A stretch of DNA of 64,000 nucleotides from sequence record LR756501.1; one strand, written 5' to 3'. The position numbers were made by a program, and so were the translations under genes. Positions 1 to 64,000 of the stretch are shown piece after piece; positions within the stretch are counted from its first letter, which is position 1, and every line of letters begins with the position of its first letter. The notes beneath the pieces were generated by a model, which searched no databases, had not been told where the DNA came from, and saw only the letters and a list, made by a program, of their open reading frames with translations.

Positions 1-1440
1 ATGATAAAGATTTAATCCGTACCTATCCAATAGAGTTCTATATTTATTTCTCATTGAGGATATAGTGTTCTCGTAGAAATAAGTAGATGTGCCTGATGGC
101 ACAATATCTTGTGTTAATGTAATAAGGTTACTTGTTGAATAACAGACGGTATATCCACTAAATGTTGTTGGTGGAAGTACTGCTGATTGTTGGCAATATA
201 ATTTCCTTACTTTCTTTTGATTAATAACTTTATTAATAGTATATGTATAACCAGTTTCGGGAATAATATATTCTCTTACTTGTATTTTATTATCTGTAAC
301 ATTTAAAATTTGAAATTGACGTTTATCGTGTAGAGTACCACCTGTAATATAAGGTGTTGCAAGCACTTCAATATAATCGTTATAAGTTAATCCTGTATAT
401 GTTATAGCAGAATACGTTTGTATTGTATTTATATTTTGATTTAAATAAAAACTAACAGTATCAGTTGTAACTAATTCTCTATCAATAAATCCTGTAATAG
501 TGAAAGTTGGATCGTTAGCGTCGATTGGGCTACCGTCTGCTTTTTCAAATATAATAGTTTGGCCTGTTGTTGTGAAATCAATATTAGTATTAATGTAATT
601 ATAAAATTCAATTACTGTGCCTGTTGGTGTATAATCTGTATATGTTATTTTAATGTCGCCTTCGTATAATTCTGGTCTCTGAGTCATTAAAAGGAAATCC
701 AATTCTATTGTTGAACCTGTTGTATAAGTTGGATTTTGAGGTAATGTGAAATCGTAAACTTTTGTTTTCAATATATTATAATCATCGTATGTATAGACCC
801 CGTCGTTATACGAGCTACCAGCAACACTAACTTTTTTACCATTATAATAGTTTAAGTTATTCATATCCACTAAACCTTGATGTCCGTAGTCTGGTGATTT
901 AAAAACATTCACAGAAGAAACCGTGCCACCAGAGAACACAAAATTAAAATCTCTATTATTGGTATAAGTAGTTATAAGGAAAGCACCTTTTTTAGTACCA
1001 AGGACGTTGTAATATGTTGTACCGCTTCCGTGAAAATTATTAAGATTTATATTTGTGGAACCTGTAATATCGTTAAAACAAACTGAAGTACCAACTGGGA
1101 ATTTTCTATCGAAATTATCGCCATATACCCATTTAGAATAAAAAAGTGGACTACTATTTACTTTCTGTATATTTGTAATTGTCTGACCTGTATATGTTGA
1201 AGGTACAAATGTTATACCACTATAATTGAATAGTTGAGATGCTCTAAGATCGAATATATCTGTAAAGCTGTAGGCTGGTACGTTTTCGAACACGTAGAGA
1301 CATACTGTACGGAATGTATCGCTAGAGTTTTCGTCGAAATAAAGTTTTCCTCCCCATTCGTCGTTTGTAGCGTTATATGTTAAATTATATGGATAACCTT
1401 CTTTATCGAAAAAAAGCAATTTGTTAGTTGGTGTGCTCAA
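1..1440 (-). CDS. Large putative virion structural protein, N-terminal part (runs off the window start; TTG start; absent from ORF track)
   Basis: Manual translation gives 480 open codons from TTG at 1440 (MSTPTNKLLFFDKEGYPYNLTYNATNDEWGGKLYFDENSSDTF...) to position 1. Thr/Asn/Tyr-rich, with a TTAATATATA motif just upstream (1461-1470). The structural role is inferred from composition and context. Confidence 0.75.
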   Translation of the reverse strand, partial: MSTPTNKLLFFDKEGYPYNLTYNATNDEWGGKLYFDENSSDTFRTVCLYVFENVPAYSFTDIFDLRASQLFNYSGITFVPSTYTGQTITNIQKVNSSPLFYSKWVYGDNFDRKFPVGTSVCFNDITGSTNINLNNFHGSGTTYYNVLGTKKGAFLITTYTNNRDFNFVFSGGTVSSVNVFKSPDYGHQGLVDMNNLNYYNGKKVSVAGSSYNDGVYTYDDYNILKTKVYDFTLPQNPTYTTGSTIELDFLLMTQRPELYEGDIKITYTDYTPTGTVIEFYNYINTNIDFTTTGQTIIFEKADGSPIDANDPTFTITGFIDRELVTTDTVSFYLNQNINTIQTYSAITYTGLTYNDYIEVLATPYITGGTLHDKRQFQILNVTDNKIQVREYIIPETGYTYTINKVINQKKVRKLYCQQSAVLPPTTFSGYTVCYSTSNLITLTQDIVPSGTSTYFYENTISSMRNKYRTLLDRYGLNLYH

Positions 1441-1486
1441 TTCTTATTTCTTTTTATTTTTATATATTAAATAAGCGGCGTTCAAG

Positions 1487-2206
1487 TTATATTATTTGAG
1501 TACACGACTTCAATAAACCGTAAACGTAAACAAATTCCCATGTTCCATCAGCCAGATCCACAGCGATACTTGGTGAAATTAAAGCGTTCATTATAAATGT
1601 ACCTGTCCAACCATATGTGCCTTCACCGCTACTACCACTTGTTCCAGTTCCACCGCCACTTGTACCGCTAGCTATACTCATACCACTTGTTCCATCTGGT
1701 CCTGTGTAACCACAATTACCTGATGTTCCAGATGTTCCTGGCATGCCTCTAACACCGCTTGATCCCGTTGTACCACTTGTACCACTAGTGCCAGCTGTTC
1801 CACTAAAAACACCGCTGGTTCCAGATTCACCTGTTATTCCTGATGTTCCTTTAGTTCCAGATATACCTGATGTTCCAACCTTTCCACTAGTACCACTACT
1901 ACCTGATCTATTACTTGTTCCGTCTTTTCCACTACTACCACTATTACTTGATGGTGATACTCCACTCGAACCACTTAATCCTCCTGTTCCAGATGATCCA
2001 GATACTCCGCTATATCCACTTGTTCCAGAGTCACCTGTTGCTCCTTTACTACCTATTCCTGAAGTACCAGTAAATGAAATATTGGTGGTTCCAGAAGCAG
2101 TTAAAAATGGTGTTCCTCCTGAATTAGTATATCCTAATAATATCCATCCCTCTCTTGGTGGATCTTGTTCGTTAAAGTCAACTATTTCTAAATTTAAGAT
2201 ACTCAT
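1487..2206 (-). CDS. Gly-X-Ser/Thr triplet-repeat protein (collagen/polyglycine-II-like fibre), paralog of 2221..2931
   Basis: Long (GTS/GSS/GVS)n tract. N-terminal MSILxLxxxDFNxxxxPREGWxLLGY and C-terminal WxFxxxxGLL are shared with the neighbouring gene. Confidence 0.85.
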   Translation of the reverse strand: MSILNLEIVDFNEQDPPREGWILLGYTNSGGTPFLTASGTTNISFTGTSGIGSKGATGDSGTSGYSGVSGSSGTGGLSGSSGVSPSSNSGSSGKDGTSNRSGSSGTSGKVGTSGISGTKGTSGITGESGTSGVFSGTAGTSGTSGTTGSSGVRGMPGTSGTSGNCGYTGPDGTSGMSIASGTSGGGTGTSGSSGEGTYGWTGTFIMNALISPSIAVDLADGTWEFVYVYGLLKSCTQII

Positions 2207-2220
2207 TAAATATTATTATT

Positions 2221-2931
2221 TTATATTACTGTTACTAATAATCCGTTATTAAATTCAAATTGCCAAATTTTTGTTCCTGGACTTGGTACTCCTGAAGTAA
2301 CATTTGCCGTCCATTGTCCAATCCCACTAAATAAGAAAGGATTTGGCACGTACCCACTACTACCACTCGTTCCCGATATACCACTAGTACCACTGGTGCC
2401 AGTCCCACTAGTTCCTGAAGTCCCATCAGCACCAGAAGTTCCACTTGTTCCTGTTGTTCCACTAGTTCCCGTTATACCACTCGTTCCACTTGTACCATTC
2501 GTTCCGCTCGTTCCCGAAGTGCCCATTCCTGTTGCACTAACACCAGATGAACCAGAAGTTCCAGAAGTTCCAGATGTACCAGAAGTTCCAGACGATCCAC
2601 CTAATCCACTTGTACCACTACTACCACTAACACCACCTGTACCATCAATACCACTTGAACCACTTGTAGATGAAGGAGATATACCACTTGTTCCACTAAT
2701 ACCAGATGTGCCTGATTGACCGTGGCTACCTGCTTTACCGCTAGTACCAGATGAACCAGGATTTCCTGTTGGTCCTGTTACTCCTGATATTGGGTAAGAT
2801 ATATTTCCGTATTCGTCTTTTTGGGTTAGGTATGATGTGCCACTCACATCACTATAACCAAGTAATACCCATCCCTCTCTTGGGTTCTCAACGTTGTTGA
2901 AATCTTGTACTTGTAATTTTAAGATACTCAT
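2221..2931 (-). CDS. Gly-X-Ser/Thr triplet-repeat protein, paralog of 1487..2206
   Basis: Same architecture. CTATATATTAAAA (plus-strand reading of the late-type motif) lies at 2952-2964 upstream. Confidence 0.85.
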   Translation of the reverse strand: MSILKLQVQDFNNVENPREGWVLLGYSDVSGTSYLTQKDEYGNISYPISGVTGPTGNPGSSGTSGKAGSHGQSGTSGISGTSGISPSSTSGSSGIDGTGGVSGSSGTSGLGGSSGTSGTSGTSGTSGSSGVSATGMGTSGTSGTNGTSGTSGITGTSGTTGTSGTSGADGTSGTSGTGTSGTSGISGTSGSSGYVPNPFLFSGIGQWTANVTSGVPSPGTKIWQFEFNNGLLVTVI

Positions 2932-3012
2932 GGTAAGTGTTTTCTTTTTCTCTATATATTAAAATTTAAAACCTTTAAATAAACTCTACATATAATAAAA
3001 TAAAAACTAACT

Positions 3013-3648
3013 ATGCTTGTAATTATATGTAATGGTGCCAACAACAGCGGGAAGGATCAGTTTGTAGAGTTCTTCGCTAAACATTATAAATTTAAGACTG
3101 TGAACTTGTCTACGATAGATAGAGTTAAAGAATTATCCGAACAGTATTTCGGTTGGAACGGTAAGAAAACAGAAGAGGCTAGGAAGTTTCTAGCTGAAAT
3201 GAAGAGAGTGTGGGCTGAGTTTAATAACGGTCCTTTTTTATATACTGTTAAAAAGATTAAATCTCATTACGCTAAGCTGAATAAGAAGAATAAAGATAAT
3301 ATTGTTTATTTTGTTCATTGTAGAGAGCCCGAAGAAATACAAAAATTCAAAGATAAATACAAGGATAAATGTTTAGCAATTCTTCTTGAAAGAAATGAAA
3401 GACCAGAATCAAAAAAGATAGCAAATAATCACGCAGATATGGGAGTAGATAATTATGATTACGATGTGATTATATCAAATAACGGTAGTAAGATTGATTT
3501 AGAATTAGAGTCCGTAAAATTCATCGAAGAAATTAAAAACAAATCATATCCTAAAGAGTATATTAGTAGAAGAAGTATCGGTAAAATTGTTGATGGTTTA
3601 GTTACAGAAGAAACATGGATAGAAGATTGTCCTATAACAAAAAAATAG
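3013..3648 (+). CDS. P-loop NTPase, probably deoxynucleoside-monophosphate-kinase-like
   Basis: N-terminal hydrophobic strand plus NGANNSGKD (Walker A ending GKD, as in phage dNMP kinases). Confidence 0.55.
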   Translation: MLVIICNGANNSGKDQFVEFFAKHYKFKTVNLSTIDRVKELSEQYFGWNGKKTEEARKFLAEMKRVWAEFNNGPFLYTVKKIKSHYAKLNKKNKDNIVYFVHCREPEEIQKFKDKYKDKCLAILLERNERPESKKIANNHADMGVDNYDYDVIISNNGSKIDLELESVKFIEEIKNKSYPKEYISRRSIGKIVDGLVTEETWIEDCPITKK

Positions 3649-3995
3649 ATTTAATTATGAGATTTGGAAAAAGAAGAGAAAAAGAGACGGTAGTTTCGAT
3701 TTCAGAAATAACAACAATAGAATCAGTATATTATGATGCTGACGATAAAGAAATTATTAATTATGGAGGATCGTGGTCCATTTGTGGATTAACTTATTCG
3801 AGAATGGGGTACAAAAAAGTAAAAAAATATAGAGTGGACAGTATGAAATATTATAATAGCGGACACCCTTGTTCTTTATTTACAAGTCTGTTTCTCAACA
3901 AAGAAGAAGCCGAAGAAATTTATAATGAATTATTAAATTTAAACGGTGAAAAATATATTGAAACACTCATTGATAAAATAACATTTAAAAAATAA
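3615..3995 (+). CDS. Hypothetical protein (true start probably the internal ATG near 3657)
   Basis: ORF track; co-oriented operon member. Confidence 0.6.
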   Translation: MDRRLSYNKKIDLIMRFGKRREKETVVSISEITTIESVYYDADDKEIINYGGSWSICGLTYSRMGYKKVKKYRVDSMKYYNSGHPCSLFTSLFLNKEEAEEIYNELLNLNGEKYIETLIDKITFKK

Positions 3996-4005
3996 ATTTA
4001 AAATT

Positions 4006-4308
4006 ATGCCAAAGTCGAAATTAAGAAAAGACCATAAGAAGAAAGCAAATGCTTTTAGAAAAAGAGTAGAAGATAGAAAGAAATCATTTGAAAAACAAAT
4101 GCGTTCACTATACGAAAGACAACAACAAGAAAATCTTGAAAAACAAATGGCTGCTGGCGATGTTTCTACTCAAGAAATTGAAGGACTCAACGTCGAAGAT
4201 TTCAAGATGGATACAGATGAAATACCAACAATGGGCAACTTTGGTTTACCAACAGAAGAAGCTATGCCAGTTATAGTAGAAGGTGTAACAAGTCCAGACC
4301 AATTATGA
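4006..4308 (+). CDS. Hypothetical protein with basic N-terminus and acidic C-terminus
   Basis: MPKSKLRKDHKKK... ORF; ATGA overlap with the next gene. Confidence 0.7.
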   Translation: MPKSKLRKDHKKKANAFRKRVEDRKKSFEKQMRSLYERQQQENLEKQMAAGDVSTQEIEGLNVEDFKMDTDEIPTMGNFGLPTEEAMPVIVEGVTSPDQL

Positions 4309-4487
4309 GCCAGTTTTCAGATTACTTCGGTTTAAGTAAGCAAAATAAACTATCACCAGACCAACAAACTAATATTGGAAAATATTTATTCTTGGGAGTG
4401 GTGATATTTTGTATTATAATTTTCTTATTCGCTGTAATAGGTGGAATATTTTTCCAAAAAGAAATATCAAATTTTATATTCGTATGA
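4305..4487 (+). CDS. Small single-pass membrane protein
   Basis: Hydrophobic stretch YLFLGVVIFCIIIFLFAVIGGIFF. Confidence 0.65.
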   Translation: MSQFSDYFGLSKQNKLSPDQQTNIGKYLFLGVVIFCIIIFLFAVIGGIFFQKEISNFIFV

Positions 4488-4633
4488 TAGATAGCCCTTG
4501 TAAACATATATGCGTTCTGGAAGAAGGTGTATGTATTGGTTGTTATAGAACCAAAGAAGAAATCTCTAAATGGAGTAAAATGAATGACGAAGAAAAACAA
4601 AAAGTATTAGATAGAATTAAAAAGGAGGAATAA
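4484..4633 (+). CDS. DUF1289-like small Cys-rich (putative Fe-S/Zn) protein
   Basis: MIDSPCKHICVLEEGVCIGCYRTKEEISKW matches the SPCxxxC...CxGCxRTxxEIxxW pattern. The ATG at 4484 overlaps the upstream stop. Confidence 0.75.
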   Translation: MIDSPCKHICVLEEGVCIGCYRTKEEISKWSKMNDEEKQKVLDRIKKEE

Positions 4634-4635
4634 TT

Positions 4636-4821
4636 ATGGAAAGTAAATTATGTAAGTATATCGGTAAGGACTATGATGACGAATATGATAAAGATACAAT
4701 ATATAGATTTGAACACGACGAGAAATACAATGTTACCATCTTCGAAAAAAATGAAGACGTTGGATATTGTTCAGACACTTGGTTCAAAGAAAATTTTAAA
4801 AAAGTTATAAAGGAGGAATAA
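4636..4821 (+). CDS. Hypothetical protein
   Basis: ORF track; AAGGAGG upstream. Confidence 0.65.
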   Translation: MESKLCKYIGKDYDDEYDKDTIYRFEHDEKYNVTIFEKNEDVGYCSDTWFKENFKKVIKEE

Positions 4822-4824
4822 ATT

Positions 4825-5022
4825 ATGTTTCAGACACAAACAGATTACAATAATATTAAAATAAACGAAGAATTGATAAAAACTCTGGATTCAGAAAAAC
4901 AATATCTTCTTAAACAAATGTATAGTATTACAGAAGCCGAATCACCAGGCGATATGTACGATATTGCTGTTGAATCACTTAAAAAGTTTAAATTAAAAGA
5001 AGCTCCACAAAATGAGTACTAA
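4825..5022 (+). CDS. Hypothetical protein
   Basis: ORF track; AGGAGG upstream. Confidence 0.65.
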   Translation: MFQTQTDYNNIKINEELIKTLDSEKQYLLKQMYSITEAESPGDMYDIAVESLKKFKLKEAPQNEY

Positions 5023-5206
5023 ATTACCTGAAGGTTGGATGGATTGGAACACGTTGACTCTTGATCAAATGGTTGATTATTTGAGAGAGAAGCATATGTT
5101 TAGCAGTAGTGGAGAGTCTCTATGTATTCATAAACTAATAGAGTTTTATGATAGGAATAAATGGATCGATAGAGATATAAATCATCCGAGTAGAATAAAG
5201 AAATAA
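5012..5206 (+). CDS. Hypothetical protein
   Basis: ORF track; ends at the terminator hairpin. Confidence 0.65.
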   Translation: MSTKLPEGWMDWNTLTLDQMVDYLREKHMFSSSGESLCIHKLIEFYDRNKWIDRDINHPSRIKK

Positions 5207-5242
5207 CAAAAAACCCAGTCAAATGACTGGGTTTTTTGTTAT
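5203..5242. terminator. Bidirectional intrinsic terminator between convergent genes
   Basis: Perfect 18-bp inverted repeat ATAACAAAAAACCCAGTC-AAAT-GACTGGGTTTTTTGTTAT with a U-tract on each strand. Confidence 0.9.
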
Positions 5243-5652
5243 ACACAACTTAATGCGTTTACTTTTTTACTTCTGATTTGTTTTCTCAAATCTATACCTT
5301 TCATATTGTTGATATTCAAGGTGCTAGATCCGTTTTTTACACTCATCAAAGACACTGGATTAGTAGTGCCTAAACCTATTGAGGTACTATAAGAACCCGA
5401 CGTTGTCGTCATTGTGCTACCAGACCATCCTCCCCAAAGAGTCGATGAATAATCAAAATTAGTGGTGGTTGGTGGCGAGTGGGAACTATCCCAGCTTTTC
5501 ACATTTCCCCAGGCTATTCCTCCTGTTCCGCTTGTACCACTTCTACCACTTGTTCCTGACGATCCACTTATTCCTGAACTGCCTGATGTTCCACTATATC
5601 CAGATTTTCCAGTATGACCTTGTGGTCCTTTCGGTCCACTATATCCTGCCAT
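5239..5652 (-). CDS. Gly-X-Ser repeat protein (frame open upstream to ~5832; possible true start at ATG 5797 via a 1-nt shift)
   Basis: GTSGSSG repeats continue upstream of Met 5652 in the same frame. Confidence 0.7.
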
Positions 5653-5801
5653 TCCGTCGGTACCAGATGTTCCTGAACTACCAGACGTTCCTGATGTTCC
5701 GGACGTCCCAGATCTTCCTTGATTCCTACCAGCTACGTGACCTGCTGTTCGGTATCTTCTGTATTTAAAAAGATCTTGGAGTTCCTTATGTCCCCATTTA
5801 T

Positions 5802-6017
5802 TTAAAAAGGGCGCACTATAACGTCGATCTGGTCAAGTTGATCTTTGTACTCGCCTTGTAGAAGTGAAACTGCCGTCATAAAGACTGCTTTTTCTTCTTT
5901 TGCCAACATACACTTTGGTCCGTCGACGATGGTTGATTTCTTACCTTCTTTTTCTTGTAATTCATTTGGATGCCACACTACTGCATACTCAAATAATGTT
6001 GATTTTGTTGTTGCCAT
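5802..6017 (-). CDS. Hypothetical protein
   Basis: ORF track; plausible composition; operon context. Confidence 0.7.
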
Positions 6018-6053
6018 AATTTTAGTTATTATTTTTTTGGTTAATTTATTGCA

Positions 6054-6563
6054 TTATTTTTGATATCTCGGGTCGTTCTCGTATGTCTTGAGTTCTGATA
6101 ATATCTCATCCATATTTCTTAAACGACATTCAATATTTTCTTCTTTATACTCTGGATGCTCAATTAATTGTTTACTCCAGAAATCGAAATATTTTCTAAT
6201 GTTTTCTCTTCCCTTTTTAGAATATCTCTGTTTATTTGGATCTATAAAATCATTTGGTGAATTATTATATTTATGAAAATCATAATAAACTCCAATCTCA
6301 TTAGCTAGATCTACTCCATCTTTAAAATCTCCTATTTTCTGGTAAACTCTTTTAGGTTTCAGAAAATCAACGAGATATGAAGTATCTTCTTTTTTAAGAC
6401 ATATGATGAAATTTTCACTGAGAGCATTAATATCATATAAATTTGTATAGAATCTATAAGTAAATCTAGCTTTAGGTCCATCTGGAAAATTACAATAACA
6501 ACCACTAAAGGTATCTATATTGTTTTCAAGAAAATATTTCTTTAGTTTATCTATTTTTTTCAT
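6054..6563 (-). CDS. Hypothetical protein
   Basis: ORF track; ATGA overlap with the upstream gene. Confidence 0.7.
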   Translation of the reverse strand: MKKIDKLKKYFLENNIDTFSGCYCNFPDGPKARFTYRFYTNLYDINALSENFIICLKKEDTSYLVDFLKPKRVYQKIGDFKDGVDLANEIGVYYDFHKYNNSPNDFIDPNKQRYSKKGRENIRKYFDFWSKQLIEHPEYKEENIECRLRNMDEILSELKTYENDPRYQK

Positions 6564-7795
6564 CTTTTCCTTCTATTCTTTACTTTTTTAGATTTTAGTC
6601 CAACGTTTATTGCTTTCATAACAATATCATCACGATACCACTTGTGACTATTTTTTTCTTGCCACATCGGCTCGGACTGTGAACCTAAATTCTTTATTGT
6701 ATCATCTAAGATTAAATTAGGATTTGGTTTAACTGGGCCGTCATTATAATTCATAGCATTAGATCTATCATAATTAGACATAGAAAATAAATTTTCGTAA
6801 TCAGCGTGATATTCTTCTGAGAACTGGTAAGGACCAGTATCCTTCTTGTAACCAAATTCAATTGGTTTATTATCATCTGTTCCTTTTTCAGCGATAATTC
6901 TTTCAAAACTAGGAATCATATAACCGTCCTCTACTACCGAAGAGAGTAAACCTGTTACTGTAACATAAGTTATGTTGGTTGATAACTCTTCTGCCTCTAC
7001 TTGAGATAAATGAGCGTTCCAGTAAGCTCCTTTGTTAAAGAATTTTTTGATCCACCCGTCTATTCTATCTCCACCGTAACCAGCACTTGTCCATAAAATA
7101 CTTCTCCAAAAAGCGTCATTTTTCCAATTATCAATTATACCTTGAACGGCTTCTTTAGCCCTAGCAATATATTCTTGTAAAGGAACTACTCTGTTAAATC
7201 TATCTAAAGCATCTAACATAAGCTCATAATCAACTTTCTTTCCAAGTATCTTAATTTTATTGTAATCACATCCGTACCAAGTATATGTGTAGAAATTTGA
7301 TACCATTTCTAAAAATGTTGTAGAAAAGGCAAATCTACTATCTGCGTCTGATGTTGTGAAAGGTGGAAGTATATCATCTCTTTGTAAATCCATAGGTACT
7401 TTTTCAAGTACCAGATCAATGAATTGATCTACTGGCATGTGTATTAGTGAATTATTATGTCCTTCAATTACTATTTTACCCCTCTTTTTGTAAGTAAAAT
7501 ATTTTCTACATTCTTCGGGATTAGCATTCACTATATTAGATAGTTCACATAATATTGTGTACCATATAAAATCTGGTTTTATAACAATACCGTAATCCAT
7601 ATTGTAAGCAATCTTTAAATAACTTACAAAATTATTGTGAGGCACGATGCCTTTAATATTGTTATACACTATCTTTGTGTGGTACAAATCTTTAGGACAA
7701 CCTCTATGTTTTGTAAAAATGTCTAATGGGTTCAGTCCTTTAAGTACTTCCCTGAAATCTTTCAGAGGAGTATTCTTTACTAATATCTCTCTCAT
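6560..7795 (-). CDS. DUF4419-like protein
   Basis: HNNFV...AYN...IVIKPDFIWYTIL.ELS..VNANPE..RKYF and ...C....IKILG...DY pattern typical of DUF4419 (recognised by eye). Confidence 0.65.
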   Translation of the reverse strand: MREILVKNTPLKDFREVLKGLNPLDIFTKHRGCPKDLYHTKIVYNNIKGIVPHNNFVSYLKIAYNMDYGIVIKPDFIWYTILCELSNIVNANPEECRKYFTYKKRGKIVIEGHNNSLIHMPVDQFIDLVLEKVPMDLQRDDILPPFTTSDADSRFAFSTTFLEMVSNFYTYTWYGCDYNKIKILGKKVDYELMLDALDRFNRVVPLQEYIARAKEAVQGIIDNWKNDAFWRSILWTSAGYGGDRIDGWIKKFFNKGAYWNAHLSQVEAEELSTNITYVTVTGLLSSVVEDGYMIPSFERIIAEKGTDDNKPIEFGYKKDTGPYQFSEEYHADYENLFSMSNYDRSNAMNYNDGPVKPNPNLILDDTIKNLGSQSEPMWQEKNSHKWYRDDIVMKAINVGLKSKKVKNRRKR

Positions 7796-7804
7796 TTTAT
7801 TACC

Positions 7805-9058
7805 TTATTTTTTCACTTTTCTGCCACATATTGGGCAGAAACTCCAACCGCCTTTACCTCTGCTTACTCTATAACCACATTTACAATATTCACGGATAGC
7901 AGATTCGTTCTTAACGTAAGTATTTGTCTGTGTTCCGTCTATGATATTCTTTATGGTATCAGAATCGTAGAGTTTTTTTTTGACTGGTTTAAGTGAAAAA
8001 GGTAATAATTTGAATTTAACTCTATAAAATGGTTCACCCACTTCGAAGGTTATTGGTGAGAAATATTGATTAGAAACACCGCCTTTTTCAATACGTCCTG
8101 TTTCTATTCTCTTCCTCGCTAGTTTGGTTTGTCCTGGTGTTCCATTTGGTCCTATTGGTCCATTTGGTCCATTCATAGTTATGCCTCTACTCATTTCTTG
8201 AGGAGCGTAATCTATTGAATCAAAACTGGTATAATTTGTATTAGAAGCACCAATAAAGTTTGGTACGCCTCCAGCGTAACCTCTAGTTCCAGCTTTTCCG
8301 TCGTATCCTGATGTACCAGATGTACCAGACACACCAGACTTACCAGATGTACCAGAAGACCCCGATGTACCACTGGTACCGCTGAAACCGCTAACTCGGC
8401 CATTATTTATAGTAGCATTACTAACTATTAATTGACCGTTGTTAATATCAAGAGTACCATTTATTTTTAAATTACCGTTAATAACAACATCAGTTCCACT
8501 AACAGATAAGTTAGTAGTTAGATTTGATGTTCCTATGCCACCTGCTGTTCCTGATGTTGCGGTGGTACTTCCACTATACGAAAAATTAGTATAAAGTGGT
8601 TGTGTGTACCAATTAGGATTAATAGTAATCCAATTTGGATCACTGTAAGTGGTTGTAGTTGTGTTATATACTGGTGGAGCTTTTTTCTCGTTCCAGAATA
8701 CTACTTCTAGTACACCATTTTTCTCAATAGCTTTGATAGCTTGTTGTACTCTTTCTTCCGACATACCTTTGGTATCGATATCGTAAGCGTTAAAAGTTAA
8801 TTTGCGATTAGTACCAATGTATCTCTCAATGGTAATTTCTTGACCGGGATTGAGTACAAGTAGGTCGTTATCTACTTTAATACCGTTCATGCATAGTTGA
8901 ACACCGATGCGTTCTTGAAGTGGGTTAAAAAATTTTAGTTGAAAATTGTCTCCGTTGCGGAGGTAAACTTTATTTTTCTTCTTTCCGTAAAGTTTACGTT
9001 GTTGACCGTTGACGCAGATTTCACACGTCGGCAAGGTCATGCCGTGCAGATCATTCAT
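7805..9058 (-). CDS. Phage protein with N-terminal beta-rich domain, Thr-rich and GTS-repeat insert, C-terminal zinc ribbon
   Basis: C-terminal YCKCG...FCPICG; central [10 protein letters not shown] tract. Confidence 0.8.
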   Translation of the reverse strand: MNDLHGMTLPTCEICVNGQQRKLYGKKKNKVYLRNGDNFQLKFFNPLQERIGVQLCMNGIKVDNDLLVLNPGQEITIERYIGTNRKLTFNAYDIDTKGMSEERVQQAIKAIEKNGVLEVVFWNEKKAPPVYNTTTTTYSDPNWITINPNWYTQPLYTNFSYSGSTTATSGTAGGIGTSNLTTNLSVSGTDVVINGNLKINGTLDINNGQLIVSNATINNGRVSGFSGTSGTSGSSGTSGKSGVSGTSGTSGYDGKAGTRGYAGGVPNFIGASNTNYTSFDSIDYAPQEMSRGITMNGPNGPIGPNGTPGQTKLARKRIETGRIEKGGVSNQYFSPITFEVGEPFYRVKFKLLPFSLKPVKKKLYDSDTIKNIIDGTQTNTYVKNESAIREYCKCGYRVSRGKGGWSFCPICGRKVKK

Positions 9059-9230
9059 AATGTCCTCCTTTTTTCATTTTTTATTTCTGAAATACTAATT
9101 TTTTCATTGCTCTTCACAATTCAAAAGTGGAATACACTCAAAATCAGTATGACCAAAAAGTATCTCTCGTTTGAGATAATATTATATATTTAATCACTAC
9201 GGTCCGAAACTAGTCTTTTTGAAAATAAAT

Positions 9231-9243
9231 TTTTAATATATAG
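9231..9243 (+). promoter_or_regulatory. Putative late-promoter motif TTTTAATATATAG (representative copy)
   Basis: Near-identical copies lie just upstream of starts at 9248, 11908(-), 27159, 35031, 42574, 34125(-), 29840(-), 2931(-), 13370, 15336 and others. Confidence 0.65.
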
Positions 9244-9247
9244 CATT

Positions 9248-10654
9248 ATGGTTATAAATTTTGAAGAATATTCTCTAAATGAGAAGTTTGGATTCCCAGA
9301 TTCCCTTGAACCTGTTGTATCCGTCTTAACTGAATATATGATTGATAAAATGAATTGGTGGACGAATAGAAAAGGCGTGGCCAATTATACAGATAGTCAC
9401 CATTTCGATATGAGAGATTTTGATCCATCGATAATTTCAAATAAAGATTTTCCTCTCGCACACATAAATTTGAAATTCTCAATAGTTAAAGGGGGAGCAA
9501 CAAGAACAGGTATAGCAGGATTTGCTTATCCATTTAAACCCAAACGATATAATGATGTTGATTACGACTATTCAAGAATTTATAGAGGTAAAATAAATAT
9601 GTTCTTAGAGTTTAAGACACATATACTTGGCAAATCTATACAAATAGGTAAACTCAGAGAAGAAGCACATACAGTTATAAGACACGAATTACAACATATG
9701 TATGAGACTTATCAAAAACTTATACGTGGTGTAGATATGAATCAAGATTCAACTGTTACAAATTTTAATTGGGTTTTATTGTTTGATGTTTACGATCGTT
9801 ATAAAAAATGTATAACTTTTAGAAGATTTTTCTATCTATTTTATTCCATTTCACACGAAAAAGAATTCAACGCTTTTATGTCTGAGTTCACATCAGGTAA
9901 AGTGAAGACAATTGAGGAAATAACAGCAGGAAATAAGGCTATGGTTATTTTAAAATACGATAATTTTGATAAGTTATATGATGAAATATTAAAGGAATTT
10001 GAAAAATATTATCCAAATGTTGACGTAGAATCATTACCCAAATATATTATTGAAGAAACGACTAAAAGCATTAAGGATCTAAAAGTTGGAATTCCAAATT
10101 GGTTAAAAGAATACGACAAAGATTTTAAAGGATTCCTCTACCAAATGTGGAAAAGAATCCAACTGAAAAAAGAAAAATTCATCAAGAAGTCCAGTAAAAT
10201 ATTTAACTCAAGAAAATTATTAGAATTCTCTCAATTTGCTGAAAGAGACGCTCTTGATCCATACGGCGAAGAAGATTGGGAAGGCGATGAAATAAACGCT
10301 AGAAAACTAGATGAAGAAGATGAAAGAAGAAGAATAGAAGAGGAAGAAATCGAAAGAAGATTACACATGGTTAGAGCCTTTATACATCTAATAGATTGGA
10401 ACTTCGATAGAGAAAATCTAAGTAGGGTCATTATTAAAAATAATAAAATAATCACAAGGGTAGAAGGTAGAGGCGATTATAACGATACATTCAACTATAC
10501 TTATCTAGGTGATACCCTAGTAGTGAGAAAAACATGGGGACCAATGATGAAAGAAGGTCTTTGGATATTTCTTAATGGTATATATGAACCTGAATTCCCT
10601 ATGCAAGAGGCAAATTTATTATACCTTTTCTTTAGAAATAAATGGGAAAATTAA
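9248..10654 (+). CDS. Putative head-packaged protein with HExxH zinc-metallopeptidase motif and DPYGEEDW tag
   Basis: N-terminal MVINFEEYSLNE; IRHELQHMYE; LDPYGEEDW. Confidence 0.75.
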   Translation: MVINFEEYSLNEKFGFPDSLEPVVSVLTEYMIDKMNWWTNRKGVANYTDSHHFDMRDFDPSIISNKDFPLAHINLKFSIVKGGATRTGIAGFAYPFKPKRYNDVDYDYSRIYRGKINMFLEFKTHILGKSIQIGKLREEAHTVIRHELQHMYETYQKLIRGVDMNQDSTVTNFNWVLLFDVYDRYKKCITFRRFFYLFYSISHEKEFNAFMSEFTSGKVKTIEEITAGNKAMVILKYDNFDKLYDEILKEFEKYYPNVDVESLPKYIIEETTKSIKDLKVGIPNWLKEYDKDFKGFLYQMWKRIQLKKEKFIKKSSKIFNSRKLLEFSQFAERDALDPYGEEDWEGDEINARKLDEEDERRRIEEEEIERRLHMVRAFIHLIDWNFDRENLSRVIIKNNKIITRVEGRGDYNDTFNYTYLGDTLVVRKTWGPMMKEGLWIFLNGIYEPEFPMQEANLLYLFFRNKWEN

Positions 10655-11211
10655 CCCCTCTTATATTTTGATTTACCTACTGTATAATACTTCCTGTAAT
10701 TTTTAAACATTTCACCCTTTTGTTCAAAGAATATTTTAAACGCTCTTTTAGATAAATCAGCGTCGTCATTACGCATTATCTTAACTCTTAAAAATTGTTT
10801 AGTCTCGGGATCAAGATCAAATATAGTATTCAAATAATCTTCTTTATTGTAATAAACACCTATACCCTTTATTTTATATTTCAAAAACATTGGATTATCT
10901 ACTCTTCTTCTATGTGATTCCTTTGCCCTATCTGATACATTAGCAGAAGGAACTATAGGACCAAATTTAGCAATAGCCAAAGCATATAATAAATCCCCAT
11001 ATCCTGGTCCCCATATAGAACCTATACAATGAATTCCTCTGTCTTCCATTGTTGTAGTTTGGAAACCTTCATTTACAAACCCAACTATTTCATTGTCCTT
11101 AACAAGAAAAATGATTTTATAGCCGCTCTCATCACTATCGTCATAGAAGATTTCTACGTCGTTCATTTTGCCTATTTGAGCAACTTCAAATATTTTAAAT
11201 GTCTTTATCAT
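10651..11211 (-). CDS. Putative head-packaged protein, possible GNAT-like fold
   Basis: N-terminal MIKTFKIFE; GPGYGDLLY resembles the acetyl-CoA-binding GxGxG motif (weak). Confidence 0.55.
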   Translation of the reverse strand: MIKTFKIFEVAQIGKMNDVEIFYDDSDESGYKIIFLVKDNEIVGFVNEGFQTTTMEDRGIHCIGSIWGPGYGDLLYALAIAKFGPIVPSANVSDRAKESHRRRVDNPMFLKYKIKGIGVYYNKEDYLNTIFDLDPETKQFLRVKIMRNDDADLSKRAFKIFFEQKGEMFKNYRKYYTVGKSKYKRG

Positions 11212-11212
11212 A

Positions 11213-11908
11213 TTATTTCATTATATAAAATACTCCGTCCTTATCCTCATAACTTATCATCTTTTGATTATAAGTGACGTTTTCAAAATGTTTGGACAAT
11301 TCTCTCAAAAGATAATCCGGGTTATAACTATTACAATGTGCCTTACCTAATCTCATCTTAAACACTTTATCCTCACATCTCGTTGGTAAGATATTGAAAG
11401 CCATCCCTTTATTACATTTATTAAATGCCTTAATTAAAATGTTTATAATATCTTCTATTTCGAAGGAATATGTGAAAGTTCCACTAGCGATGAACCAGTC
11501 TGTTTTTTCTTTAACATCTTCTATTGTATTTATCGTGTAGAATTTTGGATTTAATTTAAAACCAAGTAAGTGTTTCATTCTTGTTCCAAATTGACCAATA
11601 GCGTCTCTTATGAAATTTCTATTTATATCAACACCAATATAGTTAACATTTAATCCAATATCTTTTGTGTAACTATATAAATCACCAAACCCACAACCGA
11701 AGTCTAAAATAGAATCGTTATTTTTAACTCCAATTTCTAAAAGATTTTTGAATCTGGTTTTTTGTTCGTTGGGCCCATGTTCCCAATAAACCTTATAAGC
11801 ATTGAACCCTTTGTCCAATTTTTTAGTGGATGTTTTATAACGCTTTCTTTGATTGTTATAAACATCTAAAGTGGCACTCTTATCAAATTCATATAGTTTA
11901 TTGAACAT
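11213..11908 (-). CDS. Class I SAM-dependent methyltransferase
   Basis: ILDFGCGFGDLY (motif I), YIGVDIN, DWFIASGTF. Confidence 0.85.
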   Translation of the reverse strand: MFNKLYEFDKSATLDVYNNQRKRYKTSTKKLDKGFNAYKVYWEHGPNEQKTRFKNLLEIGVKNNDSILDFGCGFGDLYSYTKDIGLNVNYIGVDINRNFIRDAIGQFGTRMKHLLGFKLNPKFYTINTIEDVKEKTDWFIASGTFTYSFEIEDIINILIKAFNKCNKGMAFNILPTRCEDKVFKMRLGKAHCNSYNPDYLLRELSKHFENVTYNQKMISYEDKDGVFYIMK

Positions 11909-11929
11909 AAAACTATATATTAAAATAAA

Positions 11930-13291
11930 TTATTGAGGTTTCTTACCCTCCATACCTTTAGTTGGTATTGGTCTCCCACGTGATTTACTCTTTTTACTCT
12001 TACCCTTCTTTTCACCACCACCCTCTACTTCTCTAAACTTATTATATACGTCTGGGTAAAGTCTTTTATCCGCGTCAATGTTAAAACTTAATTTGAAATA
12101 ATCATTGAAGTTAAGTAAATCAGATTTCTGTAAATTATACTCTCTATTAATATTTAATAACTTATCAACGTGAGCATTTAATTTATCTACAAAATTGTTA
12201 AAGATTTCTACCGTTTGATCATTAAATACACCTACTGGTTTCTTTCTTCTTCTATTAAATGTACCAAGAATAACCTTGAAAATATACTCTATCTTCTTAT
12301 CAGATTTAATATGTTCAATAGTCTTTTTATTATTTAATAAATCAACATTAATCTTAAACTTCTCGTCCTTAAAGAACTGTGGTATGTTAATTTCCCATTC
12401 GTCAATATGCTTCTTCACGTTCTCCATATATTCGTTAAATAATTGGCAAATCAAATCTATATAAATCTCGTCTTTAATATTTGCTTTAACTTTATAAGAC
12501 TTTATATCTATTAATTGGCAGTACTCCAAGAAGTTAAGTATAATCAAACTATACATTTCAACGTACTCTGCTGTGTTTTGATAAGACATTCTTTTATAAA
12601 GTGGATTGAGTACTTCAAAAGACACGTCGTCGTTTCCGTCAACTTTGATGACTATCTTTTCTAAATTGTCGTTGAACTCGTCGTTGTGCATTAAAAATGA
12701 GTTCTTTAACTGGGGATTTAATATATCGTAAAAGAATTTGGCGAAGTTTGCCTCTCCAAAAACGAATTCCAAGTCTTCTTCTGATGTGTGTAAATAAAGA
12801 TTGATAACCTCTAATTGTTTCTGATTCAATTTACCCATAAAAATAACAGGAAGACAATCACAATCAAAAAGATTGGCGTACTCTTGTAACTCAGCGTAAT
12901 CATATTTATATTTATTACCCTTCACAATACAGGTGAGAATAAGATTATTCTTTGGATTTTTAGCGTACTCTATGTTAGCGGGGCAAGCATCGTATGGTGG
13001 GAAATATTCAAAACAGAACCACCAGTTCTTTGATAATAAATCAGTTACATATGAGGGTAACGAGTTAAAGTAATTAAATGCTTGGTTATAAAATTTTTGT
13101 ACGGTAAGGTCGATAAAGTTAAGAGGATCGTTTTTAGTTGATTTTGGTTTAACTATAAATTTATCACCGTCGTATTTAACGAAGATTTTGCTTCCTTGTA
13201 TATCTTCGAAAATAACTAAATTGTTGTTTGTAACTAAATTTAGGAAGTCTTGGGTGTTTTCAACACCAGTTAATTTAATAATTTGCGTCAT
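11930..13291 (-). CDS. RNA-ligase-2-like nucleotidyltransferase fold, apparently lacking the catalytic lysine
   Basis: FEDIQGSKI aligns with EKxxG[ST] motif I; FEYFP, LPVIFMG and EKIVIK echo motifs III, IIIa and IV. Confidence 0.45.
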   Translation of the reverse strand: MTQIIKLTGVENTQDFLNLVTNNNLVIFEDIQGSKIFVKYDGDKFIVKPKSTKNDPLNFIDLTVQKFYNQAFNYFNSLPSYVTDLLSKNWWFCFEYFPPYDACPANIEYAKNPKNNLILTCIVKGNKYKYDYAELQEYANLFDCDCLPVIFMGKLNQKQLEVINLYLHTSEEDLEFVFGEANFAKFFYDILNPQLKNSFLMHNDEFNDNLEKIVIKVDGNDDVSFEVLNPLYKRMSYQNTAEYVEMYSLIILNFLEYCQLIDIKSYKVKANIKDEIYIDLICQLFNEYMENVKKHIDEWEINIPQFFKDEKFKINVDLLNNKKTIEHIKSDKKIEYIFKVILGTFNRRRKKPVGVFNDQTVEIFNNFVDKLNAHVDKLLNINREYNLQKSDLLNFNDYFKLSFNIDADKRLYPDVYNKFREVEGGGEKKGKSKKSKSRGRPIPTKGMEGKKPQ

Positions 13292-13369
13292 AAGAAATTC
13301 TTTTGTTTTTTGAATTTGTAAAGTTATATATTAAAATTCGAGGACCAGAATTTTATATATAGTTGCAAT

Positions 13370-14458
13370 ATGAAAAAATTTAGTCAATATATCAATGAAC
13401 AAAAATATAACGGTGAAGATAACAAGACATTTTTAATTACTAATGATTTGATTAAAAAATTAAGACTTCAATTTAGTAATGATAATTTATGTGTTGATAC
13501 TTTTCCAACGTGGTCACTTCTGCCTAACGGTTCAAAAAATATTGATATGGCTCTTTATATGTTATTCAATGATCTTTTCGAAGATAATACATGTACTTTT
13601 GACGCATATCTTTTAGATGAAGATTATAAATTAATAGAACATCAAACAATTGAAAGAGGGATAATTAGAGAAGCAAATTATATTCAAAGAGCTTTGTATT
13701 TAAGGAAAAATAAATGGGTTTATCGACAAGATTTGATTTTTAAAATAGTAGGTTCTAGATCGGAATATGTTGTTGATAGAAAAAAAGAGATTACAATTCA
13801 TGGAACAAAAAGGGTTGTATCTCTATTCGACCCTTATGGTGAAGAGGTTTGGGAAAGTTTAATTAATGAGAAACTTGGTGTATCTGATGTTGTTTATAGA
13901 ACAGCGGAAAAAATTTACGAACAAAGAAATTTAAAAAAGTGGGAAACAAAATTCAGTAGATCCAATTTAAAAGGTAAAATGACCCTTGATACTAAAGACT
14001 ACGAAGCACCTTTTAACGAAATGAATCTTGTTATACATTTTACCAATAACGAACGACCAAAGAATAGACACGGTGGTATGGATAGAATTGATCAAAACAC
14101 ATACGATATTTACATATATCACCATTGTAACAACGTATTTAGAACACTTGCTCACGAGTTAGATCACGTATATCAAGTTTATTTAAAGAAGGAAAGATAT
14201 AAAACTAATTTTGCTAAGCCTTCTGTATTAAGGAAATCTGAGCAGAGTCCAATTATGATGTCTGTTTACACTCAATTGAAACAAAGAGGCGTAAAGTCAA
14301 AAGAGGAGTTTATAGAGAAGTTAATGAAGTTACCAAAATATAAGAAGTACGTGGAAATACTTGATGATCCAAAAGAAAGTAATAAGAATAAGGCTGTAGC
14401 TGATAAAATGATAAAGAAGATGCATAAGTTGTACGCTGTATTCGCTGATGAAAAATAA
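13370..14458 (+). CDS. Putative head-packaged two-module protein; second module has an HExxH metallopeptidase motif
   Basis: MKKFSQYINE; FDPYGEEVWESLINE|KLG; TLAHELDHVYQ. Confidence 0.75.
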   Translation: MKKFSQYINEQKYNGEDNKTFLITNDLIKKLRLQFSNDNLCVDTFPTWSLLPNGSKNIDMALYMLFNDLFEDNTCTFDAYLLDEDYKLIEHQTIERGIIREANYIQRALYLRKNKWVYRQDLIFKIVGSRSEYVVDRKKEITIHGTKRVVSLFDPYGEEVWESLINEKLGVSDVVYRTAEKIYEQRNLKKWETKFSRSNLKGKMTLDTKDYEAPFNEMNLVIHFTNNERPKNRHGGMDRIDQNTYDIYIYHHCNNVFRTLAHELDHVYQVYLKKERYKTNFAKPSVLRKSEQSPIMMSVYTQLKQRGVKSKEEFIEKLMKLPKYKKYVEILDDPKESNKNKAVADKMIKKMHKLYAVFADEK

Positions 14459-14466
14459 GTTAAAAA

Positions 14467-15264
14467 ATGATGCTTAATTATATGCAATACATAAAAGAAA
14501 CAGAAGATACTTTATCTGGTACAACATCAGATATAAAGATCAAAGTAGAAGGTAAGAACTCTCTAGTTCAAACCCTTATAGATAATCTTTCTTTGGTTGT
14601 TAAGAAAAGAAAATTAAAGAGTGTTCGTATAAAAAGCATTAATGGTTATATCAATAGACAAACCTTTACACATCATGGTAATTTCTACGACACTTATTTA
14701 GAAGTAACTCTTACTAATAAAGACGTTATAGTTGGCGAGTACAAATCTTCTAGTAATAGTGTTCTTGTTAGAGTTAACGATGATATAGTTTACGATATGG
14801 ATAACAGAGCATTTGATAACGAAGTCTTAATTGATAAGATGGTAAATGAATATATTAAATATTTAAAAGAGAAGAGATTCACTATAAATGAAGCAGTTGA
14901 TGAAAAAGAAAATGGTGATAAGGTTTACGATTTTAATAGTATTATAGAACACGGTCACAGGATAGGTGCAAGTGAACAAACACTTAATGACGCTATAAGA
15001 AGAATGTTATTAAACAAAAACGTTACCTTCTGGTCACTTTTAGATGACGACCAAGTTGGATCTTTCGAAAAGACTTCTATCATTAAAGACGTATCTTACC
15101 AGTACGATATGATTCTCGTAACTACTAAGAATAACATGGAAGGATTTATTGATTTAAGTAAACCTGTTACGGTTCACCCTAGTTTTTTTAAAGAGGGGGA
15201 CGCTCTTAGAGGAAAGAAACCAGTAGAAAGAGTGAGATGGTATCATAAAGGAAAATTAAATTAA
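14467..15264 (+). CDS. Putative head-packaged protein ending in VRWYHKGKLN
   Basis: MMLNYMQYIKE; internal FTINE|A; C-terminal tag. Confidence 0.75.
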   Translation: MMLNYMQYIKETEDTLSGTTSDIKIKVEGKNSLVQTLIDNLSLVVKKRKLKSVRIKSINGYINRQTFTHHGNFYDTYLEVTLTNKDVIVGEYKSSSNSVLVRVNDDIVYDMDNRAFDNEVLIDKMVNEYIKYLKEKRFTINEAVDEKENGDKVYDFNSIIEHGHRIGASEQTLNDAIRRMLLNKNVTFWSLLDDDQVGSFEKTSIIKDVSYQYDMILVTTKNNMEGFIDLSKPVTVHPSFFKEGDALRGKKPVERVRWYHKGKLN

Positions 15265-15335
15265 GTTTTGTAATGTAATATTTTTTTATTAAATTTGCCG
15301 ATCAATATATAGAATTAAGAATTATAAAGATAAAC

Positions 15336-16181
15336 ATGAGTCTAAAAGGTTATAAGAAATTCAACGAAGCACGTAGGCACAAACCGAAAGGAAGGCACAG
15401 AGGGGGAAATATGAACACTATCCCTCAACAGCGTTTCCCAAATTCTTCGTGGAAAGAAGACGTGCCAAGGTTCACCAATAAGATTGAACCTCGCGGTATG
15501 AATATGACCTTTTCTGAAAGATTCAAATACATACTTACCAAAATAAGTAAAAAAGGAAATAAAATAGCAAAAGAACTACTTGATCTTCCTAATAAACCTG
15601 AAGCAAAATTCGAATACTCTTATCTCGACCTAACAGGAAGACAAGATACAATGTCTTATTTACCTAATGGAGCAAGAGATATTCCAGAGGAAGAAAGATA
15701 TAAGTCAAATAAAAGACAACATTCCAAGATTTATAAAACCATAAAAACTATATTTGGTAGTAAGTACACAAAGAACGAAGTTACTAAATTTGTTTCCATT
15801 TATAACGAGGTTTATAAACAAGGACCAGATAAAACAGATACGACAAAACCAAAACAATCTGACGAGCAATTACTTAAAAAGATAATTGAAGATACAAAGA
15901 GTGATAAATTAAAATGGAAAAAAGAGACAGGTGCTGGTAATATGGCTAGATATGAAGCCAAAGTTACTATCACAGAAAAGAAATACCTTGTGTTTTGTTT
16001 CTTTCATTTTGATCAGTCTATAAAAGAGGAGGCTATGTCTTTTATAACTATTAATCTTTATAATGATTTAGGTAAGACAAAGGATGATAAGACAATGTGG
16101 ATAAACACTTTACAATTTAAAGATATAACAGATTTCTTACCAGTTTTCAAAGAGAAATTTAAAATAGAAGTAGAAGCCTAA
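15336..16181 (+). CDS. Putative head-packaged protein
   Basis: MSLKGYKKFNE. The DTKSDKLKW segment is shared with the DTENDKIKW segment of the next gene. Confidence 0.7.
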   Translation: MSLKGYKKFNEARRHKPKGRHRGGNMNTIPQQRFPNSSWKEDVPRFTNKIEPRGMNMTFSERFKYILTKISKKGNKIAKELLDLPNKPEAKFEYSYLDLTGRQDTMSYLPNGARDIPEEERYKSNKRQHSKIYKTIKTIFGSKYTKNEVTKFVSIYNEVYKQGPDKTDTTKPKQSDEQLLKKIIEDTKSDKLKWKKETGAGNMARYEAKVTITEKKYLVFCFFHFDQSIKEEAMSFITINLYNDLGKTKDDKTMWINTLQFKDITDFLPVFKEKFKIEVEA

Positions 16182-16783
16182 TGGATCTAAATAAGCCAAA
16201 AGACGTATTAAAAGATTTACTTAGAGATACTGAGAACGATAAAATAAAATGGGACGTTTCCATTGAAGAACAGTTCATTAAGGCTACTCATTATATTGAC
16301 GTGACCAAAAATAAAAAGGTTACTTTTAAATTAGTATATTTCCTCAATCACCCAAAAGGTTCAAAATTAACTATCATCTACGATGTTAGAACAGACTTCT
16401 CAAAAAGATCTGCCACACTAATGGATTTAGGTGGTAAGAATAAAAAATCAGAAGTCAAAGATATATCTTATCTCCTTCATAAAATATTATTAAAAGAAGA
16501 AAGATATAAAGACGTTGAAATCTTCATTGAAGATAAATTCGATATTGGTGATAGAGTGGTTGTTACAAAGGTGCAAGAATTTAACGGTGACGAGCTAGGT
16601 CAAAAGGGAACAATCCTAGCAGAGTTATCAGGAAGAGATAAAGAAGTTCTTTTCTTAATCAAATTTGATAATAAGTTTAGTGATATTATGGTTGACGGGG
16701 AGTTTGCTTTAAACACAGGACAAACAAGAGATGGTAACGCTTGGTCGTTTAAACCTGAAAATATTAAAAGAATTAAGGATTAA
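16181..16783 (+). CDS. Hypothetical protein with C-terminal KOW/SH3-like module
   Basis: FDIGDRVVV...GQKGTI...FLIKFD pattern. Confidence 0.7.
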   Translation: MDLNKPKDVLKDLLRDTENDKIKWDVSIEEQFIKATHYIDVTKNKKVTFKLVYFLNHPKGSKLTIIYDVRTDFSKRSATLMDLGGKNKKSEVKDISYLLHKILLKEERYKDVEIFIEDKFDIGDRVVVTKVQEFNGDELGQKGTILAELSGRDKEVLFLIKFDNKFSDIMVDGEFALNTGQTRDGNAWSFKPENIKRIKD

Positions 16784-17604
16784 CTTATTCTAATAAAATC
16801 GTAATCTTTCACTTTATTAAAAGGAACTATAAATCTAGATCCAGCATTTGTAACAAAGGTGATTTTATTAAAGTTGTCCATATCTATATCAGTAACTTTA
16901 TAACTATTAGACCTAACTCCAATATCTGATCTAGGTGTATAAACTTGATCTAATCTAACGTCATTTGGATCAGAAGGGAAATCATCACCTATTCCAACAG
17001 GATCGTAGTCTTCAATGATATCGTCTTCTAAGGATTTAATCAATTTACCTTTTGAGTACCATTTAACCCCTTCTTTCACTGGTTCTTTAATTGACTTTAT
17101 TACATGTTCTAAAATTAAAAATACTCCTTCTTTACCATTTACTATGTCCACATTGCCTTCTTGGTACCTATGTTGACCTGTTTTAGCTCTATTTGGATTA
17201 CCTTTTACGTAATATCTAGCGTATAGATTACCAACTAGACCGTCTACAAATAAAGCAAAATAATTACTTTTATCTTCTATTAATTCATCGTCTTCTTCCT
17301 TCAATAACTCAATACCAAGTGGATCTTCGGCGTAAATTAATTCGTAACCAAAATCAAAATCACCAACTCTTTCTATCAACCAATCGTATAATTCTTTAAC
17401 CTTATTACGTTCGTCCCATATCTCTTCCCCGTAAGGATCTAAATCTTCGTGTCCTTCTCTCATCAAACAATATTGTTCGTAAGTGGCAATCTTTCTAGCT
17501 GATGGATCACTACCGCCTGCATCCTTATTAGTTTTGGCTTTACCTGATTTCTTCATCAGTTTCTTAAACTGTTTAACGGTGGATTTTCTTGGTAACCCTG
17601 GCAT
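16780..17604 (-). CDS. Modular protein carrying both DPYGEEIW and VKWYSKGKL tags
   Basis: ORF track; both motifs seen in translation. Confidence 0.75.
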   Translation of the reverse strand: MPGLPRKSTVKQFKKLMKKSGKAKTNKDAGGSDPSARKIATYEQYCLMREGHEDLDPYGEEIWDERNKVKELYDWLIERVGDFDFGYELIYAEDPLGIELLKEEDDELIEDKSNYFALFVDGLVGNLYARYYVKGNPNRAKTGQHRYQEGNVDIVNGKEGVFLILEHVIKSIKEPVKEGVKWYSKGKLIKSLEDDIIEDYDPVGIGDDFPSDPNDVRLDQVYTPRSDIGVRSNSYKVTDIDMDNFNKITFVTNAGSRFIVPFNKVKDYDFIRIS

Positions 17605-18674
17605 TAGAAATCATTAATTTTTGGACGTTGACCAGTACCACTTAAAGATTCCCATTCTTTTAAATAACCAGCCAATCCTATATTTCTATAAAACATTATA
17701 ACGTCTCTTCTTTCAACGTGATAATATTTAACAAGGATAAGATTTAATTGATCTATTTTAGCCAGAAATTCATTGAACTCAACGTCTTTATCTACTGATG
17801 TTTTAGCTTGTAAACTATCTACTATTCCAACTAAACTCCTAAGAGAAGTATCTTTTATAAATGAACTCCAACTTTTATATTTATTGAGATAACTATCAAC
17901 TATGTTAAGATTCTCCTTAGTTTCAGGTGGAACGTCGTCTACTTCTCTTTTAGGATTTACTTTTTTAACAGATGGTTTAGGCGGTCTTGTTAGATCGTAA
18001 TTTATTCTACGATGTCCTTCTTCACCAGCATAAAATTCAGTTTTAACTGATTCTGGAGCTAGTTTAAACCAACCTTTAGGTCTATCTAATTTGTTTTGTT
18101 TACCTATTAACATCATAAGTTTCCAACAGTTATCATAGGTGTTATCGTACTTCTTTTGAAAGATAACGTCACTATAAATAAGTTTCATTATATCTGCTGA
18201 ATCCTCTGGTTTCTGTAATATTAAAGATTGTTTGATAACTTCTTCTGAGAAGGATAAATCTTTCATACCAGCTTTATAAGCGTCATCAAGTCTTTTCTTT
18301 TCTTCGTTAACAAAAAGTTGTCTTTTATGTTTGGTTAAATTTGGTTTAAGATAGTGAAGATTATTACGCATCTCTTTTGTGCCTTTAATGTCTCTAACTC
18401 CTAACCAACGAGTATCTTCTTTTTTAAAAAATGTTCTGGCTTTTTGATCTCCTCTTTTCCATCTTTTCATAAAATCATCTAAGAATTTATCTAAAAAGGA
18501 TGGGCTAATAGTAATTTTAAAATCACTCATGAGGACGTTGGACATTTCTTCAACGTCTATGGTTTCTTTGGGTTCGAGCGAAACTATGACGTCGTGCATT
18601 GCGTCTCTTAATTTTCTACTGGAAATCATAGCCATGTCCTCGTTTAAAAAGTCGTTGTAATTTAATTCTAGCAT
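17604..18674 (-). CDS. Putative head-packaged protein
   Basis: MLELNYNDFLNE; late-type motif at 18721-18733. Confidence 0.7.
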   Translation of the reverse strand: MLELNYNDFLNEDMAMISSRKLRDAMHDVIVSLEPKETIDVEEMSNVLMSDFKITISPSFLDKFLDDFMKRWKRGDQKARTFFKKEDTRWLGVRDIKGTKEMRNNLHYLKPNLTKHKRQLFVNEEKKRLDDAYKAGMKDLSFSEEVIKQSLILQKPEDSADIMKLIYSDVIFQKKYDNTYDNCWKLMMLIGKQNKLDRPKGWFKLAPESVKTEFYAGEEGHRRINYDLTRPPKPSVKKVNPKREVDDVPPETKENLNIVDSYLNKYKSWSSFIKDTSLRSLVGIVDSLQAKTSVDKDVEFNEFLAKIDQLNLILVKYYHVERRDVIMFYRNIGLAGYLKEWESLSGTGQRPKINDF

Positions 18675-18790
18675 AATATAATTATATTTTGGAGGAACTA
18701 ACCCCTTTTTTAATATATAACTATATATAAAAATAATTTGTTAAAAAAATCAAACTTTACCTGTAAATAAAAATAAAACAATAAAATAAT

Positions 18791-19066
18791 ATGCCCACTG
18801 TGAAATTAAACCTTAAAGAAAAAATAGCCTATCGATCTTTCGATAGCCAAGATAAATTGAACGAGTTTATGGTAGAATACATATTCAACGCCAAGACTGA
18901 TAAAATTATTTTTAAAGGAGATCCTTGGGAAATAAACCTTAAACTCTTAAAGAAACTTATTGATAAGGAAAATCCACTTGTTGAGAACAACGACATAAGA
19001 GGAGCTTTTAGAAAGATTATACAATTAACTATGAATGAACCTTATTGTGTTATTTACAAAGAGTAG
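18791..19066 (+). CDS. Hypothetical protein
   Basis: ORF track; A-rich leader. Confidence 0.65.
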   Translation: MPTVKLNLKEKIAYRSFDSQDKLNEFMVEYIFNAKTDKIIFKGDPWEINLKLLKKLIDKENPLVENNDIRGAFRKIIQLTMNEPYCVIYKE

Positions 19067-19312
19067 TTAACTTATATAGTCACCAGGACCACTTTGACGA
19101 TCAAAATCACTACTAAAAGATTGGTCTTTTAATATTTTATTCTTATATTCAAGAAAAGCCTTTTGTATTACTCTAACTGACTCTTCCACGTCGCAAGGCT
19201 TTTTCAAATCCACTTTCATCAGAAGATTTACTATTCTTGTAGCGTAAACAAACTCCTCTGGGAGATTCATCTCTTTTGCTGTTGGTTTATTTTCGTCTAA
19301 TATTTCTTTCAT
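19067..19312 (-). CDS. Hypothetical protein
   Basis: ORF track; ATGA overlap. Confidence 0.65.
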   Translation of the reverse strand: MKEILDENKPTAKEMNLPEEFVYATRIVNLLMKVDLKKPCDVEESVRVIQKAFLEYKNKILKDQSFSSDFDRQSGPGDYIS

Positions 19313-19536
19313 AACATTTCATCTATTAATCTTGATCTCATCCAATTTTTTAATTCATCTTCTTTGAAATAAACCAAGAAAGTTCCATCGTTCATTTTAT
19401 GTCCGTCAAGATTATACTTTTCATTTTCTTCTTGGGTTACAAATGTAACAATTTCTTTGGTATCTTCGTCCATACGACTATACCACGCATTTGCGCCAAT
19501 CACCCAACCTTTTTTAGTAATTTTATCAAGACTCAT
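19309..19536 (-). CDS. Small protein with C-terminal RSRLIDEML tail
   Basis: Shared C-terminal motif. Confidence 0.7.
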   Translation of the reverse strand: MSLDKITKKGWVIGANAWYSRMDEDTKEIVTFVTQEENEKYNLDGHKMNDGTFLVYFKEDELKNWMRSRLIDEML

Positions 19537-19732
19537 GTTTATTAGTCATTTCATCTATTAAATTTGTTCTAACTAAATTCTTCATTTCGTTCTTCATTAA
19601 AACAGCCTTTTCGTACATATCATTAATTTTATCTGAATCCATAAACTTTCGGGTTCTATCAAAAGAATTTAATAATTTATCTATACATTCTTTCTCAAAT
19701 GCCACTTGTTCAAATAAATCTTTATCCATCAC
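19526..19732 (-). CDS. Small protein with C-terminal RTNLIDEM tail
   Basis: Shared C-terminal motif. Confidence 0.7.
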   Translation of the reverse strand: MMDKDLFEQVAFEKECIDKLLNSFDRTRKFMDSDKINDMYEKAVLMKNEMKNLVRTNLIDEMTNKHES

Positions 19733-20007
19733 TTATTAGTCATTTCATCTATTAATTTCGTTCTTCTGAAATTTTGATATTCTTCTGTATCATGTCTCCT
19801 ACCTTCAACGTAAAACTGGTGACCTATTCCGTCAAAAAATTCTATAGCTGGTCCGTCTTCTCTATGTAGTTTATTGTTAAGTTTATATTCAAATCTATCT
19901 CCGAATCTGATCTTTTGAGGTTCGTTACATTTAAGCCAACTTAGTACACCAACCTCTTCTGTGTAAAATTCTATATCTAGTTTTGCGTCTTTAGTTTTTA
20001 TGGGCAT
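19729..20007 (-). CDS. Small protein with LHREDGPA motif and RTKLIDEM tail
   Basis: LHREDGPAIEF is a common phage repeat unit; shared C-terminal motif. Confidence 0.75.
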   Translation of the reverse strand: MPIKTKDAKLDIEFYTEEVGVLSWLKCNEPQKIRFGDRFEYKLNNKLHREDGPAIEFFDGIGHQFYVEGRRHDTEEYQNFRRTKLIDEMTNK

Positions 20008-20261
20008 AATTCATCTATTAGTTTTGTTCTGTGATAATTCTTAAACTCTTCTAATGAGAGAAAGAGATCGAAGATTTTACCTTCCCATTCACATTTATCA
20101 CAAATATAGTTTCTGTCTTTCATATCGGCCATGAAGTCATCTATTTCACCAGTATTATTACCACATTGGGGACAGTGTAGAGTAGATGGCCAACCACTTC
20201 TACCAACCCAACCATATGAGTTAGGAACAACTCTAGTTACATATCCATTTTCGTTGTACAT
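19998..20261 (-). CDS. Zinc-ribbon protein with RTKLIDEL tail
   Basis: CPQC...CDKC; shared C-terminal motif. Confidence 0.75.
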   Translation of the reverse strand: MYNENGYVTRVVPNSYGWVGRSGWPSTLHCPQCGNNTGEIDDFMADMKDRNYICDKCEWEGKIFDLFLSLEEFKNYHRTKLIDELCP

Positions 20262-20476
20262 TAAATAGTCTTGACTATATTGATTATTGTTCCAAGGAAA
20301 TCTTTAATCCAGTTACCAATGAGGGAACCGCTCCAAAGTGGGAAAAACAAAATTACAATAATTAAAATGAAAAGCAAAAACTTTTTTATATTTTTTCTAT
20401 TATTGTGCCAAAACAAGATGAGATTAAATGGTCTCTTAGCTGGATCTTTTATTTTTCTACCATCGTGAATATTCAT
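20261..20476 (-). CDS. Small membrane protein
   Basis: FLLFILIIVILFFPLW hydrophobic helix. Confidence 0.65.
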   Translation of the reverse strand: MNIHDGRKIKDPAKRPFNLILFWHNNRKNIKKFLLFILIIVILFFPLWSGSLIGNWIKDFLGTIINIVKTI

Positions 20477-20502
20477 AAGATTCTGGTTTTATTGATTATA
20501 TA

Positions 20503-21000
20503 TTAAAAGACGAAATAAGTTTTCAAAATATCACCTAAACATTTTCTATTAATCACTTGGCACATTGTGAATATACATTTCTTACCGTTAAGTTCTATAA
20601 CAGAACCACTAAATAAACCTCTGAGCTTCTTACCTTTTATAGACTTAAATGGTATCGTAACATTTTTAAATAAAACACCTTCTTTTATAACACCATACAT
20701 TTTATTTTTAACCTCTTTATCTATTATACCGTGATTGAGATCAGAAGTATCGTGACCAATTACCTGATATTTATTATCCAATTCTATTATTTTAACAAAA
20801 GCTTCGTTAACGTCTAATATAACATTAGTATTAGCGTCAGCTATAGCCATAGGACAAGGATTAAGATCAAAGATTTTAAAGAATTTTTCCTCCACTATTC
20901 GTAGTTCTTCAGTAGTACATTTTAGTTCTCTTTCTACGTAATCTTGTTCAATAACAATACCAGACGTATTAGGCTCTTCACAATGATGAATTAATTTCAT
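20503..21000 (-). CDS. Stand-alone PAS-domain protein
   Basis: IFDLNPCPMAIAD....ILDVNEAF.......QVIG is a classic PAS N-terminal signature. Confidence 0.75.
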   Translation of the reverse strand: MKLIHHCEEPNTSGIVIEQDYVERELKCTTEELRIVEEKFFKIFDLNPCPMAIADANTNVILDVNEAFVKIIELDNKYQVIGHDTSDLNHGIIDKEVKNKMYGVIKEGVLFKNVTIPFKSIKGKKLRGLFSGSVIELNGKKCIFTMCQVINRKCLGDILKTYFVF

Positions 21001-21062
21001 TATTAAGCGGTTTTTTACTCGTGTATATATTTAAAATCAAAAATGGAAATCGTCAAATTTTT

Positions 21063-21278
21063 TTACAATCCTCTTTCTATGAGATGTTCCCGTATAGATT
21101 GAAATTTACCGTCTTTATCTAGTTCTACTATATCCCACACTTCTTTTGGATCTACTTTTGTAATTGATTTGGATTTAAAATCTATAACTAAGTACCAAGA
21201 ATTTCCATTAGATACGATGGTATCAAGTATTCTACAATACGTTCTTCCGTCTTTTAATAAGACAATTTTATTTTTCAT
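21063..21278 (-). CDS. Hypothetical protein
   Basis: ORF track. Confidence 0.65.
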   Translation of the reverse strand: MKNKIVLLKDGRTYCRILDTIVSNGNSWYLVIDFKSKSITKVDPKEVWDIVELDKDGKFQSIREHLIERGL

Positions 21279-21281
21279 ATT

Positions 21282-21872
21282 TTAAATTATTTTATATCTA
21301 CTACTCATTAACATCTTTGGTGTAAATTCCTCCATCGCTAGCAATGAAATAGACTTAACAAGTATATCGATATATATCGTGTTTTTAGTTTCAAGTTGTC
21401 GATTTATATCAGTTACTAAAGCGTCAACTAATTTATTCTCCATCTTTTGAACAATATCCATACCTGTAGCAGCCCTTATATCTTGCTTATCTTCGTGAGA
21501 CATAGTTATACCATATTCCTTCTGCTCAAGTTTAGGCATTATTTCAAAAGTCTTACCACTCAAATTAAGCTTAGATAATATCTTCATACTCATAGGTAAA
21601 AGATTTTGTCCTATATCCCTGGTTGGTGGATCAGCGTTCGGAAACCATCCTCCCATACCTCTACCATGTGAATCATAATCATAACTTTCTATTTGATGAT
21701 ACTCAGCGTAAACACACATAAATTGTCTAACTTCGGGATCTATGACCTTCAACGCGTCCAAAATTGGAGTCCATTTTCTTAAAGCTTTCTCACTATCTAT
21801 CTTGTAGTTTTTGCCTTTTATTTCATATTCTTTTTCCATGTTACTCTTCCTTATTTTTTTCAGCGTACTCAT
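21282..21872 (-). CDS. Truncated/internally deleted paralog of a gp23-type major capsid protein (likely start at ATG 21839)
   Basis: QDIRAATGMDIVQKMENKLVDALVTDINRQL resembles T4 gp23 QDLRAVHGMDADAELSGILATEIMLEINREV (recalled sequence). N-terminal KWTPIL..YAEYH..GQNLLP resembles capsid-protein N-termini. Confidence 0.6.
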   Translation of the reverse strand: MSTLKKIRKSNMEKEYEIKGKNYKIDSEKALRKWTPILDALKVIDPEVRQFMCVYAEYHQIESYDYDSHGRGMGGWFPNADPPTRDIGQNLLPMSMKILSKLNLSGKTFEIMPKLEQKEYGITMSHEDKQDIRAATGMDIVQKMENKLVDALVTDINRQLETKNTIYIDILVKSISLLAMEEFTPKMLMSSRYKII

Positions 21873-22098
21873 TTATCCACTTTTGACGCTCAATTTTTTC
21901 AAGTCTTTCCATCTCATCGTAATCTGGTAAAATACCTGTACTATAAGATTCTAGACACTCAAGACAACCAGCCCCGTGCAATTCCTTCTGATTCTTTAGT
22001 TTTGGATCACTATTACTTACATGTATCCATTTACCACATCTAGCCCTACTAATAGAACTGTGGTAAAACAACTTATCTTTGTTTATTATAAAATTCAT
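21841..22098 (-). CDS. Hypothetical Cys-containing protein
   Basis: ORF track; RCG...CLEC. Confidence 0.65.
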   Translation of the reverse strand: MNFIINKDKLFYHSSISRARCGKWIHVSNSDPKLKNQKELHGAGCLECLESYSTGILPDYDEMERLEKIERQKWINEYAEKNKEE

Positions 22099-22142
22099 AA
22101 TCTTTTTTATTTGTATATATTATATAAATATTGTCATTTTTA

Positions 22143-22469
22143 TCATTTCTGACAATTAAGCATTTTATCCATTAGAACCATTCTTCTAAAATTTTTGAAT
22201 TCGTCTTCTGTAAAGTTTACGGCCACTGGAAAATCTATTTCTTCTTTGTTTCTAATTGATTTGGCTAGTTCCAATGAGAATTCGTCTATATCTTCTTTTT
22301 TGCCTAGTTCTTCTATTTCTTTCATGTCGAGATATAGTTTATATTCTTCTGGAAGCCAACCCATCCATTTAGTATAATCGTAGTCGAATAATCTTCCTTC
22401 TATAAAACCTCCCCAAGAGCTTTTGGGGCATCTATGTTTAGTTTTAAATTTTAGTTTTCTTCTTCCCAT
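22143..22469 (-). CDS. Small protein with RRMVLMDKML tail
   Basis: Variant of the shared C-terminal motif. Confidence 0.65.
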   Translation of the reverse strand: MGRRKLKFKTKHRCPKSSWGGFIEGRLFDYDYTKWMGWLPEEYKLYLDMKEIEELGKKEDIDEFSLELAKSIRNKEEIDFPVAVNFTEDEFKNFRRMVLMDKMLNCQK

Positions 22470-22686
22470 ATAGTACGTCGTCGATTAATTTATTTCTCTT
22501 GATATTAATTCTCTCACATAAAATGTCTGCAACAAAAGAATTTGTATCTTCGTCAAAGATGCCTTTATGAAATATTAATTCAACCCCAGCCATTCCAAAA
22601 TTTGAACCACTACCAATAGATCTTGCACCATCAGATACTTCAATTACTAATTCTTCGCCTTTGTATATTGTTTCTATTCTTTGCAC
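22444..22686 (-). CDS. Small protein with KRNKLIDDVL tail
   Basis: Variant of the shared C-terminal motif. Confidence 0.65.
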   Translation of the reverse strand: MQRIETIYKGEELVIEVSDGARSIGSGSNFGMAGVELIFHKGIFDEDTNSFVADILCERINIKRNKLIDDVLYGKKKTKI

Positions 22687-22937
22687 ATTTTATCTATTAA
22701 TTCTGTTCTCTTTATTGCTTTAAATTCATGTGGTTCTAATAAATATTTACTAAGTCCTCTCCAGTTACATTTTTCACACCTTATAAAAGCCATACCACTT
22801 CTAAATCCCCTATCATCCTTACCTTTACAAATTAGATGAAACATTTCGTGTTTCCCACATATAGGACAACATTGTTGCCTATCGCCAATTGTAATGCTAT
22901 AACCAGCTTTTTCTTCGTATGTATCAGTTATTATCAT
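22674..22937 (-). CDS. Zinc-ribbon protein with KRTELIDKM tail
   Basis: CPIC...CEKC; shared motif. Confidence 0.75.
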   Translation of the reverse strand: MIITDTYEEKAGYSITIGDRQQCCPICGKHEMFHLICKGKDDRGFRSGMAFIRCEKCNWRGLSKYLLEPHEFKAIKRTELIDKMCKE

Positions 22938-23124
22938 TTAATATTTTATCTATTAATTCTGTTCTTTCTTTACTAAGAAGATATTGATAAAATCTACTAT
23001 CCATAAGATATTCCTTACTTAATAAACATTTGATCCATTTTTCCCAATTTTCTGGTATATCTTCTTCAAATTTGAAAAATTCTTTTTGTAGTTCGTCCCT
23101 AGTTAATTTATCTATGTTTAACAT
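22924..23124 (-). CDS. Small protein with ERTELIDKIL tail
   Basis: Shared motif. Confidence 0.7.
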   Translation of the reverse strand: MLNIDKLTRDELQKEFFKFEEDIPENWEKWIKCLLSKEYLMDSRFYQYLLSKERTELIDKILNDNN

Positions 23125-23468
23125 AATATTTTATCTATCAATTCTGTTCTCTTTATATTCTTAATCTCATTATCACTTAATAAATCTTTACCGTCACCGT
23201 CCCACCTACACTTCTTACATATTATATGTAACCACACATTATAATCACCTAATACGTTAATATGTTCTATATTAATATGATCCCAAGGCCATTTTGGAAA
23301 CCAATCGGTTAAATCCCCATCTGGCAATTCAGGCAGTTCATGAATTGCCTTTCCGAAAATATCGTTACCATATACTTTCTTACCATTACAAACAGATCCT
23401 CCAACTGATTCATTTATAAAATGACCAGTCCATCCACAATTAGGACAATATTTTTTAAACTCTATCAT
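23118..23468 (-). CDS. Zinc-ribbon protein with KRTELIDKIL tail
   Basis: CPNC...CKKC; shared motif. Confidence 0.75.
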   Translation of the reverse strand: MIEFKKYCPNCGWTGHFINESVGGSVCNGKKVYGNDIFGKAIHELPELPDGDLTDWFPKWPWDHINIEHINVLGDYNVWLHIICKKCRWDGDGKDLLSDNEIKNIKRTELIDKILC

Positions 23469-26400
23469 ATTATTTCAAAACTACTTATACCATTTTCATC
23501 TTTAACTACATTGATAATCATATCACTAGCTATTTCATTATCGTGTTCTATAACTATTAATTTATCAATCTTATTTTTCAACACTTCTAATAACTCCATG
23601 AATTTATCTACTGATTTATTCACAAGTCTATTAATAACTTCATCTAAAAACATAAAGTTTGGTTTACTCTTAAAGTTTATAATTCTAAGTACCATCTTTA
23701 AAATAATAGCACTGAAAGTTCTTTCCATACCACTAGTTTCAATAACATTAATAATATCATCTAACCCATCGTGTTGTAATTTCAAATTCAAATCTTCGTC
23801 GAAGAATAATGTGAAATTAATGTTTGTTAGCAAGGAGTTCAACTCTTCATTTAATATATCAATGTTCTTTGTTAAAAGATAAGTTGGGAGACCAGTTCTG
23901 TGCATTAGTTTTAAATAAACGTTGTGAAGTTCTTCTCTCTTTTCCTGCTCAATATAACGCTCTAATTTATCCTTTAAATCCACTATAACCTTCTTAGACA
24001 GAGTGATCTCGTTAGAATAGGACAGTTTATCATCTAAAAGTTCGCCCCTCTTAGAAGTGAGCGTATCTATCTGTTCTTTAATAGATTTTAGTGAGGTATT
24101 GATACGTTCGTTCTCAGTTATAAGATCTTCGTTTTTAAGATATTCGTTTAACAATTTTGTGTTGTCTTCAAAGGATCTCTGAGCGTCTTTGTACTGTGAA
24201 GTCAACAGATCTCTCTTGTGGGTTAAGGTTCTACATTTTTCAAAAAGAGCTTTATCTACTTTAAGACTGGTGATGGTGAGGGATAGTCTTTTTATTTCAG
24301 TATCTAGTTTTGAAATATATTTCTTTCTCTCTTCTATTTTAGTATCGTATGAAGCGTTTTCTGTCTCAGCTTTCTCTTTATTCTTCATGACTTCTTCAAT
24401 TCTATCTTGAATATAAGCGACGTTGAAGTTATCTACCTTGTTTTGAATTTCTTTTATTTTATCATTGAACTCAATAGTTTTTTCTTCAACTAATCTTTCT
24501 GTTAGTTCTTTAAGTGATTCTAATTTTGTTTTACAATCATTTAAGGAATCTATCTTTTCTTTACCGTCTTTTGTTATATCTTCTATTTTCTTTTTACTTT
24601 CGTTAATAAGACCGTTTATATGTTCTTCGTCCTTAGTAACAATGGGTTGATTACAAGTAACACAAATCTGGTTTTCACCGTAAAGCATATTTGTATAGTC
24701 ATTGATCTTGTTTTTTTCATTTAAACCATTCTGTTTTAGATTATCAAGATCCATTTTATGACGATTTCTGGTTTTTTCAATATCATTTCTTTTGTTATTG
24801 GAATTATTAACTATTTCGTTAATGGTTTCCCTTAACTCAATTCTAAACCCAGCAATATTATTTCTAAGATAATCAATATACTTTGTCTTCTCGATGTTAA
24901 TATCCTTATCAACGTTAAGTATTTTCTCTTCGTTTTGTTTGAAGACGTTCTTTAATTGCAACAGTTCAATATCTCTTTTATTCTTCTCAGTAACGTATTT
25001 TTCGTGTTGACCTGTTAATTTTTCAAAGTTATCGTAATCAAACTCCTCGGGTAAAAGAGTTATATCTTTTTCAAGTTCATCAATCTCTTTACGTATCTCT
25101 TCCTTTTCAGTTTTAGATACCCTTATTTGTGTTTTAACTTCATTCACATTAATGTTCATTACTGTTTCGTCCATTTTGTGTAATCTTCTTAAACAGTCTT
25201 CTTTTTCGTTAATACTATCTAATATTTGTTTATCTATATCTTCTATATCAACATTAGTATCAGATAAGAAGTCTTCCTTGTCTTTTAAATCATCAGATAT
25301 TTTTTTGATTTCGTTTTGTAGTTCGATCTGGTTAACATTTATCTTCTCGAGATTTAATTCTTTTTTATATTCTTTAAACTCAGTCAATTTTTTATCAAAT
25401 ATATCGTAACCAGCGTCCTTTATAATAGAATCAATGAAAACACTTCTATCCATAGAAAGAAGAGAGTTCAGATTATCTGCGTTAGTAAGAGCCAATCTCA
25501 CAAAATCGTCAAAATTACCAAGTACTTCATCTAGTAATTTTTGTGTAGACGCTTTTCTTTCACCAGTTAATTTATTCTCATTAGACATTTCAGTGCCCTT
25601 GTAATAATCAAGAGTCATTGGTACAGATTTAATTTCTCTACCTTTCTTAAATTCTCTTTCTACCTTTCTGTACATTATATACTTCTCACCGTTCACATCT
25701 ATAACAGCACCACCGTCACAAGCGTTCTTATTCCTATTCTTATTTATATATCTGTTATTACCATTCTTCTCTGTTTTTTGTGTTGATATTGTAGTGCCGT
25801 AAAGTATAAAACATATAGCATCAATTATAGTAGTCTTACCTTGTTGATTTTCACCACCAATTTGAATAACCCCATTAACGTTATCCCATTCAATTATATT
25901 ATCGTCACCGTAAGATTTGAAATTACTAAACCAAAACTTATCAATGTTCCAGATAATATTTCTAGTATCACTTAATTGTAATCTATCATTTATAACATTA
26001 TCTATTTCAATTACTTGATTTATAAAATCTTCTTTAAATTTATTTTCTTTGAGGTATTGTTTTATAATGCCTTGTTGTACGTCTTTATCGTTTATATCAA
26101 TAATTTCGGACAACATTTTACCGTCTTTGATGTCTGTATAGATTCTGTTAGGTTTAATTTCAATATCTTCTGCTCCGTATTTTTCTTTAAGATATTTTCT
26201 TATTTTAGTTTCGTTTTCGTTTGTAATGAAGGCAGCGTGTTCGTTCCATTCGACTCTAAACTTGTTGTATTTACCAACGTATTTAGAAATCAGATGTAAT
26301 TTATCGTAATCTGTATTTGGATTGATTTCGAATTTAATGAAACGATGTTCGTTATCAATATTAATATCTTGGACTGTGCCTTCTTCTATATTCCAAAGGA

Positions 26401-27073
26401 GATAGCCGTGACCGAATGGATCTTCACCGAAGTTTTGTTGAATGAGAGAACTTGGATAAGCCNNNNNNNNNNNNNNNNNNNNNTGTCTTAGGTGAATATC
26501 ACCAAAGAAACCAAATTCTCCTTTGAAATCTGATGGGCCAGGAAAAGTTCTGTTACCTGGATTGTAACCGTTATGATATACACAACCATCAATAGGGTCG
26601 TGATATAAGTCGATATAAGTAAGTTTCTTATCTCTTGTGTGGTTTATATTTTTCCAAGGATTGATGCCGTTATATCTATGGTCGACGTGGTCCCACACTA
26701 CCCACATGACGTTATCGTCTGGGTAAAAACCAGATTGGTTATAATAAGTAACTCTAGGATTTTGAAGAAGATCTGTAACAGTTTTAACTGTATCTATTCT
26801 ACTTCTATTTTTCTTTCTGATTTCGTGGTTGCCGCGTGTAATGATAACGGGGGCAATTTTAGAGAAGCGATTGAGTATCTCACCGATAAGAATAAGGGCT
26901 TCGCCTTCGAGGTCGATATAGTCGCTATATGTATCTCCAGCGACAACTATTCTATCGGGTTTTTGTTCTTCTAATTTCTTGTAAACTTGTTGTAAGACTT
27001 TTCTGTATTCATCGTGTCTATCCAAAGACTTATAAACGTGTATGTCCGCGAAGTGGGCAATTGTTTTGATCAT
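23465..27073 (-). CDS. sbcCD: Fused Mre11/SbcD nuclease - Rad50/SbcC ATPase (T4 gp47-gp46-like) recombination/repair protein
   Basis: Phosphoesterase motifs FADIH, VAGD, RGNHE, GDIH; Walker A GENQQGKTT; coiled coil with CVTC zinc hook; signature TSGMERT; Walker B FLDE; H-loop VIEH. Contains a 21-N assembly gap. Confidence 0.92.
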   Translation of the reverse strand: MIKTIAHFADIHVYKSLDRHDEYRKVLQQVYKKLEEQKPDRIVVAGDTYSDYIDLEGEALILIGEILNRFSKIAPVIITRGNHEIRKKNRSRIDTVKTVTDLLQNPRVTYYNQSGFYPDDNVMWVVWDHVDHRYNGINPWKNINHTRDKKLTYIDLYHDPIDGCVYHNGYNPGNRTFPGPSDFKGEFGFFGDIHLRXXXXXXXXAYPSSLIQQNFGEDPFGHGYLLWNIEEGTVQDINIDNEHRFIKFEINPNTDYDKLHLISKYVGKYNKFRVEWNEHAAFITNENETKIRKYLKEKYGAEDIEIKPNRIYTDIKDGKMLSEIIDINDKDVQQGIIKQYLKENKFKEDFINQVIEIDNVINDRLQLSDTRNIIWNIDKFWFSNFKSYGDDNIIEWDNVNGVIQIGGENQQGKTTIIDAICFILYGTTISTQKTEKNGNNRYINKNRNKNACDGGAVIDVNGEKYIMYRKVEREFKKGREIKSVPMTLDYYKGTEMSNENKLTGERKASTQKLLDEVLGNFDDFVRLALTNADNLNSLLSMDRSVFIDSIIKDAGYDIFDKKLTEFKEYKKELNLEKINVNQIELQNEIKKISDDLKDKEDFLSDTNVDIEDIDKQILDSINEKEDCLRRLHKMDETVMNINVNEVKTQIRVSKTEKEEIRKEIDELEKDITLLPEEFDYDNFEKLTGQHEKYVTEKNKRDIELLQLKNVFKQNEEKILNVDKDINIEKTKYIDYLRNNIAGFRIELRETINEIVNNSNNKRNDIEKTRNRHKMDLDNLKQNGLNEKNKINDYTNMLYGENQICVTCNQPIVTKDEEHINGLINESKKKIEDITKDGKEKIDSLNDCKTKLESLKELTERLVEEKTIEFNDKIKEIQNKVDNFNVAYIQDRIEEVMKNKEKAETENASYDTKIEERKKYISKLDTEIKRLSLTITSLKVDKALFEKCRTLTHKRDLLTSQYKDAQRSFEDNTKLLNEYLKNEDLITENERINTSLKSIKEQIDTLTSKRGELLDDKLSYSNEITLSKKVIVDLKDKLERYIEQEKREELHNVYLKLMHRTGLPTYLLTKNIDILNEELNSLLTNINFTLFFDEDLNLKLQHDGLDDIINVIETSGMERTFSAIILKMVLRIINFKSKPNFMFLDEVINRLVNKSVDKFMELLEVLKNKIDKLIVIEHDNEIASDMIINVVKDENGISSFEII
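26463..26483. other. Assembly gap (21 N)
   Basis: Run of n characters; the frame is preserved across it. Confidence 0.99.
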
Positions 27074-27096
27074 TCATAGGCTATTATTTTTTAAGG
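27073..27096 (-). repeat. 24-bp leader element, copy 1 (CCTTAAAAAATAATAGCCTATGAA)
   Basis: Identical to 42493-42516; abuts the sbcCD start codon. Confidence 0.9.
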
Positions 27097-27158
27097 TTAA
27101 TATACTATATAAACTAAAACTAGGAAATTGTTTTTAATTTTTAATATATAGTCGAGTT

Positions 27159-28595
27159 ATGCGTATAAGTAAATTCACACCCGAAGGATATGTTATTAGA
27201 GAGATTGTTCCTCTTAATATTCTAAACGATATTCAAAGAATAGATAGAATAAGAGACGGTAAAGCAATATGGGAAGCTTTTGTAAAATATCTTAAAAAGA
27301 GATTAATAGGTAAGGTTTGTAGTTTTCCAGTACTTGGTAAAGATAAAAATGGTAACAATGAGGTACATGGTGCTGGTCATTGGAATATCGAAGATATTTA
27401 TTTAGACGAAGAATTCAAAGTTCATATGGTTGAATCAAAAAATAAATATGATGTAATTCTTCATATTGGTAGTGGTGTTACAAATAAAATATATTACGAA
27501 GATAAGGCTGACCCAGTATCACCTTGGGACCCTTACGGTGAAGAAGAATGGGAATATGAGAGTGTATTCAATGAAAGTAAAAGAGACCTATATGTTGGAG
27601 ACGATGTTGAAATTATACATGGAAACGTAGATAGATATAATAGTAGAGTAGGAGTTATCACAGATTTCAGGCATGATAGAACACAATTTAAAGTTGTTCT
27701 GGGACCAAATAATGATAGATATTGGAAAGTAGATGGTATTTGGTTCGATAGAGAAAATTTGAAAAAAATAGATAAAATTAGAAAGACTAAAAAGGAAATA
27801 AGAAGACTAAAACAACTATACCTTAAAACCAAAGACGTTGATCCTTACGGGGAAGAAGATTGGGAGAATGAGAATAAAATAAATGAAGGTTATCTAGGTA
27901 TAGACAGTCTTTACGTGAAAGTAGATTCTAAAATTAAATATCACGAATTAATTAATTTTCTTAAAAGAAATTGGTTTGTTTGGGGAGGCGGTGGAGAAGA
28001 GCTTGATAGATGGTTTCCATCTTGGTATCAAGATGGAACTTATAGAGGTTATTTATGCCCTCATTATAATGTAGGATTCGGATTAGATAACGATGGAAAA
28101 AGAATTTACCAGAGTAGAACAGCGGATAATGATGTAACTGTTGTTACGGTTGATGAATTTATTGAGAATTTTAAAGACCTTGAAAATTACGTGAAAGATA
28201 AACCAAATTTATTGAGAGCGAAGAGGGAAGAGTTAAATAAATTACATTTACATCACGATCCTTACTGTGAAGAAGATTGGTTAGAAGAGAGTAAACTAAA
28301 TGAGGACAAAGGAGACGTCTTTAATGTTGGTGATATTCTTATTTATAAGGGTAAGAATTACGGTGATAGAGTGGGTGAAGAAGTTATAATAACTAGACCA
28401 CAAAGAGATGCTGAGACAGCCCATTATAGATTTTTATCTGATAATGAGTGGAACGACCATCCATGTGACGTTAGATTTTTAACAAGAAAAAAAGAAGAAA
28501 AAGAAGATGAAGTTGGTAAGGTAAGATGGTACAAGAAAGGAAAATTATATAGTGAATCTATGATAACCTCATTTCACGCTTTTCGTAATCTATAA
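27159..28595 (+). CDS. Modular polyprotein: four modules separated by DPY[GC]EExW...NE linkers, ending with VRWYKKGKL
   Basis: WDPYGEEEWEYESVFNE|S, VDPYGEEDWENENKINE|G, HDPYCEEDWLEESKLNE|D; KOW/SH3-like modules (VGDDVEI, VGDILIY). Confidence 0.8.
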   Translation: MRISKFTPEGYVIREIVPLNILNDIQRIDRIRDGKAIWEAFVKYLKKRLIGKVCSFPVLGKDKNGNNEVHGAGHWNIEDIYLDEEFKVHMVESKNKYDVILHIGSGVTNKIYYEDKADPVSPWDPYGEEEWEYESVFNESKRDLYVGDDVEIIHGNVDRYNSRVGVITDFRHDRTQFKVVLGPNNDRYWKVDGIWFDRENLKKIDKIRKTKKEIRRLKQLYLKTKDVDPYGEEDWENENKINEGYLGIDSLYVKVDSKIKYHELINFLKRNWFVWGGGGEELDRWFPSWYQDGTYRGYLCPHYNVGFGLDNDGKRIYQSRTADNDVTVVTVDEFIENFKDLENYVKDKPNLLRAKREELNKLHLHHDPYCEEDWLEESKLNEDKGDVFNVGDILIYKGKNYGDRVGEEVIITRPQRDAETAHYRFLSDNEWNDHPCDVRFLTRKKEEKEDEVGKVRWYKKGKLYSESMITSFHAFRNL

Positions 28596-28977
28596 CAGCT
28601 TTATAATCAGCTAATATATCACCACCAATTATACCATCAATAGTAGGATTACCATTAGTCCTAAAATGTTCGTTAATGAATTCCAGATTCAGTAACATAG
28701 TTTTGTAATCTCTTATGATTACGTTTCCTATTCTCATTTCGTCTATAACGATATATTTACTTTTAATATTACCACTGCCAACAGCAACTATTTGTTGATC
28801 ATTACTTTCTGCTTCGTACTGACTTATTTCCTTTTGTTTTTTTATATCAAATAAAGTCATAGAAGAACCAGTATCTACAAGCATTCTGAACTCTTTACCG
28901 TTAATGTGAACACGGCATAGAATATGATAACCATTTCTGAGGTTATCTTCGATTTTTAGAATTTCAATAGGTATCAT
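28558..28977 (-). CDS. Retropepsin-like (clan AA) aspartic protease
   Basis: MLVDTGSS catalytic motif and IDGIIGGDIL C-terminal motif. Confidence 0.85.
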   Translation of the reverse strand: MIPIEILKIEDNLRNGYHILCRVHINGKEFRMLVDTGSSMTLFDIKKQKEISQYEAESNDQQIVAVGSGNIKSKYIVIDEMRIGNVIIRDYKTMLLNLEFINEHFRTNGNPTIDGIIGGDILADYKAVIDYEKREMRLS

Positions 28978-29840
28978 AAAAGTTTTTTAGCGTCCTTCTT
29001 CTTTAATTGTGGCATATCTTTTCTATCACTAAATAACTCCTTTGGTTTGGGAATTTGTTTCATATTTCCTCTTATATGTTTAAGAGGGTGATTTTCTAAC
29101 TTTAATTTCTTTCTAAGTTTCTTATAAAACGGTTTAGTAACATCAGTACTTATATTATCTAAACCTTCAATTGTTTTCGGATATTTATCAGATTTCTTCT
29201 TCTCTTCACCTATACCAACACCACTCTTTATAGCCTTCTTAATAATCGAATTCATTTTCTTAAATAACTTATCCTTCTTCCAATCCATAGCGTCAAAAAT
29301 ATTAATTTTATAAGTATCTTTTAACGTATCTGTTTCTTTTTCAGATGCTTCTATTATGGCGTTTATAACTGGCAGAGCGTATTCTATTGGTATTTCTATT
29401 TCAGTGCAATCTAACTCACATTCTGGATTTAATATAAAGGCACATAACCATCTATGGTGTCCATCTATAATGTGACCATCAGAGCTGATAAGAATATCGT
29501 GATCTTTAAATCCGCCTTTAAGTATTTGTTTTCTATCACCGTCATTTACAACTAATCTGGAAAGAACATGATCAAGGAATATTTCTGTTTGACTAGGTTT
29601 TAAGTCACAGGCTTTAAATTTTTCGTTCTTCACTTTAACGTCAGGAGAAATCTTATCATCGTAATCTTTCATAAATTTATCCTTGTTACCGTCTTTAGAA
29701 AGAAACTGATTAATCTTCTCAGTCATGTCCTTGAGATTGATATCTCCTTTATCGTCCATAACGCCAAGATTCTTAAGCATATTGTTATACTTTTTATATT
29801 TCTTGGATTCAAATAATGAGTATTTTATTACATTTATCAT
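28974..29840 (-). CDS. ParB/Srx-like nuclease-domain protein with putative capsid-targeting N-terminus
   Basis: LKPSQTEI...ILISSDGHIIDGHHRW; N-terminal MINVIKYSLFE. Confidence 0.75.
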   Translation of the reverse strand: MINVIKYSLFESKKYKKYNNMLKNLGVMDDKGDINLKDMTEKINQFLSKDGNKDKFMKDYDDKISPDVKVKNEKFKACDLKPSQTEIFLDHVLSRLVVNDGDRKQILKGGFKDHDILISSDGHIIDGHHRWLCAFILNPECELDCTEIEIPIEYALPVINAIIEASEKETDTLKDTYKINIFDAMDWKKDKLFKKMNSIIKKAIKSGVGIGEEKKKSDKYPKTIEGLDNISTDVTKPFYKKLRKKLKLENHPLKHIRGNMKQIPKPKELFSDRKDMPQLKKKDAKKLL

Positions 29841-29991
29841 ACCATCCTATATATAAAAAATTGATTTGGAAAAAAATGACTTTTTTAATTGAATATATAA
29901 AATCGTTAAAAAATGTTAAAATTTTTTTAAACTTTGATAAGATTGGGGGATAAGAAATATAACATTTTTAAAAAATAAATAAAGAAGTAGT

Positions 29992-30240
29992 ATGAAAAAA
30001 TTATTTGGTATTTTGGTAATCGCAGCCGTTACATTTTTGGCTGTATCTTGTGGTCCATCCGCTAAGGAAATTGAAGCTAAGAGAATTCAGGATTCTACAT
30101 TTGTAGCTGACTCTTGTGCAAAAGTTGCGGCCGCTCAACAATTAGTAGCTGATTCAATTGCAAAAGCTGATTCAATTAAGAAGGCTGATTCAATCGCAAA
30201 GTTACCTGTTAAGAAAGCAAAATTAGGAAAGAAAAAGTAA
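29992..30240 (+). CDS. Lipoprotein with ADSI repeats and Lys-rich tail
   Basis: Signal peptide II (..LAVS-C), repeated xADS[IC], KKAKLGKKK end. Confidence 0.8.
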   Translation: MKKLFGILVIAAVTFLAVSCGPSAKEIEAKRIQDSTFVADSCAKVAAAQQLVADSIAKADSIKKADSIAKLPVKKAKLGKKK

Positions 30241-30262
30241 GTTAAAAACTCACTTTAAACAG

Positions 30263-30290
30263 AAAATCCCGATTTAACGGGATTTTTTTT
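30263..30290 (+). terminator. Intrinsic terminator (probably bidirectional)
   Basis: AAAATCCCG-ATTTAA-CGGGATTTT followed by a T-run. Confidence 0.85.
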
Positions 30291-30292
30291 GC

Positions 30293-30391
30293 TTAAAAGA
30301 TTATAGAAAGAATGCCTAAGGTCGCTATTAAAGCCAATATCCATATTCTAATCTGGTAATCTAAACTCTGAAAATTAAAATTTGTATCCAT
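30293..30391 (-). CDS. 32-aa single-TM peptide (below ORF-track cutoff)
   Basis: MDTNFNFQSLDYQIRIWILALIATLGILSIIF*; preceded by TTAATATATA and AAGGA. Confidence 0.6.
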   Translation of the reverse strand: MDTNFNFQSLDYQIRIWILALIATLGILSIIF

Positions 30392-30455
30392 TTTTCCTTT
30401 ATATATTAAGGAAAACTGGTTAAAGTTGATGTTTTCAGATTAACAAATTGTTAAA

Positions 30456-30647
30456 TTAAGAGTACCTAATAAACTGAATTACAACAATTATAGCAGATAC
30501 AAATGCACTAAAAATAGCAAGGGCCGCTCTAGCTCCTTCAGTCCACATTGATAAATAGAAGGTTCCGTTCCCCAATGAGAATAATACGTAAACCAAAGCA
30601 ATAAAACAAGCGATTGCTGTAAATGTCTCTTTTAAAAACTGGTTCAT
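30456..30647 (-). CDS. Two-TM membrane protein
   Basis: Two hydrophobic helices. Confidence 0.7.
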   Translation of the reverse strand: MNQFLKETFTAIACFIALVYVLFSLGNGTFYLSMWTEGARAALAIFSAFVSAIIVVIQFIRYS

Positions 30648-30649
30648 AA

Positions 30650-30958
30650 TTATTTATTTTTTCTGATTAAAATTACACTATCATTCTGATAAACAACATC
30701 TTTCATCATATATGTTATATGATACTTTCTTTTATCTGTTAATTTAACAATATCAGTTGGAGTCATAATATCTCCTTCCATTTTTTTAGCAAGGTTGGTA
30801 GAGTCAGCCATACGAATAGAGTCAGCCCTGAATATAGAATCAGCTATGGCTTTCATATATAACTCTCTAGCACTTGGCCCACAGGAAGTCCATGTTAAAG
30901 ATACAAATCCAAATAGGAATATCATTGGAAAAATCCAGGGACGATTAAGTTTTTTCAT
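30650..30958 (-). CDS. Lipoprotein
   Basis: ..TWTS-CGPSAREL with ADSI repeats similar to 29992; C-terminal NDSVILIRK. Confidence 0.75.
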   Translation of the reverse strand: MKKLNRPWIFPMIFLFGFVSLTWTSCGPSARELYMKAIADSIFRADSIRMADSTNLAKKMEGDIMTPTDIVKLTDKRKYHITYMMKDVVYQNDSVILIRKNK

Positions 30959-31146
30959 TATTCAGTTTTATTATCTTTAACGTATTTAATATCATAGAGA
31001 ACCATAAGAATTGACGCAACTATCACAATTATACCAAATGGTTTAGCAAAACCGTCATTTGTTCCGAAGATTAAGACAAATAACCCCATTCCTAAAAGGC
31101 AAGCGTCAATGAAGAATGTAAAATATTTGAATAATAGGTGTATCAT
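30958..31146 (-). CDS. Two-TM membrane protein
   Basis: Two hydrophobic helices. Confidence 0.7.
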   Translation of the reverse strand: MIHLLFKYFTFFIDACLLGMGLFVLIFGTNDGFAKPFGIIVIVASILMVLYDIKYVKDNKTE

Positions 31147-31147
31147 A

Positions 31148-31489
31148 TTATTTCTTTTTAATTACAATAATACTATCGTTTTCTGATAAAATACTCCCTG
31201 TAACAACTTTACTAGTTGATTTATCTTTATCTACTATGATAATAGAATTATCTGCTTTTCCTTCTGTATAAGTCAAAGAAGTAACAGTTTTCGATGAATT
31301 CCTCACCTTAGCAATATAGATACTCCTCATTGAACTTGGCCAGTAGACATAGAGATCAACGGTATCTCCACCAATAACACAAGGCTGATTTGATGTTGCT
31401 TGGGATTCTCTTAAAGTCCCCTGTGATTCACAACCAAAGAGTAAGAATAATCCAAGGATAATTGCGATAACTATTAAAATCTTTTTCAT
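31148..31489 (-). CDS. Lipoprotein, paralog of 31491..31850
   Basis: LLFG-C lipobox; PCVIGGDTVDLY...ENDSIIVIKK. Confidence 0.8.
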   Translation of the reverse strand: MKKILIVIAIILGLFLLFGCESQGTLRESQATSNQPCVIGGDTVDLYVYWPSSMRSIYIAKVRNSSKTVTSLTYTEGKADNSIIIVDKDKSTSKVVTGSILSENDSIIVIKKK

Positions 31490-31490
31490 A

Positions 31491-31850
31491 TTAGAGTTTT
31501 TTCTTGATTAAAACCATACTATCATTTTCCATAACAACAGTTCCCTGAATTCTCCTGTAAGGATCACCGTTCAGAACAATAACTGATTCGTCGTGTTTAC
31601 CAACTCTATACGTAAGATTTGTGGTGGAATAGTTTTTGGATTTAGCGATCCAAATCGCTGAACCTTCGTATGTATAATACTGATAAAGGTCCAATGTGTC
31701 GCCATTTATAACACAAGGTTTATATTTAGTGCTATCGGGACCCGCAAATTTCTCAGTTGTGCCAGCGTCTGTACACGATGTGAATACACCAAACATTGAA
31801 AGGGCAATGAGTCCCAAAAATACTAAATTACAAAATTTAATTCTTTTCAT
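31491..31850 (-). CDS. Lipoprotein, paralog of 31148..31489
   Basis: VFTS-C lipobox; PCVINGDTLDLY...ENDSMVLIKK. Confidence 0.8.
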   Translation of the reverse strand: MKRIKFCNLVFLGLIALSMFGVFTSCTDAGTTEKFAGPDSTKYKPCVINGDTLDLYQYYTYEGSAIWIAKSKNYSTTNLTYRVGKHDESVIVLNGDPYRRIQGTVVMENDSMVLIKKKL

Positions 31851-32020
31851 TTTTCTAAAGTCTTTAATTGTTTTTCCATTCTTTTTGCCACCTTCTTATA
31901 TGTAATCATATCCTTGTGCTGTTCTATAAGAAGATTATATACTGCTTTCATTTCGTCAGCACTCATAACAAACTCAAGACGAATTACATCGTCACCAGGT
32001 TTAATTTTAATATATTCCAT
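31847..32020 (-). CDS. 57-aa hypothetical protein (below track cutoff)
   Basis: MEYIKIKPGDDVIRLEF...QLKTLEK*; TAATG overlap upstream and ATGA overlap downstream. Confidence 0.65.
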   Translation of the reverse strand: MEYIKIKPGDDVIRLEFVMSADEMKAVYNLLIEQHKDMITYKKVAKRMEKQLKTLEK

Positions 32021-32136
32021 TAATCTTCGTCTGTATAATCAGAATTTGCCCAACGGACCACATCGTCCATATCGTAACCAGGATTCAAAAAGATAACTTC
32101 ACCATCAATCTCGATGTAAACATTTTCGTTTGCCAT
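32020..32136 (-). CDS. 38-aa acidic peptide (below track cutoff)
   Basis: MANENVYIEIDGEVIFLNPGYDMDDVVRWANSDYTDED*; translationally coupled to the next ORF. Confidence 0.55.
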   Translation of the reverse strand: MANENVYIEIDGEVIFLNPGYDMDDVVRWANSDYTDED

Positions 32137-32161
32137 TTTCTTTAAGTATTAAAGGGTTAAA

Positions 32162-32479
32162 TTAATCTGTTTCAGTTGTATATGGTTCGTAATAATTATC
32201 GAATTCAACAATTATATAATCACAACCTTCTGATTCTTTGAGAATTTTAGTCATAAAGTTAATATCACCGTCGTAGTCAGGAATCCATGTCCTACCAGCA
32301 CAGTCCATAACTTCTTCACCCGTGTTTAAATCGTTGGTAATTTCTAAACATTCTTTAATGTCTGATACCTTTACGGCGAAAGAGGATTCCGCGTTGAATG
32401 CTCCACAAACATTTGTGAGTAATTCGTATTCTGAATCCACAAGGATTTCTTTCTTAATAATATAGGATTGTACTTTCAT
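32162..32479 (-). CDS. Hypothetical protein
   Basis: ORF track; upstream TATCTTTG. Confidence 0.7.
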   Translation of the reverse strand: MKVQSYIIKKEILVDSEYELLTNVCGAFNAESSFAVKVSDIKECLEITNDLNTGEEVMDCAGRTWIPDYDGDINFMTKILKESEGCDYIIVEFDNYYEPYTTETD

Positions 32480-32496
32480 TTTCGTATTTTTCTAAC

Positions 32497-32515
32497 ACAA
32501 AGATATGAAAGTTTT
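32497..32515 (-). promoter_or_regulatory. Possible Bacteroidota housekeeping-type promoter element (TAnnTTTG)
   Basis: Minus strand reads AAACTTTCATATCTTTGTG upstream of 32479; TAnnTTTG is the known Bacteroidota -7 consensus. Confidence 0.4.
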
Positions 32516-32533
32516 ATTTACTAAAAAAATATT

Positions 32534-33535
32534 TTAGTATAAATTTCCGTTTACAACTTCTACTCTAAATCCTCTCTCCTGTAGCTCTATGTGTAATTCT
32601 TCTATATCAAGATCTCCGTGATAAAGTAAATCACCTTCAGCGGGCTCTTCAAATCCCATTCTTTGTAACTCAGGATATTGATTTAAAATATGTTCGTCAT
32701 ACATTTCACCACTATCAAGGAAAACACCAGCCCCTATCTTAGCGTCCTCTGGTACAGTTCCTAATCTTAAAATAAAATCTTCTTTTGGTAACGCAATTGA
32801 TTGAGGTACAACGTTCTTAGGGTTACATGAAAGTTTACCACCGTCATCAAATCTAATTGATATTTTACCGTCTTCTTTTTCTTCTACAAATTTAGCACTT
32901 TTATTGTTGTGTTCGGATTTAGCGTTTTTATAAACAACTTTATCGCCTTTTTTGAAATTTGATTTTGCTGGGGCTTTACCACCGTAGAATGTATCTGGTA
33001 CATCAAATGTGCCTGGTCCCCATTCTGCTCTACCTAATCTTTCCTCGGGAATCTCTTGATATCCTTCAGGAACTTTCTTCTTTGGTTTTGGTTTAGGTGT
33101 ACCAGCGGCGTAAACATTTTTAGCGTTGGCTGCTAATTTTTTCTTATCGTCAAAGACTATTCTATATTTACCGTCATCTTCTCTTATACCAACAAAAACA
33201 CCTGTTTTACCATCGTGCTCTGATCCTTCTTTATAATAAACAATTCTATCACCTGCTGTTGGTACATCACCATCGTTATCATTTACAGGTTTAGCTGGTT
33301 CAACTTCTTTATCAACATGAACATTTAACATCTTATTCAGATAATCTAAATCATCGTCGTCTTGATGAACAGGACTATTACCTGGTTTATTATCAGGATC
33401 GCCACCTTTACTAAGTTTATCTAGGAGAACTTTTTCATCTGGTGTTAAATTTTCCAAACCTTTATCAAGGAGTTCGTCAATTTTAGCTTGATCTTCAACC
33501 CCTTCATTGATGAATTGTTTATATCTTTTTACCAT
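32534..33535 (-). CDS. Putative head-packaged protein with two KOW/SH3-like repeats
   Basis: MVKRYKQFINE; GDRIVY..GSEHDGKTG..IVFDD and GDKVVY..KSEHNNKSA..IRFDD. Confidence 0.75.
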   Translation of the reverse strand: MVKRYKQFINEGVEDQAKIDELLDKGLENLTPDEKVLLDKLSKGGDPDNKPGNSPVHQDDDDLDYLNKMLNVHVDKEVEPAKPVNDNDGDVPTAGDRIVYYKEGSEHDGKTGVFVGIREDDGKYRIVFDDKKKLAANAKNVYAAGTPKPKPKKKVPEGYQEIPEERLGRAEWGPGTFDVPDTFYGGKAPAKSNFKKGDKVVYKNAKSEHNNKSAKFVEEKEDGKISIRFDDGGKLSCNPKNVVPQSIALPKEDFILRLGTVPEDAKIGAGVFLDSGEMYDEHILNQYPELQRMGFEEPAEGDLLYHGDLDIEELHIELQERGFRVEVVNGNLY

Positions 33536-34125
33536 TATTCTTTTTTATTTTTTTCCCACCATCTTGCACCAGTTGCTGGTGGTGGATTCTTTTTAGCTTC
33601 TTCTTCTTGTGCTAATCTCTTAGCCTCTTTTTCAGATCTTTTAGCTTTTCTTTCTTGTTTTTTTATTTCCAAATCGGCTTTTTTCTTAGCAATCTCTTCT
33701 TCTCCGAGTTTATGTCTTAAATGTGGTTTACTTACAGCAACAAGTTTCTTATCATCAAATCTAACTACAATTTTACCGTCTTCTCTTAATTTGTGAACCA
33801 TTCCTAGTTGATAACGTCTGCCCCCAGTATTACCGAGATAAACCACTTCTTCCCCAACATTTATTGGTGTTTTAGGATCTTCATCTCTATCAAAATCCAT
33901 ATCTAAATCTAGTTCTCTTTCTTCTATATCTTCATCTGGTTCTCTACCGTATTCATCTGGATCACCGTCGTCATCGTAGTAATCACCGCCGTCACCATCA
34001 CCTGGTTCACCGCCATCATAATCGTGATAACCACTAAAACTATTTCTACGTTCTTCAGCGTCTAATTCCTCAGGACTACTATACCATTTAGCAGCTTCAA
34101 CAAAGGATTTGTAATTCTTGGTCAT
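33535..34125 (-). CDS. Putative head-packaged acidic protein with one KOW/SH3-like repeat
   Basis: MTKNYKSFVE; D/E/G-rich tract; GEEVVY..REDGKIVVRFDD. Confidence 0.75.
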   Translation of the reverse strand: MTKNYKSFVEAAKWYSSPEELDAEERRNSFSGYHDYDGGEPGDGDGGDYYDDDGDPDEYGREPDEDIEERELDLDMDFDRDEDPKTPINVGEEVVYLGNTGGRRYQLGMVHKLREDGKIVVRFDDKKLVAVSKPHLRHKLGEEEIAKKKADLEIKKQERKAKRSEKEAKRLAQEEEAKKNPPPATGARWWEKNKKE

Positions 34126-34172
34126 AACTCTAACTTATTTTCTTCTATATATTAATATGGAAAAATGAAAAT

Positions 34173-34955
34173 TTAAATTGTTGTTTCTAAAATAATCATG
34201 AGATTGTAATCGTCATACTTAGCCAGTATGAAATCCTCAAATACATATATCTGTATGTACTCTGATGGATTTATTGTATTAAAATATGCCTTAGGGAAAG
34301 ACAGTATAATATCTTCACTTTCAACTTCTTCCGTGATGTTTAAATGCCACTTGGTTTCACCGATAGTTAAAGCCTTATTAACTACATTAATGTAGAGAAC
34401 ACTCTTAGGTTCGTTTTCTATGAGTCCTCTTTTCTTAATCTGTAAGAAATCAGCCCTATCTAATCTGAAATTGAATTTGGAATTATCAATATTCATAAGG
34501 AAATTAATATCATCAATACTGATTTGAGATCCAATAGCGATAGGGTCACTACCAATAACTTTTTCACTCATCTTCTTAGTATCAAAACTAATATAATTAA
34601 CGTAGTTTTCGTCGTTGGCTGATATTTTACATTTTATTTCTTCTTTGTATATAAGGAAGTTCTCTAATATTCTGTATAGTTTTTTACCGTCACGTGCTAT
34701 AAAGAATAGAGGTTCTTCTAGTTCGCCTTTTTTAATAGTAAAAACTTCTTCAAGAGAGAAGATATAACTTTTGAAAGCATGTATATTTTTGAAAGTCTCA
34801 CCCACAAAAGAAAATAATAGGACGTTGGTAGCGTCTATTTTCATAACTACTCGTTGGTCAATTGAAGTCAAATCCTTTATTTTCTTTAAAAGATTTGATA
34901 ATTGATCAACTGATGATGTGAATGTTATATTTGTGTTTCTATCTACGACAGGCAT
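34173..34955 (-). CDS. Probable DNA sliding clamp (gp45/PCNA-like)
   Basis: 260 aa with a two-repeat beta-alpha-beta pattern (LSNLLKKIKDLTSID..; FNFRLDRADFLQIKK..; FPKAYFNTI..IQIYV). Fold inferred by eye. Confidence 0.5.
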   Translation of the reverse strand: MPVVDRNTNITFTSSVDQLSNLLKKIKDLTSIDQRVVMKIDATNVLLFSFVGETFKNIHAFKSYIFSLEEVFTIKKGELEEPLFFIARDGKKLYRILENFLIYKEEIKCKISANDENYVNYISFDTKKMSEKVIGSDPIAIGSQISIDDINFLMNIDNSKFNFRLDRADFLQIKKRGLIENEPKSVLYINVVNKALTIGETKWHLNITEEVESEDIILSFPKAYFNTINPSEYIQIYVFEDFILAKYDDYNLMIILETTI

Positions 34956-35030
34956 ATCAATAATTAATGTTTTATTTTATACGATTTTATTCTTTAAAAG
35001 TTTTGTTTAAATATTTTAATATATAGCGTT

Positions 35031-36497
35031 ATGTTGAAAAACTATTGGACATATATTAAAGAATCAGCAGATGGTTTAACAAAATTAATAATTTGTATTC
35101 ACAATATAGAAGACTATAACGTTATAGCTGAATTTTTGGATTTTGAAGGGTTCAAATGGGGCAACGAAAGAGTAATCACATTAAATAGAGATTATAATTG
35201 TTTTAAAAATGAATCTCCAGATTTTTGTTTCATTTTACACGAACCAGGGGCTTTGGGATACGGTAGAAAACACGGTTTAATGGGCCCAGGTTGTGATTAT
35301 AACAGTTACAGTTTTATGGAAGGAGTAGATTTCATTGATGAATATATTAATGATAACAAAAAACCAGCAAGAGTAAGATGGTATAAAAAAGGTAAACTAA
35401 ATGAGTCTAAAGAAGATATTGGTAGGAAAGTTAAAATGAGAGATGATTCTCGTTATTACGACGAAGCTTACGGTAAGTCTGGGGATGGTTACGGTGTAAT
35501 TTACGAATGGACTCCTTGTCCAGATTACGCTAATATGGAAAATTACCATTCGTACTCAATAGAATGGAGTAACGGTGTTAAAGACGGTTATCAAAAAATA
35601 GATTTTGATTTTATAGAAGATTTAGAACCAGAACAACCAGTAAAAGTAAGATGGTACAAAAAGGGGAAATTGGTGAATGAAAAAGATAGTTGGGAAGAAG
35701 AAGAGGTCGGTCGCACTTTAGTTGGAAAAAGAGTAAGAATTAGAAAAGATTCGCAATTTTACAATCAAGCTTTTAGAGAAGGGAACGGTAAAAAAGGAAT
35801 AGGAACAGGTATAATCACACATTACGTATATAGTGACGATTACCCTTTTAGTATTAAATGGGACGAAAGTGGAATATCGTTTGGTTATCAAAAAAGAGAT
35901 TTTGATATTATAGAAGACACAGATGAACCAGTTAGAGTAAGATGGTACAAAAAAGGTAAATTAAATGAATCTAAAGAGTATATTGGAAAAAGAGTGAAGA
36001 TGAGAGAAGATTCAGCGTATATTAATCAGGCCTACGGTTATCATAACGAAGATAACGGTGAAGGTATAATAACTGATTACATTAGCGAAGAAGAAAGAGT
36101 AGCAGGCGGACTCCCATATAGAATTACTTGGGATAATAAACACAGCAATTCTTACAATAGAAGAGATTTTGATTTTTTAGACGATTTAAAACCAGGAAAG
36201 ATTAGATGGTATAAAAAGGGTAAATTGTTAAATGAAGGTAAGAAATATATGTACGGTGATATTTGCACTCTTATTGGCACTGATGAAGATGTTAAAATTC
36301 TAGCATTTAAAGATTTTATACATGTAACAGAATATCAAATTGAATATCAAAATGGTAACATAAAATGGGTGCCAGAAGCGTGGTTACAATTTAAAGGGAA
36401 AACTATATCCAAACCAAAACCAGTAGATCGAATAAGATGGTACTCGAATGGTAAGTTAAGAAATGAAAATAAAAAATTTATATATAACAAAAAATAA
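35031..36497 (+). CDS. Five-module polyprotein with [VI]RWYxxGKL(x)NE linkers; modules 2-4 are paralogous SH3-like domains
   Basis: MLKNYWTYIKE; five linker copies; repeated G[RK][KR]V[KR][MI]R.DS.[YF]...A...G.G.I...Y.I.W...DFD. Confidence 0.85.
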   Translation: MLKNYWTYIKESADGLTKLIICIHNIEDYNVIAEFLDFEGFKWGNERVITLNRDYNCFKNESPDFCFILHEPGALGYGRKHGLMGPGCDYNSYSFMEGVDFIDEYINDNKKPARVRWYKKGKLNESKEDIGRKVKMRDDSRYYDEAYGKSGDGYGVIYEWTPCPDYANMENYHSYSIEWSNGVKDGYQKIDFDFIEDLEPEQPVKVRWYKKGKLVNEKDSWEEEEVGRTLVGKRVRIRKDSQFYNQAFREGNGKKGIGTGIITHYVYSDDYPFSIKWDESGISFGYQKRDFDIIEDTDEPVRVRWYKKGKLNESKEYIGKRVKMREDSAYINQAYGYHNEDNGEGIITDYISEEERVAGGLPYRITWDNKHSNSYNRRDFDFLDDLKPGKIRWYKKGKLLNEGKKYMYGDICTLIGTDEDVKILAFKDFIHVTEYQIEYQNGNIKWVPEAWLQFKGKTISKPKPVDRIRWYSNGKLRNENKKFIYNKK

Positions 36498-36506
36498 TAC
36501 TTTTAA

Positions 36507-37955
36507 TTGATAAAAGAATTTCATAATTTTGCGTTAAACGAGGAAGCATCTATAAGATTCCCTGATAGTCTTGAATACTGGACCAAAAAGGGTAAAAAGG
36601 GTAAAGATGTTATAATCTATACCCACGACGATATGGACGGTATCTTTAGTGGAATCGCTATGAAAGAATACCTTCAAGCTCACGGTTTTACTGTAGCTGG
36701 TTACGGTGTTGTTAATTATACAGATGGTTGGAAAGTATTTACTTTAGATAAAACTTATATCAACGTTTGTGTTGATTACGCCGAGGATAACGCTGATCTT
36801 GATCTCTACATCGATCACCACATGGAAGAAGGTGATTTATACAAGAAGAGTGAATTTTCTATTAAAATGAAAAGTGATTCTTGTTACGGTTTAATAACAA
36901 GAGTATTAGGAATGCCAACAGATAAATATATTATATCTGTTATATCTATGATTGACGCAGCAAAATATGACGAATATAACGTTGATATTAAAACAATTTT
37001 AAATTTCAATCTTAGAGATATAATGAAAGAAAAAGACCCAAGACTTGTATTCGCTGGGGCTTTCAATCAATTAGTTAAAAGAAGTGATTATAGAACTATT
37101 ATAGAAGTTGTAGCCAACGGTACACTATCTATATACAAGATATTCAAATTATTTAAAATTCTTTACCCTCTAAATAATTTATCAGTAAAAAGAGGAGCGG
37201 ATAAAGAAGATATAAGACATAGAGTACTAAATAGATTACCATTAGAAGACGACGAAGAATTAAAAGCAATACCCGAGTTTGTACCAGATTCAAAGGAAAG
37301 AATGGGTAAAATGATGGGTAAAACACTTGGTCAATACGATAAACCTACAATATATAATATTGAAGATTTTGAAACATTCTACTGGAACATGGAAGAAAAT
37401 AAATTCAAATTCGACGGTTTCGTTGTTATAAAGAATTTAGTATATGTACCAGTTGGAACTTGGGCTAACGCTTTAAGAGCCAGAGCTTTAATTGAAACAG
37501 CACTTGGTAAACACGATAAAAATATTCAGTTTATTCTTCTTGATTACGGTGCTTCTTTACAATTGGCTGCTTACAGAAACATTGATGGTATGGAGAAATT
37601 ACCTGTATTGAAGGGTGGTGAAGTGTTGGATGATTTGGATAAATATACAAGATTCTTGATGAATTTTGTTTTACCAAGACAATTTGATTTTAAGTACGCT
37701 GGGGCTAAAGCTGGTGGGCATAAGGGAATTGGCAATTTGAGTAATATACTTGGTAAATGTGAGAAGCAAGGACCTTTTTACGGTCTTAAGTTTATGGATT
37801 TAATGAAGAACTGGATTATACATGATATAACTGGTATTAAATGGAAATTGAATCTTATTTGGAACGAGAATCCTCCAGTTGAAGCTAAGGTTAAAGATAA
37901 AGTAATGAATCAGAAATTGATGATGACTGGTGATATAAGGAAAATAAATTTATAA
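36507..37955 (+). CDS. DHH-family phosphoesterase with putative capsid-targeting N-terminus (TTG start)
   Basis: YTHDDMDG (HxxxDxDG), CVDY, YIDHH; C-terminal GGHKG (DHHA1-like GGH); N-terminal IKEFHNFALNE. Confidence 0.8.
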   Translation: MIKEFHNFALNEEASIRFPDSLEYWTKKGKKGKDVIIYTHDDMDGIFSGIAMKEYLQAHGFTVAGYGVVNYTDGWKVFTLDKTYINVCVDYAEDNADLDLYIDHHMEEGDLYKKSEFSIKMKSDSCYGLITRVLGMPTDKYIISVISMIDAAKYDEYNVDIKTILNFNLRDIMKEKDPRLVFAGAFNQLVKRSDYRTIIEVVANGTLSIYKIFKLFKILYPLNNLSVKRGADKEDIRHRVLNRLPLEDDEELKAIPEFVPDSKERMGKMMGKTLGQYDKPTIYNIEDFETFYWNMEENKFKFDGFVVIKNLVYVPVGTWANALRARALIETALGKHDKNIQFILLDYGASLQLAAYRNIDGMEKLPVLKGGEVLDDLDKYTRFLMNFVLPRQFDFKYAGAKAGGHKGIGNLSNILGKCEKQGPFYGLKFMDLMKNWIIHDITGIKWKLNLIWNENPPVEAKVKDKVMNQKLMMTGDIRKINL

Positions 37956-37957
37956 GC

Positions 37958-39184
37958 ATGTTAAGATATTTTGATTATATAAAAGAATCCACAGAAGACT
38001 CTAAATTTAAAAAAGGAGATAAAGTTATATTTACGCCTTTATCAAATAGGTCTTATTATAATATACATAAAGGAGCTTTATGTGACGTGTCTTTTGTTTT
38101 CTCCACTAATAAAGGTGAGTACAGTATTAAAACTCCATCTGGTGCTTCTATTATGGCCTTAGAGGAAGAATTGAGATACGAAAACGAGCCAGCTCCAGTT
38201 GAAACAGAGGCTAAAAAACAATCAAATTATATCGAAAATCAATTTAAACCTAAAGAAGAAACTAAACCTGAAACACCAACAGGTGATGATATTAGTATAG
38301 GTAAAAGAGTTCTTGTTAATGGTACTGAAGGAAAGACTGAATGGAAAGACGCTAAAGGAACTGTTAAGAAAGTAAACAAAGGCGCCTATCTTATTGAATT
38401 TGATGAAGATGATTCTAAAAATCAAAGTAAGCACTCTATGTTAGTTAAGAAAGAATTTGTTACATCATCTGATGAGCCTTCCGCTGATGTTATTTTTAAC
38501 ATGGGTGATAAGGTCACTTGTGTGGACCAAGCAAGTGAATATTATAATAAAGTAGGTGAAGTGACTAATGTTTGGGATAATGATAATAGTTGTATGGTAG
38601 ATTTTCTTGAAGCTGACGGAACTACCACAAGTATATACATGGGGCCTGGTGAAATTAAAATATCTGAATACGCTAAAAAGAAAGCTGGATTTAATATACC
38701 AGTAAATGGTCCAAAAGAAGGCGACACTAAAGTAGAAATCAGTGAAGAAGAAGACGATGACGATGATGTTGTTATAGCAAAGAACGTCGTACCTTTCAAG
38801 AAAGAGGATCTTTTAGAATTTTCATATAAAGATTTCTTATTAGAAGAAAAAATATCTACACACGAAGATTTATTAGCAAATAAAACTAAATACGAGAAAG
38901 CTCTCGAAAATCCAGATTACCCAAAAATGAAAAAAGCTTTCTTGGAAAGAAGTTTGGGAACATTAGAAATAATAGAATCCTATTACCAATTCCTTATTAA
39001 TAAGATAGGAAAGGAACTACCAGTATATAGAACAGTTGAACAAATTGAAAACGTAGATTTGTTGAAAACCAAAACCAAAGTGAGAGCGTCAGACTCCAAG
39101 GAATTGACTAGTAAATATTCTTTTGATCAGGGTATTATAGCTTATTGGAAATTCAAGGACGCTGTAGTTTTCAGGACAATTTAA
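37958..39184 (+). CDS. Putative head-packaged protein with three KOW/SH3-like modules
   Basis: MLRYFDYIKE; FKKGDKVI, IGKRVLV, FNMGDKVT. Confidence 0.75.
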   Translation: MLRYFDYIKESTEDSKFKKGDKVIFTPLSNRSYYNIHKGALCDVSFVFSTNKGEYSIKTPSGASIMALEEELRYENEPAPVETEAKKQSNYIENQFKPKEETKPETPTGDDISIGKRVLVNGTEGKTEWKDAKGTVKKVNKGAYLIEFDEDDSKNQSKHSMLVKKEFVTSSDEPSADVIFNMGDKVTCVDQASEYYNKVGEVTNVWDNDNSCMVDFLEADGTTTSIYMGPGEIKISEYAKKKAGFNIPVNGPKEGDTKVEISEEEDDDDDVVIAKNVVPFKKEDLLEFSYKDFLLEEKISTHEDLLANKTKYEKALENPDYPKMKKAFLERSLGTLEIIESYYQFLINKIGKELPVYRTVEQIENVDLLKTKTKVRASDSKELTSKYSFDQGIIAYWKFKDAVVFRTI

Positions 39185-39507
39185 AAAGCGTAATCATCTT
39201 TATATTTATCGTTGTTCTTGACGTAAGTTTCAACTGTAACGTCGTTATCTGTTTTTAGTGTATATCTGAAATAGTTTTTCTCGTAATTATCTAGAATTTT
39301 TATATCTTCGTCTGTTAAGTCTAATATTTTACCGAATACTATTCCACTTGGTTGACTGGCTAACTGTAAATAGTATTTACCCTTATCAAAATCGTTAAGT
39401 ACCATCCAGTTACTAATACTATCAAATGTTCCAGGAATTTCTTTACCTAAAATTTTAATCTGAACATCAGACCTTTGTAATTCACCGTATGTAAAAAGTT
39501 TAGCCAT
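39181..39507 (-). CDS. Gamma-glutamylcyclotransferase-like (AIG2/GGACT) protein
   Basis: LFTYGEL N-terminal motif; LDNYE...Y.R. Confidence 0.75.
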   Translation of the reverse strand: MAKLFTYGELQRSDVQIKILGKEIPGTFDSISNWMVLNDFDKGKYYLQLASQPSGIVFGKILDLTDEDIKILDNYEKNYFRYTLKTDNDVTVETYVKNNDKYKDDYAF

Positions 39508-40034
39508 TATAATATTTTTTCAACCTTATCTTTCTCTTTTTCCTTATCCTTTTCATCCACTATGTTCTTAACGCTATTAGAAGAAACATATGTGTAAGTC
39601 TTATCACCGTTCTGGAAAGTTTGAGTTGGTAATTTATCTACTTCCCCGTAAATTTTTTCAGAGAAAACTTTTAAATCTTCTATACCCTTCTTGTACTCAA
39701 ATGGTGCTTTAAAACCTTCTGGGAATCTTTGAACAAATTGTCCTATCTCTTTTAAAGCTACTGATTTTATAATGAACAACTTATTATTAAAAATATTACT
39801 TCTTATTTTTAAGACTTCATCCATGTGCTCTTTTAGTCTATGAACTAGGTTAGGCGTTTCTACGATCTTTAATAAACCTATCACATAGGCGTCGTCTTCC
39901 TTTAAAGCAACTGGTTTATTTTCTTCTATAACTTTTCTGAGTTCTTCTTCACCTTTTTCCTTTAGACAAAATCTTTTATAGTCTAACCATAAGCAACGTC
40001 TTATAATGTCTTCAGGTGTAATGAGTATTTGCAT
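39507..40034 (-). CDS. Hypothetical protein
   Basis: ORF track; coupled to the GGCT gene. Confidence 0.7.
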   Translation of the reverse strand: MQILITPEDIIRRCLWLDYKRFCLKEKGEEELRKVIEENKPVALKEDDAYVIGLLKIVETPNLVHRLKEHMDEVLKIRSNIFNNKLFIIKSVALKEIGQFVQRFPEGFKAPFEYKKGIEDLKVFSEKIYGEVDKLPTQTFQNGDKTYTYVSSNSVKNIVDEKDKEKEKDKVEKIL

Positions 40035-40092
40035 AAAATAATATTCTTTTTTATTTATACGTGAATATAAATTTTAAGTTTAAAAATTCGAA

Positions 40093-40524
40093 TTATGTTA
40101 GTTTATCATATTCTTTTCCATCATTAGAATAAAGAATATCATCATAGATAAAATTTATAGATAGTGTCTTCTGACTTCCTCTGAAATCTGATTCACCAAA
40201 ATCAAAATCTATTAAGTTATTTATTTCAGTGACTTTCAACGTTTTAAATTTAAAAACACCAAGTATATGATCGTCCTTGTCCTTCATCTTAACTAAAACG
40301 TCACCTGTTAATTTATTGTTCTTTAATCTTATTAATATGTCTAAAGGTTGAACAGTCTTATCAACAGACATAAGTTCAAACTCCATCATATTATCAGTTA
40401 TCTTATTTATGTAATCCTTCAATAATTGCTTCTCAATACTATTCAAATCATCAAATTCAAAATCAACATCAAATAAATTCTTGTTGATGTTCTCCTTCGT
40501 TAAATTCTCGTAAACCTTTTTCAT
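40093..40524 (-). CDS. Hypothetical protein (start re-assigned to ATG 40524)
   Basis: The track start (40662) overlaps the upstream gene. The in-frame ATG at 40524 (MKKVYENLTKE) follows a TTTATATATAG motif. Confidence 0.65.
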   Translation of the reverse strand: MKKVYENLTKENINKNLFDVDFEFDDLNSIEKQLLKDYINKITDNMMEFELMSVDKTVQPLDILIRLKNNKLTGDVLVKMKDKDDHILGVFKFKTLKVTEINNLIDFDFGESDFRGSQKTLSINFIYDDILYSNDGKEYDKLT

Positions 40525-40585
40525 TTCCGTATTGTATTTTTTACCTATATATAAATTTTTTATATTGCTATTTGTAATCAGTTGA

Positions 40586-41452
40586 TTATGAATCCATTGG
40601 TAAAGAAATACTTTCTTTTTTATGAATCCATGATAATCTATTTTGTGTAATATTTTCTCCAAATATTTCGTTCACAGCTTTTTGAACGTCGTAAGAGTTA
40701 TAATAGTCGTGACCAGCGATTGTTCCGCCTATTTTCACTTTTGGGTACCATTCTGTTATATCTTTTTTAGCTATTTCGTAACTATGATCAGCGTCAATGA
40801 AAACAAAATCTAAGGACAGATCTTCGTAATATTTTGGAGCTATATAAGAACATTCTACTATTGGGTTTATGTATTCTTTTAACGGTGATATGTTTTTTAA
40901 AAAATTATCGTATAAATTATTATTTTTTAAATATTCTTCGTGATATATTTCACCTGAACCTTGCCAAGTATCTACACAATCAAATTTTATTTTCTTACCT
41001 GAATTTTTTATCTCGGTTGCCATAAATGAACCAGAACGTCCTAACCAAGAGCCTATCTCCACAAAATGATCACCGTCTTTCCCGTCTTGAACAGCCTTTT
41101 TATAAACACTTTGAAAGTCAAACCAACCGTCTATTTTATTATAAATATGATTACCGTATAATTTATCTATTTTTATATCAAATAGAAATGAGGAACCGTC
41201 GTAGAAATTTAAAGTTAAATCGTCATTATCATTAGAATACGCGTCTGGTTTTACCCAATGATTTGTACCTGGATAAGAAAAATTATCAGTAAGTGAGTAA
41301 CAAACATTACCATTTAAAACAAAATCTATTTTTAGTATTTTATTTAAATGTTCACTGCCACCAGCGTCATTCAAATTAACTGAACTAATAATAATTTTAT
41401 TTGGGTCATTTTCTATTCTAACATAGAAATCATTTTCAGTTGGATTTTTCAT
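40586..41452 (-). CDS. Class I SAM methyltransferase (Methyltransf_24-like) with N-terminal extension
   Basis: [11 protein letters not shown]; [10 protein letters not shown]; GGTIAGHDY. Confidence 0.88.
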
Positions 41453-42492
41453 CTTTTAAAAAATTTTTGCCATATATTTTTTTCACCATATTTATCTAAA
41501 TCACTTTCCATCATTAATTTAACCAAATCTTTAAATTTAGTTTTAGCTTCCCAACCAAGAATTTCTTTCGCCTTTGTTGGATCACCAAGTAAAAGATCAA
41601 CCTCTGCTGGTCTGAAATATTTTGGATCCACTTGTATTACAATAGTGTTATTTGTATTTCTATCTACTCCTATTTCATTTACACCTTCACCACGCCATAA
41701 TATATCAATATTAACATATTTACAAGCCTCTTCTACAAATTCTTTATTTGAATGTGCTTCACCTGTGGCTAAAACGAAATCATCTGGTTTATCTTGCTGT
41801 AACATAAGATACATACCATATACAAAATCTTTCGCGTAACCCCAATCCCTTTTGGCGTTTAAATTACCTAAATGTATTGGTGTTTTCGTTTTTGTCCAAT
41901 TAACTAAACCTTTTGTAATTTTTCTCGTTACAAAAGTTTCTCCTCTACGTTCACCTTCGTGATTGAACAATATACCGTTAGAAATGAATAAGTTATAAGC
42001 GTCTCTGTAATTTTTACAAATCCAGTAAGCGTAAAGTTTAGCTACACCGTAAGGTGATCTTGGGTGAAATGGCGTAGTTTCTTTTTGTGGTACTTCTTGT
42101 ACTTTACCAAACAATTCTGATGTAGATGCTTGGTAAATTTTTGTATGTGGTGAGTAACGTCTAACTGTTTCTAGGATTCTAAGTACCCCTAAAGCGTCTA
42201 CTTGTCCTGTATATTCAGGGAGTTCAAAAGAAACTGCAACGTGGGATTGGGCTGCTAGGTTATATAGTTCATCAGGTTTAATATCTTGTATAACGTGCTC
42301 TATTGATAGAGTATCTGTAACGTCACCGTAATGAAGTTTTAGTTGTGGATAAATATGATCAATTCTACCTGTATTAAAGGAGCTAGATCTTCTAATTATA
42401 CCGTGTACTTCGTAACCTTTTTCTAAAAGAAGCTCAGCTAAATGGCTTCCGTCCTGTCCCGTGATCCCTGTGATCAGTGCTTTTTTACTCAT
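41449..42492 (-). CDS. gmd: GDP-mannose 4,6-dehydratase
   Basis: [66 protein letters not shown]. Confidence 0.98.
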
Positions 42493-42516
42493 TTCATAGG
42501 CTATTATTTTTTAAGG
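42493..42516 (-). repeat. 24-bp leader element, copy 2
   Basis: Identical to 27073-27096; abuts the gmd start codon. Confidence 0.9.
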
Positions 42517-42573
42517 CGTTATGATATTTATAGATAAAAAATCTAAAAGTTTATTTTAATATATACAGTTACT

Positions 42574-42885
42574 ATGATAAAGAGTTTTAAATTATTTGAA
42601 TCTGAAATAAATGAAATAGATCCTTATGGTGAAGAAAATTGGGAAGGGATAGAAGAATTAACACCAGATACCCCTATAAATATTGGTGATACTATTTATT
42701 GGAGTGATGGAATTGAATTATGCACAATAACAAGAATTGAAAAAGATGACGAAGACGATTGGATATGGGGGATTACATCACCAGAATCGATTCAAAAAGG
42801 TTTTGTAAAAGAAACAGGAAATAAAGAACTACCATACGGAAGAAGGAATTTAACTCATAGTAAATTAAAAATAAAACACGTGTAG
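42574..42885 (+). CDS. Putative head-packaged small protein with DPYGEENW tag
   Basis: MIKSFKLFESEINEIDPYGEENWE; KOW/SH3-like remainder (IGDTIYW). Confidence 0.75.
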   Translation: MIKSFKLFESEINEIDPYGEENWEGIEELTPDTPINIGDTIYWSDGIELCTITRIEKDDEDDWIWGITSPESIQKGFVKETGNKELPYGRRNLTHSKLKIKHV

Positions 42886-43634
42886 TGATAAAGAGTTTTA
42901 AATTATTTGAAGAACTAAAAAGAAAAGTACCAGCAGACTTCTCAGTTGATTTCACACCCGAAACAGAAGACTTTGCTAAGTTTGAAAGTGATTTTCTATT
43001 AAAAGACGATTTTGTTATAGATAAAAACGTTGCTGTATGTAAAGAAAAACTTTGTTCTTTTGAAATTAAAAAAATCAATGAAGACGATTTAATTATATAT
43101 GAATTAACTATTAAAGATAAAGACGGCGTCGTAAAAAACGAGAAGAAATTTAGAGCACATCAATATATTCCAAAAGAAAGAATCAACTTATTAGATACTA
43201 TACTCAATGTGTGTGCTTTTATAAAAGATAAAGTAACAAGAGAAATTCATGCTGACGTTGATCCTTACGGGGAAGAAGTATGGGACGGTCCAGAAGAAAT
43301 TAAGAAACCAGAAAGAGATCCAATAGAAGCAGCCTACGGTGAAGAAGACTGGGACCCTGATAATGTTGACGTTGGAGTAAGAGCAAGAATGGCGAATCGT
43401 CATATACCACCAGCAGATATATTGGCTATATTACAAAGAGACCAACAACGCAGAGATAGAGAATTTGAAAGGGGCAGAGAAGCTAATATTGAAAGGCACG
43501 CAGCTGATATGCGTAGGCGAGCAGAAGAACAAAGAGCCGCGGCTGATGCAGCACCTAAAAAGAAAGGTTTTTATAAAACAATTGGAGATTTCCTTAAAAA
43601 ATCGGGACCTCCATCGATGCACCGTAGAGGATAA
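42885..43634 (+). CDS. Putative head-packaged protein with two DPYGEE-type tags (GTG start)
   Basis: MIKSFKLFE, with the same 5' DNA as 42574; VDPYGEEVWD and AYGEEDWD. Confidence 0.75.
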   Translation: MIKSFKLFEELKRKVPADFSVDFTPETEDFAKFESDFLLKDDFVIDKNVAVCKEKLCSFEIKKINEDDLIIYELTIKDKDGVVKNEKKFRAHQYIPKERINLLDTILNVCAFIKDKVTREIHADVDPYGEEVWDGPEEIKKPERDPIEAAYGEEDWDPDNVDVGVRARMANRHIPPADILAILQRDQQRRDREFERGREANIERHAADMRRRAEEQRAAADAAPKKKGFYKTIGDFLKKSGPPSMHRRG

Positions 43635-43673
43635 TTCAATAAACTTTTCAATCTTTTCTCGTTATATTAATCA

Positions 43674-44408
43674 ATGAGAAAATTCCTTTTAATCACGGAT
43701 AAAATAGAATTATTAGCAAGATTCAATCAAATAGTAGTATCTAAAAAACTTAGAGATGACTTTGATTACGGATGGAGCTATAATAACTACGACTTTTGTG
43801 CTGATTATCATAAATCTTTTAACTCTTGGATGTACAAACCTGTTGAACCAATTGACGTTAGAGATAAAAATTTATATAACTACGAAATAATCTTTTCTTT
43901 ACATTGTAAACAATTATTCCCAAAAGAACTTATAGAAAAAGTAAGATGTATTAATATTCATCCGGGTTATAATCCTTATAATAGAGGATGGTACCCACAA
44001 GTGTTTTCCATTTTAAATGGACTACCTTTTGGTGTAACAATACACGAAATAGATAATAAAATTGATCACGGTCCCATTATAACCCAAGAGCGAATATATA
44101 TAGAACCACACGACACTTCTCTTTCAGTTTACGAAAAAGTTGTTGACGTTGAAATGAAACTTCTTGATAGAAATTTAATTGATATAATTAATAAGAACTA
44201 CTCTTTTGTTAGAATACCAGATGAAGGGAACATAAATTACAAGAAAGATTTTAGTAATCTTGGAAAAATTGATAAAGATGACGAAGATACTTTTATTAAT
44301 CATATAACTAAATTAAGGGCTTTATCTCACGGTAATTTTAAAAATGCTTATTTTATTGACGAAAACGGAAATAAGATATTCATCAAAATTGAATTAACAA
44401 AACAATGA
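43674..44408 (+). CDS. NDP-4-amino-4,6-dideoxyhexose N-formyltransferase (VioF/Rv3404c-like)
   Basis: FSLHCKQLFP, CINIHPGYNPYNRGWYPQVFSI, TIHEID..IDHGPII (formyltransferase N-H-D motifs). Confidence 0.88.
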   Translation: MRKFLLITDKIELLARFNQIVVSKKLRDDFDYGWSYNNYDFCADYHKSFNSWMYKPVEPIDVRDKNLYNYEIIFSLHCKQLFPKELIEKVRCINIHPGYNPYNRGWYPQVFSILNGLPFGVTIHEIDNKIDHGPIITQERIYIEPHDTSLSVYEKVVDVEMKLLDRNLIDIINKNYSFVRIPDEGNINYKKDFSNLGKIDKDDEDTFINHITKLRALSHGNFKNAYFIDENGNKIFIKIELTKQ

Positions 44409-45121
44409 AATTCGGAATAGTACTACCTACTTATTATAGAAAAGACGGACAAACATTAGTCTTCTTATATAAAGCGATACAAAATATAATGCTTCAATCT
44501 CATTCTGATTGGAAACTTTTTCTAATTGGTGACGACTACGATAAACCAGACGAACTAGAATTCATAGCTTCACACGTGCCATCAATCATGATAACATATG
44601 TGAATTTACCAGTGGCTGATGAAAGAAGTAGATATACTGGTAACGATCTATGGTTGTGTAGTGGCACAAACGCTCTCAATAAAGGAATAGAATTATTAGA
44701 AAAAGAAGGAATAGATTATTACGCTCATTTTGATTACGAAGATAAATGGGAAGTAAATCATCTCGAACTACACAATAAAGCTTATCTTAAATATCCAACC
44801 GTATCTTTTGTTTATTCAAAGGCTCATTACGTTAGACCTAAAAATCTTTTTCCTCCTAATTTAACTGACGATGTAGTTAATAATTTACCACCAAAAGGTA
44901 GACAGGTTATTCATCAGACAGTAACTTTTAACGTGAGTAAGATGAAACATAGATATATTAATATGATAGATAAAGGGGAGAAGAAAGCATCTGACGCCGA
45001 TCTTTGGGACAGAATATATAAAGACGTAAAAGAAGGAAAATTAGATACTTACCACATACCTAAAGCCACTGCTTATCATTTAGCCGAAGGATATTGTGCA
45101 ACAATAGACTGGACAAAATGA
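44405..45121 (+). CDS. GT2-family glycosyltransferase
   Basis: IVLPTY, LFLIGDD, YAHFDYED, DADLW. Confidence 0.85.
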   Translation: MKFGIVLPTYYRKDGQTLVFLYKAIQNIMLQSHSDWKLFLIGDDYDKPDELEFIASHVPSIMITYVNLPVADERSRYTGNDLWLCSGTNALNKGIELLEKEGIDYYAHFDYEDKWEVNHLELHNKAYLKYPTVSFVYSKAHYVRPKNLFPPNLTDDVVNNLPPKGRQVIHQTVTFNVSKMKHRYINMIDKGEKKASDADLWDRIYKDVKEGKLDTYHIPKATAYHLAEGYCATIDWTK

Positions 45122-46143
45122 AAATAAACTGGGTAAATAAGAAAGATATTAACTGGGATAGAGTTAAACACTATATGGATTTTTCTATTAAAGAAAATCA
45201 ATTTAGTAACGACGGACCTCTACAAAAAATGCTAAGCGATAGACTTAGATCTATATTAAAAATTAGTTCCAGTAAAGTTATAATTCCAACTTGTAGCGGA
45301 ACTGCTGCTCTCCACGCTCTTGTTTCTGGCATAAATAGTAAACTCGGCGTTGAAACACGATGGGCAACCCAAGATTATACATTCCCAGTTTCAGCTCAAG
45401 GTGTACTGAGAAATTCAGTTATAGTGGATATAGATTATAACGACATTTCACCAGACTTAAATTCTTTAGAACATATTAAAGATAATATCAATGGAGTTAT
45501 AGTTACTAATATGTTTGGATTTGCCAGTGATGTTGAGAAATTCATTAAATGGAGTGTAGATAACGATAAATTTCTTATTTTTGATAGTGCCACTGCTCCA
45601 TATACATTCTACAATTTTTTAAATGTGAATAATTTCGGAGTTGGTTCTATAATTAGTTTGCATCACACGAAACCACTAGGATTCGGTGAAGGCGGAGTTA
45701 TTATAGTTGATAGAGAATACGAAGCCGATGTTAGAAAATCTATAAATTTCGGCTATACTAAATCAGTTAAGAAGTGGTCTGTACACGGATCTAACTGGAG
45801 AATGAGTGATATATCTGCAGCTTTCATTCTTCAACATTTAGATAATTTCTACGCTATTGATCATATTCATAAAGAATTAGCAAAATATTTTGAAAATAAA
45901 TTGAAAGAAACAAGATTTGAATTTATTAAACAGTACGATAATAGTTTAATATCATGTTTACCAATCAAATCATTTGAAGGCGAGATAGATATAAAAGACG
46001 TTGAATACAAGAAATATTACGAACCTCTTATAGGTTACGCCAACTCAAATAAATTATACAATGAAATAGTCTGTTTCCCTCTAAATACTGATATGACTAA
46101 TGAAGATTTAGACTATATAATAAAATACTTAAAGACAAAATGA
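45094..46143 (+). CDS. DegT/DnrJ/EryC1/StrS PLP-dependent sugar aminotransferase (likely start at MKINW, ~45118)
   Basis: CSGTAALHAL, LIFDSA, SLHHTKPLGFGEGG (PLP lysine), NWRMSDISAA. Confidence 0.92.
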   Translation: MCNNRLDKMKINWVNKKDINWDRVKHYMDFSIKENQFSNDGPLQKMLSDRLRSILKISSSKVIIPTCSGTAALHALVSGINSKLGVETRWATQDYTFPVSAQGVLRNSVIVDIDYNDISPDLNSLEHIKDNINGVIVTNMFGFASDVEKFIKWSVDNDKFLIFDSATAPYTFYNFLNVNNFGVGSIISLHHTKPLGFGEGGVIIVDREYEADVRKSINFGYTKSVKKWSVHGSNWRMSDISAAFILQHLDNFYAIDHIHKELAKYFENKLKETRFEFIKQYDNSLISCLPIKSFEGEIDIKDVEYKKYYEPLIGYANSNKLYNEIVCFPLNTDMTNEDLDYIIKYLKTK

Positions 46144-46775
46144 ACAAAGAAGAACAACAATATTATTTAGATAAATTACAACCATACGTTGAAGATTTTG
46201 AAGGAGAACGTTTTCACGAACATTATTTCATTCTACACTATCTCATAGATCAATTAGATAGAGACGTGAGATATTTAGAAGTTGGATTATGGGACGGTGC
46301 CAGTTTTTGTTACGTTGCTCAACATCCTAAAGTAAAAGAAGTATATGGTATAGATATTAAAGTAAGAGAACTCCTCTATAAAAACCTAGATAAATATCAA
46401 ATCAATGCTGGTATATTTCAAACAAATTCAAATGATAAATCAATTTTAGAATTAATAAAAGGTAAATTTGATTTAATATTCATAGATGGTAGTCATAATT
46501 ATTTTGACGTTATTAAAGATTATACAGTATATAAAGAACTTGTAGAAGTTGGTGGATATTTAGTGTTTGACGATTATATGGATAAATTTTCACCTGATGT
46601 TAAGAAAGCTGTAGATTACATGAGAAATATAGATAATTTCAAAGGTTTTGAAATAATTGGTAGTCTGGAACAACATATACCTATTTACTACGATTATAAA
46701 ATGGTTGAAGGTAAAGTAGTGAAAATATACGATTCACTCGGCACTCTTAATAATTACATCTTGAAGAAGTTATAA
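46140..46775 (+). CDS. Class I SAM methyltransferase (Methyltransf_24-like)
   Basis: YLEVGLWDGAS; FIDGSHNY; GGYLVFDDY. Confidence 0.88.
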   Translation: MNKEEQQYYLDKLQPYVEDFEGERFHEHYFILHYLIDQLDRDVRYLEVGLWDGASFCYVAQHPKVKEVYGIDIKVRELLYKNLDKYQINAGIFQTNSNDKSILELIKGKFDLIFIDGSHNYFDVIKDYTVYKELVEVGGYLVFDDYMDKFSPDVKKAVDYMRNIDNFKGFEIIGSLEQHIPIYYDYKMVEGKVVKIYDSLGTLNNYILKKL

Positions 46776-47879
46776 ATCTAAAAAGAATAATAAATTTTTA
46801 GATGTTCTGAATTCCATTCTTACGCGGTTGGCTTCACAATTATAACTATGATAGGGAATGTACCAACTTTCCATACCAGCTAAAGCTGTATAGTTTTTAT
46901 GTTCCCAATTCTTTTTATCTCCAGTATAGAAATAAAAACTCACATCGTGTTCAGGTGTAATATCTATATTTGGTCTCACAAATATTCTATCAACCTCACA
47001 TCTAATTGTGAAATCATTTATAGTTATAGGTGATAGAAATTTTAGTTCGTCCTTAACTATATTATAAATTTCATTATAATCTTCGATCCAAACATTTTTA
47101 CAATTAGATTTTGTTCCCCAAGTAATATGTCTCAATTTAGAAGAAGCACAAATATATGTTTTTTGTGTATTTTTCAAATTCTTTTCCATCCAACTGAAAA
47201 CATAAGGACCTGTCGACCTTCCAAATATCACGTCACAAAACAAAGATAAATAAGATATATCTATCAACTCTGGGGCTATGTCCGATGTGAATAAAACGTT
47301 AGGCTTATCTAAAGCTATTCTCTCTGTTAAAAGAAATTGAACATACGGATAATCATCTGATAATCTATTGATTATATCTAAAAAATTAATTTCCTTTATA
47401 GACTGGTAGGCAAACACGGGTCCATTCACAACAAGAACTTTTGGGTATTTATTAATTTCGATAAAGGCGTCAACCTTAGTTTTATCGATTGTATCAAAGT
47501 CTATGAATGGTACGTAGTCTCTTTCGTCTCCAAGTTTTATTCCTAATTTTTCGTATATGTGTGTAAATAATCTATAAAAAACACCAGATACAGTACGATC
47601 GGGTGAATCAACTTCTTCGTTAAATAAAGAATTATAAAATCCTATCCAAACATTTATATACAAATCGTTATTAACTCTTAATACAATAGTGGAATCTTGG
47701 CAATATTCGTTTGTTTTACCATATACCAAATTAGGAATATCACTTAATACTCCAGGATTATTGTTGTGTAAATATTGATATTCATCAAAATGTGTTTTCT
47801 TCATTATATCTCTAATATACGACCTTGTGAAATGAATATCACCATTATGCCATAAATTATAAAATATTAATTTACCCAT
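46770..47879 (-). CDS. GT-B/GT9-like putative glycosyltransferase, paralog of 55462..56571
   Basis: HNGDIHFTR N-terminus and IFGRSTGPY (GT9-like IGxDSGP); neighbour of a GT9 gene. Confidence 0.55.
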   Translation of the reverse strand: MGKLIFYNLWHNGDIHFTRSYIRDIMKKTHFDEYQYLHNNNPGVLSDIPNLVYGKTNEYCQDSTIVLRVNNDLYINVWIGFYNSLFNEEVDSPDRTVSGVFYRLFTHIYEKLGIKLGDERDYVPFIDFDTIDKTKVDAFIEINKYPKVLVVNGPVFAYQSIKEINFLDIINRLSDDYPYVQFLLTERIALDKPNVLFTSDIAPELIDISYLSLFCDVIFGRSTGPYVFSWMEKNLKNTQKTYICASSKLRHITWGTKSNCKNVWIEDYNEIYNIVKDELKFLSPITINDFTIRCEVDRIFVRPNIDITPEHDVSFYFYTGDKKNWEHKNYTALAGMESWYIPYHSYNCEANRVRMEFRTSKNLLFFLDL

Positions 47880-48723
47880 AAAATTCTTTTATTTTTTTAT
47901 AAACGTAACTAACATTAATAGAATCACATAATTCTTCATTGTAATCTTTAGTGTAGAAGTACTTATCCTGTAACGGACTTGTTATCTTTATAGTTCTTCC
48001 GTAATCATATATCTCGTGAGGTGAAGTACTATTAAATAAAGCTATCACCTTCTTTTTAAGAGCTATAGCTATATGCATTCCAAATGTATCTGGACAAACT
48101 ATTAAACCACAGTTGTTTATATCATCTATATGTTCTTTAACGGTTGGTTTTATATCTAAGAAACTAACGTCGTAATCTTTTTTAAGTAAATTATATAATT
48201 CATCAAATCCGTTCCATTGTTTACTCTTCCATACACCGTTAACTGTTTTTATTAATCCTATTTTATTTGATTTAATTGTTTCGTAATCAAATACATATTC
48301 TTGTTCTTCCCATTTTCCGCCAACCATTTCTATAAGAATTTGGTTATAGGATATTCTATTTTCTTTTTTCAATTTATTAGCGATACATTCACCGTAGTTA
48401 CTTATAAGGGACATATTGAACCAGTATTTACTTTCTACTGTATATGTTTTATGTTTATCAATTCCAACAAGTTTATCGTAAGAAGGACGCTCGTCGAAAG
48501 GATATTCTTCATTAAGGCTGATAACTAAATCGTAGTTTATTGTGCTGTAATAAGGTGATAAATCTTCTATAAAAAATAGTTCTTTAATGAGTTTTGAGTT
48601 AAGAATATCTATGTTACGGACTGATGTTAACCAATATATATTGTCGTGTTTAAACTGATTAAGGAGAATAGTAGTCCTCAATACGTCACCATGCGGTCCT
48701 ATGTTAATTATTAAAACATTCAT
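47872..48723 (-). CDS. GT9-family (heptosyltransferase-like) glycosyltransferase
   Basis: GPHGDVLRTT; IVCPDTFGMHIAIALKKKVIALF. Confidence 0.85.
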   Translation of the reverse strand: MNVLIINIGPHGDVLRTTILLNQFKHDNIYWLTSVRNIDILNSKLIKELFFIEDLSPYYSTINYDLVISLNEEYPFDERPSYDKLVGIDKHKTYTVESKYWFNMSLISNYGECIANKLKKENRISYNQILIEMVGGKWEEQEYVFDYETIKSNKIGLIKTVNGVWKSKQWNGFDELYNLLKKDYDVSFLDIKPTVKEHIDDINNCGLIVCPDTFGMHIAIALKKKVIALFNSTSPHEIYDYGRTIKITSPLQDKYFYTKDYNEELCDSINVSYVYKKIKEFYG

Positions 48724-48753
48724 ACTAAAACATAATATAACGAAAAAACAAAA

Positions 48754-49488
48754 TTGTTTATGAAAAGATTACCTATTGACTATGTTTCATCTAGAGATAA
48801 GCATTATTTTCTTTTTAAACAAGATATAGGTTTAACAAGCTGTATAAGGGAAGGAAGATTATGGGAGCCACACTTATACGAAGCAATTAAAGATTACGAT
48901 TTAAAAGGTACCAACATAATAGATATTGGTGCAAATTTAGGTGCTCACACTCTCGAATTTGCAGAAATAGTTGGCGATGAAGGTAAAGTCTACGCATTTG
49001 AGCCACAGAGAATAGTTTATTATCAACTATGTGCCAATATAATAGCAAATGGATTCGATAACGTCATCGCTATTAATAAGGCTTTATCTAATAGGAATGG
49101 AGTAACACATATAGAAAAACAAAATTTTTATTTAGACGGATTATTAAATATAGGTGATACTCACATATCAAATGAAGGCGAATTAGTAGATGAAATAAGA
49201 TTAGATGATTTGCGTTACGATAATGTTAGTTTAATAAAGATGGACGTGCAGGGTTACGAACCATTTGTTCTTGATGGGGCGATAGATACAATATGGAGAA
49301 ACAAACCAATTATTTTAATTGAAATAGAAGAAAGCCAATTAGTTGGGTTTAATAAGTCTACAAGTGATGTGATTAATTTTTTCAAAAGTATTTCTTACGA
49401 TGTTAAAAAAATACACGATATAGATTATATAGCGACACCAAAAAATAATAGCAGTTTTGTAGTTTATGCAACCAAAAATAGATTATGA
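48754..49488 (+). CDS. FkbM-family methyltransferase
   Basis: [33 protein letters not shown]. Confidence 0.92.
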
Positions 49489-52400
49489 ATACGGTGATTA
49501 CACTTACGGTGTACCAAAGACTAACGGTGAGGGCGAATTAAAAATAGGTAAATTTTGCTCTATCGCTGAAGATGTTAAATTCATATTGTGGGGGCATAAA
49601 ATAAATTTATTTTCTACGTACCCATTTGGTCATACGGAACAAACAAAAGATATGTCTCCGTCTAATGATCATTTAGTAAAAGGTAAAATCGTAGTTGGTA
49701 ACGATGTTTGGATAGGTGATGGAGCAACAATAACTTATGGTGTTACAATAGGCGATGGAGCCGTTATATCAGCTAAATCTTACGTAACTAAGAATGTAAA
49801 ACCATATACTGTTGTAGGTGGAAATCCAGCAGAGTTCTTATTTACAAGATTCAGTAAAGATGTAGTCGATATTTTATTGAAATTGAAATGGTGGGATTTG
49901 CCACACGATGTGATAAAAAATAATATAAATATAATGACGTCAAATAACGTAGAAGAACTAAAAGCATTTTATAAAATTTCTAAAATAGATGAAATAGTAA
50001 ATAAATCATTTGACTACCACCAAACTCAACAAAATAAATGGGAATACGGTGAATTACTTAAAAAGTTGATCCAATATAGAAAAACGGAAAGTATTCTAGA
50101 GATTGGAGCGAAATATGGTGGCACAACTTACGGATTTTGCAACACATTTGATAAGGTCGTATCTATTGATATTTTTAAAGAGGAACAAATTAACGAATTA
50201 GAAAAGACATATAACAATTTAACTTTTATTTTAGGTGATTCACACGCCCAATCTACAAAAGATAAATTGAATGGAATGAAATTCGACGTTATTTATATAG
50301 ACGCCGAACATAATTACGACGGTGTGAAACAAGATTATTTAGATTATAAAGAATTTATAAAAGACGACGGTATAATAGTATTTCACGACATTAAAAGAAC
50401 TTCGTGGACTGATGATATAGGCATTCAAGTACCTTTATTATGGGAAGAAATTAAAAATGATTATAACTACGAAGAATTAATTAATAACGATAATGATTGT
50501 TACGGAATAGGTTTATTGTTTAAAAAAAACATAGAAAGAGAAATGAAAATATTAGTTTTTTCCTGTTGTTTTAACGAGGAACACATGTTACCATTCTATC
50601 TTGACTACTACTCCAACTTCATAGGAGCAGATAAAATCGTTATAGTTGACGGTGGAAGCTCAGATAGATCTCAAGATATAATTAAAGCAAATTCAAAAAC
50701 TGAATTAATTATTGACGTACAAGAAAAACTAGACGATAGACATTTAAACGATCTTAGAAACGACGGCTGGAAACCATATAGAGATCAATATGACTGGGTT
50801 ATAGTTTGTGATATAGACGAATTTATATACCACCCTAATCTCAAGGAAAAACTTAAAGAATATGACGAAAATGGTATAACTATACCATTAACAGAAGGTT
50901 ACGATATGATTAGTAAAAAGTTTCCAAAATTCGAAGAAGGCAAATATTTACCAGATATAGTAAATAGAGGAGTAAGAGATTCTGTTTTTTTAGATAAAAA
51001 ATCAATATTTAAATCATCTATTGATATTAATTATCATATAGGTAGTCACGGTTGTGATCCCATAGGATCAGTTAAATACAGCGATACAAGAGATATAAAA
51101 CATTTACATTTTAAATGGGTAGCACATAAATACATGACTAGAAGATCAGCTGGTGTAGCAGATAGATTAAGTGATTGGAATTTATCAGGTGGTTGTGGAT
51201 CACATAATCGTCCTTTCAGTTTAACTTCTATATCTGATTTCAATAAAAGATGCGACTTTCAATCTGTACAGGTTATAGGGGAAGAAAATAAAACTACACC
51301 TCTTTACGCTTTCTCACATAATTACCTTGTAAATAATTGGAACTATATACTGGATAACCAACTTAGAATATTAAAAGAAAGCGGATTATACGATGAAATT
51401 ACTACTTTATTTATGTACGTACATGGTGACGATAAAGAGTTTAATAAATTTCAAGGAAAAGTGAATTCTTACGATAATTTATTCAGAATTAATATAGTCA
51501 GAATAGAAGAAAATTTCTTTGAATATCCCACTCTTCAAGCTTTATATGAATTTGTTAAAATAGAAAATGCTTACATTTTATATTTTCATTTGAAAGGAGT
51601 GTGGAGTGTTTATAATAGTACTGGAAACCGTCTAGCTATAGATAGTTGGAGAGAATGCCTTGAATATTTCAACATAGAAAAATGGAGAGACTGTGTAAAA
51701 AAATTAGACGAAGGCTACGAAGTAGTTGGCGCTCTTTATAATTACAACGAAAAAGAACCACTCTTTAGTGGTAATTTTTGGTGGGCTAACTCTAAATATA
51801 TCAAGAAGTTACCAAAATTGGAATACGTTAAAGAGAACGATCCTGATCCAGATGAAGAAGCTAAAACTTGGTGTAGAGTTGAATGTGAAAAATGGATAAA
51901 TAGAATACCAAATAAATTCTACAATTTTTATATTCCAAAAGATTACGGATTTTATTATATGCCAATAGATACAAAAGATTACAAAGAAAAATCTTATTAC
52001 AAGATAAGTGTTTTAATACCAACATATAATAGATTTAATCTTTTAAAAGATGCTATACAATCTGTGTTGGATCAGAATTACGATAATTTTGAAATTCTTG
52101 TTTGCCACGACGGTCCTTCAGATGAATATAATAAATTTAAAGAAGATAATAAAAACGATAAAATATTTTATTACGAAGTGCCAAGAAGAAATAACTACGG
52201 TGCCGCCCAAAGAAACTTTATGTTAGAAAAGGTAACAGGTGATTATATTCTACACTTAGACGATGATAATATAATCTATCCTGGTTATTTTGATAAAATG
52301 ATCGCTCAAATTGATAACAAGACTGGAATGGTTATTTGTAGAATTCATTATAACGATAAAGAATGGACTAACTACGTACTACCATTAGCTGATAGAATAC

Positions 52401-54733
52401 AAGATTGTGAAATAGATCAACTAGGAATATTGTTTAAGGCAGATATTGGTAAAATGTTTACGTGGGACGATTATTTTGGACACGACCATAGATATATTAA
52501 AGCCTGTGAGAATGTTATCAACGCACAAAATTTGAAAATTAAATACATACCCGATGTTTTAGCAAGTCATAGATTCTTCGGTGAGGTAATACCTAGAATT
52601 GTAATAGTTCATCATTGTTATTTAAGATACGGCTGGAAAGATATATTAGAAGAACAAATATTCTTAATGAAGAATAACGGTTTATACGAAGGGTGTACAG
52701 AAATATTTGCTACAATTTACGCTGACGATAAAAATAATATTAAAGAATTTAGAAGCATTATAGAACAAGAAGACACACTCAAAAAATGGAAAATAATAGA
52801 ATTACAACAAAATAATTACGAGTACGACGCTCTTAAACATCTTAAAAAATATAGTGAAGATAAACACGCTTATATTTGTTATTTCCACTTGAAAGGTGTT
52901 ATAAGTAAAGAGATCGATCCGAATGTGGGTATTCCAACTTGGAGAAAGTACCTCAATTATTTTACTATAAATAAATGGAAAGAAAATATTGAACACTTAA
53001 AAGATAACGATATAGTTTGTGTTGATTGGAATTTTAACGATATGCACCAAAAATATGTTTTAGGCGGACATTTCTTCTGGACTAAATCAGCGTACATAAG
53101 AACTCTTCGTGAACCAGAAAATAACGAAAATAGATTTCTTTCTGAAATATGGATAACTAGTAATCCAAATGTTAAAATACACGAGAATTTCAATTACGAA
53201 AAAATAGGATATAAGAATCTTTATTTACAATGGTTTCAACCTTTAATCTATAGGACAGATCACGAGGAATACGCCAACGAATTAGTATCTTGGTCTTTTA
53301 GAAAATACGGTGAACAAGAAAATAAATATGAATATAAAGACTTTATTAAAGGTTTAATGATCAATAGTTTAAATCAAAGTATTTTAGAAATTGGTTCAAA
53401 ATATTACGGATCGACTTATTGTTTTTGTAACATGTTCGATAAAATTGTATTAATTGATAAATATGAAACAGAACAAATTAAAAAATTAAATAAAGAATAT
53501 AATAATTTCAGTTTTATTCTTGAAGATAAAGACGCTAAAGATAAAGTAAAGGGGATGAAATTCGACGTTTTATATTTACGAAACGAATATAAAGATTGTC
53601 TAAAAGAAGATACAGCCTTAATTTTTCACGATTTTAAATATAAAGAGGAGGAGCCAGTTGTGATTGAACCAGTTGCTGAACCAATTAAATTCGTAAAACC
53701 AAAAACTGTTTATATTATTACTTCTCATCCTAATTATAAAATGTCTGAGGACATAACTAAAAAGACTTTAGAAAATATTAGAACGTTCGGCGAAAAGGTC
53801 ATACTTTCGGCTCATTGTCCTGTATCACCTGATATACAAAGATTGGCAGATTATTTTGTTTACGATAAGAATAATCCTCTTATAAAACACGACTTCTATA
53901 CAAACAGTTGGTTTCCACACGATGACTACCACGCACATTTGAATATAACAAAAGAAGACAATAATTTCAATCACGCTCTTGGTGTTTTTTTGAATTATTA
54001 CAACAGTTTAATTTTAGCCAAGTCACAAGGATTTAATACTGCGGTTTGTACTAATTTTGATATGGTATTCAGTGCAGAAGACAAGAAAATTATAGACGAA
54101 AGAATATACAAAATGAGAATGGAAGGCAAAAAAGCTTTCTTTATGAGGTCCAAACCAGCAGAAGGAGTACATTATAAAACAATATTCTTTATAACAGATG
54201 TTGATTATTTTATTAATACCTTTAAGTATATAGCCAACGAAAAATTATACACAGAAGAAATGCAGAAAGTTGGTTCAAATACTAATTGTCTTGAAAACTT
54301 TGTATATCATTCTTTGAAGAATAAAACAAATGATCTTTTACTTGAGGAAATAAATGAGGAACAATTATTCCCAACAAGTCAAATCAATTTATTCTCTTTA
54401 ATTGAATATAATACTATATTACCAGTTGAGAACGAACCAGATAAATTTATTATATGGTTTAGTTCGGCAAACTCACTTGATAGTAGAGATTTCAATATAG
54501 CTGTGAGAAAGAACGGTAATATCATATTAACTGATCTTAAACCAATTGATAAAAAGTTTATATATTACAAGAAAGTTAAATTCACTAAGGGAGATAATTT
54601 TGAAATTAATTTCAGAGTTATTAACGGCAACGAAGTGTTAAAGAATAAAATTATAAGAGTTAACGACGAAGTGTTTAATGATATTAAATCTTACGGTAAT
54701 TTTATAGATAGAAAAAACATAGAAAGCATATGA
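49466..54733 (+). CDS. 1755-aa multi-enzyme glycan-modifying polypeptide: hexapeptide acetyltransferase, methyltransferase, two GT-A domains, two copies of an unknown domain, degenerate methyltransferase, C-terminal GT-like domain
   Basis: [22 protein letters not shown]; [21 protein letters not shown]; CCFNEE..VCDIDEF; [14 protein letters not shown]; two FHLKGV..W..F.I.KW..G.F.W repeats. Confidence 0.9.
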
Positions 54734-55446
54734 GAGATAAAGAATATACTGTCTTATCACCAGAAGGGGTTTACGTTAAAAGAATATTCAGAGAAGATAA
54801 TATAATTTTTGACGAATATAATTTGATTTACTCAGAGATGTGGAAAAATGCAGATTATGATTCTAATGGATGTATATATCAAAGACACGGATGTGTGATA
54901 GAGAAAGGGGATATAGTTTTAGATATTGGTGCTAACGTTGGATTATTTACTAATAGGGCTGCTTACGATGGTGCTTCAAAAATAATAAGTGTGGAACCAT
55001 CTAAATTATCTTTTAGATGTTTACTTGATAATTTACCAGATAACGCTGAAGCCTATAAATTTGCTATATCTGATAAAAGAGGTTTCGAAACTATCACTAC
55101 ACCGAATATAAATCATTTGGGGTGTGCTACAGTATCTAATATAGACGAATGTTATTCGACAGAGAAAATTTATACAACAACCATTGATGATTTATACGAA
55201 TGCGGTATAATAGAAAAGGTAGATTTTTTAAAAATTGATACGGAGGGATGTGAAGTTAAAATATTTAAGGGAATTTCTGATACAACGATTGAGAAATTAG
55301 GCATTAAAAAAATAGCTTTTGAATTTCACGATAATCTTGATCAATCTTTAATGGAAGATATAATCCATAAAAGATTTGTTCCTTTGGGGTTTAAATTCTT
55401 TGTTCTATTTTGCACAATGAATAAAATAGTGAACCTTTGGAAATAA
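54730..55446 (+). CDS. FkbM-family methyltransferase
   Basis: [30 protein letters not shown]. Confidence 0.92.
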
Positions 55447-55461
55447 AAATATAGAAAGCAT

Positions 55462-56571
55462 ATGATAAACAAACTTATTTTTTACAACAATCATAACAAC
55501 GGTGATATACATTTCACTAGGGAATTCGTTAGAGACATAGTTCAAAAAACTAATTACGATGAATATTATTTTCTTCATAAAAGAAGTCCTAAATTATTAA
55601 TGGATATTCCTAACTTAAAACACGGTCCATTAAATGAAAATTGTAAAATTGATTCACCATTTCATATAATCAATAACGAAACATATGTTAATACACATCT
55701 TGGTGTTTACGAAATATTTGTTGATAAAGTGAACGATGTTAGTTTACCTATATTCTACGATTACTTTCAGATAATATTCAATAAGCTGAGAGTACCTATG
55801 GAAAAGAAAAAACATTACTTGCCAGTAATAGATTATAAACAATTTGAAATATCAGCAATTAACGAATATATCGAAAACAATAGAGCTTTTTCTAAAGTAA
55901 TTGTTTGTAACGGTGACGTGTATTCAAATCAATCCCTTCCCATCGATTTTAAAGTTTTGATTGAAAGACTGGCTAATGAATATCCAAAAACACATTTTAT
56001 ATTAACAGATAAGAAAGACGTTATAGAAAAAGAAAACGTTTTATATACATCTGATATTATTAAAGCTGGATCAGATCTAAACGAAATATCTTATTTATCT
56101 ACTTTTTGTTCGGTTATTATAGGTAGAGCTTCCGGTCCTTATTCATTTACAGAAGTGAAAGAGAATTTTAATGACGTTGATAAAACTTTCATATTTATTT
56201 GTAACATATATAGTGACGGTGCTTGGTACGACCAAACATTATGCTCAAAAGTGTGGATAAACAATTACGATTTTGAAAACATATACGAAACAATAAACGG
56301 TGAACTCAAAAAACAAAACAACTATAATAATTTAGTTGACGCAGTTAGTAAAGATAACAGAATAGTAATCACACCATTTGAAGACGTATCACATAAAGTA
56401 AGAATTGATTTCTATCAAGATAAAGAATTATTATATAGTTATAAAACAGATTTTAAAAAAGGCATATTCCACTGGATAATGCCTCACGGTTATTATAGAA
56501 CAGGAAACATTGTAAGGTGTAAATTTTATAACGACGAAACTAATCAATATTTATTTCAAAAGATAGTTTAA
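55462..56571 (+). CDS. GT-B/GT9-like putative glycosyltransferase, paralog of 46770..47879
   Basis: HNNGDIHFTR; IIGRASGPY; same length (369 aa) as its paralog. Confidence 0.55.
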   Translation: MINKLIFYNNHNNGDIHFTREFVRDIVQKTNYDEYYFLHKRSPKLLMDIPNLKHGPLNENCKIDSPFHIINNETYVNTHLGVYEIFVDKVNDVSLPIFYDYFQIIFNKLRVPMEKKKHYLPVIDYKQFEISAINEYIENNRAFSKVIVCNGDVYSNQSLPIDFKVLIERLANEYPKTHFILTDKKDVIEKENVLYTSDIIKAGSDLNEISYLSTFCSVIIGRASGPYSFTEVKENFNDVDKTFIFICNIYSDGAWYDQTLCSKVWINNYDFENIYETINGELKKQNNYNNLVDAVSKDNRIVITPFEDVSHKVRIDFYQDKELLYSYKTDFKKGIFHWIMPHGYYRTGNIVRCKFYNDETNQYLFQKIV

Positions 56572-57564
56572 ATCCATTACCCAATTCTTAATGGAAAGAA
56601 GTTCGTATTTAGAAACTATATCTTCGTCAAATAACTTATGATATACTAAACATAAATCAGTAGTCATACTTATTCCAGATAATTTAACACTATTTAGAAT
56701 ATCTATTAATCTTGGAACAACTAGATACATAGACATCTCGTCCTTAAAATCATTTAAATAATTGTGCTGATTTCTCACCTGATGAGTATCAGGACTGTGG
56801 AATCCTAAATTATAACCATATTCCCACATTATTCTTTGTGCTACATAACCTCTCAGAATATCAGTAAATCTAAAATTAACAGACATAGGTAAATACATCA
56901 ACGGGAAACATTCTTTTCTCCATAAAGTATTCTGTGTGTTAAACGGGCTATACAGTCCACTATTTAAAGAAATTTCTTTACCTTCTTCGAATTTTATATT
57001 TACCTTCTTATTCGTTAATCTATATATGGCGTCAACGTCAGTATCTCCATTTATTAAACCCTGCCATACTCCTATTTTAGATGTGGATCTTTCCTCTTTA
57101 TATTCTATGTCTTCGTTTATCTTTGTTATATCAAAACCACGATGCCATATATTCTCTTTGGTAAACAGCTTATAAATATTAATTACCCTAGATGGCGACG
57201 TTATTTTATTATCACATTCAAACTTAAAATCTTTGAGAAAATTATTATCATTTATAAATGTGTCGTCATCAGATTCATATATAACCTCAGCCCCATTAAC
57301 CATAGCGTAAATATAACCAATATTCTTTCTGGAATAATGGTTCTCTGGAGTAGTAGATATAGACCTATATTTAAAATCTAATTGATCATCTAACGATAAG
57401 AATATCAAATCTTTATAACTATAAGTTTCACTTTTATCGTCGCCAACTATAATTGTTTTAAAGTTATCTACTTGTGTAAATTGTTTAATATTATCGTTTA
57501 GTGGGTTTATTGTTGTTATTACTATATTATTCATATTTCTTTCTCCATAATCTATTATGCCCAC
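56551..57564 (-). CDS. STELLO/DUF288-like glycosyltransferase
   Basis: IVITTINP, IVGDDKS, NHYSRKNIGYIYA, IYESDDD, DTDVDAIYRL, FNTQNTLW, RFTDILRGY. Confidence 0.85.
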   Translation of the reverse strand: MGIIDYGERNMNNIVITTINPLNDNIKQFTQVDNFKTIIVGDDKSETYSYKDLIFLSLDDQLDFKYRSISTTPENHYSRKNIGYIYAMVNGAEVIYESDDDTFINDNNFLKDFKFECDNKITSPSRVINIYKLFTKENIWHRGFDITKINEDIEYKEERSTSKIGVWQGLINGDTDVDAIYRLTNKKVNIKFEEGKEISLNSGLYSPFNTQNTLWRKECFPLMYLPMSVNFRFTDILRGYVAQRIMWEYGYNLGFHSPDTHQVRNQHNYLNDFKDEMSMYLVVPRLIDILNSVKLSGISMTTDLCLVYHKLFDEDIVSKYELLSIKNWVMDLNYLLK

Positions 57565-59071
57565 AGGCGAACAAATGTGTATAATTTTCGTTATTATCTA
57601 TGTAATCTTTTACGGCTCTAGCTACGTCTGGGTGTCCGTTAAATCTCCCTTCTCTACCAGATAGTTTCAGATCGCTTGAAGAGTCGTCTAATATTAAAAA
57701 TCCACCAGGTTTTAATTCTTTTTCAGCTATTAACAGATCGTTAACAACTGTTTCGTAATCGTGTCCACCATCTATGTACATACAATCATATGTTCCGTAA
57801 TTGTGAATATTTGTTTTCACGTCTTCGCTTGTAGATAATCCTTTTATTAACGTGAGATTACTAATATTCAATCCAAGTAAAGAATATAAATTTTTAATGT
57901 CTTGTAGATAGTTGGTATTATCGTAGGATCCGTATTTATCACCAGTTGGATCTAAAGGTGTTGCTCCGTATATTTTAAATGATTTATTTAATTTATCACT
58001 AATTAATTGCATTAAAGCGAGAATGGACCCTTTATAAACTCCTATTTCCAGGAATTTGCTATTTGGTCGCATCATAGCACCTATTAAAAGCCAAAAATAC
58101 CTGAAAGCTCTTTCCCCGTATCCCAGTCCTCTACCAGAAACTACTTGATGATGATTAGATAAGAAATCGTAAGAATCTACTTTAGATAGGTACCAATCGT
58201 AAATAAAATTATTATAATAATATGTATCTACCCACTCTTTTGATTTTTCGTATTCCAACAATAAATCTTTTAATTGAGTTCTATTTTTAAAATAGTTTGC
58301 GTGTTTTTTTGTTAAATATTGATTATTTCTTACGATAATTCTATCGTGATCTGGTCGACTGTGTTCTCTTGTACCTCCCCACGATAATAAACTTTTAAAT
58401 TTAACACCTTTTACAACGTTCTGGTAACCTAGCATATTTAATCTTATACATAAATCTGTATCGTCGTGACCAAATGGTGCAAGTTTTTCATCAAAATAAC
58501 CAACGTGATTTAAGACATCTCTTTTAATAGAAGTTGGACTTTTTATAAGACTTTCACAGAATATCATCTCACCTTGTTTTAATTCTCTGAAATTTGTAGA
58601 TCCCATTTGTTTCCAATGACCAAATTCAGATTCTACAAATTCGTATTCATCAATAGAAGTGCCATTAGATTTTAAAGTCATTCCACATCTAAAAGAAATA
58701 TAACCAACAGTAGGATATTCTTTATATATCTCTCTTGTTGGTTTTTCAAAATTTTCTTCTAGTATAACATCGTCTTGTAATAAATAATAAATATCATCTG
58801 GTTCTTGTGGAAAATTATCATCAATATATTTAAAAGCAGCGTTCAAAGATAATAACTCGTGCACGTCATTTGCCTTTAATTTAATAATGTTCGCTAAATT
58901 TTTAGAAGCAATTTCATCTATTATATTTTCTGTGTTGTCTTTACAACCATCTAGCACACAAATGATGTAATTCTTTGAGTCTTCACTTAAATTGTTTATA
59001 ACTCCGTAAACTACATCAGATATTAATTTTTCTTTATTGAAAATTGTAATAATATAAAAATTTCTATTCAT
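57527..59071 (-). CDS. GT2 glycosyltransferase fused to a class I methyltransferase
   Basis: ITIFNKE..VLDGCKD..LQDD..GHDDTDLC; FLEIGVYKGS..YIDGGHDY..LILDD. Confidence 0.88.
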   Translation of the reverse strand: MNRNFYIITIFNKEKLISDVVYGVINNLSEDSKNYIICVLDGCKDNTENIIDEIASKNLANIIKLKANDVHELLSLNAAFKYIDDNFPQEPDDIYYLLQDDVILEENFEKPTREIYKEYPTVGYISFRCGMTLKSNGTSIDEYEFVESEFGHWKQMGSTNFRELKQGEMIFCESLIKSPTSIKRDVLNHVGYFDEKLAPFGHDDTDLCIRLNMLGYQNVVKGVKFKSLLSWGGTREHSRPDHDRIIVRNNQYLTKKHANYFKNRTQLKDLLLEYEKSKEWVDTYYYNNFIYDWYLSKVDSYDFLSNHHQVVSGRGLGYGERAFRYFWLLIGAMMRPNSKFLEIGVYKGSILALMQLISDKLNKSFKIYGATPLDPTGDKYGSYDNTNYLQDIKNLYSLLGLNISNLTLIKGLSTSEDVKTNIHNYGTYDCMYIDGGHDYETVVNDLLIAEKELKPGGFLILDDSSSDLKLSGREGRFNGHPDVARAVKDYIDNNENYTHLFACGHNRLWRKKYE

Positions 59072-59074
59072 ATG

Positions 59075-59302
59075 TTATCTCCTTAATTGTTTTAGTCTTT
59101 CGTCCTGTATGATTTTCTCTTTTGATGTTTCTACCCCATTTCTAAAGTAATAAGTTCTAATAGTTATCTCATCAATCGTTAAAACAACCTTACAAAATCC
59201 CCCTTTAACAAAATCTATAATATCATAAGGATCGTAACTACTTACATCGGCTCTAACCACATTAAATAATATGCCATCTTCTTCCTGAATACTATCCGTC
59301 AT
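59075..59302 (-). CDS. Hypothetical protein
   Basis: ORF track. Confidence 0.6.
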   Translation of the reverse strand: MTDSIQEEDGILFNVVRADVSSYDPYDIIDFVKGGFCKVVLTIDEITIRTYYFRNGVETSKEKIIQDERLKQLRR

Positions 59303-59304
59303 AA

Positions 59305-59511
59305 TTATTCGTTATTTTTTAAATCCATAAACTTATCTATCTCATCTTTAGGATGATCGTTATTAAATATAGCGTACTTTCTAATGCCTTCTTTATCAGG
59401 CATTTCTGTTAAATGTCCAGCTACTGTTTTTCGCATTTCGTCATCTGAAAAGATGAGCATTATGGGTTCGTCTTTACTGTCGTAAATTTTATTACCTATT
59501 TTTACTTTCAT
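59305..59511 (-). CDS. Hypothetical protein
   Basis: ORF track. Confidence 0.65.
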   Translation of the reverse strand: MKVKIGNKIYDSKDEPIMLIFSDDEMRKTVAGHLTEMPDKEGIRKYAIFNNDHPKDEIDKFMDLKNNE

Positions 59512-59520
59512 ATTATTTAA

Positions 59521-59865
59521 TTAGTTTTTATAATCTATATAAACTTTAATAAATTTCTTTGTGCATCCGTCAGGGTGTTCACAGTAAGCTACGTTGTTAT
59601 TACCATAGTGATATATACTATCACCATTCAAACAGAACACTATATAATTATCACCCAACGTTTTAAGAAAATCTTCAAGTGTATGGGTATCATTTATTTC
59701 CACGTCTTTTGTGTGAGCTCTAGTAAAGCTATTGGAAAAAAATTGATCAAAAGAATCGTTTGGAATAATTTTACCAAATGGTTCTTTATGAATCACGTTC
59801 CAATAGAATTCGTCGCGATCTACAAAAAAGTACCTTTTTCCTGTTAATTCTTCAAAATATTTCAT
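59521..59865 (-). CDS. Hypothetical protein
   Basis: ORF track. Confidence 0.6.
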   Translation of the reverse strand: MKYFEELTGKRYFFVDRDEFYWNVIHKEPFGKIIPNDSFDQFFSNSFTRAHTKDVEINDTHTLEDFLKTLGDNYIVFCLNGDSIYHYGNNNVAYCEHPDGCTKKFIKVYIDYKN

Positions 59866-59869
59866 AATT

Positions 59870-60418
59870 TTAATTTTTAATTACTTGTGCAAAATCTAAT
59901 TCAACTGGTGTCTTTCTACCAAAAATCTTAATACTAACTTTAAGACGTTTCTTTTCCTCGTTAATTTCTTCTATACAACCGTTAAAATTAGCGAAAGGGC
60001 CGTCTGATATTACTATATTTTCACCTGTAACAAAATCAATCTTGGCACTATCACCAGCCTCAGCTAAAGCGTCAATCTTACCAAGAATCTTCTTAACTTC
60101 CTCTGGTCGAATAGCGTCCGGTACGTCTTTACCATTCTTGTCTTTTCCTCCTAATATACTTATAACCCCAGATGTTTCTTTTATAACGTGTTGAATCTCA
60201 CCCCTTAGGTCTGCTTCAATAAGAATATAACCTGGGTAATAATTAACTTCTCTATTAACTTTCTTTCCATTTTTGACGTAGACTTCTTTTCTAGTAGGTA
60301 TAACCATTCTAGTAACATATTCTTTTAAATTTTGTTTTTCAAACTCTTTTTCTATATGTTTGTAAGCCTTCTTTTCTTGCCCACTCGAGCATCTAATCAC
60401 GTACCATTTATTTTCCAT
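59870..60418 (-). CDS. nusG: Transcription elongation/antitermination factor NusG
   Basis: KWYVIR..SGQEKK, YYPGYILIE, DGPFANFNG, VSIKIFGRKTPVELDF.QV (NGN plus KOW domains). Confidence 0.97.
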   Translation of the reverse strand: MENKWYVIRCSSGQEKKAYKHIEKEFEKQNLKEYVTRMVIPTRKEVYVKNGKKVNREVNYYPGYILIEADLRGEIQHVIKETSGVISILGGKDKNGKDVPDAIRPEEVKKILGKIDALAEAGDSAKIDFVTGENIVISDGPFANFNGCIEEINEEKKRLKVSIKIFGRKTPVELDFAQVIKN

Positions 60419-60420
60419 AT

Positions 60421-60777
60421 TTATTCATTTACTTTTTTATATTCGGGTAATTTTTCAAACAGATCTTTATCCACAATAATGTTATTTTCATATCCCTCAT
60501 CTTCATTTAGATATGTATGTACTAACTGATTAACAGTAATATAATCTGTATCTATATCAGCGTTGTGAAGATAATGTAATGTTTCTTCTAATTCTTTTTT
60601 ATCTTTTTGTGTAGGAACGATAATTTTAAACTTTGTCCAATCAACAGTTGAAAATTCTTCATTAGTCAACTCATCAGACATCCTTCTCTTTTTATCATAT
60701 TTTGGATCTTTATAATCTTCATATCTTTTAAGAGTCCAACCGTCCATAAGGCTTTTATATTTCTTTATCTTTACCAT
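60421..60777 (-). CDS. Hypothetical protein
   Basis: ORF track. Confidence 0.65.
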   Translation of the reverse strand: MVKIKKYKSLMDGWTLKRYEDYKDPKYDKKRRMSDELTNEEFSTVDWTKFKIIVPTQKDKKELEETLHYLHNADIDTDYITVNQLVHTYLNEDEGYENNIIVDKDLFEKLPEYKKVNE

Positions 60778-60782
60778 TTTAT

Positions 60783-61592
60783 TTATACTTTATTTTTTTC
60801 TAATTGTTTAATTCTATTTTCTATATCCTCAATAGTGTCCATTAATAACATATCGTAAGTGTAGATATTTTCTTGATAAGAATAGAACAATTTTTCTGAA
60901 TGTCTACTCTTAGTTACGTTATTATCTTTAACGTATTTATTATAATCCATGCCAAAATACTTAAATAAGTCCTTAATGAAATCGTTAACGAAAAACAATC
61001 TTCCACTTCCAACCATTTCGTCACCTGTGGCTTTTATAGATCTTTCTACCATATATTTAGTGTGAACCAAATCCCTGTAAAAATATGTGTTACCTATCTC
61101 TATTGGTGTTTTATTAATCAAACAATCAAATATTTTACCAAATAGAAATTCCTTCTTCCTATAAGTAGAATTGAAATTAAATGGATGAATTATAATCACA
61201 TTCTTCCACCATCCGTTATCTTTTCTGTCCCAAATATATTTTATTAACTTTTCTTTGGAAAGACAATAATCATTTGAGTAGGAGTAGAAAAACTCTTCAC
61301 CTGGATAAACACAACCAATTCTATTGTTCCAAAGATCACAAGTTCCGTATATAACTATTTTATTTGAAGAACCTACAAGATTTTCTATAATATCTCTCGT
61401 ATATATAAAATTTGGAGTAATATAATCTATATCACTCATATAGACACGTTGCTCAGCAAATGTAATATAAACAGAATCCCATTTATTGTATCTGAGATAA
61501 CTCACATCAATATTCCTTGATGGTATTCTTTCGTAATCATCTGGGAAAAAATGTGATAACTGTGACGACTCACCTATTATTAAATTTTTCAT
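60783..61592 (-). CDS. Atypical SDR-family NAD-dependent epimerase/reductase
   Basis: Degenerate nucleotide-binding loop LIIGESSQL; YCLSK (YxxxK); RDLVH. Confidence 0.7.
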   Translation of the reverse strand: MKNLIIGESSQLSHFFPDDYERIPSRNIDVSYLRYNKWDSVYITFAEQRVYMSDIDYITPNFIYTRDIIENLVGSSNKIVIYGTCDLWNNRIGCVYPGEEFFYSYSNDYCLSKEKLIKYIWDRKDNGWWKNVIIIHPFNFNSTYRKKEFLFGKIFDCLINKTPIEIGNTYFYRDLVHTKYMVERSIKATGDEMVGSGRLFFVNDFIKDLFKYFGMDYNKYVKDNNVTKSRHSEKLFYSYQENIYTYDMLLMDTIEDIENRIKQLEKNKV

Positions 61593-62551
61593 GTAAAATA
61601 ATGTTCTTTATATTTTTTATAAAAATCGTAAGTTTTAAATATACCTTCTTCAAAAGTTATCTTAGGGTACCAACCAGTTCTTATTAATTTACGATTATCT
61701 ATTTCAAAATTACCAGTTTCTATTTTCTCGTAATTCACTGGCCACTCAACGTATTTAACTTCACCACATTTAACTATACTTACTATTTTTTCTACCATAT
61801 CCTTAAATCTAATCGAATGACCGTAACCCAAATTGTAAATATTATTATAATAACTTTCATTCATGAGATTTAAAATAGCTGAGATAATATCATCTATATA
61901 AATATAATCCCTATTCTGATTACCGTCACCAAATATACTGATAGTCTTCCCTTCCATGGCCTGTCTTATAAACCAACCAACCATAGAATATTTACTGTGT
62001 TTCATTTGCTGTTTAATACCGTAAGGATTAGCTAATCTCAATATAACATATGGAATTCCAAAATTCCTGTGATATATTTCTAAATATCTTTCAGACGTTA
62101 ATTTATGCGTTCCATATATAGATGTTGGGACTGTAGCGTATTCCTCATTAACCATAACATCAACCTTACCGTAAACTAATCTTGAACTAGTGAAGAAAAC
62201 AAGAATATTAGGGTTTATTTTCTTAATACTTTCAAGTATGTTTAATGTGGAAACAGAATTAACGTCAGCGTCTTCATATACCATATTCAAACTATCAATA
62301 TAACTAACTTGAGCAGCAAAATGAAAAACAACATCTATATCTTTAATTAGTTCATTCAATAATTCCTTATTTCTAACGTCTCCTTTAACAACTTTAATAT
62401 TATCTTTATTAGCGTCGTGTAAATTAAATTCGTTACCCCCGTAAAGAGGATTCAAATTATCTATTATAGTAACTTTATTATCTGTGTTAGAAAGAATTGT
62501 AGCTAGGTTTGAACCTATAAAACCTAAACCTCCTGTTATTAATACTCTCAT
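61589..62551 (-). CDS. NAD-dependent sugar epimerase/dehydratase
   Basis: VLITGGLGFIGS, VFHFAA, YGTHK, LRLANPYG, GDGNQNRDYIYIDD. Confidence 0.95.
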   Translation of the reverse strand: MRVLITGGLGFIGSNLATILSNTDNKVTIIDNLNPLYGGNEFNLHDANKDNIKVVKGDVRNKELLNELIKDIDVVFHFAAQVSYIDSLNMVYEDADVNSVSTLNILESIKKINPNILVFFTSSRLVYGKVDVMVNEEYATVPTSIYGTHKLTSERYLEIYHRNFGIPYVILRLANPYGIKQQMKHSKYSMVGWFIRQAMEGKTISIFGDGNQNRDYIYIDDIISAILNLMNESYYNNIYNLGYGHSIRFKDMVEKIVSIVKCGEVKYVEWPVNYEKIETGNFEIDNRKLIRTGWYPKITFEEGIFKTYDFYKKYKEHYFT

Positions 62552-62565
62552 TAAATTTCATTTTT

Positions 62566-63246
62566 TTATCCTGGTATATTATGTTGAATAAAAGGTAATA
62601 TCGAAAAAATAGATACCGTCTTAATATCATATTTTAATTTCAAATTAGTTAAAACAGATTGATCTGCCCTGTTATCACCACAATATTCTACGTGATTTTC
62701 GTTAATATTATTCTTGGTTAAAATATTTTCGTTTCTACAAAACATTAACCATTCCTCAACAAATTTAATAGTTTCATCAGTTTTCTTAAATCCTATAGCA
62801 CCAGCCTCTAATTGATTGGCTTCCCAGTATTTAGGTTCGTCACACCCCATAAAAACGAAACAATCTTTAGTTGTCCAAGTTTTATTTGAATGAGTAGATT
62901 GAACTAAAAAGAAGCCGTTGTTTTCTTCTATAATACTTAACAGAAAACCTTTTATGTTATGATGTAATATATCACCAACGTCCATATAAAAAAGAACGTC
63001 ACCGTATTCCATTTCCATTAATTTCTTGTGAATATAAAAAGGTTTCCAAAGACACCAACCAGCGTACCTTGTTTGGTCTAATATTCCCCTATTTTCTTCG
63101 TAAAATGGTTCTTTAATAAGAGTATCTCTATTATAAACAGTAACACTATCAAAAAATTTAACAGCACTATTTTTCGTTCTATTAGCTTCTCTTAAATATC
63201 TACTATCACCTTTATCATCGTAGTATGTTATAAAATTTGTAGTCAT
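62566..63246 (-). CDS. Putative GT-A glycosyltransferase-like protein
   Basis: GWCLWKP..LFYMDVG..DNRADQSVL pattern. Confidence 0.6.
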   Translation of the reverse strand: MTTNFITYYDDKGDSRYLREANRTKNSAVKFFDSVTVYNRDTLIKEPFYEENRGILDQTRYAGWCLWKPFYIHKKLMEMEYGDVLFYMDVGDILHHNIKGFLLSIIEENNGFFLVQSTHSNKTWTTKDCFVFMGCDEPKYWEANQLEAGAIGFKKTDETIKFVEEWLMFCRNENILTKNNINENHVEYCGDNRADQSVLTNLKLKYDIKTVSIFSILPFIQHNIPG

Positions 63247-63494
63247 TTCTTACCGTAGCTTTTTGTATCACCCTGTTTATAATTTTTGAATGATATTTTA
63301 CCTTTAGAAGCTTCAATCAACATTTCGTCTAACTCTTGTATTAAATCTGTTCTTTGCTGATTTAAGATATTTGTTTTTCTAGTGGCGTCAGCTATCTCAG
63401 CGTCATCTTTAGAGTCTCTTTTAATATCTTCGTATTTCCATATTTTGAGATTTACTATTGTGAGTTTGTCCACTAAATTTCCAAATGTTTCCAT
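63243..63494 (-). CDS. DUF4254-like helical protein
   Basis: LVDKLTIVNLKIWKYED..R...LNQQRTDLIQELD. Confidence 0.55.
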   Translation of the reverse strand: METFGNLVDKLTIVNLKIWKYEDIKRDSKDDAEIADATRKTNILNQQRTDLIQELDEMLIEASKGKISFKNYKQGDTKSYGKK

Positions 63495-63498
63495 CCAA

Positions 63499-64000
63499 TT
63501 AATCTTGTTTTTTAATATAAAAATCGTTCACAGCTAACCTCTGATCTTTAATGTAACCAAAACTGTTCATATAATCCTCTATATTCTTATCTTCATAATT
63601 GTTCTCAATTATAAATAATTTAGGTTGCCATTTATTAATATCAAACCCTTTTAAAACATCCAACTCTGTCCCCTCAGTATCTATACTTACAAAATCAATT
63701 GAATCATATTCATAATGATTTTCGATACAATAATCAAGAGTTCTTATATCACACGTAATAGGTATTATTTTTATATCAAATTGTGAATGCTCTTTTATTA
63801 ACCTATCATCAATCTTCAAACTACTAATGGCGTCTTCTATCTGATTATTTAAAACAACTATATTAAATGTGGCAAAATCCTCGTTATAATTAGATACAGC
63901 TAAATTTAAAGCGTTCTTTCTATTATTCTTTAAATTATTATAAAATTTAGGATTTGGCTCAACACACATGCAATACCAACCTTCCTGTTCAAAGTGTAAA
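63499..64000 (-). CDS. FkbM-family methyltransferase (5' end beyond the window)
   Basis: Frame open to 64000 (LHFEQEGWYCMCVEPNP); FVSIDTEGTELDVL; FIIENN. Confidence 0.9.
   Translation of the reverse strand, partial: LHFEQEGWYCMCVEPNPKFYNNLKNNRKNALNLAVSNYNEDFATFNIVVLNNQIEDAISSLKIDDRLIKEHSQFDIKIIPITCDIRTLDYCIENHYEYDSIDFVSIDTEGTELDVLKGFDINKWQPKLFIIENNYEDKNIEDYMNSFGYIKDQRLAVNDFYIKKQD

What the first reader, a model, noticed from the sequence alone, without database searches (positions are those of the whole stretch)
9248..43634. Large family of proteins with a T4-like capsid-targeting N-terminus: a packaged, injected protein arsenal
Seen: at least 14 unrelated ORFs start M-x(1-4)-[FY]-x-x-[FY]-x(0-3)-E: MVINFEEYSLNE (9248), MIKTFKIFE (11211-), MKKFSQYINE (13370), MMLNYMQYIKE (14467), MSLKGYKKFNE (15336), MLELNYNDFLNE (18674-), MINVIKYSLFE (29840-), MVKRYKQFINE (33535-), MTKNYKSFVE (34125-), MLKNYWTYIKE (35031), IKEFHNFALNE (36507), MLRYFDYIKE (37958) and MIKSFKLFE (42574 and 42885). 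Most follow, or lie in operons behind, the late-type motif. Known: T4 internal proteins IPII/IPIII start MKTYQEFIAE, a signal that directs packaging and is removed by prohead protease gp21 after [LI]-x-E; IPI is injected as an anti-restriction factor. Inference: this phage loads a much larger cargo, including enzymes (two HExxH peptidases, a DHH phosphoesterase, a ParB-like nuclease, a GNAT-like protein), for delivery at infection.
Basis: partly seen in the sequence, partly recalled or inferred. Interest (0 to 1): 0.85.

Follow-up and report, generated by a model that had tools for sequence, protein, structure and literature searches.

The report
T4-like capsid-loading tags on ~100 proteins
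About one in ten genes of this 735-kb uncultured "huge phage" starts with a roughly 10-residue tag that matches phage T4's capsid-targeting signal and one repeat unit of the phage's own head scaffold, so the phage probably loads an unusually large set of proteins into its head, but no experiment has tested this.

Summary
All 14 N-termini read as written. The window is positions 255061-319060 of LR756501.1, the 735,411-bp uncultured phage.

A position matrix finds 96 ORFs (79 also with hydrophobic-x-Glu), against fewer than 2 expected. These fall into 74 unrelated families.

Evidence for a T4-type capsid-targeting propeptide:
- T4's MKTYQEFIAE scores 19-20 bits on that matrix.
- The phage has a T4-type portal / gp21-family protease / gp23-type capsid module, and the protease keeps the His and Ser motifs.
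- Its scaffold part holds twelve 14-residue repeats (Y-S-E-Y-I-A-E-N) that are the best internal matches to the tag in the proteome.
- In three ortholog families the leader length varies but always ends in [IL]-x-E at a fixed distance from the mature domain.
- The leader is disordered in the models.
- Cultured relative PAU has 17 such genes beside its head genes.

Packaging, cleavage, injection and "late" timing are untested. The DHH enzyme is confirmed. The HExxH motif is conserved but has no fold support. No ParB or GNAT protein was found in the window.

A second, invariant motif, DPYGEE-x-W (103 copies), travels with the tag and remains unexplained.

The parts
9248..10654 (+). Tagged ORF, 468 aa. 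Leader MVINFEEYSLNE (predicted cut after E12), conserved HELQH at aa 146, DPYGEE at aa 337.
   Evidence: Orthologues keep [ILV]-[NQ]-E before KFG[FY]P even when the domain is internal. In the model, residues 1-14 and 322-361 have pLDDT <50.
9236..9243 (+). ATATATAG promoter-like motif, ending 4 nt before the ATG of 9248.
10651..11211 (-). Tagged ORF, 186 aa. Leader MIKTFKIFE (E9). Lies directly behind 11213-11908.
   Evidence: 18.9 bits.
11213..11908 (-). ATATATAG ends 4 nt upstream (11913-11920). Weak methyltransferase-like match.
   Evidence: PSSM score is below threshold (-1.6).
13370..14458 (+). Tagged ORF, 362 aa. Leader MKKFSQYINE (E10, same spacing as T4 MKTYQEFIAE), HELDH at aa 262, DPYGEE at aa 154. 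Motif ATATATAG at 13355-13362.
   Evidence: 23.3 bits.
14467..15264 (+). Tagged ORF, 265 aa. Leader MMLNYMQYIKE (E11). Second gene behind 13370.
   Evidence: 22.1 bits. No family or PDB match.
15336..16181 (+). Weakly tagged ORF, 281 aa. MSLKGYKKFNE (E11). ATATATAG ends 23 nt upstream.
   Evidence: 3.3 bits only. No family or PDB match.
17604..18674 (-). Weakly tagged ORF, 356 aa. MLELNYNDFLNE (E12). No promoter-like motif.
   Evidence: 6.3 bits. No family or PDB match.
27159..28595 (+).
28974..29840 (-). Tagged ORF, 288 aa. MINVIKYSLFE (E11). ATATATAG ends 6 nt upstream (29847-29854).
   Evidence: 9.9 bits. phrog_2859 of unknown function.
32534..33535 (-). Tagged ORF, 333 aa. MVKRYKQFINE (E11). 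Lies behind 33535-34125.
   Evidence: 25.0 bits. All 11 orthologues carry a 9-17-aa leader ending in hydrophobic-x-E.
33535..34125 (-). Tagged ORF, 196 aa. MTKNYKSFVE (E10). ATATATAG ends 19 nt upstream (34145-34152).
   Evidence: 19.6 bits.
35031..36497 (+). Tagged ORF, 488 aa. MLKNYWTYIKE (E11). ATATATAG at 35019-35026, 4 nt upstream. Repeated small domains of unknown function.
   Evidence: 20.0 bits.
36507..37955 (+). Tagged DHH-family phosphoesterase, 482 aa. TTG start, leader (M)IKEFHNFALNE (E12).
   Evidence: 317 homologues, PF01368; in 114 of 117, [LIV]-x-E lies 12-14 aa before the conserved Trp while leader length varies 3-22 aa; pLDDT 88, residues 1-14 below 50. RecJ/NrnA fold.
37958..39184 (+). 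Weakly tagged ORF, 408 aa. MLRYFDYIKE (E10). Third gene of the 35031 operon.
   Evidence: 5.8 bits.
42574..42885 (+). Tagged ORF, 103 aa. Composite leader MIKSFKLFE (E9) + DPYGEENW (aa 16-23). ATATATAC ends 7 nt upstream (42559-42566).
   Evidence: 22.2 bits.
42885..43634 (+). Tagged ORF, 249 aa. GTG start, (M)IKSFKLFE (E9). DPYGEE at aa 126.
   Evidence: 22.1 bits.

Best explanation
The N-terminal motif M-x(1-4)-[FY]-x-x-[FY]-(E | [IL]-x-E) is a T4-type capsid-targeting propeptide.

Proposed mechanism:
- It forms a short amphipathic helix that copies one unit of the 14-residue repeat (K-N-I-x-Y-S-E-Y-I-A-E-N-L-D) in the scaffold part of the phage's protease-scaffold protein.
- It therefore co-assembles with the scaffold core while the prohead forms.
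- The gp21-family protease then cuts after the Glu of [IL]-x-E in the scaffold repeats, in the capsid protein's own propeptide ([ML]-N-E|N) and in the leaders. This frees the cargo inside the head.
- Roughly 80-110 mostly orphan proteins carry the tag. They include a DHH phosphoesterase, a CCA-adding enzyme, a GNAT acetyltransferase and, in relatives, leucine-rich-repeat proteins.
- Many are transcribed from a dedicated promoter-like motif, TTTWATATATAG, placed 4 nt before the ATG.

Shown here: the motif, its enrichment, its portability, its match to T4's signal and to the scaffold repeat, the protease gene, and the conserved junction.

Inferred: binding to the scaffold, cleavage, presence in virions, and ejection into the host.
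For: 1. Enrichment at N-termini: 83 observed against 10-15 expected; 96 against fewer than 2. The hits lie in 74 unrelated families.
2. T4 IPII/IPIII MKTYQEFIAE, verified in AF158101, scores 18.8-20.3 bits on the matrix built from this phage.
3. Head module: portal, protease and capsid protein fall in the same PHROGs as T4 gp20, gp21 and gp23. The GEFDHP and VSSRAAG motifs align with the T4 His and Ser motifs.
4. Junction statistics: P3 is I/L/F/V, P2 is N/F/K, P1 is E. The capsid protein's conserved [ML]-N-E-N site aligns with T4 LTE|A and PAU LME|N. The PAU capsid protein is known to lose about 65 residues (PMC5646251).
5. Scaffold repeats: twelve 14-aa units at aa 315-482. Of 86 internal proteome positions scoring >=8 bits on the tag matrix, 9 lie in this one protein. 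At >=13.9 bits, 3 lie in this protein against 3 in the other 194,823 positions. The array is conserved in 16 orthologues and in the ~630-640-kb relatives.
6. Comparative signature of a propeptide: in 114 of 117 DHH orthologues the [LIV]-x-E sits 12-14 aa before a conserved Trp while the leader varies from 3 to 22 aa. The same holds in 11 of 11 orthologues of 32534-33535. The junction is kept when the HExxH domain is internal.
7. The leader is outside the fold (pLDDT <50 for residues 1-14) in both models.
8. The motif is clade-wide: 95 of 916 ORFs in independent IMG/VR loci.
9. Cultured relative PAU has 17 ORFs starting M-K-[TS]-[LI]-x-x-L-[YF]-E and none in the control pattern. They cluster round its head genes. 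Two are annotated 'internal capsid protein' and one 'scaffolding'.
Against: - There are no virion proteomics, N-terminal data or expression data for this uncultured phage.
- The complex prediction of the protease-scaffold protein with a tagged protein gave no verdict.
- About 100 different packaged species is far beyond any characterised phage. Some carriers, such as the CCA-adding enzyme, are not obvious virion cargo.
- The capsid and portal genes do not carry the promoter-like motif, so co-expression with head assembly is unproven.
- The scaffold-repeat match is one evolutionary event. Counted as such, its chance probability is only about 0.01.
- PAU's mature capsid N-terminus is off by one residue from the predicted LME| cut.
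Confidence: 0.7

Rival explanations
1. The tagged proteins are loaded into the prohead by the same signal, but they act mainly as internal core or 'inner body' material (filling, DNA organisation, pressure control) and not as an injected effector arsenal.
For: - The tag mimics the scaffold repeat.
- Most carriers are orphans with small repeated beta-rich modules.
- Giant phages such as phiKZ and SPN3US hold large internal protein masses (PMC5694885).
Against: - Several carriers are enzymes with intact catalytic motifs: DHH, CCA-adding enzyme and acetyltransferase.
- Relatives have leucine-rich-repeat proteins behind the leader, which is typical of effectors.
- T4 internal proteins with this signal are ejected (PMC3012670).
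Confidence: 0.25
2. The leader is an assembly or localisation tag for some other destination (another virion part, an intracellular compartment, or an oligomerisation handle), or it is a stability signal, and the head protease does not remove it.
For: - No direct evidence of packaging exists.
- The complex prediction gave no verdict.
- About 10% of the proteome seems a lot for head cargo.
Against: - The match to the T4 signal and to the scaffold repeat.
- The fixed [IL]-x-E junction with variable leader length.
- The same tripeptide at the capsid protein's maturation site.
- PAU genes with the analogous leader sit among head genes and are annotated as internal capsid proteins.
Confidence: 0.1
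3. The pattern is a by-product of translation start constraints: A/T-rich first codons on leaderless or near-leaderless mRNAs made from the ATATATAG motif in an organism without Shine-Dalgarno use.
For: - The motif sits 4 nt before the ATG and no SD is seen.
- K, I, N, F and Y codons are A/T-rich in a 32% G+C genome.
Against: - Shuffling the same N-terminal residues gives 15 hits, not 83.
- Many tagged genes are internal to operons without the motif.
- The aromatic spacing and the Glu are kept in orthologues at 40% identity, and at internal junctions.
- The scaffold repeats carry the same peptide far from any start codon.
Confidence: 0.04
4. Chance, or common descent of one paralogous family sharing an N-terminal domain.
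For: A few small paralogue groups exist, with 11, 6, 4 and 3 members.
Against: - There are 74 families.
- Similarity stops after about 12 residues.
- Enrichment is about 19 standard deviations above shuffles.
Confidence: 0.01

Closest known systems
Phage T4 capsid-targeting sequence (CTS) of internal proteins IPI-III and Alt, removed by prohead protease gp21 (Mullaney & Black 1996, as cited in PMC5694885; PMC3012670)
   Same: - A 10-20-residue N-terminal leader with the same aromatic spacing, ending in [IL]-x-E. T4's MKTYQEFIAE scores as a member.
- A gp21-family protease and gp20/gp23-type head genes.
- Diverse, unrelated cargo behind a conserved leader.
- A scaffold rich in I-A-E sites: T4 gp22 has three IAE and 16 [LI]-x-E sites.
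   Different: - T4 has a handful of carriers: two exact copies of the signal were found. Here there are about 80-110, roughly 8-10% of ORFs.
- Here the scaffold is fused to the protease and holds a 12-unit tandem array of the tag-like peptide.
- A short class (F-K-L-F-E) exists.
- A dedicated promoter-like motif sits 4 nt from the ATG.
- A second motif (DPYGEE-x-W) travels with the tag.
- Nothing has been tested experimentally.
Sphingomonas (Sphingobacterium) phage PAU, a cultured 219-kb relative (JQ362498)
   Same: - gp23-type capsid protein and gp21-type protease related to this phage.
- 17 ORFs begin M-K-[TS]-[LI]-x-x-L-[YF]-E. These include the scaffolding protein and two annotated internal capsid proteins.
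- The capsid protein is processed near LME64.
   Different: - The leader uses Leu where this phage uses Phe/Tyr, and PAU proteins score below threshold on this phage's matrix.
- The carriers are few and clustered by the head genes.
- No scaffold repeat array was seen.
- I found no paper describing the PAU leader family.
Long propeptides of giant phages phiKZ, 201phi2-1 and SPN3US, cut at [ASG]-x-E (PMC5694885)
   Same: A homologous protease family, cleavage after Glu, many head-internal and ejected proteins, and the propeptide thought to target the prohead.
   Different: - There the propeptides are mostly longer than 100 residues and P3 is small (A/S/G).
- Only 8 of about 50 SPN3US head proteins are processed.
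- Here the leaders are 9-15 residues and P3 is I/L.
Encapsulin cargo-loading peptides
   Same: A short portable peptide that loads unrelated enzymes into a shell with an HK97-type fold.
   Different: Those peptides are usually C-terminal, bind the shell itself, are not cleaved, and have a different sequence. This is an analogy only, drawn from my own knowledge and not tested here.

Membership tests
T4-type capsid-targeting sequence / gp21-processed head-internal proteins | Short (10-20 aa) N-terminal leader shared by otherwise unrelated proteins | tested here: met
   96 ORFs in 74 families. The Glu lies at residue 9-15.
T4-type capsid-targeting sequence / gp21-processed head-internal proteins | Leader ends in the protease motif [LI]-x-E | tested here: met
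   79 of 96 ORFs. P3 is I/L in 55 of 79 and I/L/V/F in 74 of 79. P3 is I/L in 110 of 114 DHH orthologues.
T4-type capsid-targeting sequence / gp21-processed head-internal proteins | Sequence resemblance to the T4 signal MKTYQEFIAE | tested here: met
   The T4 signal scores 18.8-20.3 bits. One of 3,746 internal-Met windows, and none of about 16,000 random internal windows, reaches 18 bits.
T4-type capsid-targeting sequence / gp21-processed head-internal proteins | Genome encodes a gp21-family prohead protease with catalytic His and Ser, next to gp20-type portal and gp23-type capsid genes | tested here: met
   phrog_207 at E 5e-27, the same family as T4 gp21. His and Ser motifs align. phrog_213 and phrog_138 flank it.
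T4-type capsid-targeting sequence / gp21-processed head-internal proteins | Leader is removed in mature particles | not testable with these tools
   Indirect evidence only: fixed junction with variable leader length, and leader disordered in the models.
T4-type capsid-targeting sequence / gp21-processed head-internal proteins | Leader is necessary and sufficient for packaging, and the proteins are present in virions and ejected | not testable with these tools
   The phage is uncultured and has no RNA or proteome data. The complex prediction gave no verdict.
phiKZ/SPN3US-type propeptides | Cleavage motif [A/S/G]-x-E and propeptides mostly longer than 100 residues | tested here: not met
   P3 is I/L/F/V and leaders are 9-15 aa. 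Compare PMC5694885.
DHH phosphoesterases (window 36507-37955) | DHH and DHHA1 motifs and fold | tested here: met
   PF01368 on homologues. Invariant D42, D44, D99, D103-H104-H105 and G403-G404-H405. Foldseek probability 1.0 to RecJ, NrnA and pGpG phosphodiesterases.
Zincin (HExxH) metallopeptidases (window 9248-10654, 13370-14458) | HExxH motif within a zincin fold | tested here: inconclusive
   HExxH is kept in all homologues that cover the region. The model has pLDDT 60 and no PDB match at E<=0.001. Atlas leads (SprT-like, M78, LPD23) score below 0.9.

The most novel reading that the evidence does not exclude
The tag is only half of a two-signal cargo system. The invariant peptide D-P-Y-G-E-E-x-W would be a second, position-independent head-loading or processing signal read by one phage factor. 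If so, up to about 150 gene products (about 15% of the proteome), many of them polyprotein-like chains of small modules, are loaded into the head and cut into pieces.

What is observed about the peptide:
- It occurs 103 times in this genome and not once in the ~630-640-kb relatives or Lak-A1.
- It is present in many IMG/VR contigs.
- It sits right after the tag, between modules of long proteins, or exactly 4 residues before the stop of small ORFs arranged in tandem.

The conserved coding sequences of both signals could also serve as recombination joints that shuffle cargo modules.
Probability: 0.3. Interest if true: 0.85.

Novelty: new variant of a known kind. Interest (0 to 1): 0.75.

Why it matters
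- If true, the largest known phage devotes about a tenth of its genes to proteins that travel inside the capsid. That would partly explain what huge phages do with their extra coding capacity, and it points to a large untapped pool of early-acting host-takeover or anti-defence proteins.
- The finding gives a simple sequence rule for predicting head cargo in uncultured T4-like phages of Bacteroidota: the leader, the [IL]-x-E junction, the scaffold-repeat mimicry and the dedicated promoter-like motif.
- It suggests how a capsid-targeting sequence works, namely by copying a scaffold repeat. That mechanism is still unclear even for T4.
- It names a cultured test bed, phage PAU.

Tried and rejected
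- Complex prediction of the protease-scaffold protein (L141 copy) with the 103-aa tagged protein: no verdict (score 0.00). This is not evidence either way.
- PHROGs and NCBIfam on 14 window and 20 non-window tagged proteins: almost all orphans.
- PDB sequence searches on four window proteins: nothing.
- Foldseek on the HExxH model: no match.
- Atlas look-alikes: only sub-threshold leads.
- Search for a T4 gp55 late sigma factor by phmmer: none. The ORF at record 69450-69824 looked similar by eye but has no PHROG hit.
- RNA runs for timing or transcription starts: none exist.
- The idea that DPYGEE encodes a Shine-Dalgarno-like GGAGG for the next gene: rejected. GGT-GAA-GAA is the dominant codon set and every position varies synonymously.
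- Literature searches found no phage-related description of DPYGEE or of an expanded capsid-targeting family in huge phages.
- The cultivated megaphage paper concerns phage G, which is unrelated.
- PTm1 has no ORF with the PAU-type leader pattern.
- No whole genome was held for the window, so the rest of the record was fetched in pieces. The window's own stretch and its masked letters were left untouched.

Full report
**Identity of the window**

The window is 100% identical to positions 255061-319060 of LR756501.1 (= LR756503.1). This is an unannotated 735,411-bp 'uncultured phage' genome, the 735-kb genome reported in PMC7162821.

No whole genome was held for the window. I therefore fetched the rest of the record in 15 pieces and left out the window's own stretch, so the masked letters at 26463-26483 were never looked up.

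The gap lies in a 1,202-aa SbcD/SbcC-like ORF on the minus strand (23465-27073). That ORF is open in one frame across the 21 N, and both flanks match the same family. It touches none of the ORFs in the finding.

**Observation**

- Expected counts are 13.9 from internal Met positions, 10.3 from all internal positions, and 15.1 +/- 3.6 from shuffling residues 2-15 of each protein.
- A matrix anchored on the first aromatic residue converges on 91 sequences.
- It finds 96 ORFs at >=10 bits and 87 at >=14 bits, where internal windows predict 0.06-1.9.
- 79 of the 96 also have hydrophobic-x-Glu, with the Glu at residue 9-15. P3 is I/L/F/V, P2 is mostly N/F/K, and P1' is mostly E/A/S.
- With the leader removed, the 96 proteins form 74 BLAST families. 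The leader is therefore a portable element and not a family trait.
- Several further carriers are hidden by starts set too far upstream, for example MERRNG-MIKEFANF and MRRFG-MIKNYSKYIKE.

Two classes exist. One has the spacing of T4's signal (Y-x-x-F-I-N-E). The other is shorter (F-K-L-F-E).

**Link to T4**

Phage T4's record holds two ORFs that start MKTYQEFIAE. That peptide scores 18.8-20.3 bits on the matrix built from this phage alone. This is above every one of about 16,000 random internal windows.

The literature describes this sequence as the capsid-targeting sequence. It incorporates internal proteins into the scaffolding core and is removed by gp21 after Glu (PMC3012670, PMC5694885).

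**Head machinery**

At record 71969-78166 lie three genes:
- a portal (phrog_213, E 2e-67);
- an 807-aa protein whose first 250 residues are a head maturation protease (phrog_207, E 5e-27);
- a major capsid protein (phrog_138).

T4 gp20, gp21 and gp23 fall in the same three families. The protease keeps GEFDHP and VSSRAAG opposite T4's GELNHP and VSSRGLG.

The capsid protein has a conserved [ML]-N-E-N site about 45 residues in, present in 15 orthologues. It aligns with T4's L-T-E|A, with PAU's L-M-E|N and with PTm1's I-N-E|S. PAU's capsid protein is known from N-terminal sequencing to lose about 65 residues (585 to 520; PMC5646251). That is within one residue of the predicted cut.

**The scaffold carries the tag**

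Residues 315-482 of the protease protein are twelve tandem 14-residue units, K-[SN]-I-x-Y-[ST]-E-Y-I-A-E-N-[LV]-D. Each contains aromatic-x-x-aromatic-I-x-E, which is the core of the leader.

I scored every internal proteome position with the leader matrix after dropping its Met columns.
- 86 of 195,596 positions reach 8 bits. Nine of them lie in this one protein, and no other protein has more than two.
- At >=13.9 bits, three lie here and three in the remaining 194,823 positions.
- If the repeat is counted as a single evolutionary event, the chance of such a match in a protein of this size is about 0.01.

The array and its hydrophobic-x-E sites are conserved in 16 orthologues, and 11-12 units are present in each of the three ~630-640-kb relatives. 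[LI]-x-E density in this protein is three times the proteome mean. T4 gp22 is likewise rich in I-A-E sites.

My reading is that the leader copies one scaffold repeat. It joins the scaffold core that way and is cut at the same sites. This step is inference.

**Comparative signature of a propeptide**

- Window ORF 36507-37955 has 317 homologues. In 114 of 117, an [LIV]-x-E lies 12-14 residues before a conserved Trp, while the leader in front of it varies from 3 to 22 residues (from MKLFE| to MIKKYNQFVTENINEKLSLIKE|). P3 is I/L in 110 of 114.
- All 11 orthologues of 32534-33535 show the same pattern, with leaders of 9-17 residues.
- In the family of 9248-10654, the junction [ILV]-[NQ]-E|[KE]-[FY]-G-[FY]-P is kept even in two proteins where the domain lies behind other modules. 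This suggests internal processing sites.
- In AlphaFold models, the first 14 residues are the least confident part of the chain: mean pLDDT 39 in the DHH model (overall 88) and 26 in the HExxH model.

**Distribution**

- 95 of 916 ORFs score >=12 bits in 608 kb of IMG/VR loci that were fetched for a different motif.
- The other complete relatives (LR745206, LR756502, LR756504, LR756500) and Lak-A1 show only a modest excess of one leader pattern: 9-17 matches against 2-11 in the control. This genome has 40 against 7. The expansion is therefore specific to this lineage.
- Cultured phage PAU, whose host is a Sphingobacterium (PMC3738902), has 17 ORFs starting M-K-[TS]-[LI]-x-x-L-[YF]-E and none in the control pattern. 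Most lie round its portal, protease, scaffold and capsid genes. The scaffolding protein and two 'internal capsid proteins' are among them.
- I found no paper describing either expansion.

**Promoter-like motif**

ATATATAG ends exactly 4 nt before the start codon in 27 genes. Of 34 genes with it 3-8 nt upstream, nearly all have leader-like N-termini. The odds ratio is 4.8 and p is 1e-6 for the strict set.

This defines a regulon and suggests leaderless or near-leaderless mRNAs. Whether it is 'late' is open:
- the capsid and portal genes lack it;
- no gp55 homologue was found;
- no RNA data exist.

**Cargo**

Most carriers are orphans.
- Confirmed: a DHH phosphoesterase with intact motifs and a RecJ/NrnA-like fold.
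- Outside the window: a 1,233-aa protein ending in a CCA-adding enzyme, and a GNAT acetyltransferase.
- In relatives: leucine-rich-repeat proteins behind the leader.
- HExxH is conserved in the 9248 family, but the fold is unresolved.
- No ParB-like or GNAT-like protein was detected in the window.

**Second motif**

D-P-Y-G-E-E-x-W occurs 103 times at the DNA-pattern level and 106 times in called proteins (91 proteins). The six residues are invariant, and Trp follows in 100 of 106 occurrences.

It sits in one of three places:
- just after the leader;
- between modules of long proteins;
- exactly four residues before the stop of small ORFs in tandem operons.

It is strongly associated with leader-bearing proteins (odds ratio 7.4, p 4e-13). 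It varies synonymously at every codon. It lies in a disordered stretch of the model. It is absent from the ~630-640-kb relatives and from Lak-A1, but common in IMG/VR contigs related to this phage. Its role is unknown.

**Verdict**

The capsid-targeting reading is the best-supported explanation (0.7). It is now backed by the protease, the scaffold-repeat mimicry and the conserved junction. Packaging, cleavage and injection remain inferences. It is a strongly expanded variant of a known kind of system.

Noticed in passing
window 10256-10273, 13829-13846, 17422-17439 (-), 27528-27545, 27840-27857, 42619-42636, 43260-43277; 103 sites genome-wide: Invariant peptide D-P-Y-G-E-E-x-W, usually preceded by [KR]-[VI]-[FY]-[ST]-x-[LE]. 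It occurs in 91 proteins: after the N-terminal tag, between modules, or 4 residues before the stop of small ORFs in tandem. It is absent from the ~630-640-kb relatives and Lak-A1 and present in many IMG/VR contigs. Function unknown.
   Followed up: partly
window 9236-9243, 11913-11920 (-), 13355-13362, 27144-27151, 29847-29854 (-), 35019-35026, 42559-42566: TTTWATATATAG sits at a fixed 4 nt (sometimes 6-7 nt) before the start codon with no Shine-Dalgarno sequence. This implies leaderless or near-leaderless transcripts and a dedicated regulon for tagged genes.
   Followed up: partly
record LR756501.1 73913-76336 (L002:23913-26336; IMG/VR copy L141:6001-8421): Prohead protease fused to a scaffold-like region with twelve 14-residue tandem repeats (Y-S-E-Y-I-A-E-N), followed by a Q/A/G-rich and acidic linker and a C-terminal domain.
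   Followed up: yes
window 23465-27073 (-): A 1,202-aa fusion of SbcD-like and SbcC-like nuclease parts. It contains the masked or gapped 21 N.
   Followed up: partly
window 19067-23468 (-): A run of about 14 small ORFs (66-196 aa). Many are preceded by a shared upstream sequence, GAACAGAATTAATAGATAAAAT or its relatives. This may be another promoter class, different from ATATATAG (seen).
   Followed up: no
window 29992-31850: A cluster of small ORFs with lipoprotein-like signal peptides (hydrophobic stretch followed by Cys), for example MKKLFGILVIAAVTFLAVSCG (seen).
   Followed up: no
window 5239-5652 (-): An ORF with collagen-like G-x-y repeats ([19 protein letters not shown]...) (seen).
   Followed up: no
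window 41449-49488 and 54730-62551: Sugar-nucleotide and glycosyltransferase-like genes, for example a GDP-mannose dehydratase-like N-terminus at 41449-42492 (-). They surround a 1,755-aa ORF (49466-54733). This rests on reading N-termini and my own knowledge only.
   Followed up: no
record 553796-554236 (-) (L011:34736-35176): A 146-aa ORF matching only the C-terminal part of tail-sheath families (phrog_23, E 2e-14) and ending in DPYGEENWKE. It lies in a string of eight small ORFs that all end in that motif.
   Followed up: partly
record 154863-158564 (-) (L004:4863-8564): A 1,233-aa protein made of the N-terminal tag, four DPYGEE-delimited modules and a tRNA nucleotidyltransferase (phrog_2244, E 4e-57).
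   Followed up: partly
L095:1057-1806, L031:6366-7118, L025:12288-13376, L070, L056 (IMG/VR relatives): Leucine-rich-repeat proteins placed directly behind a composite leader, MIKNFKIFE...DPYGEEDW.
   Followed up: no
phage PAU JQ362498, 100248-113339 and five other sites: 17 ORFs start M-K-[TS]-[LI]-x-x-L-[YF]-E. The protease's C-terminal tail also holds K-K-L-Y-E-S.
   Followed up: partly
record 609226-611493, 623865-624410, 699854-701026: Three separate ORFs similar to T4 large terminase gp17 (E 7e-29, 3e-15, 2e-35). They may be paralogues or a split gene.
   Followed up: no

What the first reader, a model, noticed from the sequence alone, without database searches (positions are those of the whole stretch)
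10256..43352. DPYGEExW: an undescribed-looking acidic-aromatic tag at module boundaries of otherwise unrelated proteins
Seen nine times in six ORFs: ~10256, 13829, 17416(-), 27529, 27840, 28257, 42620, 43260 and variant AYGEEDW at ~43330. It is often followed within about 10 residues by [ILF]-N-E (ESLINE, ESVFNE, ENKINE, ESKLNE). At DNA level a 25-nt stretch GACGTTGATCCTTACGGGGAAGAAG is identical at 27834-27858 and 43254-43278, including an uncommon GGG Gly codon also present in the 17416 copy. Inference: a short linear motif (scaffold/portal docking, ejection signal or protease exosite) that also serves as a recombination joint for shuffling cargo domains. Novelty is not verified.
Basis: partly seen in the sequence, partly recalled or inferred. 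Interest (0 to 1): 0.78.

Follow-up and report, generated by a model that had tools for sequence, protein, structure and literature searches.

The report
Shared peptide tag in megaphage proteins
An eight-residue peptide, DPYGEExW, sits on exposed ends and linkers of about one in twelve proteins of the largest published phage genome, most likely as a common docking label linked to virus-particle assembly, and I found no description of it.

Summary
The window is part of the 735-kb uncultured "Mahaphage" genome LR756501. DPYGEExW occurs 7 times strictly, plus DPYCEEDW and AAYGEEDW variants, in six window ORFs. It occurs about 104 times in 87 of roughly 1033 genes genome-wide, against 0.0001 expected, and is the commonest pentapeptide of the proteome.

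Selection acts on the protein, not the DNA:
- Synonymous codons follow the genome's codon-pair usage.
- No pair of copies shares more than 31 nt.

The motif lies outside folded domains: 41 copies at the extreme C-terminus (usually W+2 then stop), 20 just after a conserved N-terminal start, and 43 in linkers. AF2 gives pLDDT below 60 for the tags beside confident domains. With the motif masked, carriers are mostly unrelated. Homologues carry the same modules in a different order, bracketed by the motif.

There is a link to virion assembly. Seven of 14 mini-paralogues of portal, head protease/scaffold, major capsid and tail-sheath proteins carry the tag, against 1 of 27 other fragments. Tagged proteins are also enriched for a T4 capsid-targeting-like N-terminus.

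Best reading (about 0.4): a docking tag for a common receptor in particle assembly or cargo loading. The receptor is unknown. DNA-level recombination through the motif is not supported.

The parts
10256..10279 (+). DPYGEEDW copy, internal, in ORF 9248-10654 (468 aa, contains HELQH)
13829..13852 (+). DPYGEEVW copy followed by ESLINE, internal, in ORF 13370-14458 (362 aa, contains HELDH)
17416..17439 (-). DPYGEEIW copy in ORF 16780-17604(-) (274 aa); the same protein also has the second junction motif VKWYSKGKL at 17041-17061
27159..28595 (+). 478-aa beads-on-a-string protein. Module A is residues 1-118. Module B is residues 139-206, an SH3-like/KOW barrel. Three tag copies and one VRWYKKGKL junction (28527-28547). 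Ends in a start-motif-like tail MITSFHAFRNL.
27528..27551 (+). DPYGEEEW copy 1 of the 478-aa protein, in a pLDDT<50 linker between two confident modules
27840..27863 (+). DPYGEEDW copy 2 of the 478-aa protein, in a pLDDT<50 linker
28257..28280 (+). DPYCEEDW variant (copy 3). It is DPYGEEDW in the 85%-identical orthologue P0002.
42619..42642 (+). DPYGEENW copy of the N-terminal class (MIKSFKLFESEINEI-DPYGEENW) in ORF 42574-42885 (103 aa)
43260..43283 (+). DPYGEEVW copy in ORF 42885-43634 (249 aa)
43329..43352 (+). Degenerate AAYGEEDW copy, 15 residues after the previous one
35031..36497 (+). 488-aa protein with five copies of the second junction motif [VI]RWY.KGKL between SH3-like modules. Same module grammar, no DPYGEExW.
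15238..15258 (+). C-terminal WYHKGKL junction motif of ORF 14467-15264
21282..21872 (-). Untagged 196-aa mini-paralogue of the major capsid protein (N-arm, one helix and the C-terminal strand). One of 14 mini-paralogues of virion genes, half of which carry the tag.

Best explanation
DPYGEExW, with semi-conserved flanks [KR]-[IV]-[FYI]-[ST]-[ED]-[LIV] before it and [ED]-[ED] after it, is a portable, exposed short linear motif read by one common trans-acting receptor. It works as an address or docking label, not as part of any fold. The most likely destination is the virion-assembly pathway. In that reading the tag attaches a large and varied set of accessory proteins to the assembling particle, so that they are carried as cargo or minor components. 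These include enzymes, LRR proteins, small membrane proteins and inactive pieces of structural proteins. It would work alongside a T4-like N-terminal capsid-targeting and protease-site motif.

Shown:
- The motif's abundance and its selection at the protein level.
- Its position on termini and linkers outside folded domains.
- Its presence on unrelated proteins.
- Module exchange at the motif.
- Its statistical association with paralogues of head and tail proteins and with the CTS-like N-terminus.

Inferred:
- That a single receptor exists.
- That the receptor is part of the prohead or virion.
- That tagged proteins end up in the particle.
For: 1. Scale and specificity.
- 104 copies in 87 of about 1033 genes, against 0.00013 expected.
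- It is the commonest pentapeptide of the proteome.
- Single-mismatch variants are ten times rarer than perfect copies.

2. Purifying selection on exactly seven residues.
- In 59 homologue pairs the fixed positions are 86-97% conserved. Flanks are about 45% and the x position 51%.
- Synonymous codons vary and match the genome's codon-pair context.

3. Exposed position.
- 41 copies at the C-terminus (28 of them W+2 then stop), 20 copies 6-25 residues from the Met, and 43 internal.
- The pooled set of 331 copies shows the same three classes.
- AF2 puts tags at pLDDT 36-59 next to domains at 70-99, both in a linker context and in an N-terminal context on an LRR protein.

4. Position 4 tolerates only G >> N > D > S/A/C. 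These residues favour a left-handed turn conformation, so the motif probably adopts a defined bound shape.

5. Carriers are unrelated (73 of 87 without a paralogue), and modules are reshuffled at the motif in homologues.

6. Virion link.
- The genome has a T4-type head module: portal (phrog_213, 2e-66), a protease with T4 gp21 H85/S140 conserved fused to a scaffold-like repeat region (phrog_207, 5e-27), and MCP (phrog_138, 9e-23). It also has a tail sheath (phrog_34521, 3e-75).
- Of 41 small 'fragment' proteins, 14 derive from these four genes and 7 of those are tagged. Only 1 of the 27 other fragments is tagged (Fisher p = 0.001).
- One tagged fragment is a protease domain with both catalytic residues lost. 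It carries the tag where the active protease carries its scaffold region.
- These fragments are conserved as ORFs in relatives.

7. Tagged proteins are enriched for the N-terminal M-x-K-x-[FY]-x-x-[FY]-x-(N)-E start: OR 11, p = 8e-15, and OR 3.8, p = 1e-5 when the N-terminal class is excluded.
- That start resembles the T4 capsid targeting sequence MKTYQEFIAE (PMC8442874).
- It also resembles 12 tandem 'IKYxEYIAE' repeats in this phage's protease-scaffold protein.

8. Precedent: T-even internal proteins are diverse and share only a capsid-targeting tag (PMC3012670).

9. The motif is essentially absent from 185,579 cellular genomes. A stricter scan found 5 stretches. Four are on short low-GC contigs in MAG bins, and the fifth lacks the Trp because a stop codon falls at the x position. 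It is therefore a phage-lineage device and not a borrowed host signal.
Against: - No receptor has been identified and no binding has been shown.
- Some carriers look like ordinary cytoplasmic enzymes: a CCA-adding enzyme (phrog_2244, 4e-57), a tRNA-methyltransferase-like protein and a GNAT.
- 10 of 87 carriers have predicted transmembrane segments.
- Two tagged fragments derive from the tail sheath. That does not fit a purely head-interior destination.
- The full-length portal, MCP, protease-scaffold and sheath proteins are untagged.
- The fragment statistics rest on small numbers (7 of 14).
- The phage is uncultured, so no virion proteome exists.
- Gene calls are my own crude ones.
Confidence: 0.4

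Rival explanations
1. The tag docks its carriers to a hub that has nothing to do with the particle. Candidates are a phage replication or translation factory or condensate, a chaperone, a timed-degradation adaptor or protease (degron), or a conserved host protein.
For: - Carriers include tRNA-related enzymes, a GNAT, membrane-anchored small proteins and LRR arrays.
- The tag works at the N-terminus, at the C-terminus and in linkers, like degrons, PIP-boxes or the pyrenoid Rubisco-binding motif.
- Multi-copy proteins alternate SH3-like modules and tags, with up to 12 copies per protein. This resembles multivalent scaffold and client architectures.
- Near-invariance across divergent contigs (GC 22-33%) would suit a slowly evolving host target.
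Against: - It does not explain why half of the mini-paralogues of head and tail proteins carry the tag.
- It does not explain why tagged proteins share a T4-CTS-like N-terminus.
- Host-type genomes do not use the motif.
- The SH3-like modules are too divergent to be a receptor for a strict 8-mer; an iterated HMM search from one module found no other copy.
Confidence: 0.27
2. The motif is a recognition or cleavage site of a phage protease. Multi-module proteins would then be polyproteins cut at the junctions, and the terminal copies would be trimmed pro-peptides.
For: - A strict 7-of-8-residue motif is typical of viral polyprotein sites.
- It lies at module junctions.
- A retropepsin-like gene (28558-28977, TIGR02281, 3e-10) lies next to the 478-aa multi-module gene, and that synteny is kept in a relative.
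- phi-N-E, which looks like a T4-type (L/I)-x-E site, is enriched just after the motif.
Against: - 41 copies sit two residues from the stop codon, where cleavage would achieve almost nothing.
- The adjacency is part of a long syntenic block and is not specific.
- Co-folding of the retropepsin dimer with a junction peptide gave no answer, which is not evidence either way.
- The likely prohead-protease sites are the phi-x-E motifs, not DPYGEExW itself.
Confidence: 0.1
3. The conserved coding stretch exists mainly as a DNA-level recombination joint (microhomology) that shuffles modules. The peptide would be incidental.
For: - Modules are exchanged exactly at the motif.
- Unrelated proteins share it.
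- 24-31-nt identical stretches exist between many copies.
Against: - All 104 six-frame matches lie in frame in ORFs of 55 codons or more. I did not separately test for copies in other frames or in non-coding DNA.
- Synonymous positions vary and match genome-wide codon-pair usage: TAC before Gly 69% against 74% in the motif, CCT before Tyr 54% against 66%, GGT before Glu 64% against 65%.
- Identity never extends beyond the motif.
- Conservation between homologues is at the amino-acid level and skips the x position.
Confidence: 0.05
4. The motif is a self-contained structural element, such as a beta-hairpin or turn cap or a solubilising acidic bristle, that insulates neighbouring modules and has no binding partner.
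For: - The D-P-Y-G turn with G/N/D at position 4, and an aromatic at -4 opposite W, would fit a small hairpin.
- It sits between small domains.
Against: - AF2 gives it low confidence in two contexts.
- A mere spacer would not keep seven residues fixed in more than 300 copies.
- A spacer would not be placed two residues from the stop codon of single-domain proteins.
Confidence: 0.1

Closest known systems
T4 capsid targeting sequence (CTS, MKTYQEFIAE) of the internal proteins IPI-III
   Same: - A short terminal peptide is the only thing shared by otherwise diverse phage proteins (PMC3012670, PMC8442874).
- This phage has T4-type portal, gp21-like protease and gp23-like MCP genes.
- Many of its proteins, including tagged ones, start with a CTS-like M-x-K-x-[FY]-x-x-[FY]-x-(N)-E.
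   Different: - DPYGEExW has no sequence resemblance to the CTS.
- It occurs at C-termini and in linkers as well as near N-termini.
- It is acidic-aromatic.
- It marks about 87 proteins rather than a handful.
- Neither cleavage nor packaging has been shown.
Cargo-loading peptides of encapsulins, and the C-terminal capsid-targeting end of the HK97 maturation protease
   Same: - Short, disordered, usually C-terminal peptides dock cargo to the inside of an HK97-fold shell.
- In this phage a protease-fold paralogue carries the tag at its C-terminus.
- The comparison itself rests on my knowledge of these systems.
   Different: - The consensus is different.
- There is no dedicated shell-cargo operon.
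- The tag is also internal and N-terminal.
- The receptor is unknown.
Hub-binding motifs that target many proteins to one body: the pyrenoid Rubisco-binding motif, bacterial microcompartment encapsulation peptides, and PIP-boxes
   Same: - One short motif is found at extreme termini, repeated in linker proteins, and on membrane proteins.
- The comparison is from my own knowledge.
   Different: - The organisms and sequences are different.
- In those systems the hub is known; here it is not.
W-acidic motifs (x-W-[DE] in an acidic context) bound by TPR grooves of kinesin light chain
   Same: The second half of the tag, E-E-x-W-[ED]-[ED], is a W-acidic peptide. The comparison is from my own knowledge.
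   Different: - That system is eukaryotic.
- No TPR receptor has been identified here.
- The D-P-Y-G half has no counterpart.
Junction motifs of polymorphic toxins (CdiA VENN, Rhs PxxxxDPxGL)
   Same: A conserved short motif marks the point where variable modules are exchanged.
   Different: - Those motifs close a large conserved delivery domain and precede a toxin with its immunity gene.
- Here there is no constant delivery domain and no immunity partner.
- The motif usually ends the protein.

Membership tests
T4-type capsid targeting sequence (CTS) | About 10-residue peptide at the extreme N-terminus | tested here: not met
   Only 20 of 104 copies lie within 25 residues of the Met, and even these follow a separate start motif. 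41 copies are C-terminal and 43 internal.
T4-type capsid targeting sequence (CTS) | Sequence like MKTYQEFIAE ending in a (L/I)-x-E protease site | tested here: not met
   DPYGEExW is unrelated in sequence. The CTS-like pattern belongs to the separate N-terminal start motif (MKTFEQFNE, MIKKFKIFE...FINEA) seen.
T4-type capsid targeting sequence (CTS) | Directs the protein into the prohead and is removed by the gp21-type protease | not testable with these tools
   The phage is uncultured and has no proteome. There is only indirect support from tagged paralogues of head proteins.
Encapsulin cargo-loading peptide | C-terminal peptide with the family consensus, encoded next to an encapsulin shell gene | tested here: not met
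   The consensus is different. Carriers are scattered over the whole 735-kb genome. The shell here is a T4-type MCP of a tailed phage.
Short linear motif (SLiM) in the general sense | Under about 12 residues, in disordered or exposed sequence, outside folded domains | tested here: met
   AF2 gives tags pLDDT 36-59 beside domains at 70-99 in two contexts. Most copies are at termini or in linkers.
Short linear motif (SLiM) in the general sense | Present on otherwise unrelated proteins and conserved more than its flanks | tested here: met
   73 of 87 carriers have no paralogue when the motif is masked. The conservation island is 86-97% against about 45% in flanks.
Short linear motif (SLiM) in the general sense | Bound by a defined partner domain | tested here: inconclusive
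   The one co-folding job (retropepsin dimer with a junction peptide) gave no answer. No other partner was tested.
Polymorphic-toxin junction motif (VENN / DPxGL type) | Follows a large conserved delivery domain and precedes a variable toxin with an adjacent immunity gene | tested here: not met
   Carriers have a median length of about 150 aa and no shared body. In 41 proteins the motif is the last thing before the stop codon.
DNA-level repeat or recombination site | Nucleotide conservation beyond what the peptide and codon usage require; occurrence irrespective of frame | tested here: not met
   Codon use equals the genome's codon-pair context. The longest shared stretch is 31 nt. All 104 six-frame matches lie in frame in ORFs of 55 codons or more; occurrence in other frames or in non-coding DNA was not separately scanned.

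The most novel reading that the evidence does not exclude
Megaphages of this lineage run a proteome-wide address-label system. It would consist of an exposed acidic-aromatic tag (DPYGEExW), a T4-CTS-like N-terminal start and protease site, and a basic junction motif ([VI]RWY.KGKL). Together these would load some ninety different proteins into the giant particle for co-injection. The cargo would include enzymes, LRR binders, membrane proteins and deliberately crippled fragments of the phage's own portal, protease, capsid and sheath proteins. The beads-on-a-string architecture would let large cargo thread through the tail. That would be the largest and most modular cargo-sorting code known in any virus of bacteria.
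Probability: 0.25. Interest if true: 0.9.

Novelty: new variant of a known kind. Interest (0 to 1): 0.76.

Why it matters
- If one peptide addresses 8% of the proteome of the largest known phages, it gives a handle on several hundred 'hypothetical' proteins at once. It would say which proteins act together, and a single pull-down could show where.
- It would also show how very large phages organise their extra gene content.
- It would supply a compact, position-independent tag for loading foreign proteins into large capsids or onto whatever hub it binds.
- The tagged, catalytically dead or truncated copies of structural proteins are a second puzzle. They could be assembly regulators, adaptors or weapons against related phages, and they become testable.

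Tried and rejected
- PHROGs and NCBIfam scans of the six window carriers gave no family. Twenty of the larger carriers gave only a CCA-adding enzyme, a tRNA-methyltransferase-like protein and a GNAT. Ten further mid-size carriers gave only two marginal matches (E about 0.003) to families of unknown function.
- Full-text searches for DPYGEE and its variants found only unrelated eukaryotic papers. Reviews and huge-phage papers do not mention such a motif.
- tblastn of a 33-aa tag-bearing peptide against 50,697 phage records found only this genome, so no cultured phage with a virion proteome can help.
- SH3-like modules as the receptor: an iterated HMM search from one module found no other copy. 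They are too divergent to read a strict 8-mer, so I dropped the idea.
- Complex prediction with the retropepsin-like protein (2 copies) and a 39-residue junction peptide scored 0.02, 'no answer'. This is not evidence either way.
- Gene conversion or a DNA-level signal was rejected.
- A lineage-wide switch at position 4 was considered. One relative has 4 of 4 non-Gly copies, but other contigs mix G and N copies. I read this as tolerance for turn-forming residues, not as co-evolution.
- The cultivated 'megaphage' G is unrelated and lacks the motif.
- I did not use the reads tools, and I did not fetch the record's copy of the masked stretch.

Full report
**Origin of the window.** A 7.8-kb stretch of the window is 100% identical to LR756501.1 (and LR756503.1), an unannotated 735,411-bp 'uncultured phage' record. 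Window position w corresponds to record position w + 255,060. This is the 735-kb genome of Al-Shayeb et al. 2020. It belongs to the 'Mahaphage' clade, and its predicted host is Bacteroidetes (PMC7162821). I fetched the rest of the record as L001-L015. I did not fetch the window's own stretch, so the masked letters at 26463-26483 stayed unread.

**The gap.** The gap is 21 N inside ORF 23465-27073(-), an Mre11/Rad50-like fusion. The frame stays open across it. A 64%-identical orthologue from another phage contig (L156) aligns over it without an indel. It is therefore continuous and in frame, and it touches none of the motif ORFs.

**The observation.**
- All nine places exist as stated.
- The back-translated pattern gives 7 matches in the window and none in 100 shuffles.
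- In the whole genome there are 104 six-frame matches. All are in frame in ORFs: 103 DPYGEExW, one DPYCEExW and, separately, one DPYAEExW.
- With my own crude gene calls (1033 genes, 95% coding), 87 genes carry the motif.
- DPYGE and PYGEE are by far the commonest pentapeptides of the proteome: 91 proteins, against 13 for the next, a collagen repeat.
- Composition predicts 0.00013 copies.
- Variants with one substitution are ten times rarer than perfect copies.

**Protein-level or DNA-level selection.**
- Every degenerate position uses several codons.
- The apparent skews are TAC 74%, CCT 66% and GGT 65%. They match this genome's usage in the same dipeptide contexts outside the motif: Tyr before Gly TAC 69%, Pro before Tyr CCT 54%, Gly before Glu GGT 64%.
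- The longest exact identity between any two of 101 copies is 31 nt. It never extends into the flanks. About 50 pairs share 24 nt or more.
- Across 59 homologue pairs (92% identity or less), the seven fixed residues are 86-97% conserved, the x position 51% and the flanks about 45%.
- Selection therefore acts on the peptide.

**Where the motif sits.**
- 41 copies are at the extreme C-terminus. In 28 of these the Trp is followed by exactly two residues, mostly D, E or N, and then the stop codon.
- 20 copies lie 6-25 residues after the Met, behind a start such as MIKKFKIFE.
- 43 copies are internal.
- Pooling 331 unique copies from this genome and IMG/VR relatives gives the same three classes. 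It also gives an extended consensus: [KR]-[IV]-[FYI]-[ST]-[ED]-[LIV]-DPYGEE-x-W-[ED]-[ED].

**Structure predictions.**
- AF2 of the 478-aa window protein gives two confident modules: residues 5-118, and residues 142-205, an SH3-like/KOW barrel with Z 8-9. All three tag copies fall in segments with pLDDT below 50.
- AF2 of an LRR protein from a relative gives an LRR solenoid at pLDDT 94-99. Its N-terminal 29 residues, which hold the start motif and the tag, are at 36-59.
- The motif is thus outside folded domains in both contexts tested.
- Position 4 accepts G >> N > D > S, A, C (229, 24, 11, 5...). That set of residues favours a left-handed turn. I infer a D-P-Y-G turn, possibly a small hairpin pairing the aromatic at -4 with the Trp, at least when bound.

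**Who carries it.**
- With the motif masked, 73 of 87 carriers have no BLASTP paralogue in the genome.
- Median carrier length is about 150 aa.
- Recognisable bodies include a CCA-adding enzyme behind an N-terminal array of SH3-like modules and four tags, a tRNA-methyltransferase-like protein and a GNAT.
- There are also HExxH proteins (window ORFs 9248 and 13370), zinc-ribbon-like proteins, and ten proteins with predicted membrane segments.
- In relatives there are tandem arrays of LRR proteins.
- Tagged genes are spread over the whole genome but clustered: 26 adjacent pairs against 7.2 expected.

**Module exchange.** Homologues of the 478-aa protein are beads on a string. Module A is the first module in the window protein and in its 85% orthologue. 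It is the 2nd, 3rd or 4th module in five other homologues. It is always preceded and followed within a few residues by DPY.EE.W or by a second, basic junction motif, [VI][RK]WY.KGKL. The neighbouring modules differ from one homologue to the next. The module's own Met is often kept inside the fusion (for example ...W-E-D-T-N-E-M-R-R-G-K-F...).

**Distribution.**
- Half of this genome's proteins have homologues in those stretches, so they come from relatives.
- A profile search of 1.84 billion protein representatives found 398 proteins at E of 0.001 or better, nearly all multi-copy, with up to 12 copies each. Single copies cannot reach that threshold.
- Among 50,697 deposited phage records only this genome has the motif.
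- A stricter pattern found just 5 stretches in 185,579 cellular genomes. Four are on short low-GC contigs in MAG bins, three of them Bacteroidetes bins. The fifth lacks the Trp because a stop codon falls at the x position.
- The motif is a device of this phage lineage, not a host signal.

**A link to particle assembly.** T4 proteins located a T4-type head module at record 71,969-78,166. PHROGs confirmed the assignments:
- portal (2e-66);
- head maturation protease (5e-27);
- major head protein (9e-23);
- a tail sheath elsewhere in the genome (3e-75).

The protease keeps the residues aligned with T4 gp21 His85 and Ser140. That these are the catalytic pair is from my memory of the T4 structure work. 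The protease is fused to a scaffold-like region with 12 tandem 14-residue repeats of the type I-K-Y-x-E-Y-I-A-E. These repeats resemble the T4 capsid targeting sequence MKTYQEFIAE (PMC8442874).

Searching for small proteins that match part of a protein at least twice their size gave 41 cases.
- 14 derive from these four virion genes, and 7 of those carry the tag.
- Only 1 of the other 27 carries it (Fisher p = 0.001). Against all other genes, p = 5e-5.

The tagged ones are:
- a protease domain with His changed to Tyr and Ser to Arg, and with the tag in place of the scaffold region;
- a protein made of scaffold repeats plus the tag;
- two MCP pieces;
- a portal piece with the tag inserted in a loop;
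- the N- and C-terminal pieces of the sheath.

They are kept as diverged ORFs in relatives, so they are functional genes and not debris.

Independently, tagged proteins are enriched for the CTS-like N-terminal start: OR 11, and OR 3.8 without the N-terminal class. That start is itself 4-10 times enriched at N-termini genome-wide. It also lies about 44 residues into the MCP, which is where a T4-type maturation cut would be expected. A small MCP-derived protein begins just before the homologous point. The last two points are inference.

**Interpretation.** The simplest account of a strictly conserved, exposed, position-independent peptide on unrelated proteins is a docking label read by one receptor. 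The fragment statistics, the dead protease and the CTS-like starts point to the assembling particle as the destination. T-even internal proteins are the precedent: diverse proteins sharing only a targeting tag (PMC3012670). I put this at about 0.4, for these reasons:
- no receptor is known;
- enzymes of tRNA metabolism and membrane proteins are odd cargo, although packaged enzymes are known in other phages;
- sheath fragments do not fit a head-interior destination;
- the counts are small.

A hub unrelated to the particle (a factory or condensate, a chaperone, a degradation adaptor or a host protein) is the main rival, at about 0.27. A protease site, a partner-less structural cap and a DNA-level recombination joint follow. 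The last is largely refuted as the primary function, although modules clearly are exchanged at these points.

**Novelty.** The record is unannotated. No PHROG or NCBIfam family covers the carriers, and no paper in the held library mentions the motif in this context. I cannot exclude a description elsewhere. As a kind of thing, a short targeting or docking peptide, it has relatives. The scale (8% of genes), the free placement (N-terminus, C-terminus, linker, loop), the strictness (seven fixed residues) and the tagged fragments of structural proteins are new as far as I can tell.

Noticed in passing
genome-wide; window examples at the starts of ORFs 13370-14458, 14467-15264, 17604-18674(-), 32534-33535(-), 42574-42885, 42885-43634: About 12% of proteins (127 of 1033) start with M-x-K-x-[FY]-x-x-[FY]-x-(N)-E (MIKSFKLFE, MKKFSQYINE...FINEA). 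[ILFVMY]NE is 4-5 times enriched at residues 5-14. The pattern resembles the T4 capsid targeting sequence MKTYQEFIAE and the 12 tandem 'IKYxEYIAE' repeats in this phage's protease-scaffold protein (record 73913-76336). It may be a prohead-targeting and protease site.
   Followed up: partly
window 35031-36497(+), 15238-15258, 17041-17061(-), 28527-28547; 13 proteins genome-wide: A second, basic junction motif, [VI][RK]WY.KGKL, usually followed by x-(N)-E. There are 19 copies in 13 proteins, five of them in one window protein. It plays the same module-boundary role as DPYGEExW and is opposite in charge. Whether the two motifs bind each other was not tested.
   Followed up: partly
window 19309-23468(-): ORFs 19309-19536, 19729-20007, 19998-20261, 22674-22937, 22924-23124, 23118-23468: A third terminal tag: 12 small proteins (66-116 aa), six of them in this window array, end in ...[FY]KN.KR[TS][KE]LID[KE].L followed by 2-7 more residues.
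   Followed up: no
window 21282-21872(-); record 11314, 48028, 145891, 552409, 553796, 554941, 619760 and others: Fourteen small proteins are diverged pieces of the portal, head protease/scaffold, major capsid or tail sheath proteins. They include a catalytically dead protease domain and a 196-aa 'mini-MCP' in the window. They are conserved in relatives. Their function is unknown; they could be assembly regulators, adaptors or decoys.
   Followed up: partly
window 28558-28977(-): A 139-aa retropepsin-like aspartic protease (DTGS; TIGR02281, 3e-10, below the curated cut-off) lies convergent with the 478-aa multi-module gene. The arrangement is syntenic in a relative. It is unusual in a phage. 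Co-folding with a junction peptide gave no answer.
   Followed up: partly
window 28554-28592 (C-terminus of ORF 27159-28595) and homologues P0002-P0007: This protein family ends in ...KGKL-x-(N)ES-MITSFHAFRNL. That looks like a junction followed by the start motif of a further module, cut short by the stop codon.
   Followed up: no
IMG/VR loci L022, L028, L053, L100, L105, L134: There are tandem arrays of leucine-rich-repeat proteins with 22-residue repeats (4-13 repeat-motif matches per protein). Each has the start motif plus DPYGEExW as a disordered N-terminal extension, and repeat numbers vary between neighbouring copies.
   Followed up: partly
window 40586-59071: A sugar-nucleotide and glycan cluster: GDP-mannose 4,6-dehydratase (3e-156), a dTDP-4-amino-4,6-dideoxyglucose formyltransferase (7e-79), a DegT-type aminotransferase, glycosyltransferases and methyltransferases, including a 1755-aa multidomain protein. 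The two small tagged ORFs lie between the dehydratase and the formyltransferase.
   Followed up: partly
window 7805-9058(-): A collagen-like G-x-y repeat protein ([10 protein letters not shown]...) with weak matches to tail-fibre PHROGs and a C-terminal zinc-ribbon-like CxxC pair.
   Followed up: no
whole genome: There is strong codon-pair context bias. Tyr is TAT 64% overall but TAC 69% when the next residue is Gly. Pro is CCA 56% overall but CCT 54% before Tyr. This can mimic nucleotide-level conservation in any repeated peptide.
   Followed up: yes
locus L156 (ENA contig, syntenic with window about 13000-35000): In this relative all four motif copies seen have a non-Gly residue at position 4 (N, N, D, A), against 103 of 105 Gly in the 735-kb genome.
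   Followed up: partly

What the first reader, a model, noticed from the sequence alone, without database searches (positions are those of the whole stretch)
15234..36460. [VI]RWYxKGKL(x)NE linkers define cleavable polyproteins of SH3/KOW-like modules
Seen eight times: C-terminus of 14467 (~15234), 16780 (~17045-17070, minus), end of 27159 (~28520) and five copies in 35031 (~35373, 35641, 35936, 36200, 36432). In 35031 each copy ends in L-N-E or V-N-E and separates ~85-95-aa modules, three of them clear paralogs. Cutting after Glu would free small domains each carrying this basic-aromatic C-terminal tag. It is the charge opposite of DPYGEExW, and both tags co-occur in 16780 and 27159. Inference: a polyprotein strategy that packages many small effectors under one targeting signal, with tags that may bind DNA or each other to organise the head core.
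Basis: partly seen in the sequence, partly recalled or inferred. Interest (0 to 1): 0.8.

Follow-up and report, generated by a model that had tools for sequence, protein, structure and literature searches.

The report
Tagged bead-on-string proteins, huge phage
In the 735-kb "huge phage" genome, small SH3-like protein modules are strung together by a conserved basic hairpin motif (RWYxKGKL) lying in flexible linkers; together with a phage T4-like N-terminal leader it looks like a sorting-and-processing code shared by many of the phage's unknown proteins, but actual cutting is still unproven.

Summary
W[YF]xxGK[LIVM] occurs exactly 8 times in the window, in the four named ORFs, and 22 times in the whole 735,411-bp phage (0.5 expected). 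AlphaFold gives four confident SH3/KOW/Tudor-like barrels in the 488-aa protein. Every RWY segment lies outside them in low-confidence linkers, as a local two-stranded hairpin.

Relatives show what the unit is: N-terminal leader (MIKxYxxYIxES), module, C-terminal tag (RWYxKGKL or DPYGEExW). One related phage encodes such units as separate overlapping small genes. A close ortholog has one module where the window has three. A second locus varies from 2 to about 12 modules.

The phage has a T4 gp21-like head protease fused to a scaffold with about 13 EYIAE repeats. T4's capsid-targeting leader is MKTYQEFIAE, and 52 ORFs start with such a leader (3.3 expected). So "one leader, cleavable junctions (KLNE|S)" is coherent.

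No data show cleavage, virion location, or RWY-DPYGEE pairing. I rate junction cleavage about 0.35-0.4. An uncleaved multivalent protein with docking hairpins is nearly as likely. The motif set seems undescribed.

The parts
35031..36497 (+). 488-aa modular protein (P0001): leader, N-domain, four barrel modules, five RWY segments
35031..35066 (+). N-terminal leader MLKNYWTYIKES (T4 CTS-like, ends I-K-E|S); predicted helix 2-12
35067..35363 (+). N-terminal domain, found only here and in the L066 ortholog; fold not predicted with confidence
35364..35405 (+). RWY segment 1 (PARVRWYKKGKLNE)
35406..35639 (+). module A, SH3-like barrel (core aa 130-199, pLDDT 91-98)
35640..35681 (+). RWY segment 2 (…RWYKKGKLVNE); hairpin WYK / KG turn / KLV, pLDDT 40-77
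35682..35930 (+). module B, paralog of A (48% identity)
35931..35969 (+). RWY segment 3 (…RWYKKGKLNE)
35970..36194 (+). module C, paralog of A (45% identity)
36195..36236 (+). RWY segment 4 (…RWYKKGKLLNE)
36237..36425 (+). module D, divergent SH3-like barrel (pLDDT about 90)
36426..36467 (+). RWY segment 5 (…RWYSNGKLRNE), 9 aa before the stop
14467..15264 (+). 265-aa protein (P0002) with leader MMLNYMQYIKET and C-terminal RWY tag (15226-15261, ends …RWYHKGKLN*)
16780..17604 (-). 274-aa protein (P0003): DPYGEE at aa 56, internal RWY (KWYSKGKL; 17032-17070)
27159..28595 (+). 478-aa modular protein (P0004): three DPYGEE/DPYCEE junctions (27528, 27840, 28257) and one RWY (28515-28556); hypervariable locus in relatives
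28558..28977 (-). retropepsin-like aspartic protease (DTGS, IIGGD); its 3' end overlaps P0004 by 38 nt; pairing conserved in three phages. Candidate alternative protease only
26463..26483 (.). assembly gap inside the SbcCD-like ORF 23465-27073(-); not part of the feature

Best explanation
The RWYxKGKL segments are portable peptide tags. They are not part of the folded modules.

The building block of this protein family is: N-terminal leader (M-I-K-x-Y-x-x-Y-I-x-E-S), then a small independently folding domain (here an SH3-like barrel), then a C-terminal tag. The tag is either the basic hairpin RWYxKGKL or the acidic DPYGEExW.

In some related phages these blocks are separate, overlapping small genes. 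In the window's 488-aa protein they are fused. Each junction is then the upstream block's RWY tag followed by what looks like the last residues of the downstream block's leader (KL-N-E-S), all in a flexible linker.

The phage has T4-type head genes: a portal, a gp21-like protease fused to a scaffold with about 13 EY(I/L)AE repeats, and a gp23-like capsid protein. The leader resembles the T4 capsid-targeting sequence, which ends FIAE.

The most likely mechanism is therefore as follows. The leader brings the protein to the prohead scaffold and is removed after Glu by the head protease. The retained (L/I/V)-x-E sites at the junctions let the same protease release modules that each keep an RWY hairpin at the C-terminus. 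The hairpin itself is a binding tag whose partner is unknown.

Shown: the motif counts, the architecture, the fused and unfused forms, the fold class, and the presence of the protease and scaffold repeats.

Inferred, with my probabilities: leader is a cleaved targeting peptide, about 0.55; junction cleavage, about 0.35-0.4.
For: Motif counts far above chance, with synonymous codon variation.

AlphaFold unit model: barrel core pLDDT 91-98. The flanking RWY segments form hairpins at pLDDT 60-77. Full-length model: pTM 0.33, four modules at pLDDT 85-97, all RWY segments below 50, leader a helix.

Structural matches cover only the core, model residues 24-99. They include YorP, KOW, Mind bomb, PsaE and Tudor domains.

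L062 carries tandem separate genes, each running from MINKYREFSxLNES through a module to RWYKKGKLESDK*, and overlapping by 11 nt. The L066 ortholog has one MIB-like module where the window has three.

In relatives, junctions are an RWY tag plus a leader remnant, for example GKLEENK(L/I)FEN and GKLSEKLNE. E at +2 after GKL is seen in 36/83 internal copies against 4/23 C-terminal copies, p 0.03.

Leader and tags travel together: 17/35 tagged relatives have the leader, against 3/39 untagged relatives, most of which start directly with the barrel.

52/1004 ORFs have [FYW]xx[FYW][ILV]xE in the first 18 aa, against 3.3 expected.

Head module: portal phrog_213, protease phrog_207 (5e-27), capsid phrog_138. 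BLASTP against T4 gp21 gives 3e-7 and keeps the GExxHP and VSSRxxG motifs.

The EY(I/L)AE repeats number 12-14 in nearly all full-length homologs, down to 52% identity.

The T4 CTS is MKTYQEFIAE (PMC8442874). gp21-family proteases cut after Glu (PMC5694885).
Against: There are no proteomic or expression data, so cleavage and virion location are untested.

The genes around the four ORFs encode nucleases, a DHH-like protein and sugar-modifying enzymes, not structural proteins. They lie about 180 kb from the head genes.

Within this genome only about half of the RWY copies are followed by (L/I/V)-x-E. P0001's LNE/VNE sites are inherited from one duplicated unit, so they are not independent evidence.

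The most conserved residues (RWYxKGKL) are not needed for a gp21-type site.

The conserved E could instead pair with the conserved R across the hairpin. The +1/+2 contrast weakens but does not remove this possibility.

The leader could simply be an N-terminal helix common to a clade-specific protein repertoire. More than 50 packaged protein species would be many.

The sequence counts are not phylogenetically independent.
Confidence: 0.4

Rival explanations
1. The protein is an uncleaved bead-on-a-string scaffold. It stays whole, and the RWY hairpins are short linear interaction motifs displayed on flexible linkers between SH3-like modules. This gives a multivalent protein that binds a common partner, which could be protein, membrane or nucleic acid. 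Stand-alone units carry one copy of the same docking tag.
For: The motif is highly conserved yet has low pLDDT in linkers. That combination is typical of binding motifs. The tag is attached to unrelated domains. 26 of 109 non-redundant copies are natural C-termini, where cleavage is irrelevant. The motif resembles MORN-type hairpins such as KWYxNGKLHR. Tandem copies 12 aa apart occur in P0006 and in record ORF 159986-160816. Module number varies as it does in repeat proteins.
Against: No partner is identified. The one complex test gave no answer. This reading does not explain why leader remnants with (L/I)-x-E persist at internal junctions, or why leader and tags co-occur with a gp21-like protease and EYIAE scaffold.
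Confidence: 0.35
2. The neighbouring retropepsin-like aspartic protease, not the head protease, processes the modular proteins at or near the conserved 8-residue linkers. This would be analogous to retroviral polyprotein processing.
For: A protease with DTGS and IIGGD motifs lies at 28558-28977(-), convergent with and overlapping the 3' end of P0004. The same pairing, next to the SbcCD-like gene and the 288-aa gene, is seen in L195/L196 and in L199. The conserved linker motifs have about the length of a retropepsin substrate (my knowledge).
Against: P0001 lies 6.4 kb away. Most DPYGEE copies are at extreme C-termini, where cutting would remove 1-4 residues. The motifs lack the usual hydrophobic P1/P1' pairs. 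Adjacency alone is weak evidence.
Confidence: 0.07
3. RWY (basic) and DPYGEExW (acidic) tags pair with each other, or with DNA, to organise a head core.
For: The tags have opposite charge and both contain aromatic residues. They co-occur in P0003 and P0004 and in the same contigs. They occupy the same position after modules in orthologous loci.
Against: Being interchangeable at one position suggests alternatives rather than partners. There are about 5 times more DPYGEE than RWY copies. No test supports binding.
Confidence: 0.06
4. The motifs are inert leftovers. Conserved gene termini were inherited through tandem duplication and fusion, perhaps serving as recombination joints, and the peptides themselves have no function.
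For: Fused and unfused forms exist, and the domains are shuffled between orthologous loci.
Against: The peptide is conserved despite synonymous change, across phages whose modules are only 20-40% identical. The motif sits on unrelated domains. The same modules in other lineages lack both leader and tag.
Confidence: 0.08

Closest known systems
Phage T4 internal proteins (IPI-III, Alt) with capsid-targeting sequence, processed by prohead protease gp21
   Same: Short N-terminal leader of similar pattern (MKTYQEFIAE against MIKxYxxYIxES or xKYQEFINEA) ending in (I/L)-x-E. Very diverse cargo behind a conserved leader. gp20/gp21/gp23 homologs are present. The scaffold is rich in I-A-E sites.
   Different: Here the leader is on at least 52 ORFs. 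Cargo also carries conserved C-terminal tags (RWY, DPYGEExW) unknown in T4. Some cargo is multi-module with internal candidate sites. Nothing has been shown experimentally.
Head and ejection proteins of giant phages phiKZ, 201phi2-1 and SPN3US, cut by gp21-family proteases at (S/A/G)-x-E or A-x-E
   Same: Giant phages with many paralogous internal head proteins, multiple cleavages per protein, and conserved N-termini among diverged paralogs (PMC5694885).
   Different: Those propeptides are mostly longer than 100 aa. No RWY or DPYGEE-type tags or SH3-module strings have been reported. The site implied here has L/I/V at P3, as in T4.
MORN / YwqK-type beta-hairpin repeats (…WYxNGKL…)
   Same: Same local sequence logic and predicted two-stranded hairpin with an (N/K)-G turn. 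True MORN-like arrays (KWYxNGKLHRxDGPA) turned up with the same DNA pattern.
   Different: Here the hairpins are single and separated by 63-83-aa modules, not tandem 23-aa arrays. There is no Pfam MORN hit.
SH3-like small barrels: SPbeta prophage YorP, MIB/HERC2 (Mind bomb), KOW, Tudor, PsaE
   Same: Fold of the module core: YorP Z 7.6 (Foldseek E 6e-3), KOW Z 6.2-6.6, Mind bomb Z 6.4 with 23% identity. The sequence pattern W-x-N-G-x-x-N-x-Y-x-x-x-D-L recalls MIB/HERC2 (from my memory).
   Different: No sequence-family membership: no Pfam hit, and the PHROG families are of unknown function. All Z scores are below 8.
Viral polyproteins cut by a retropepsin
   Same: A modular protein with conserved linkers is encoded next to a retropepsin-like protease in three phages.
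   Different: There is no evidence of processing. The linker motifs do not look like retropepsin sites. This would be a bacteriophage setting.

Membership tests
T4-type capsid-targeted, gp21-processed internal proteins | Genome encodes a gp21-family (S77-like) prohead protease | tested here: met
   Record 73913-76336: aa 4-249 match phrog_207 at 5e-27. BLASTP against T4 gp21 gives 3e-7 and keeps GExxHP and VSSRxxG. The gene lies outside the window.
T4-type capsid-targeted, gp21-processed internal proteins | N-terminal leader of 10-20 aa ending in (L/I)-x-E | tested here: met
   P0001 starts MLKNYWTYIKE|S and P0002 starts MMLNYMQYIKE|T. 52 ORFs carry such a leader against 3.3 expected. P0003 and P0004 lack it.
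T4-type capsid-targeted, gp21-processed internal proteins | Protein found in the virion with the leader removed | not testable with these tools
   The phage is uncultured and no proteome is available.
T4-type capsid-targeted, gp21-processed internal proteins | Scaffold core with multiple protease sites of the same type | tested here: met
   About 13 EY(I/L)AE repeats in the scaffold part, 12-14 in nearly all full-length homologs. That they are cleavage sites is inferred.
Cleavable polyprotein | Junction sites accessible and matching the protease's specificity | tested here: inconclusive
   The junctions lie in segments with pLDDT below 50. Four of five have L/V at P3 and E at P1. The protease's specificity is only inferred.
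Cleavable polyprotein | Products exist as separate polypeptides | not testable with these tools
   There is only an evolutionary analogue: the same units are separate genes in L062.
MORN repeat proteins | Tandem array of about 23-aa repeats, recognised by the family model | tested here: not met
   The hairpins are single and 63-83 aa apart. The precomputed Pfam shows only a faint Ig_2 hit.
SH3-like small beta-barrel fold | Five to six-stranded small barrel matching solved SH3-like domains | tested here: met
   pLDDT 91-98. Foldseek probability 0.94-1.0 to YorP, PsaE, CPH and Mib-herc2. VIA Z 5.4-7.6 over model residues 24-99.
MIB/HERC2 or KOW sequence families | Significant match to the family profile | tested here: not met
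   No Pfam family is on record for P0001 apart from a faint Ig_2. The PHROG hits are to families of unknown function. Only fold-level similarity was found.

The most novel reading that the evidence does not exclude
This clade of huge phages with T4-like heads uses a three-part peptide code: an N-terminal CTS-like leader, a basic RWY hairpin and an acidic DPYGEExW tag. The code would load well over a hundred different small proteins, some made as cleavable strings of modules, into the capsid for delivery into the host. The two C-terminal tags would sort or anchor cargo inside the head or after ejection. If so, roughly 10-15% of the genes of the largest known phages would be a tagged, packaged effector arsenal.
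Probability: 0.25. Interest if true: 0.85.

Novelty: new variant of a known kind. Interest (0 to 1): 0.62.

Why it matters
Most genes of huge phages have no known function. About 150 of roughly 1000 ORFs in the 735-kb genome, and many ORFs in related metagenomic phages, share one of three short terminal peptides. That gives a handle for classifying them and a concrete hypothesis: targeting to the prohead and processing by the gp21-like protease. The hypothesis can be tested with a few recombinant proteins. If it holds, it extends the T4 internal-protein paradigm to a much larger, modular and rapidly shuffled cargo set. It would also show gene fusion and fission turning single-module cargo into polyproteins. 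If it fails, the conserved but disordered hairpin is still a new short linear motif with an unknown partner.

Tried and rejected
- **Complex prediction of two adjacent stand-alone units from L062** (C-terminal RWY tag against the next unit's leader): no answer, ipSAE 0.00. This is neither support nor evidence against.
- **Word-based homolog searches:** a single module and the N-domain of P0001 found nothing beyond self. tblastn of P0001 and P0004 against 50,697 phage records found only the two copies of the same 735-kb genome. No cultivated relative was identified.
- **ESM Atlas look-alikes:** scores up to 0.81, which is uninformative.
- **PDB sequence search of the protease-scaffold ORF:** only a coiled-coil artefact.
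- **PHROG scans of 20 ORFs** (a few leader-bearing ORFs among the neighbours of the head genes, plus 10 large leader-bearing ORFs elsewhere): no functional annotation.
- **Idea that the leader-like C-terminal tail of P0004 (MITSFHAFRNL*) caps the hairpin:** set aside. That stretch overlaps the C-terminus of the aspartic protease on the other strand, so its conservation may be a dual-coding effect.
- **Co-variation between scaffold repeat and leader:** could not be tested, because the repeat varies only between I and L at one position in all relatives found.
- **Explanation at the DNA level (regulatory element or recombination box):** rejected, because codons vary synonymously.
- **Literature searches for the motifs:** no relevant hits.


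Full report
**Observation.** The window is identical to uncultured phage LR756501.1/LR756503.1 (735,411 bp). Window base 1 is record base 255061. This is the 735-kb genome of Al-Shayeb et al. 2020 (PMC7162821).

The 488-aa product of 35031-36497 (P0001) has five copies. They end in LNE, VNE, LNE, LNE and RNE and separate units of 78, 83, 75 and 63 aa. Units A-C are 45-48% identical.

In the whole record the DNA pattern hits 19 times, against 0 for a reversed control. The peptide occurs 22 times in 17 ORFs, against 0.48 expected. Codons vary synonymously, so the constraint is on the peptide.

**Gap.** The N run at 26463-26483 lies in the minus-strand SbcCD-like ORF 23465-27073 (phrog_77; Metallophos plus AAA_23 in its homolog). 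None of the motif-bearing ORFs touches it. The ORF is open across 21 N (1202 aa), and the positional homolog in a related contig has 1201 aa. This is consistent with an in-frame gap but does not prove it.

I fetched the public record for genome-wide counts. In my joined copy I masked the gap positions without reading them. Locus L039 also spans the gap. I did not read or report its letters there.

**The modules and the linkers.** An AlphaFold model of P0001:100-225, built on 76 aligned units, gives a barrel core (aa 130-199) at pLDDT 91-98. Both flanking RWY segments appear as two-stranded hairpins (WYK, turn KG, KLx) at pLDDT 60-77.

The full-length model has pTM 0.33. Four modules score pLDDT 85-97. 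Every RWY segment (200-221, 297-310, 387-404, 457-488) is below 50. The leader forms a helix at residues 2-12.

Structural matches cover only the core:
- YorP: Foldseek E 6e-3, VIA Z 7.6.
- KOW domains: Z 6.2-6.6.
- Mind bomb MZM-REP: Z 6.4, 23% identity.
- PsaE, Tudor and HERC2 domains.

So "SH3/KOW-like modules" is right at fold level. The linkers are not strands of the fold.

**What relatives show.** A profile of units A-C finds 74 cluster representatives among 1.8 billion proteins. After the barrel they carry one of the following:
- xKPxRIRWYKxGKLxE;
- xKPDIDP(Y/W/F)GEE;
- IQWFE;
- nothing.

The basic and acidic motifs are therefore interchangeable tags at the same position.

Stand-alone single-module proteins end 1-7 residues after GKL. 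Of 109 non-redundant RWY copies, 26 are natural C-termini.

In IMG/VR contig 3300037067_015464 (L062, 10919-12560) the units are separate genes overlapping by 11 nt. Each runs from MINKYREFSxLNES through a module to RWYKKGKLESDK*.

The ortholog of P0001 in L066 has the same N-domain but one MIB-like module instead of three.

The second window locus, P0004, sits between the SbcCD-like gene and a retropepsin-like protease. It has positional orthologs of 203 to 1537 aa, with 2 to about 12 modules. In these, RWY and DPYGEE junctions are mixed and the domains are in permuted order.

In fused proteins the junction often reads as tag plus leader remnant, for example GKLEENK(L/I)FEN and GKLSEKLNE. P0001's KL-NES matches the end of the L062 leader, xLNES.

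**The leader and the head genes.** P0001 and P0002 start MLKNYWTYIKES and MMLNYMQYIKET. Genome-wide, 52 of 1004 ORFs have [FYW]xx[FYW][ILV]xE in the first 18 residues, against 3.3 expected from the internal rate. Examples are xKYQEFINEA and MKTFNQFINEG. A second leader type, MIKKFK(L/I)FE, also ends (L/I)-x-E.

The T4 capsid-targeting sequence is MKTYQEFIAE (PMC8442874). T4 gp22 starts MLKEQLIAEA.

The phage encodes a T4-like head gene set at record 71969-78166:
- a portal (phrog_213);
- an 807-aa protease-scaffold fusion, with phrog_207 at 5e-27 and BLASTP against gp21 at 3e-7, keeping the His and Ser motifs;
- a gp23-like capsid protein.

The scaffold part carries about 13 tandem 14-aa repeats containing EY(I/L)AE. 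Nearly all full-length homologs, down to 52% identity, keep 12-14 of them. gp21-family proteases cut after Glu (PMC5694885). That T4 prefers L/I at P3 is my recollection of Black et al. 1994.

Leader and tags travel together. 17 of 35 tagged relatives have the leader. Only 3 of 39 untagged relatives do, and most of the rest begin directly with the barrel.

In the window, the Pfam-recognisable enzymes lack the leader, except the DHH-like ORF downstream of P0001. Large leader-bearing ORFs have no PHROG function.

**Genome-wide context.** DP(Y/F/W)(G/C/A/S)EE occurs 108 times in about 95 ORFs, against 0.009 expected. 41 copies are at the extreme C-terminus, 21 are just after a leader, and 46 are at internal junctions. 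The motif is common in many large IMG/VR contigs. Several of those contigs also carry the same protease-scaffold gene.

**Mechanism.** The best-supported picture is a modular cargo family framed by portable signals.

I regard the following as shown:
- the motif statistics;
- the unit architecture;
- the fusion and fission relationship;
- the fold class;
- the disordered or exposed state of the RWY segments in the models;
- the presence of a gp21-like protease with an EYIAE-repeat scaffold.

I infer, at about 0.55, that the leaders are T4-like targeting propeptides removed after Glu. I infer, at about 0.35-0.4, that the (L/V)-x-E sites kept at fused junctions are cut by the same enzyme. That would release modules each ending in an RWY hairpin.

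E at +2 after GKL is enriched at internal junctions (36/83) relative to natural C-termini (4/23; p 0.03, not phylogenetically corrected). This favours a junction-specific role over a mere cross-strand R-E pair.

The hairpin itself is better conserved than any cleavage site needs to be, so it must have its own role. Its basic-aromatic face could bind nucleic acid, membrane or a phage protein. I have no test for that.

**Rivals.** An uncleaved multivalent protein with docking hairpins is nearly as likely (0.35). It explains the many C-terminal copies and the conserved-but-disordered signature.

Processing by the adjacent retropepsin-like protease is a long shot (0.07). It rests on synteny conserved in three phages.

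RWY-DPYGEE pairing (0.06) and inert leftovers (0.08) have little support.

**Comparison with known systems and novelty.** The system works most like the T4 CTS and internal-protein system, and like the processed head and ejection proteins of phiKZ-type giant phages. It differs in three ways: the number of leader-bearing genes, the added C-terminal tags, and strings of small barrels with candidate internal sites.

It is not a MORN protein, and not a sequence-level member of the MIB/HERC2 or KOW families.

Full-text searches for the motifs found nothing relevant. I rate it a new variant of a known kind, with moderate to high interest, pending a simple protease assay.

Noticed in passing
whole record LR756501.1; in window e.g. 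10256, 13829, 17422(-), 27528, 27840, 28257, 42619, 43260: DPYGEExW occurs 108 times in about 95 ORFs of the genome (0.009 expected). 41 copies are within 8 aa of the stop, often preceded by (K/R)(R/I)(V/I)(F/Y)(S/T)xx. It is frequent in many large IMG/VR contigs. A subclass is preceded by a basic helix, K(R/K)EEL(R/N)KLH.
   Followed up: partly
record 73913-76336 (outside window; L005:13913-16336): 807-aa head protease-scaffold fusion. Its scaffold part has about 13 tandem 14-aa repeats containing EY(I/L)AE. Nearly all full-length homologs down to 52% identity keep 12-14 of them. This is the same pentapeptide type as the end of the T4 CTS (EFIAE).
   Followed up: partly
window 28558-28977 (-): Retropepsin-like aspartic protease (Pfam Asp_protease_2; DTGS and IIGGD motifs). 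Its last 38 nt overlap the 3' end of the modular gene 27159-28595 on the other strand. The same arrangement occurs in contigs L195/L196 and L199.
   Followed up: partly
window 27159-28595 and loci L195 6934-11547, L199 123-1322: Hypervariable locus between the SbcCD-like gene and the aspartic protease. Orthologs range from 203 to 1537 aa. The shared N-domain of P0004 appears at different positions in P0025, P0032 and P0034, so the domains have been shuffled.
   Followed up: partly
window 36507-37955 (+): DHH phosphoesterase-like ORF directly downstream of P0001. It has a TTG start and a leader-like N-terminus ((M)IKEFHNFALNEE). It is the only Pfam-recognisable enzyme in the window with a leader.
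   Followed up: no
record 42908-43867(-), 546187-546582(+); loci L073, L075, L101, L111, L130: Another family in which the RWY tag is followed after 15-20 aa by a conserved (Y/D)DFIT(D/N)D(E/K)F motif instead of a barrel module.
   Followed up: no
window 39181-46143: Cluster of sugar-modification genes: GGACT, two Methyltransf_24, an NAD-dependent epimerase/dehydratase, a formyltransferase and a DegT-type aminotransferase. Such a cluster could make a modified sugar, for DNA or surface modification.
   Followed up: no
locus L197 989-2200 (-): An IS605 OrfB / Cas12f-like TnpB gene lies next to the four-RWY protein P0006 on a short metagenomic contig.
   Followed up: no
loci L052, L067, L068: True MORN-like repeat proteins (KWYxNGKLHRxDGPA arrays) in other viral contigs share the DNA pattern of the RWY motif. 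They are look-alikes, not relatives of the modules.
   Followed up: no
window 23465-27073 (-): 1202-aa SbcD-SbcC-like fusion (Metallophos plus AAA_23 / phrog_77) containing the 21-N assembly gap. Its length matches the 1201-aa homolog in L195.
   Followed up: partly
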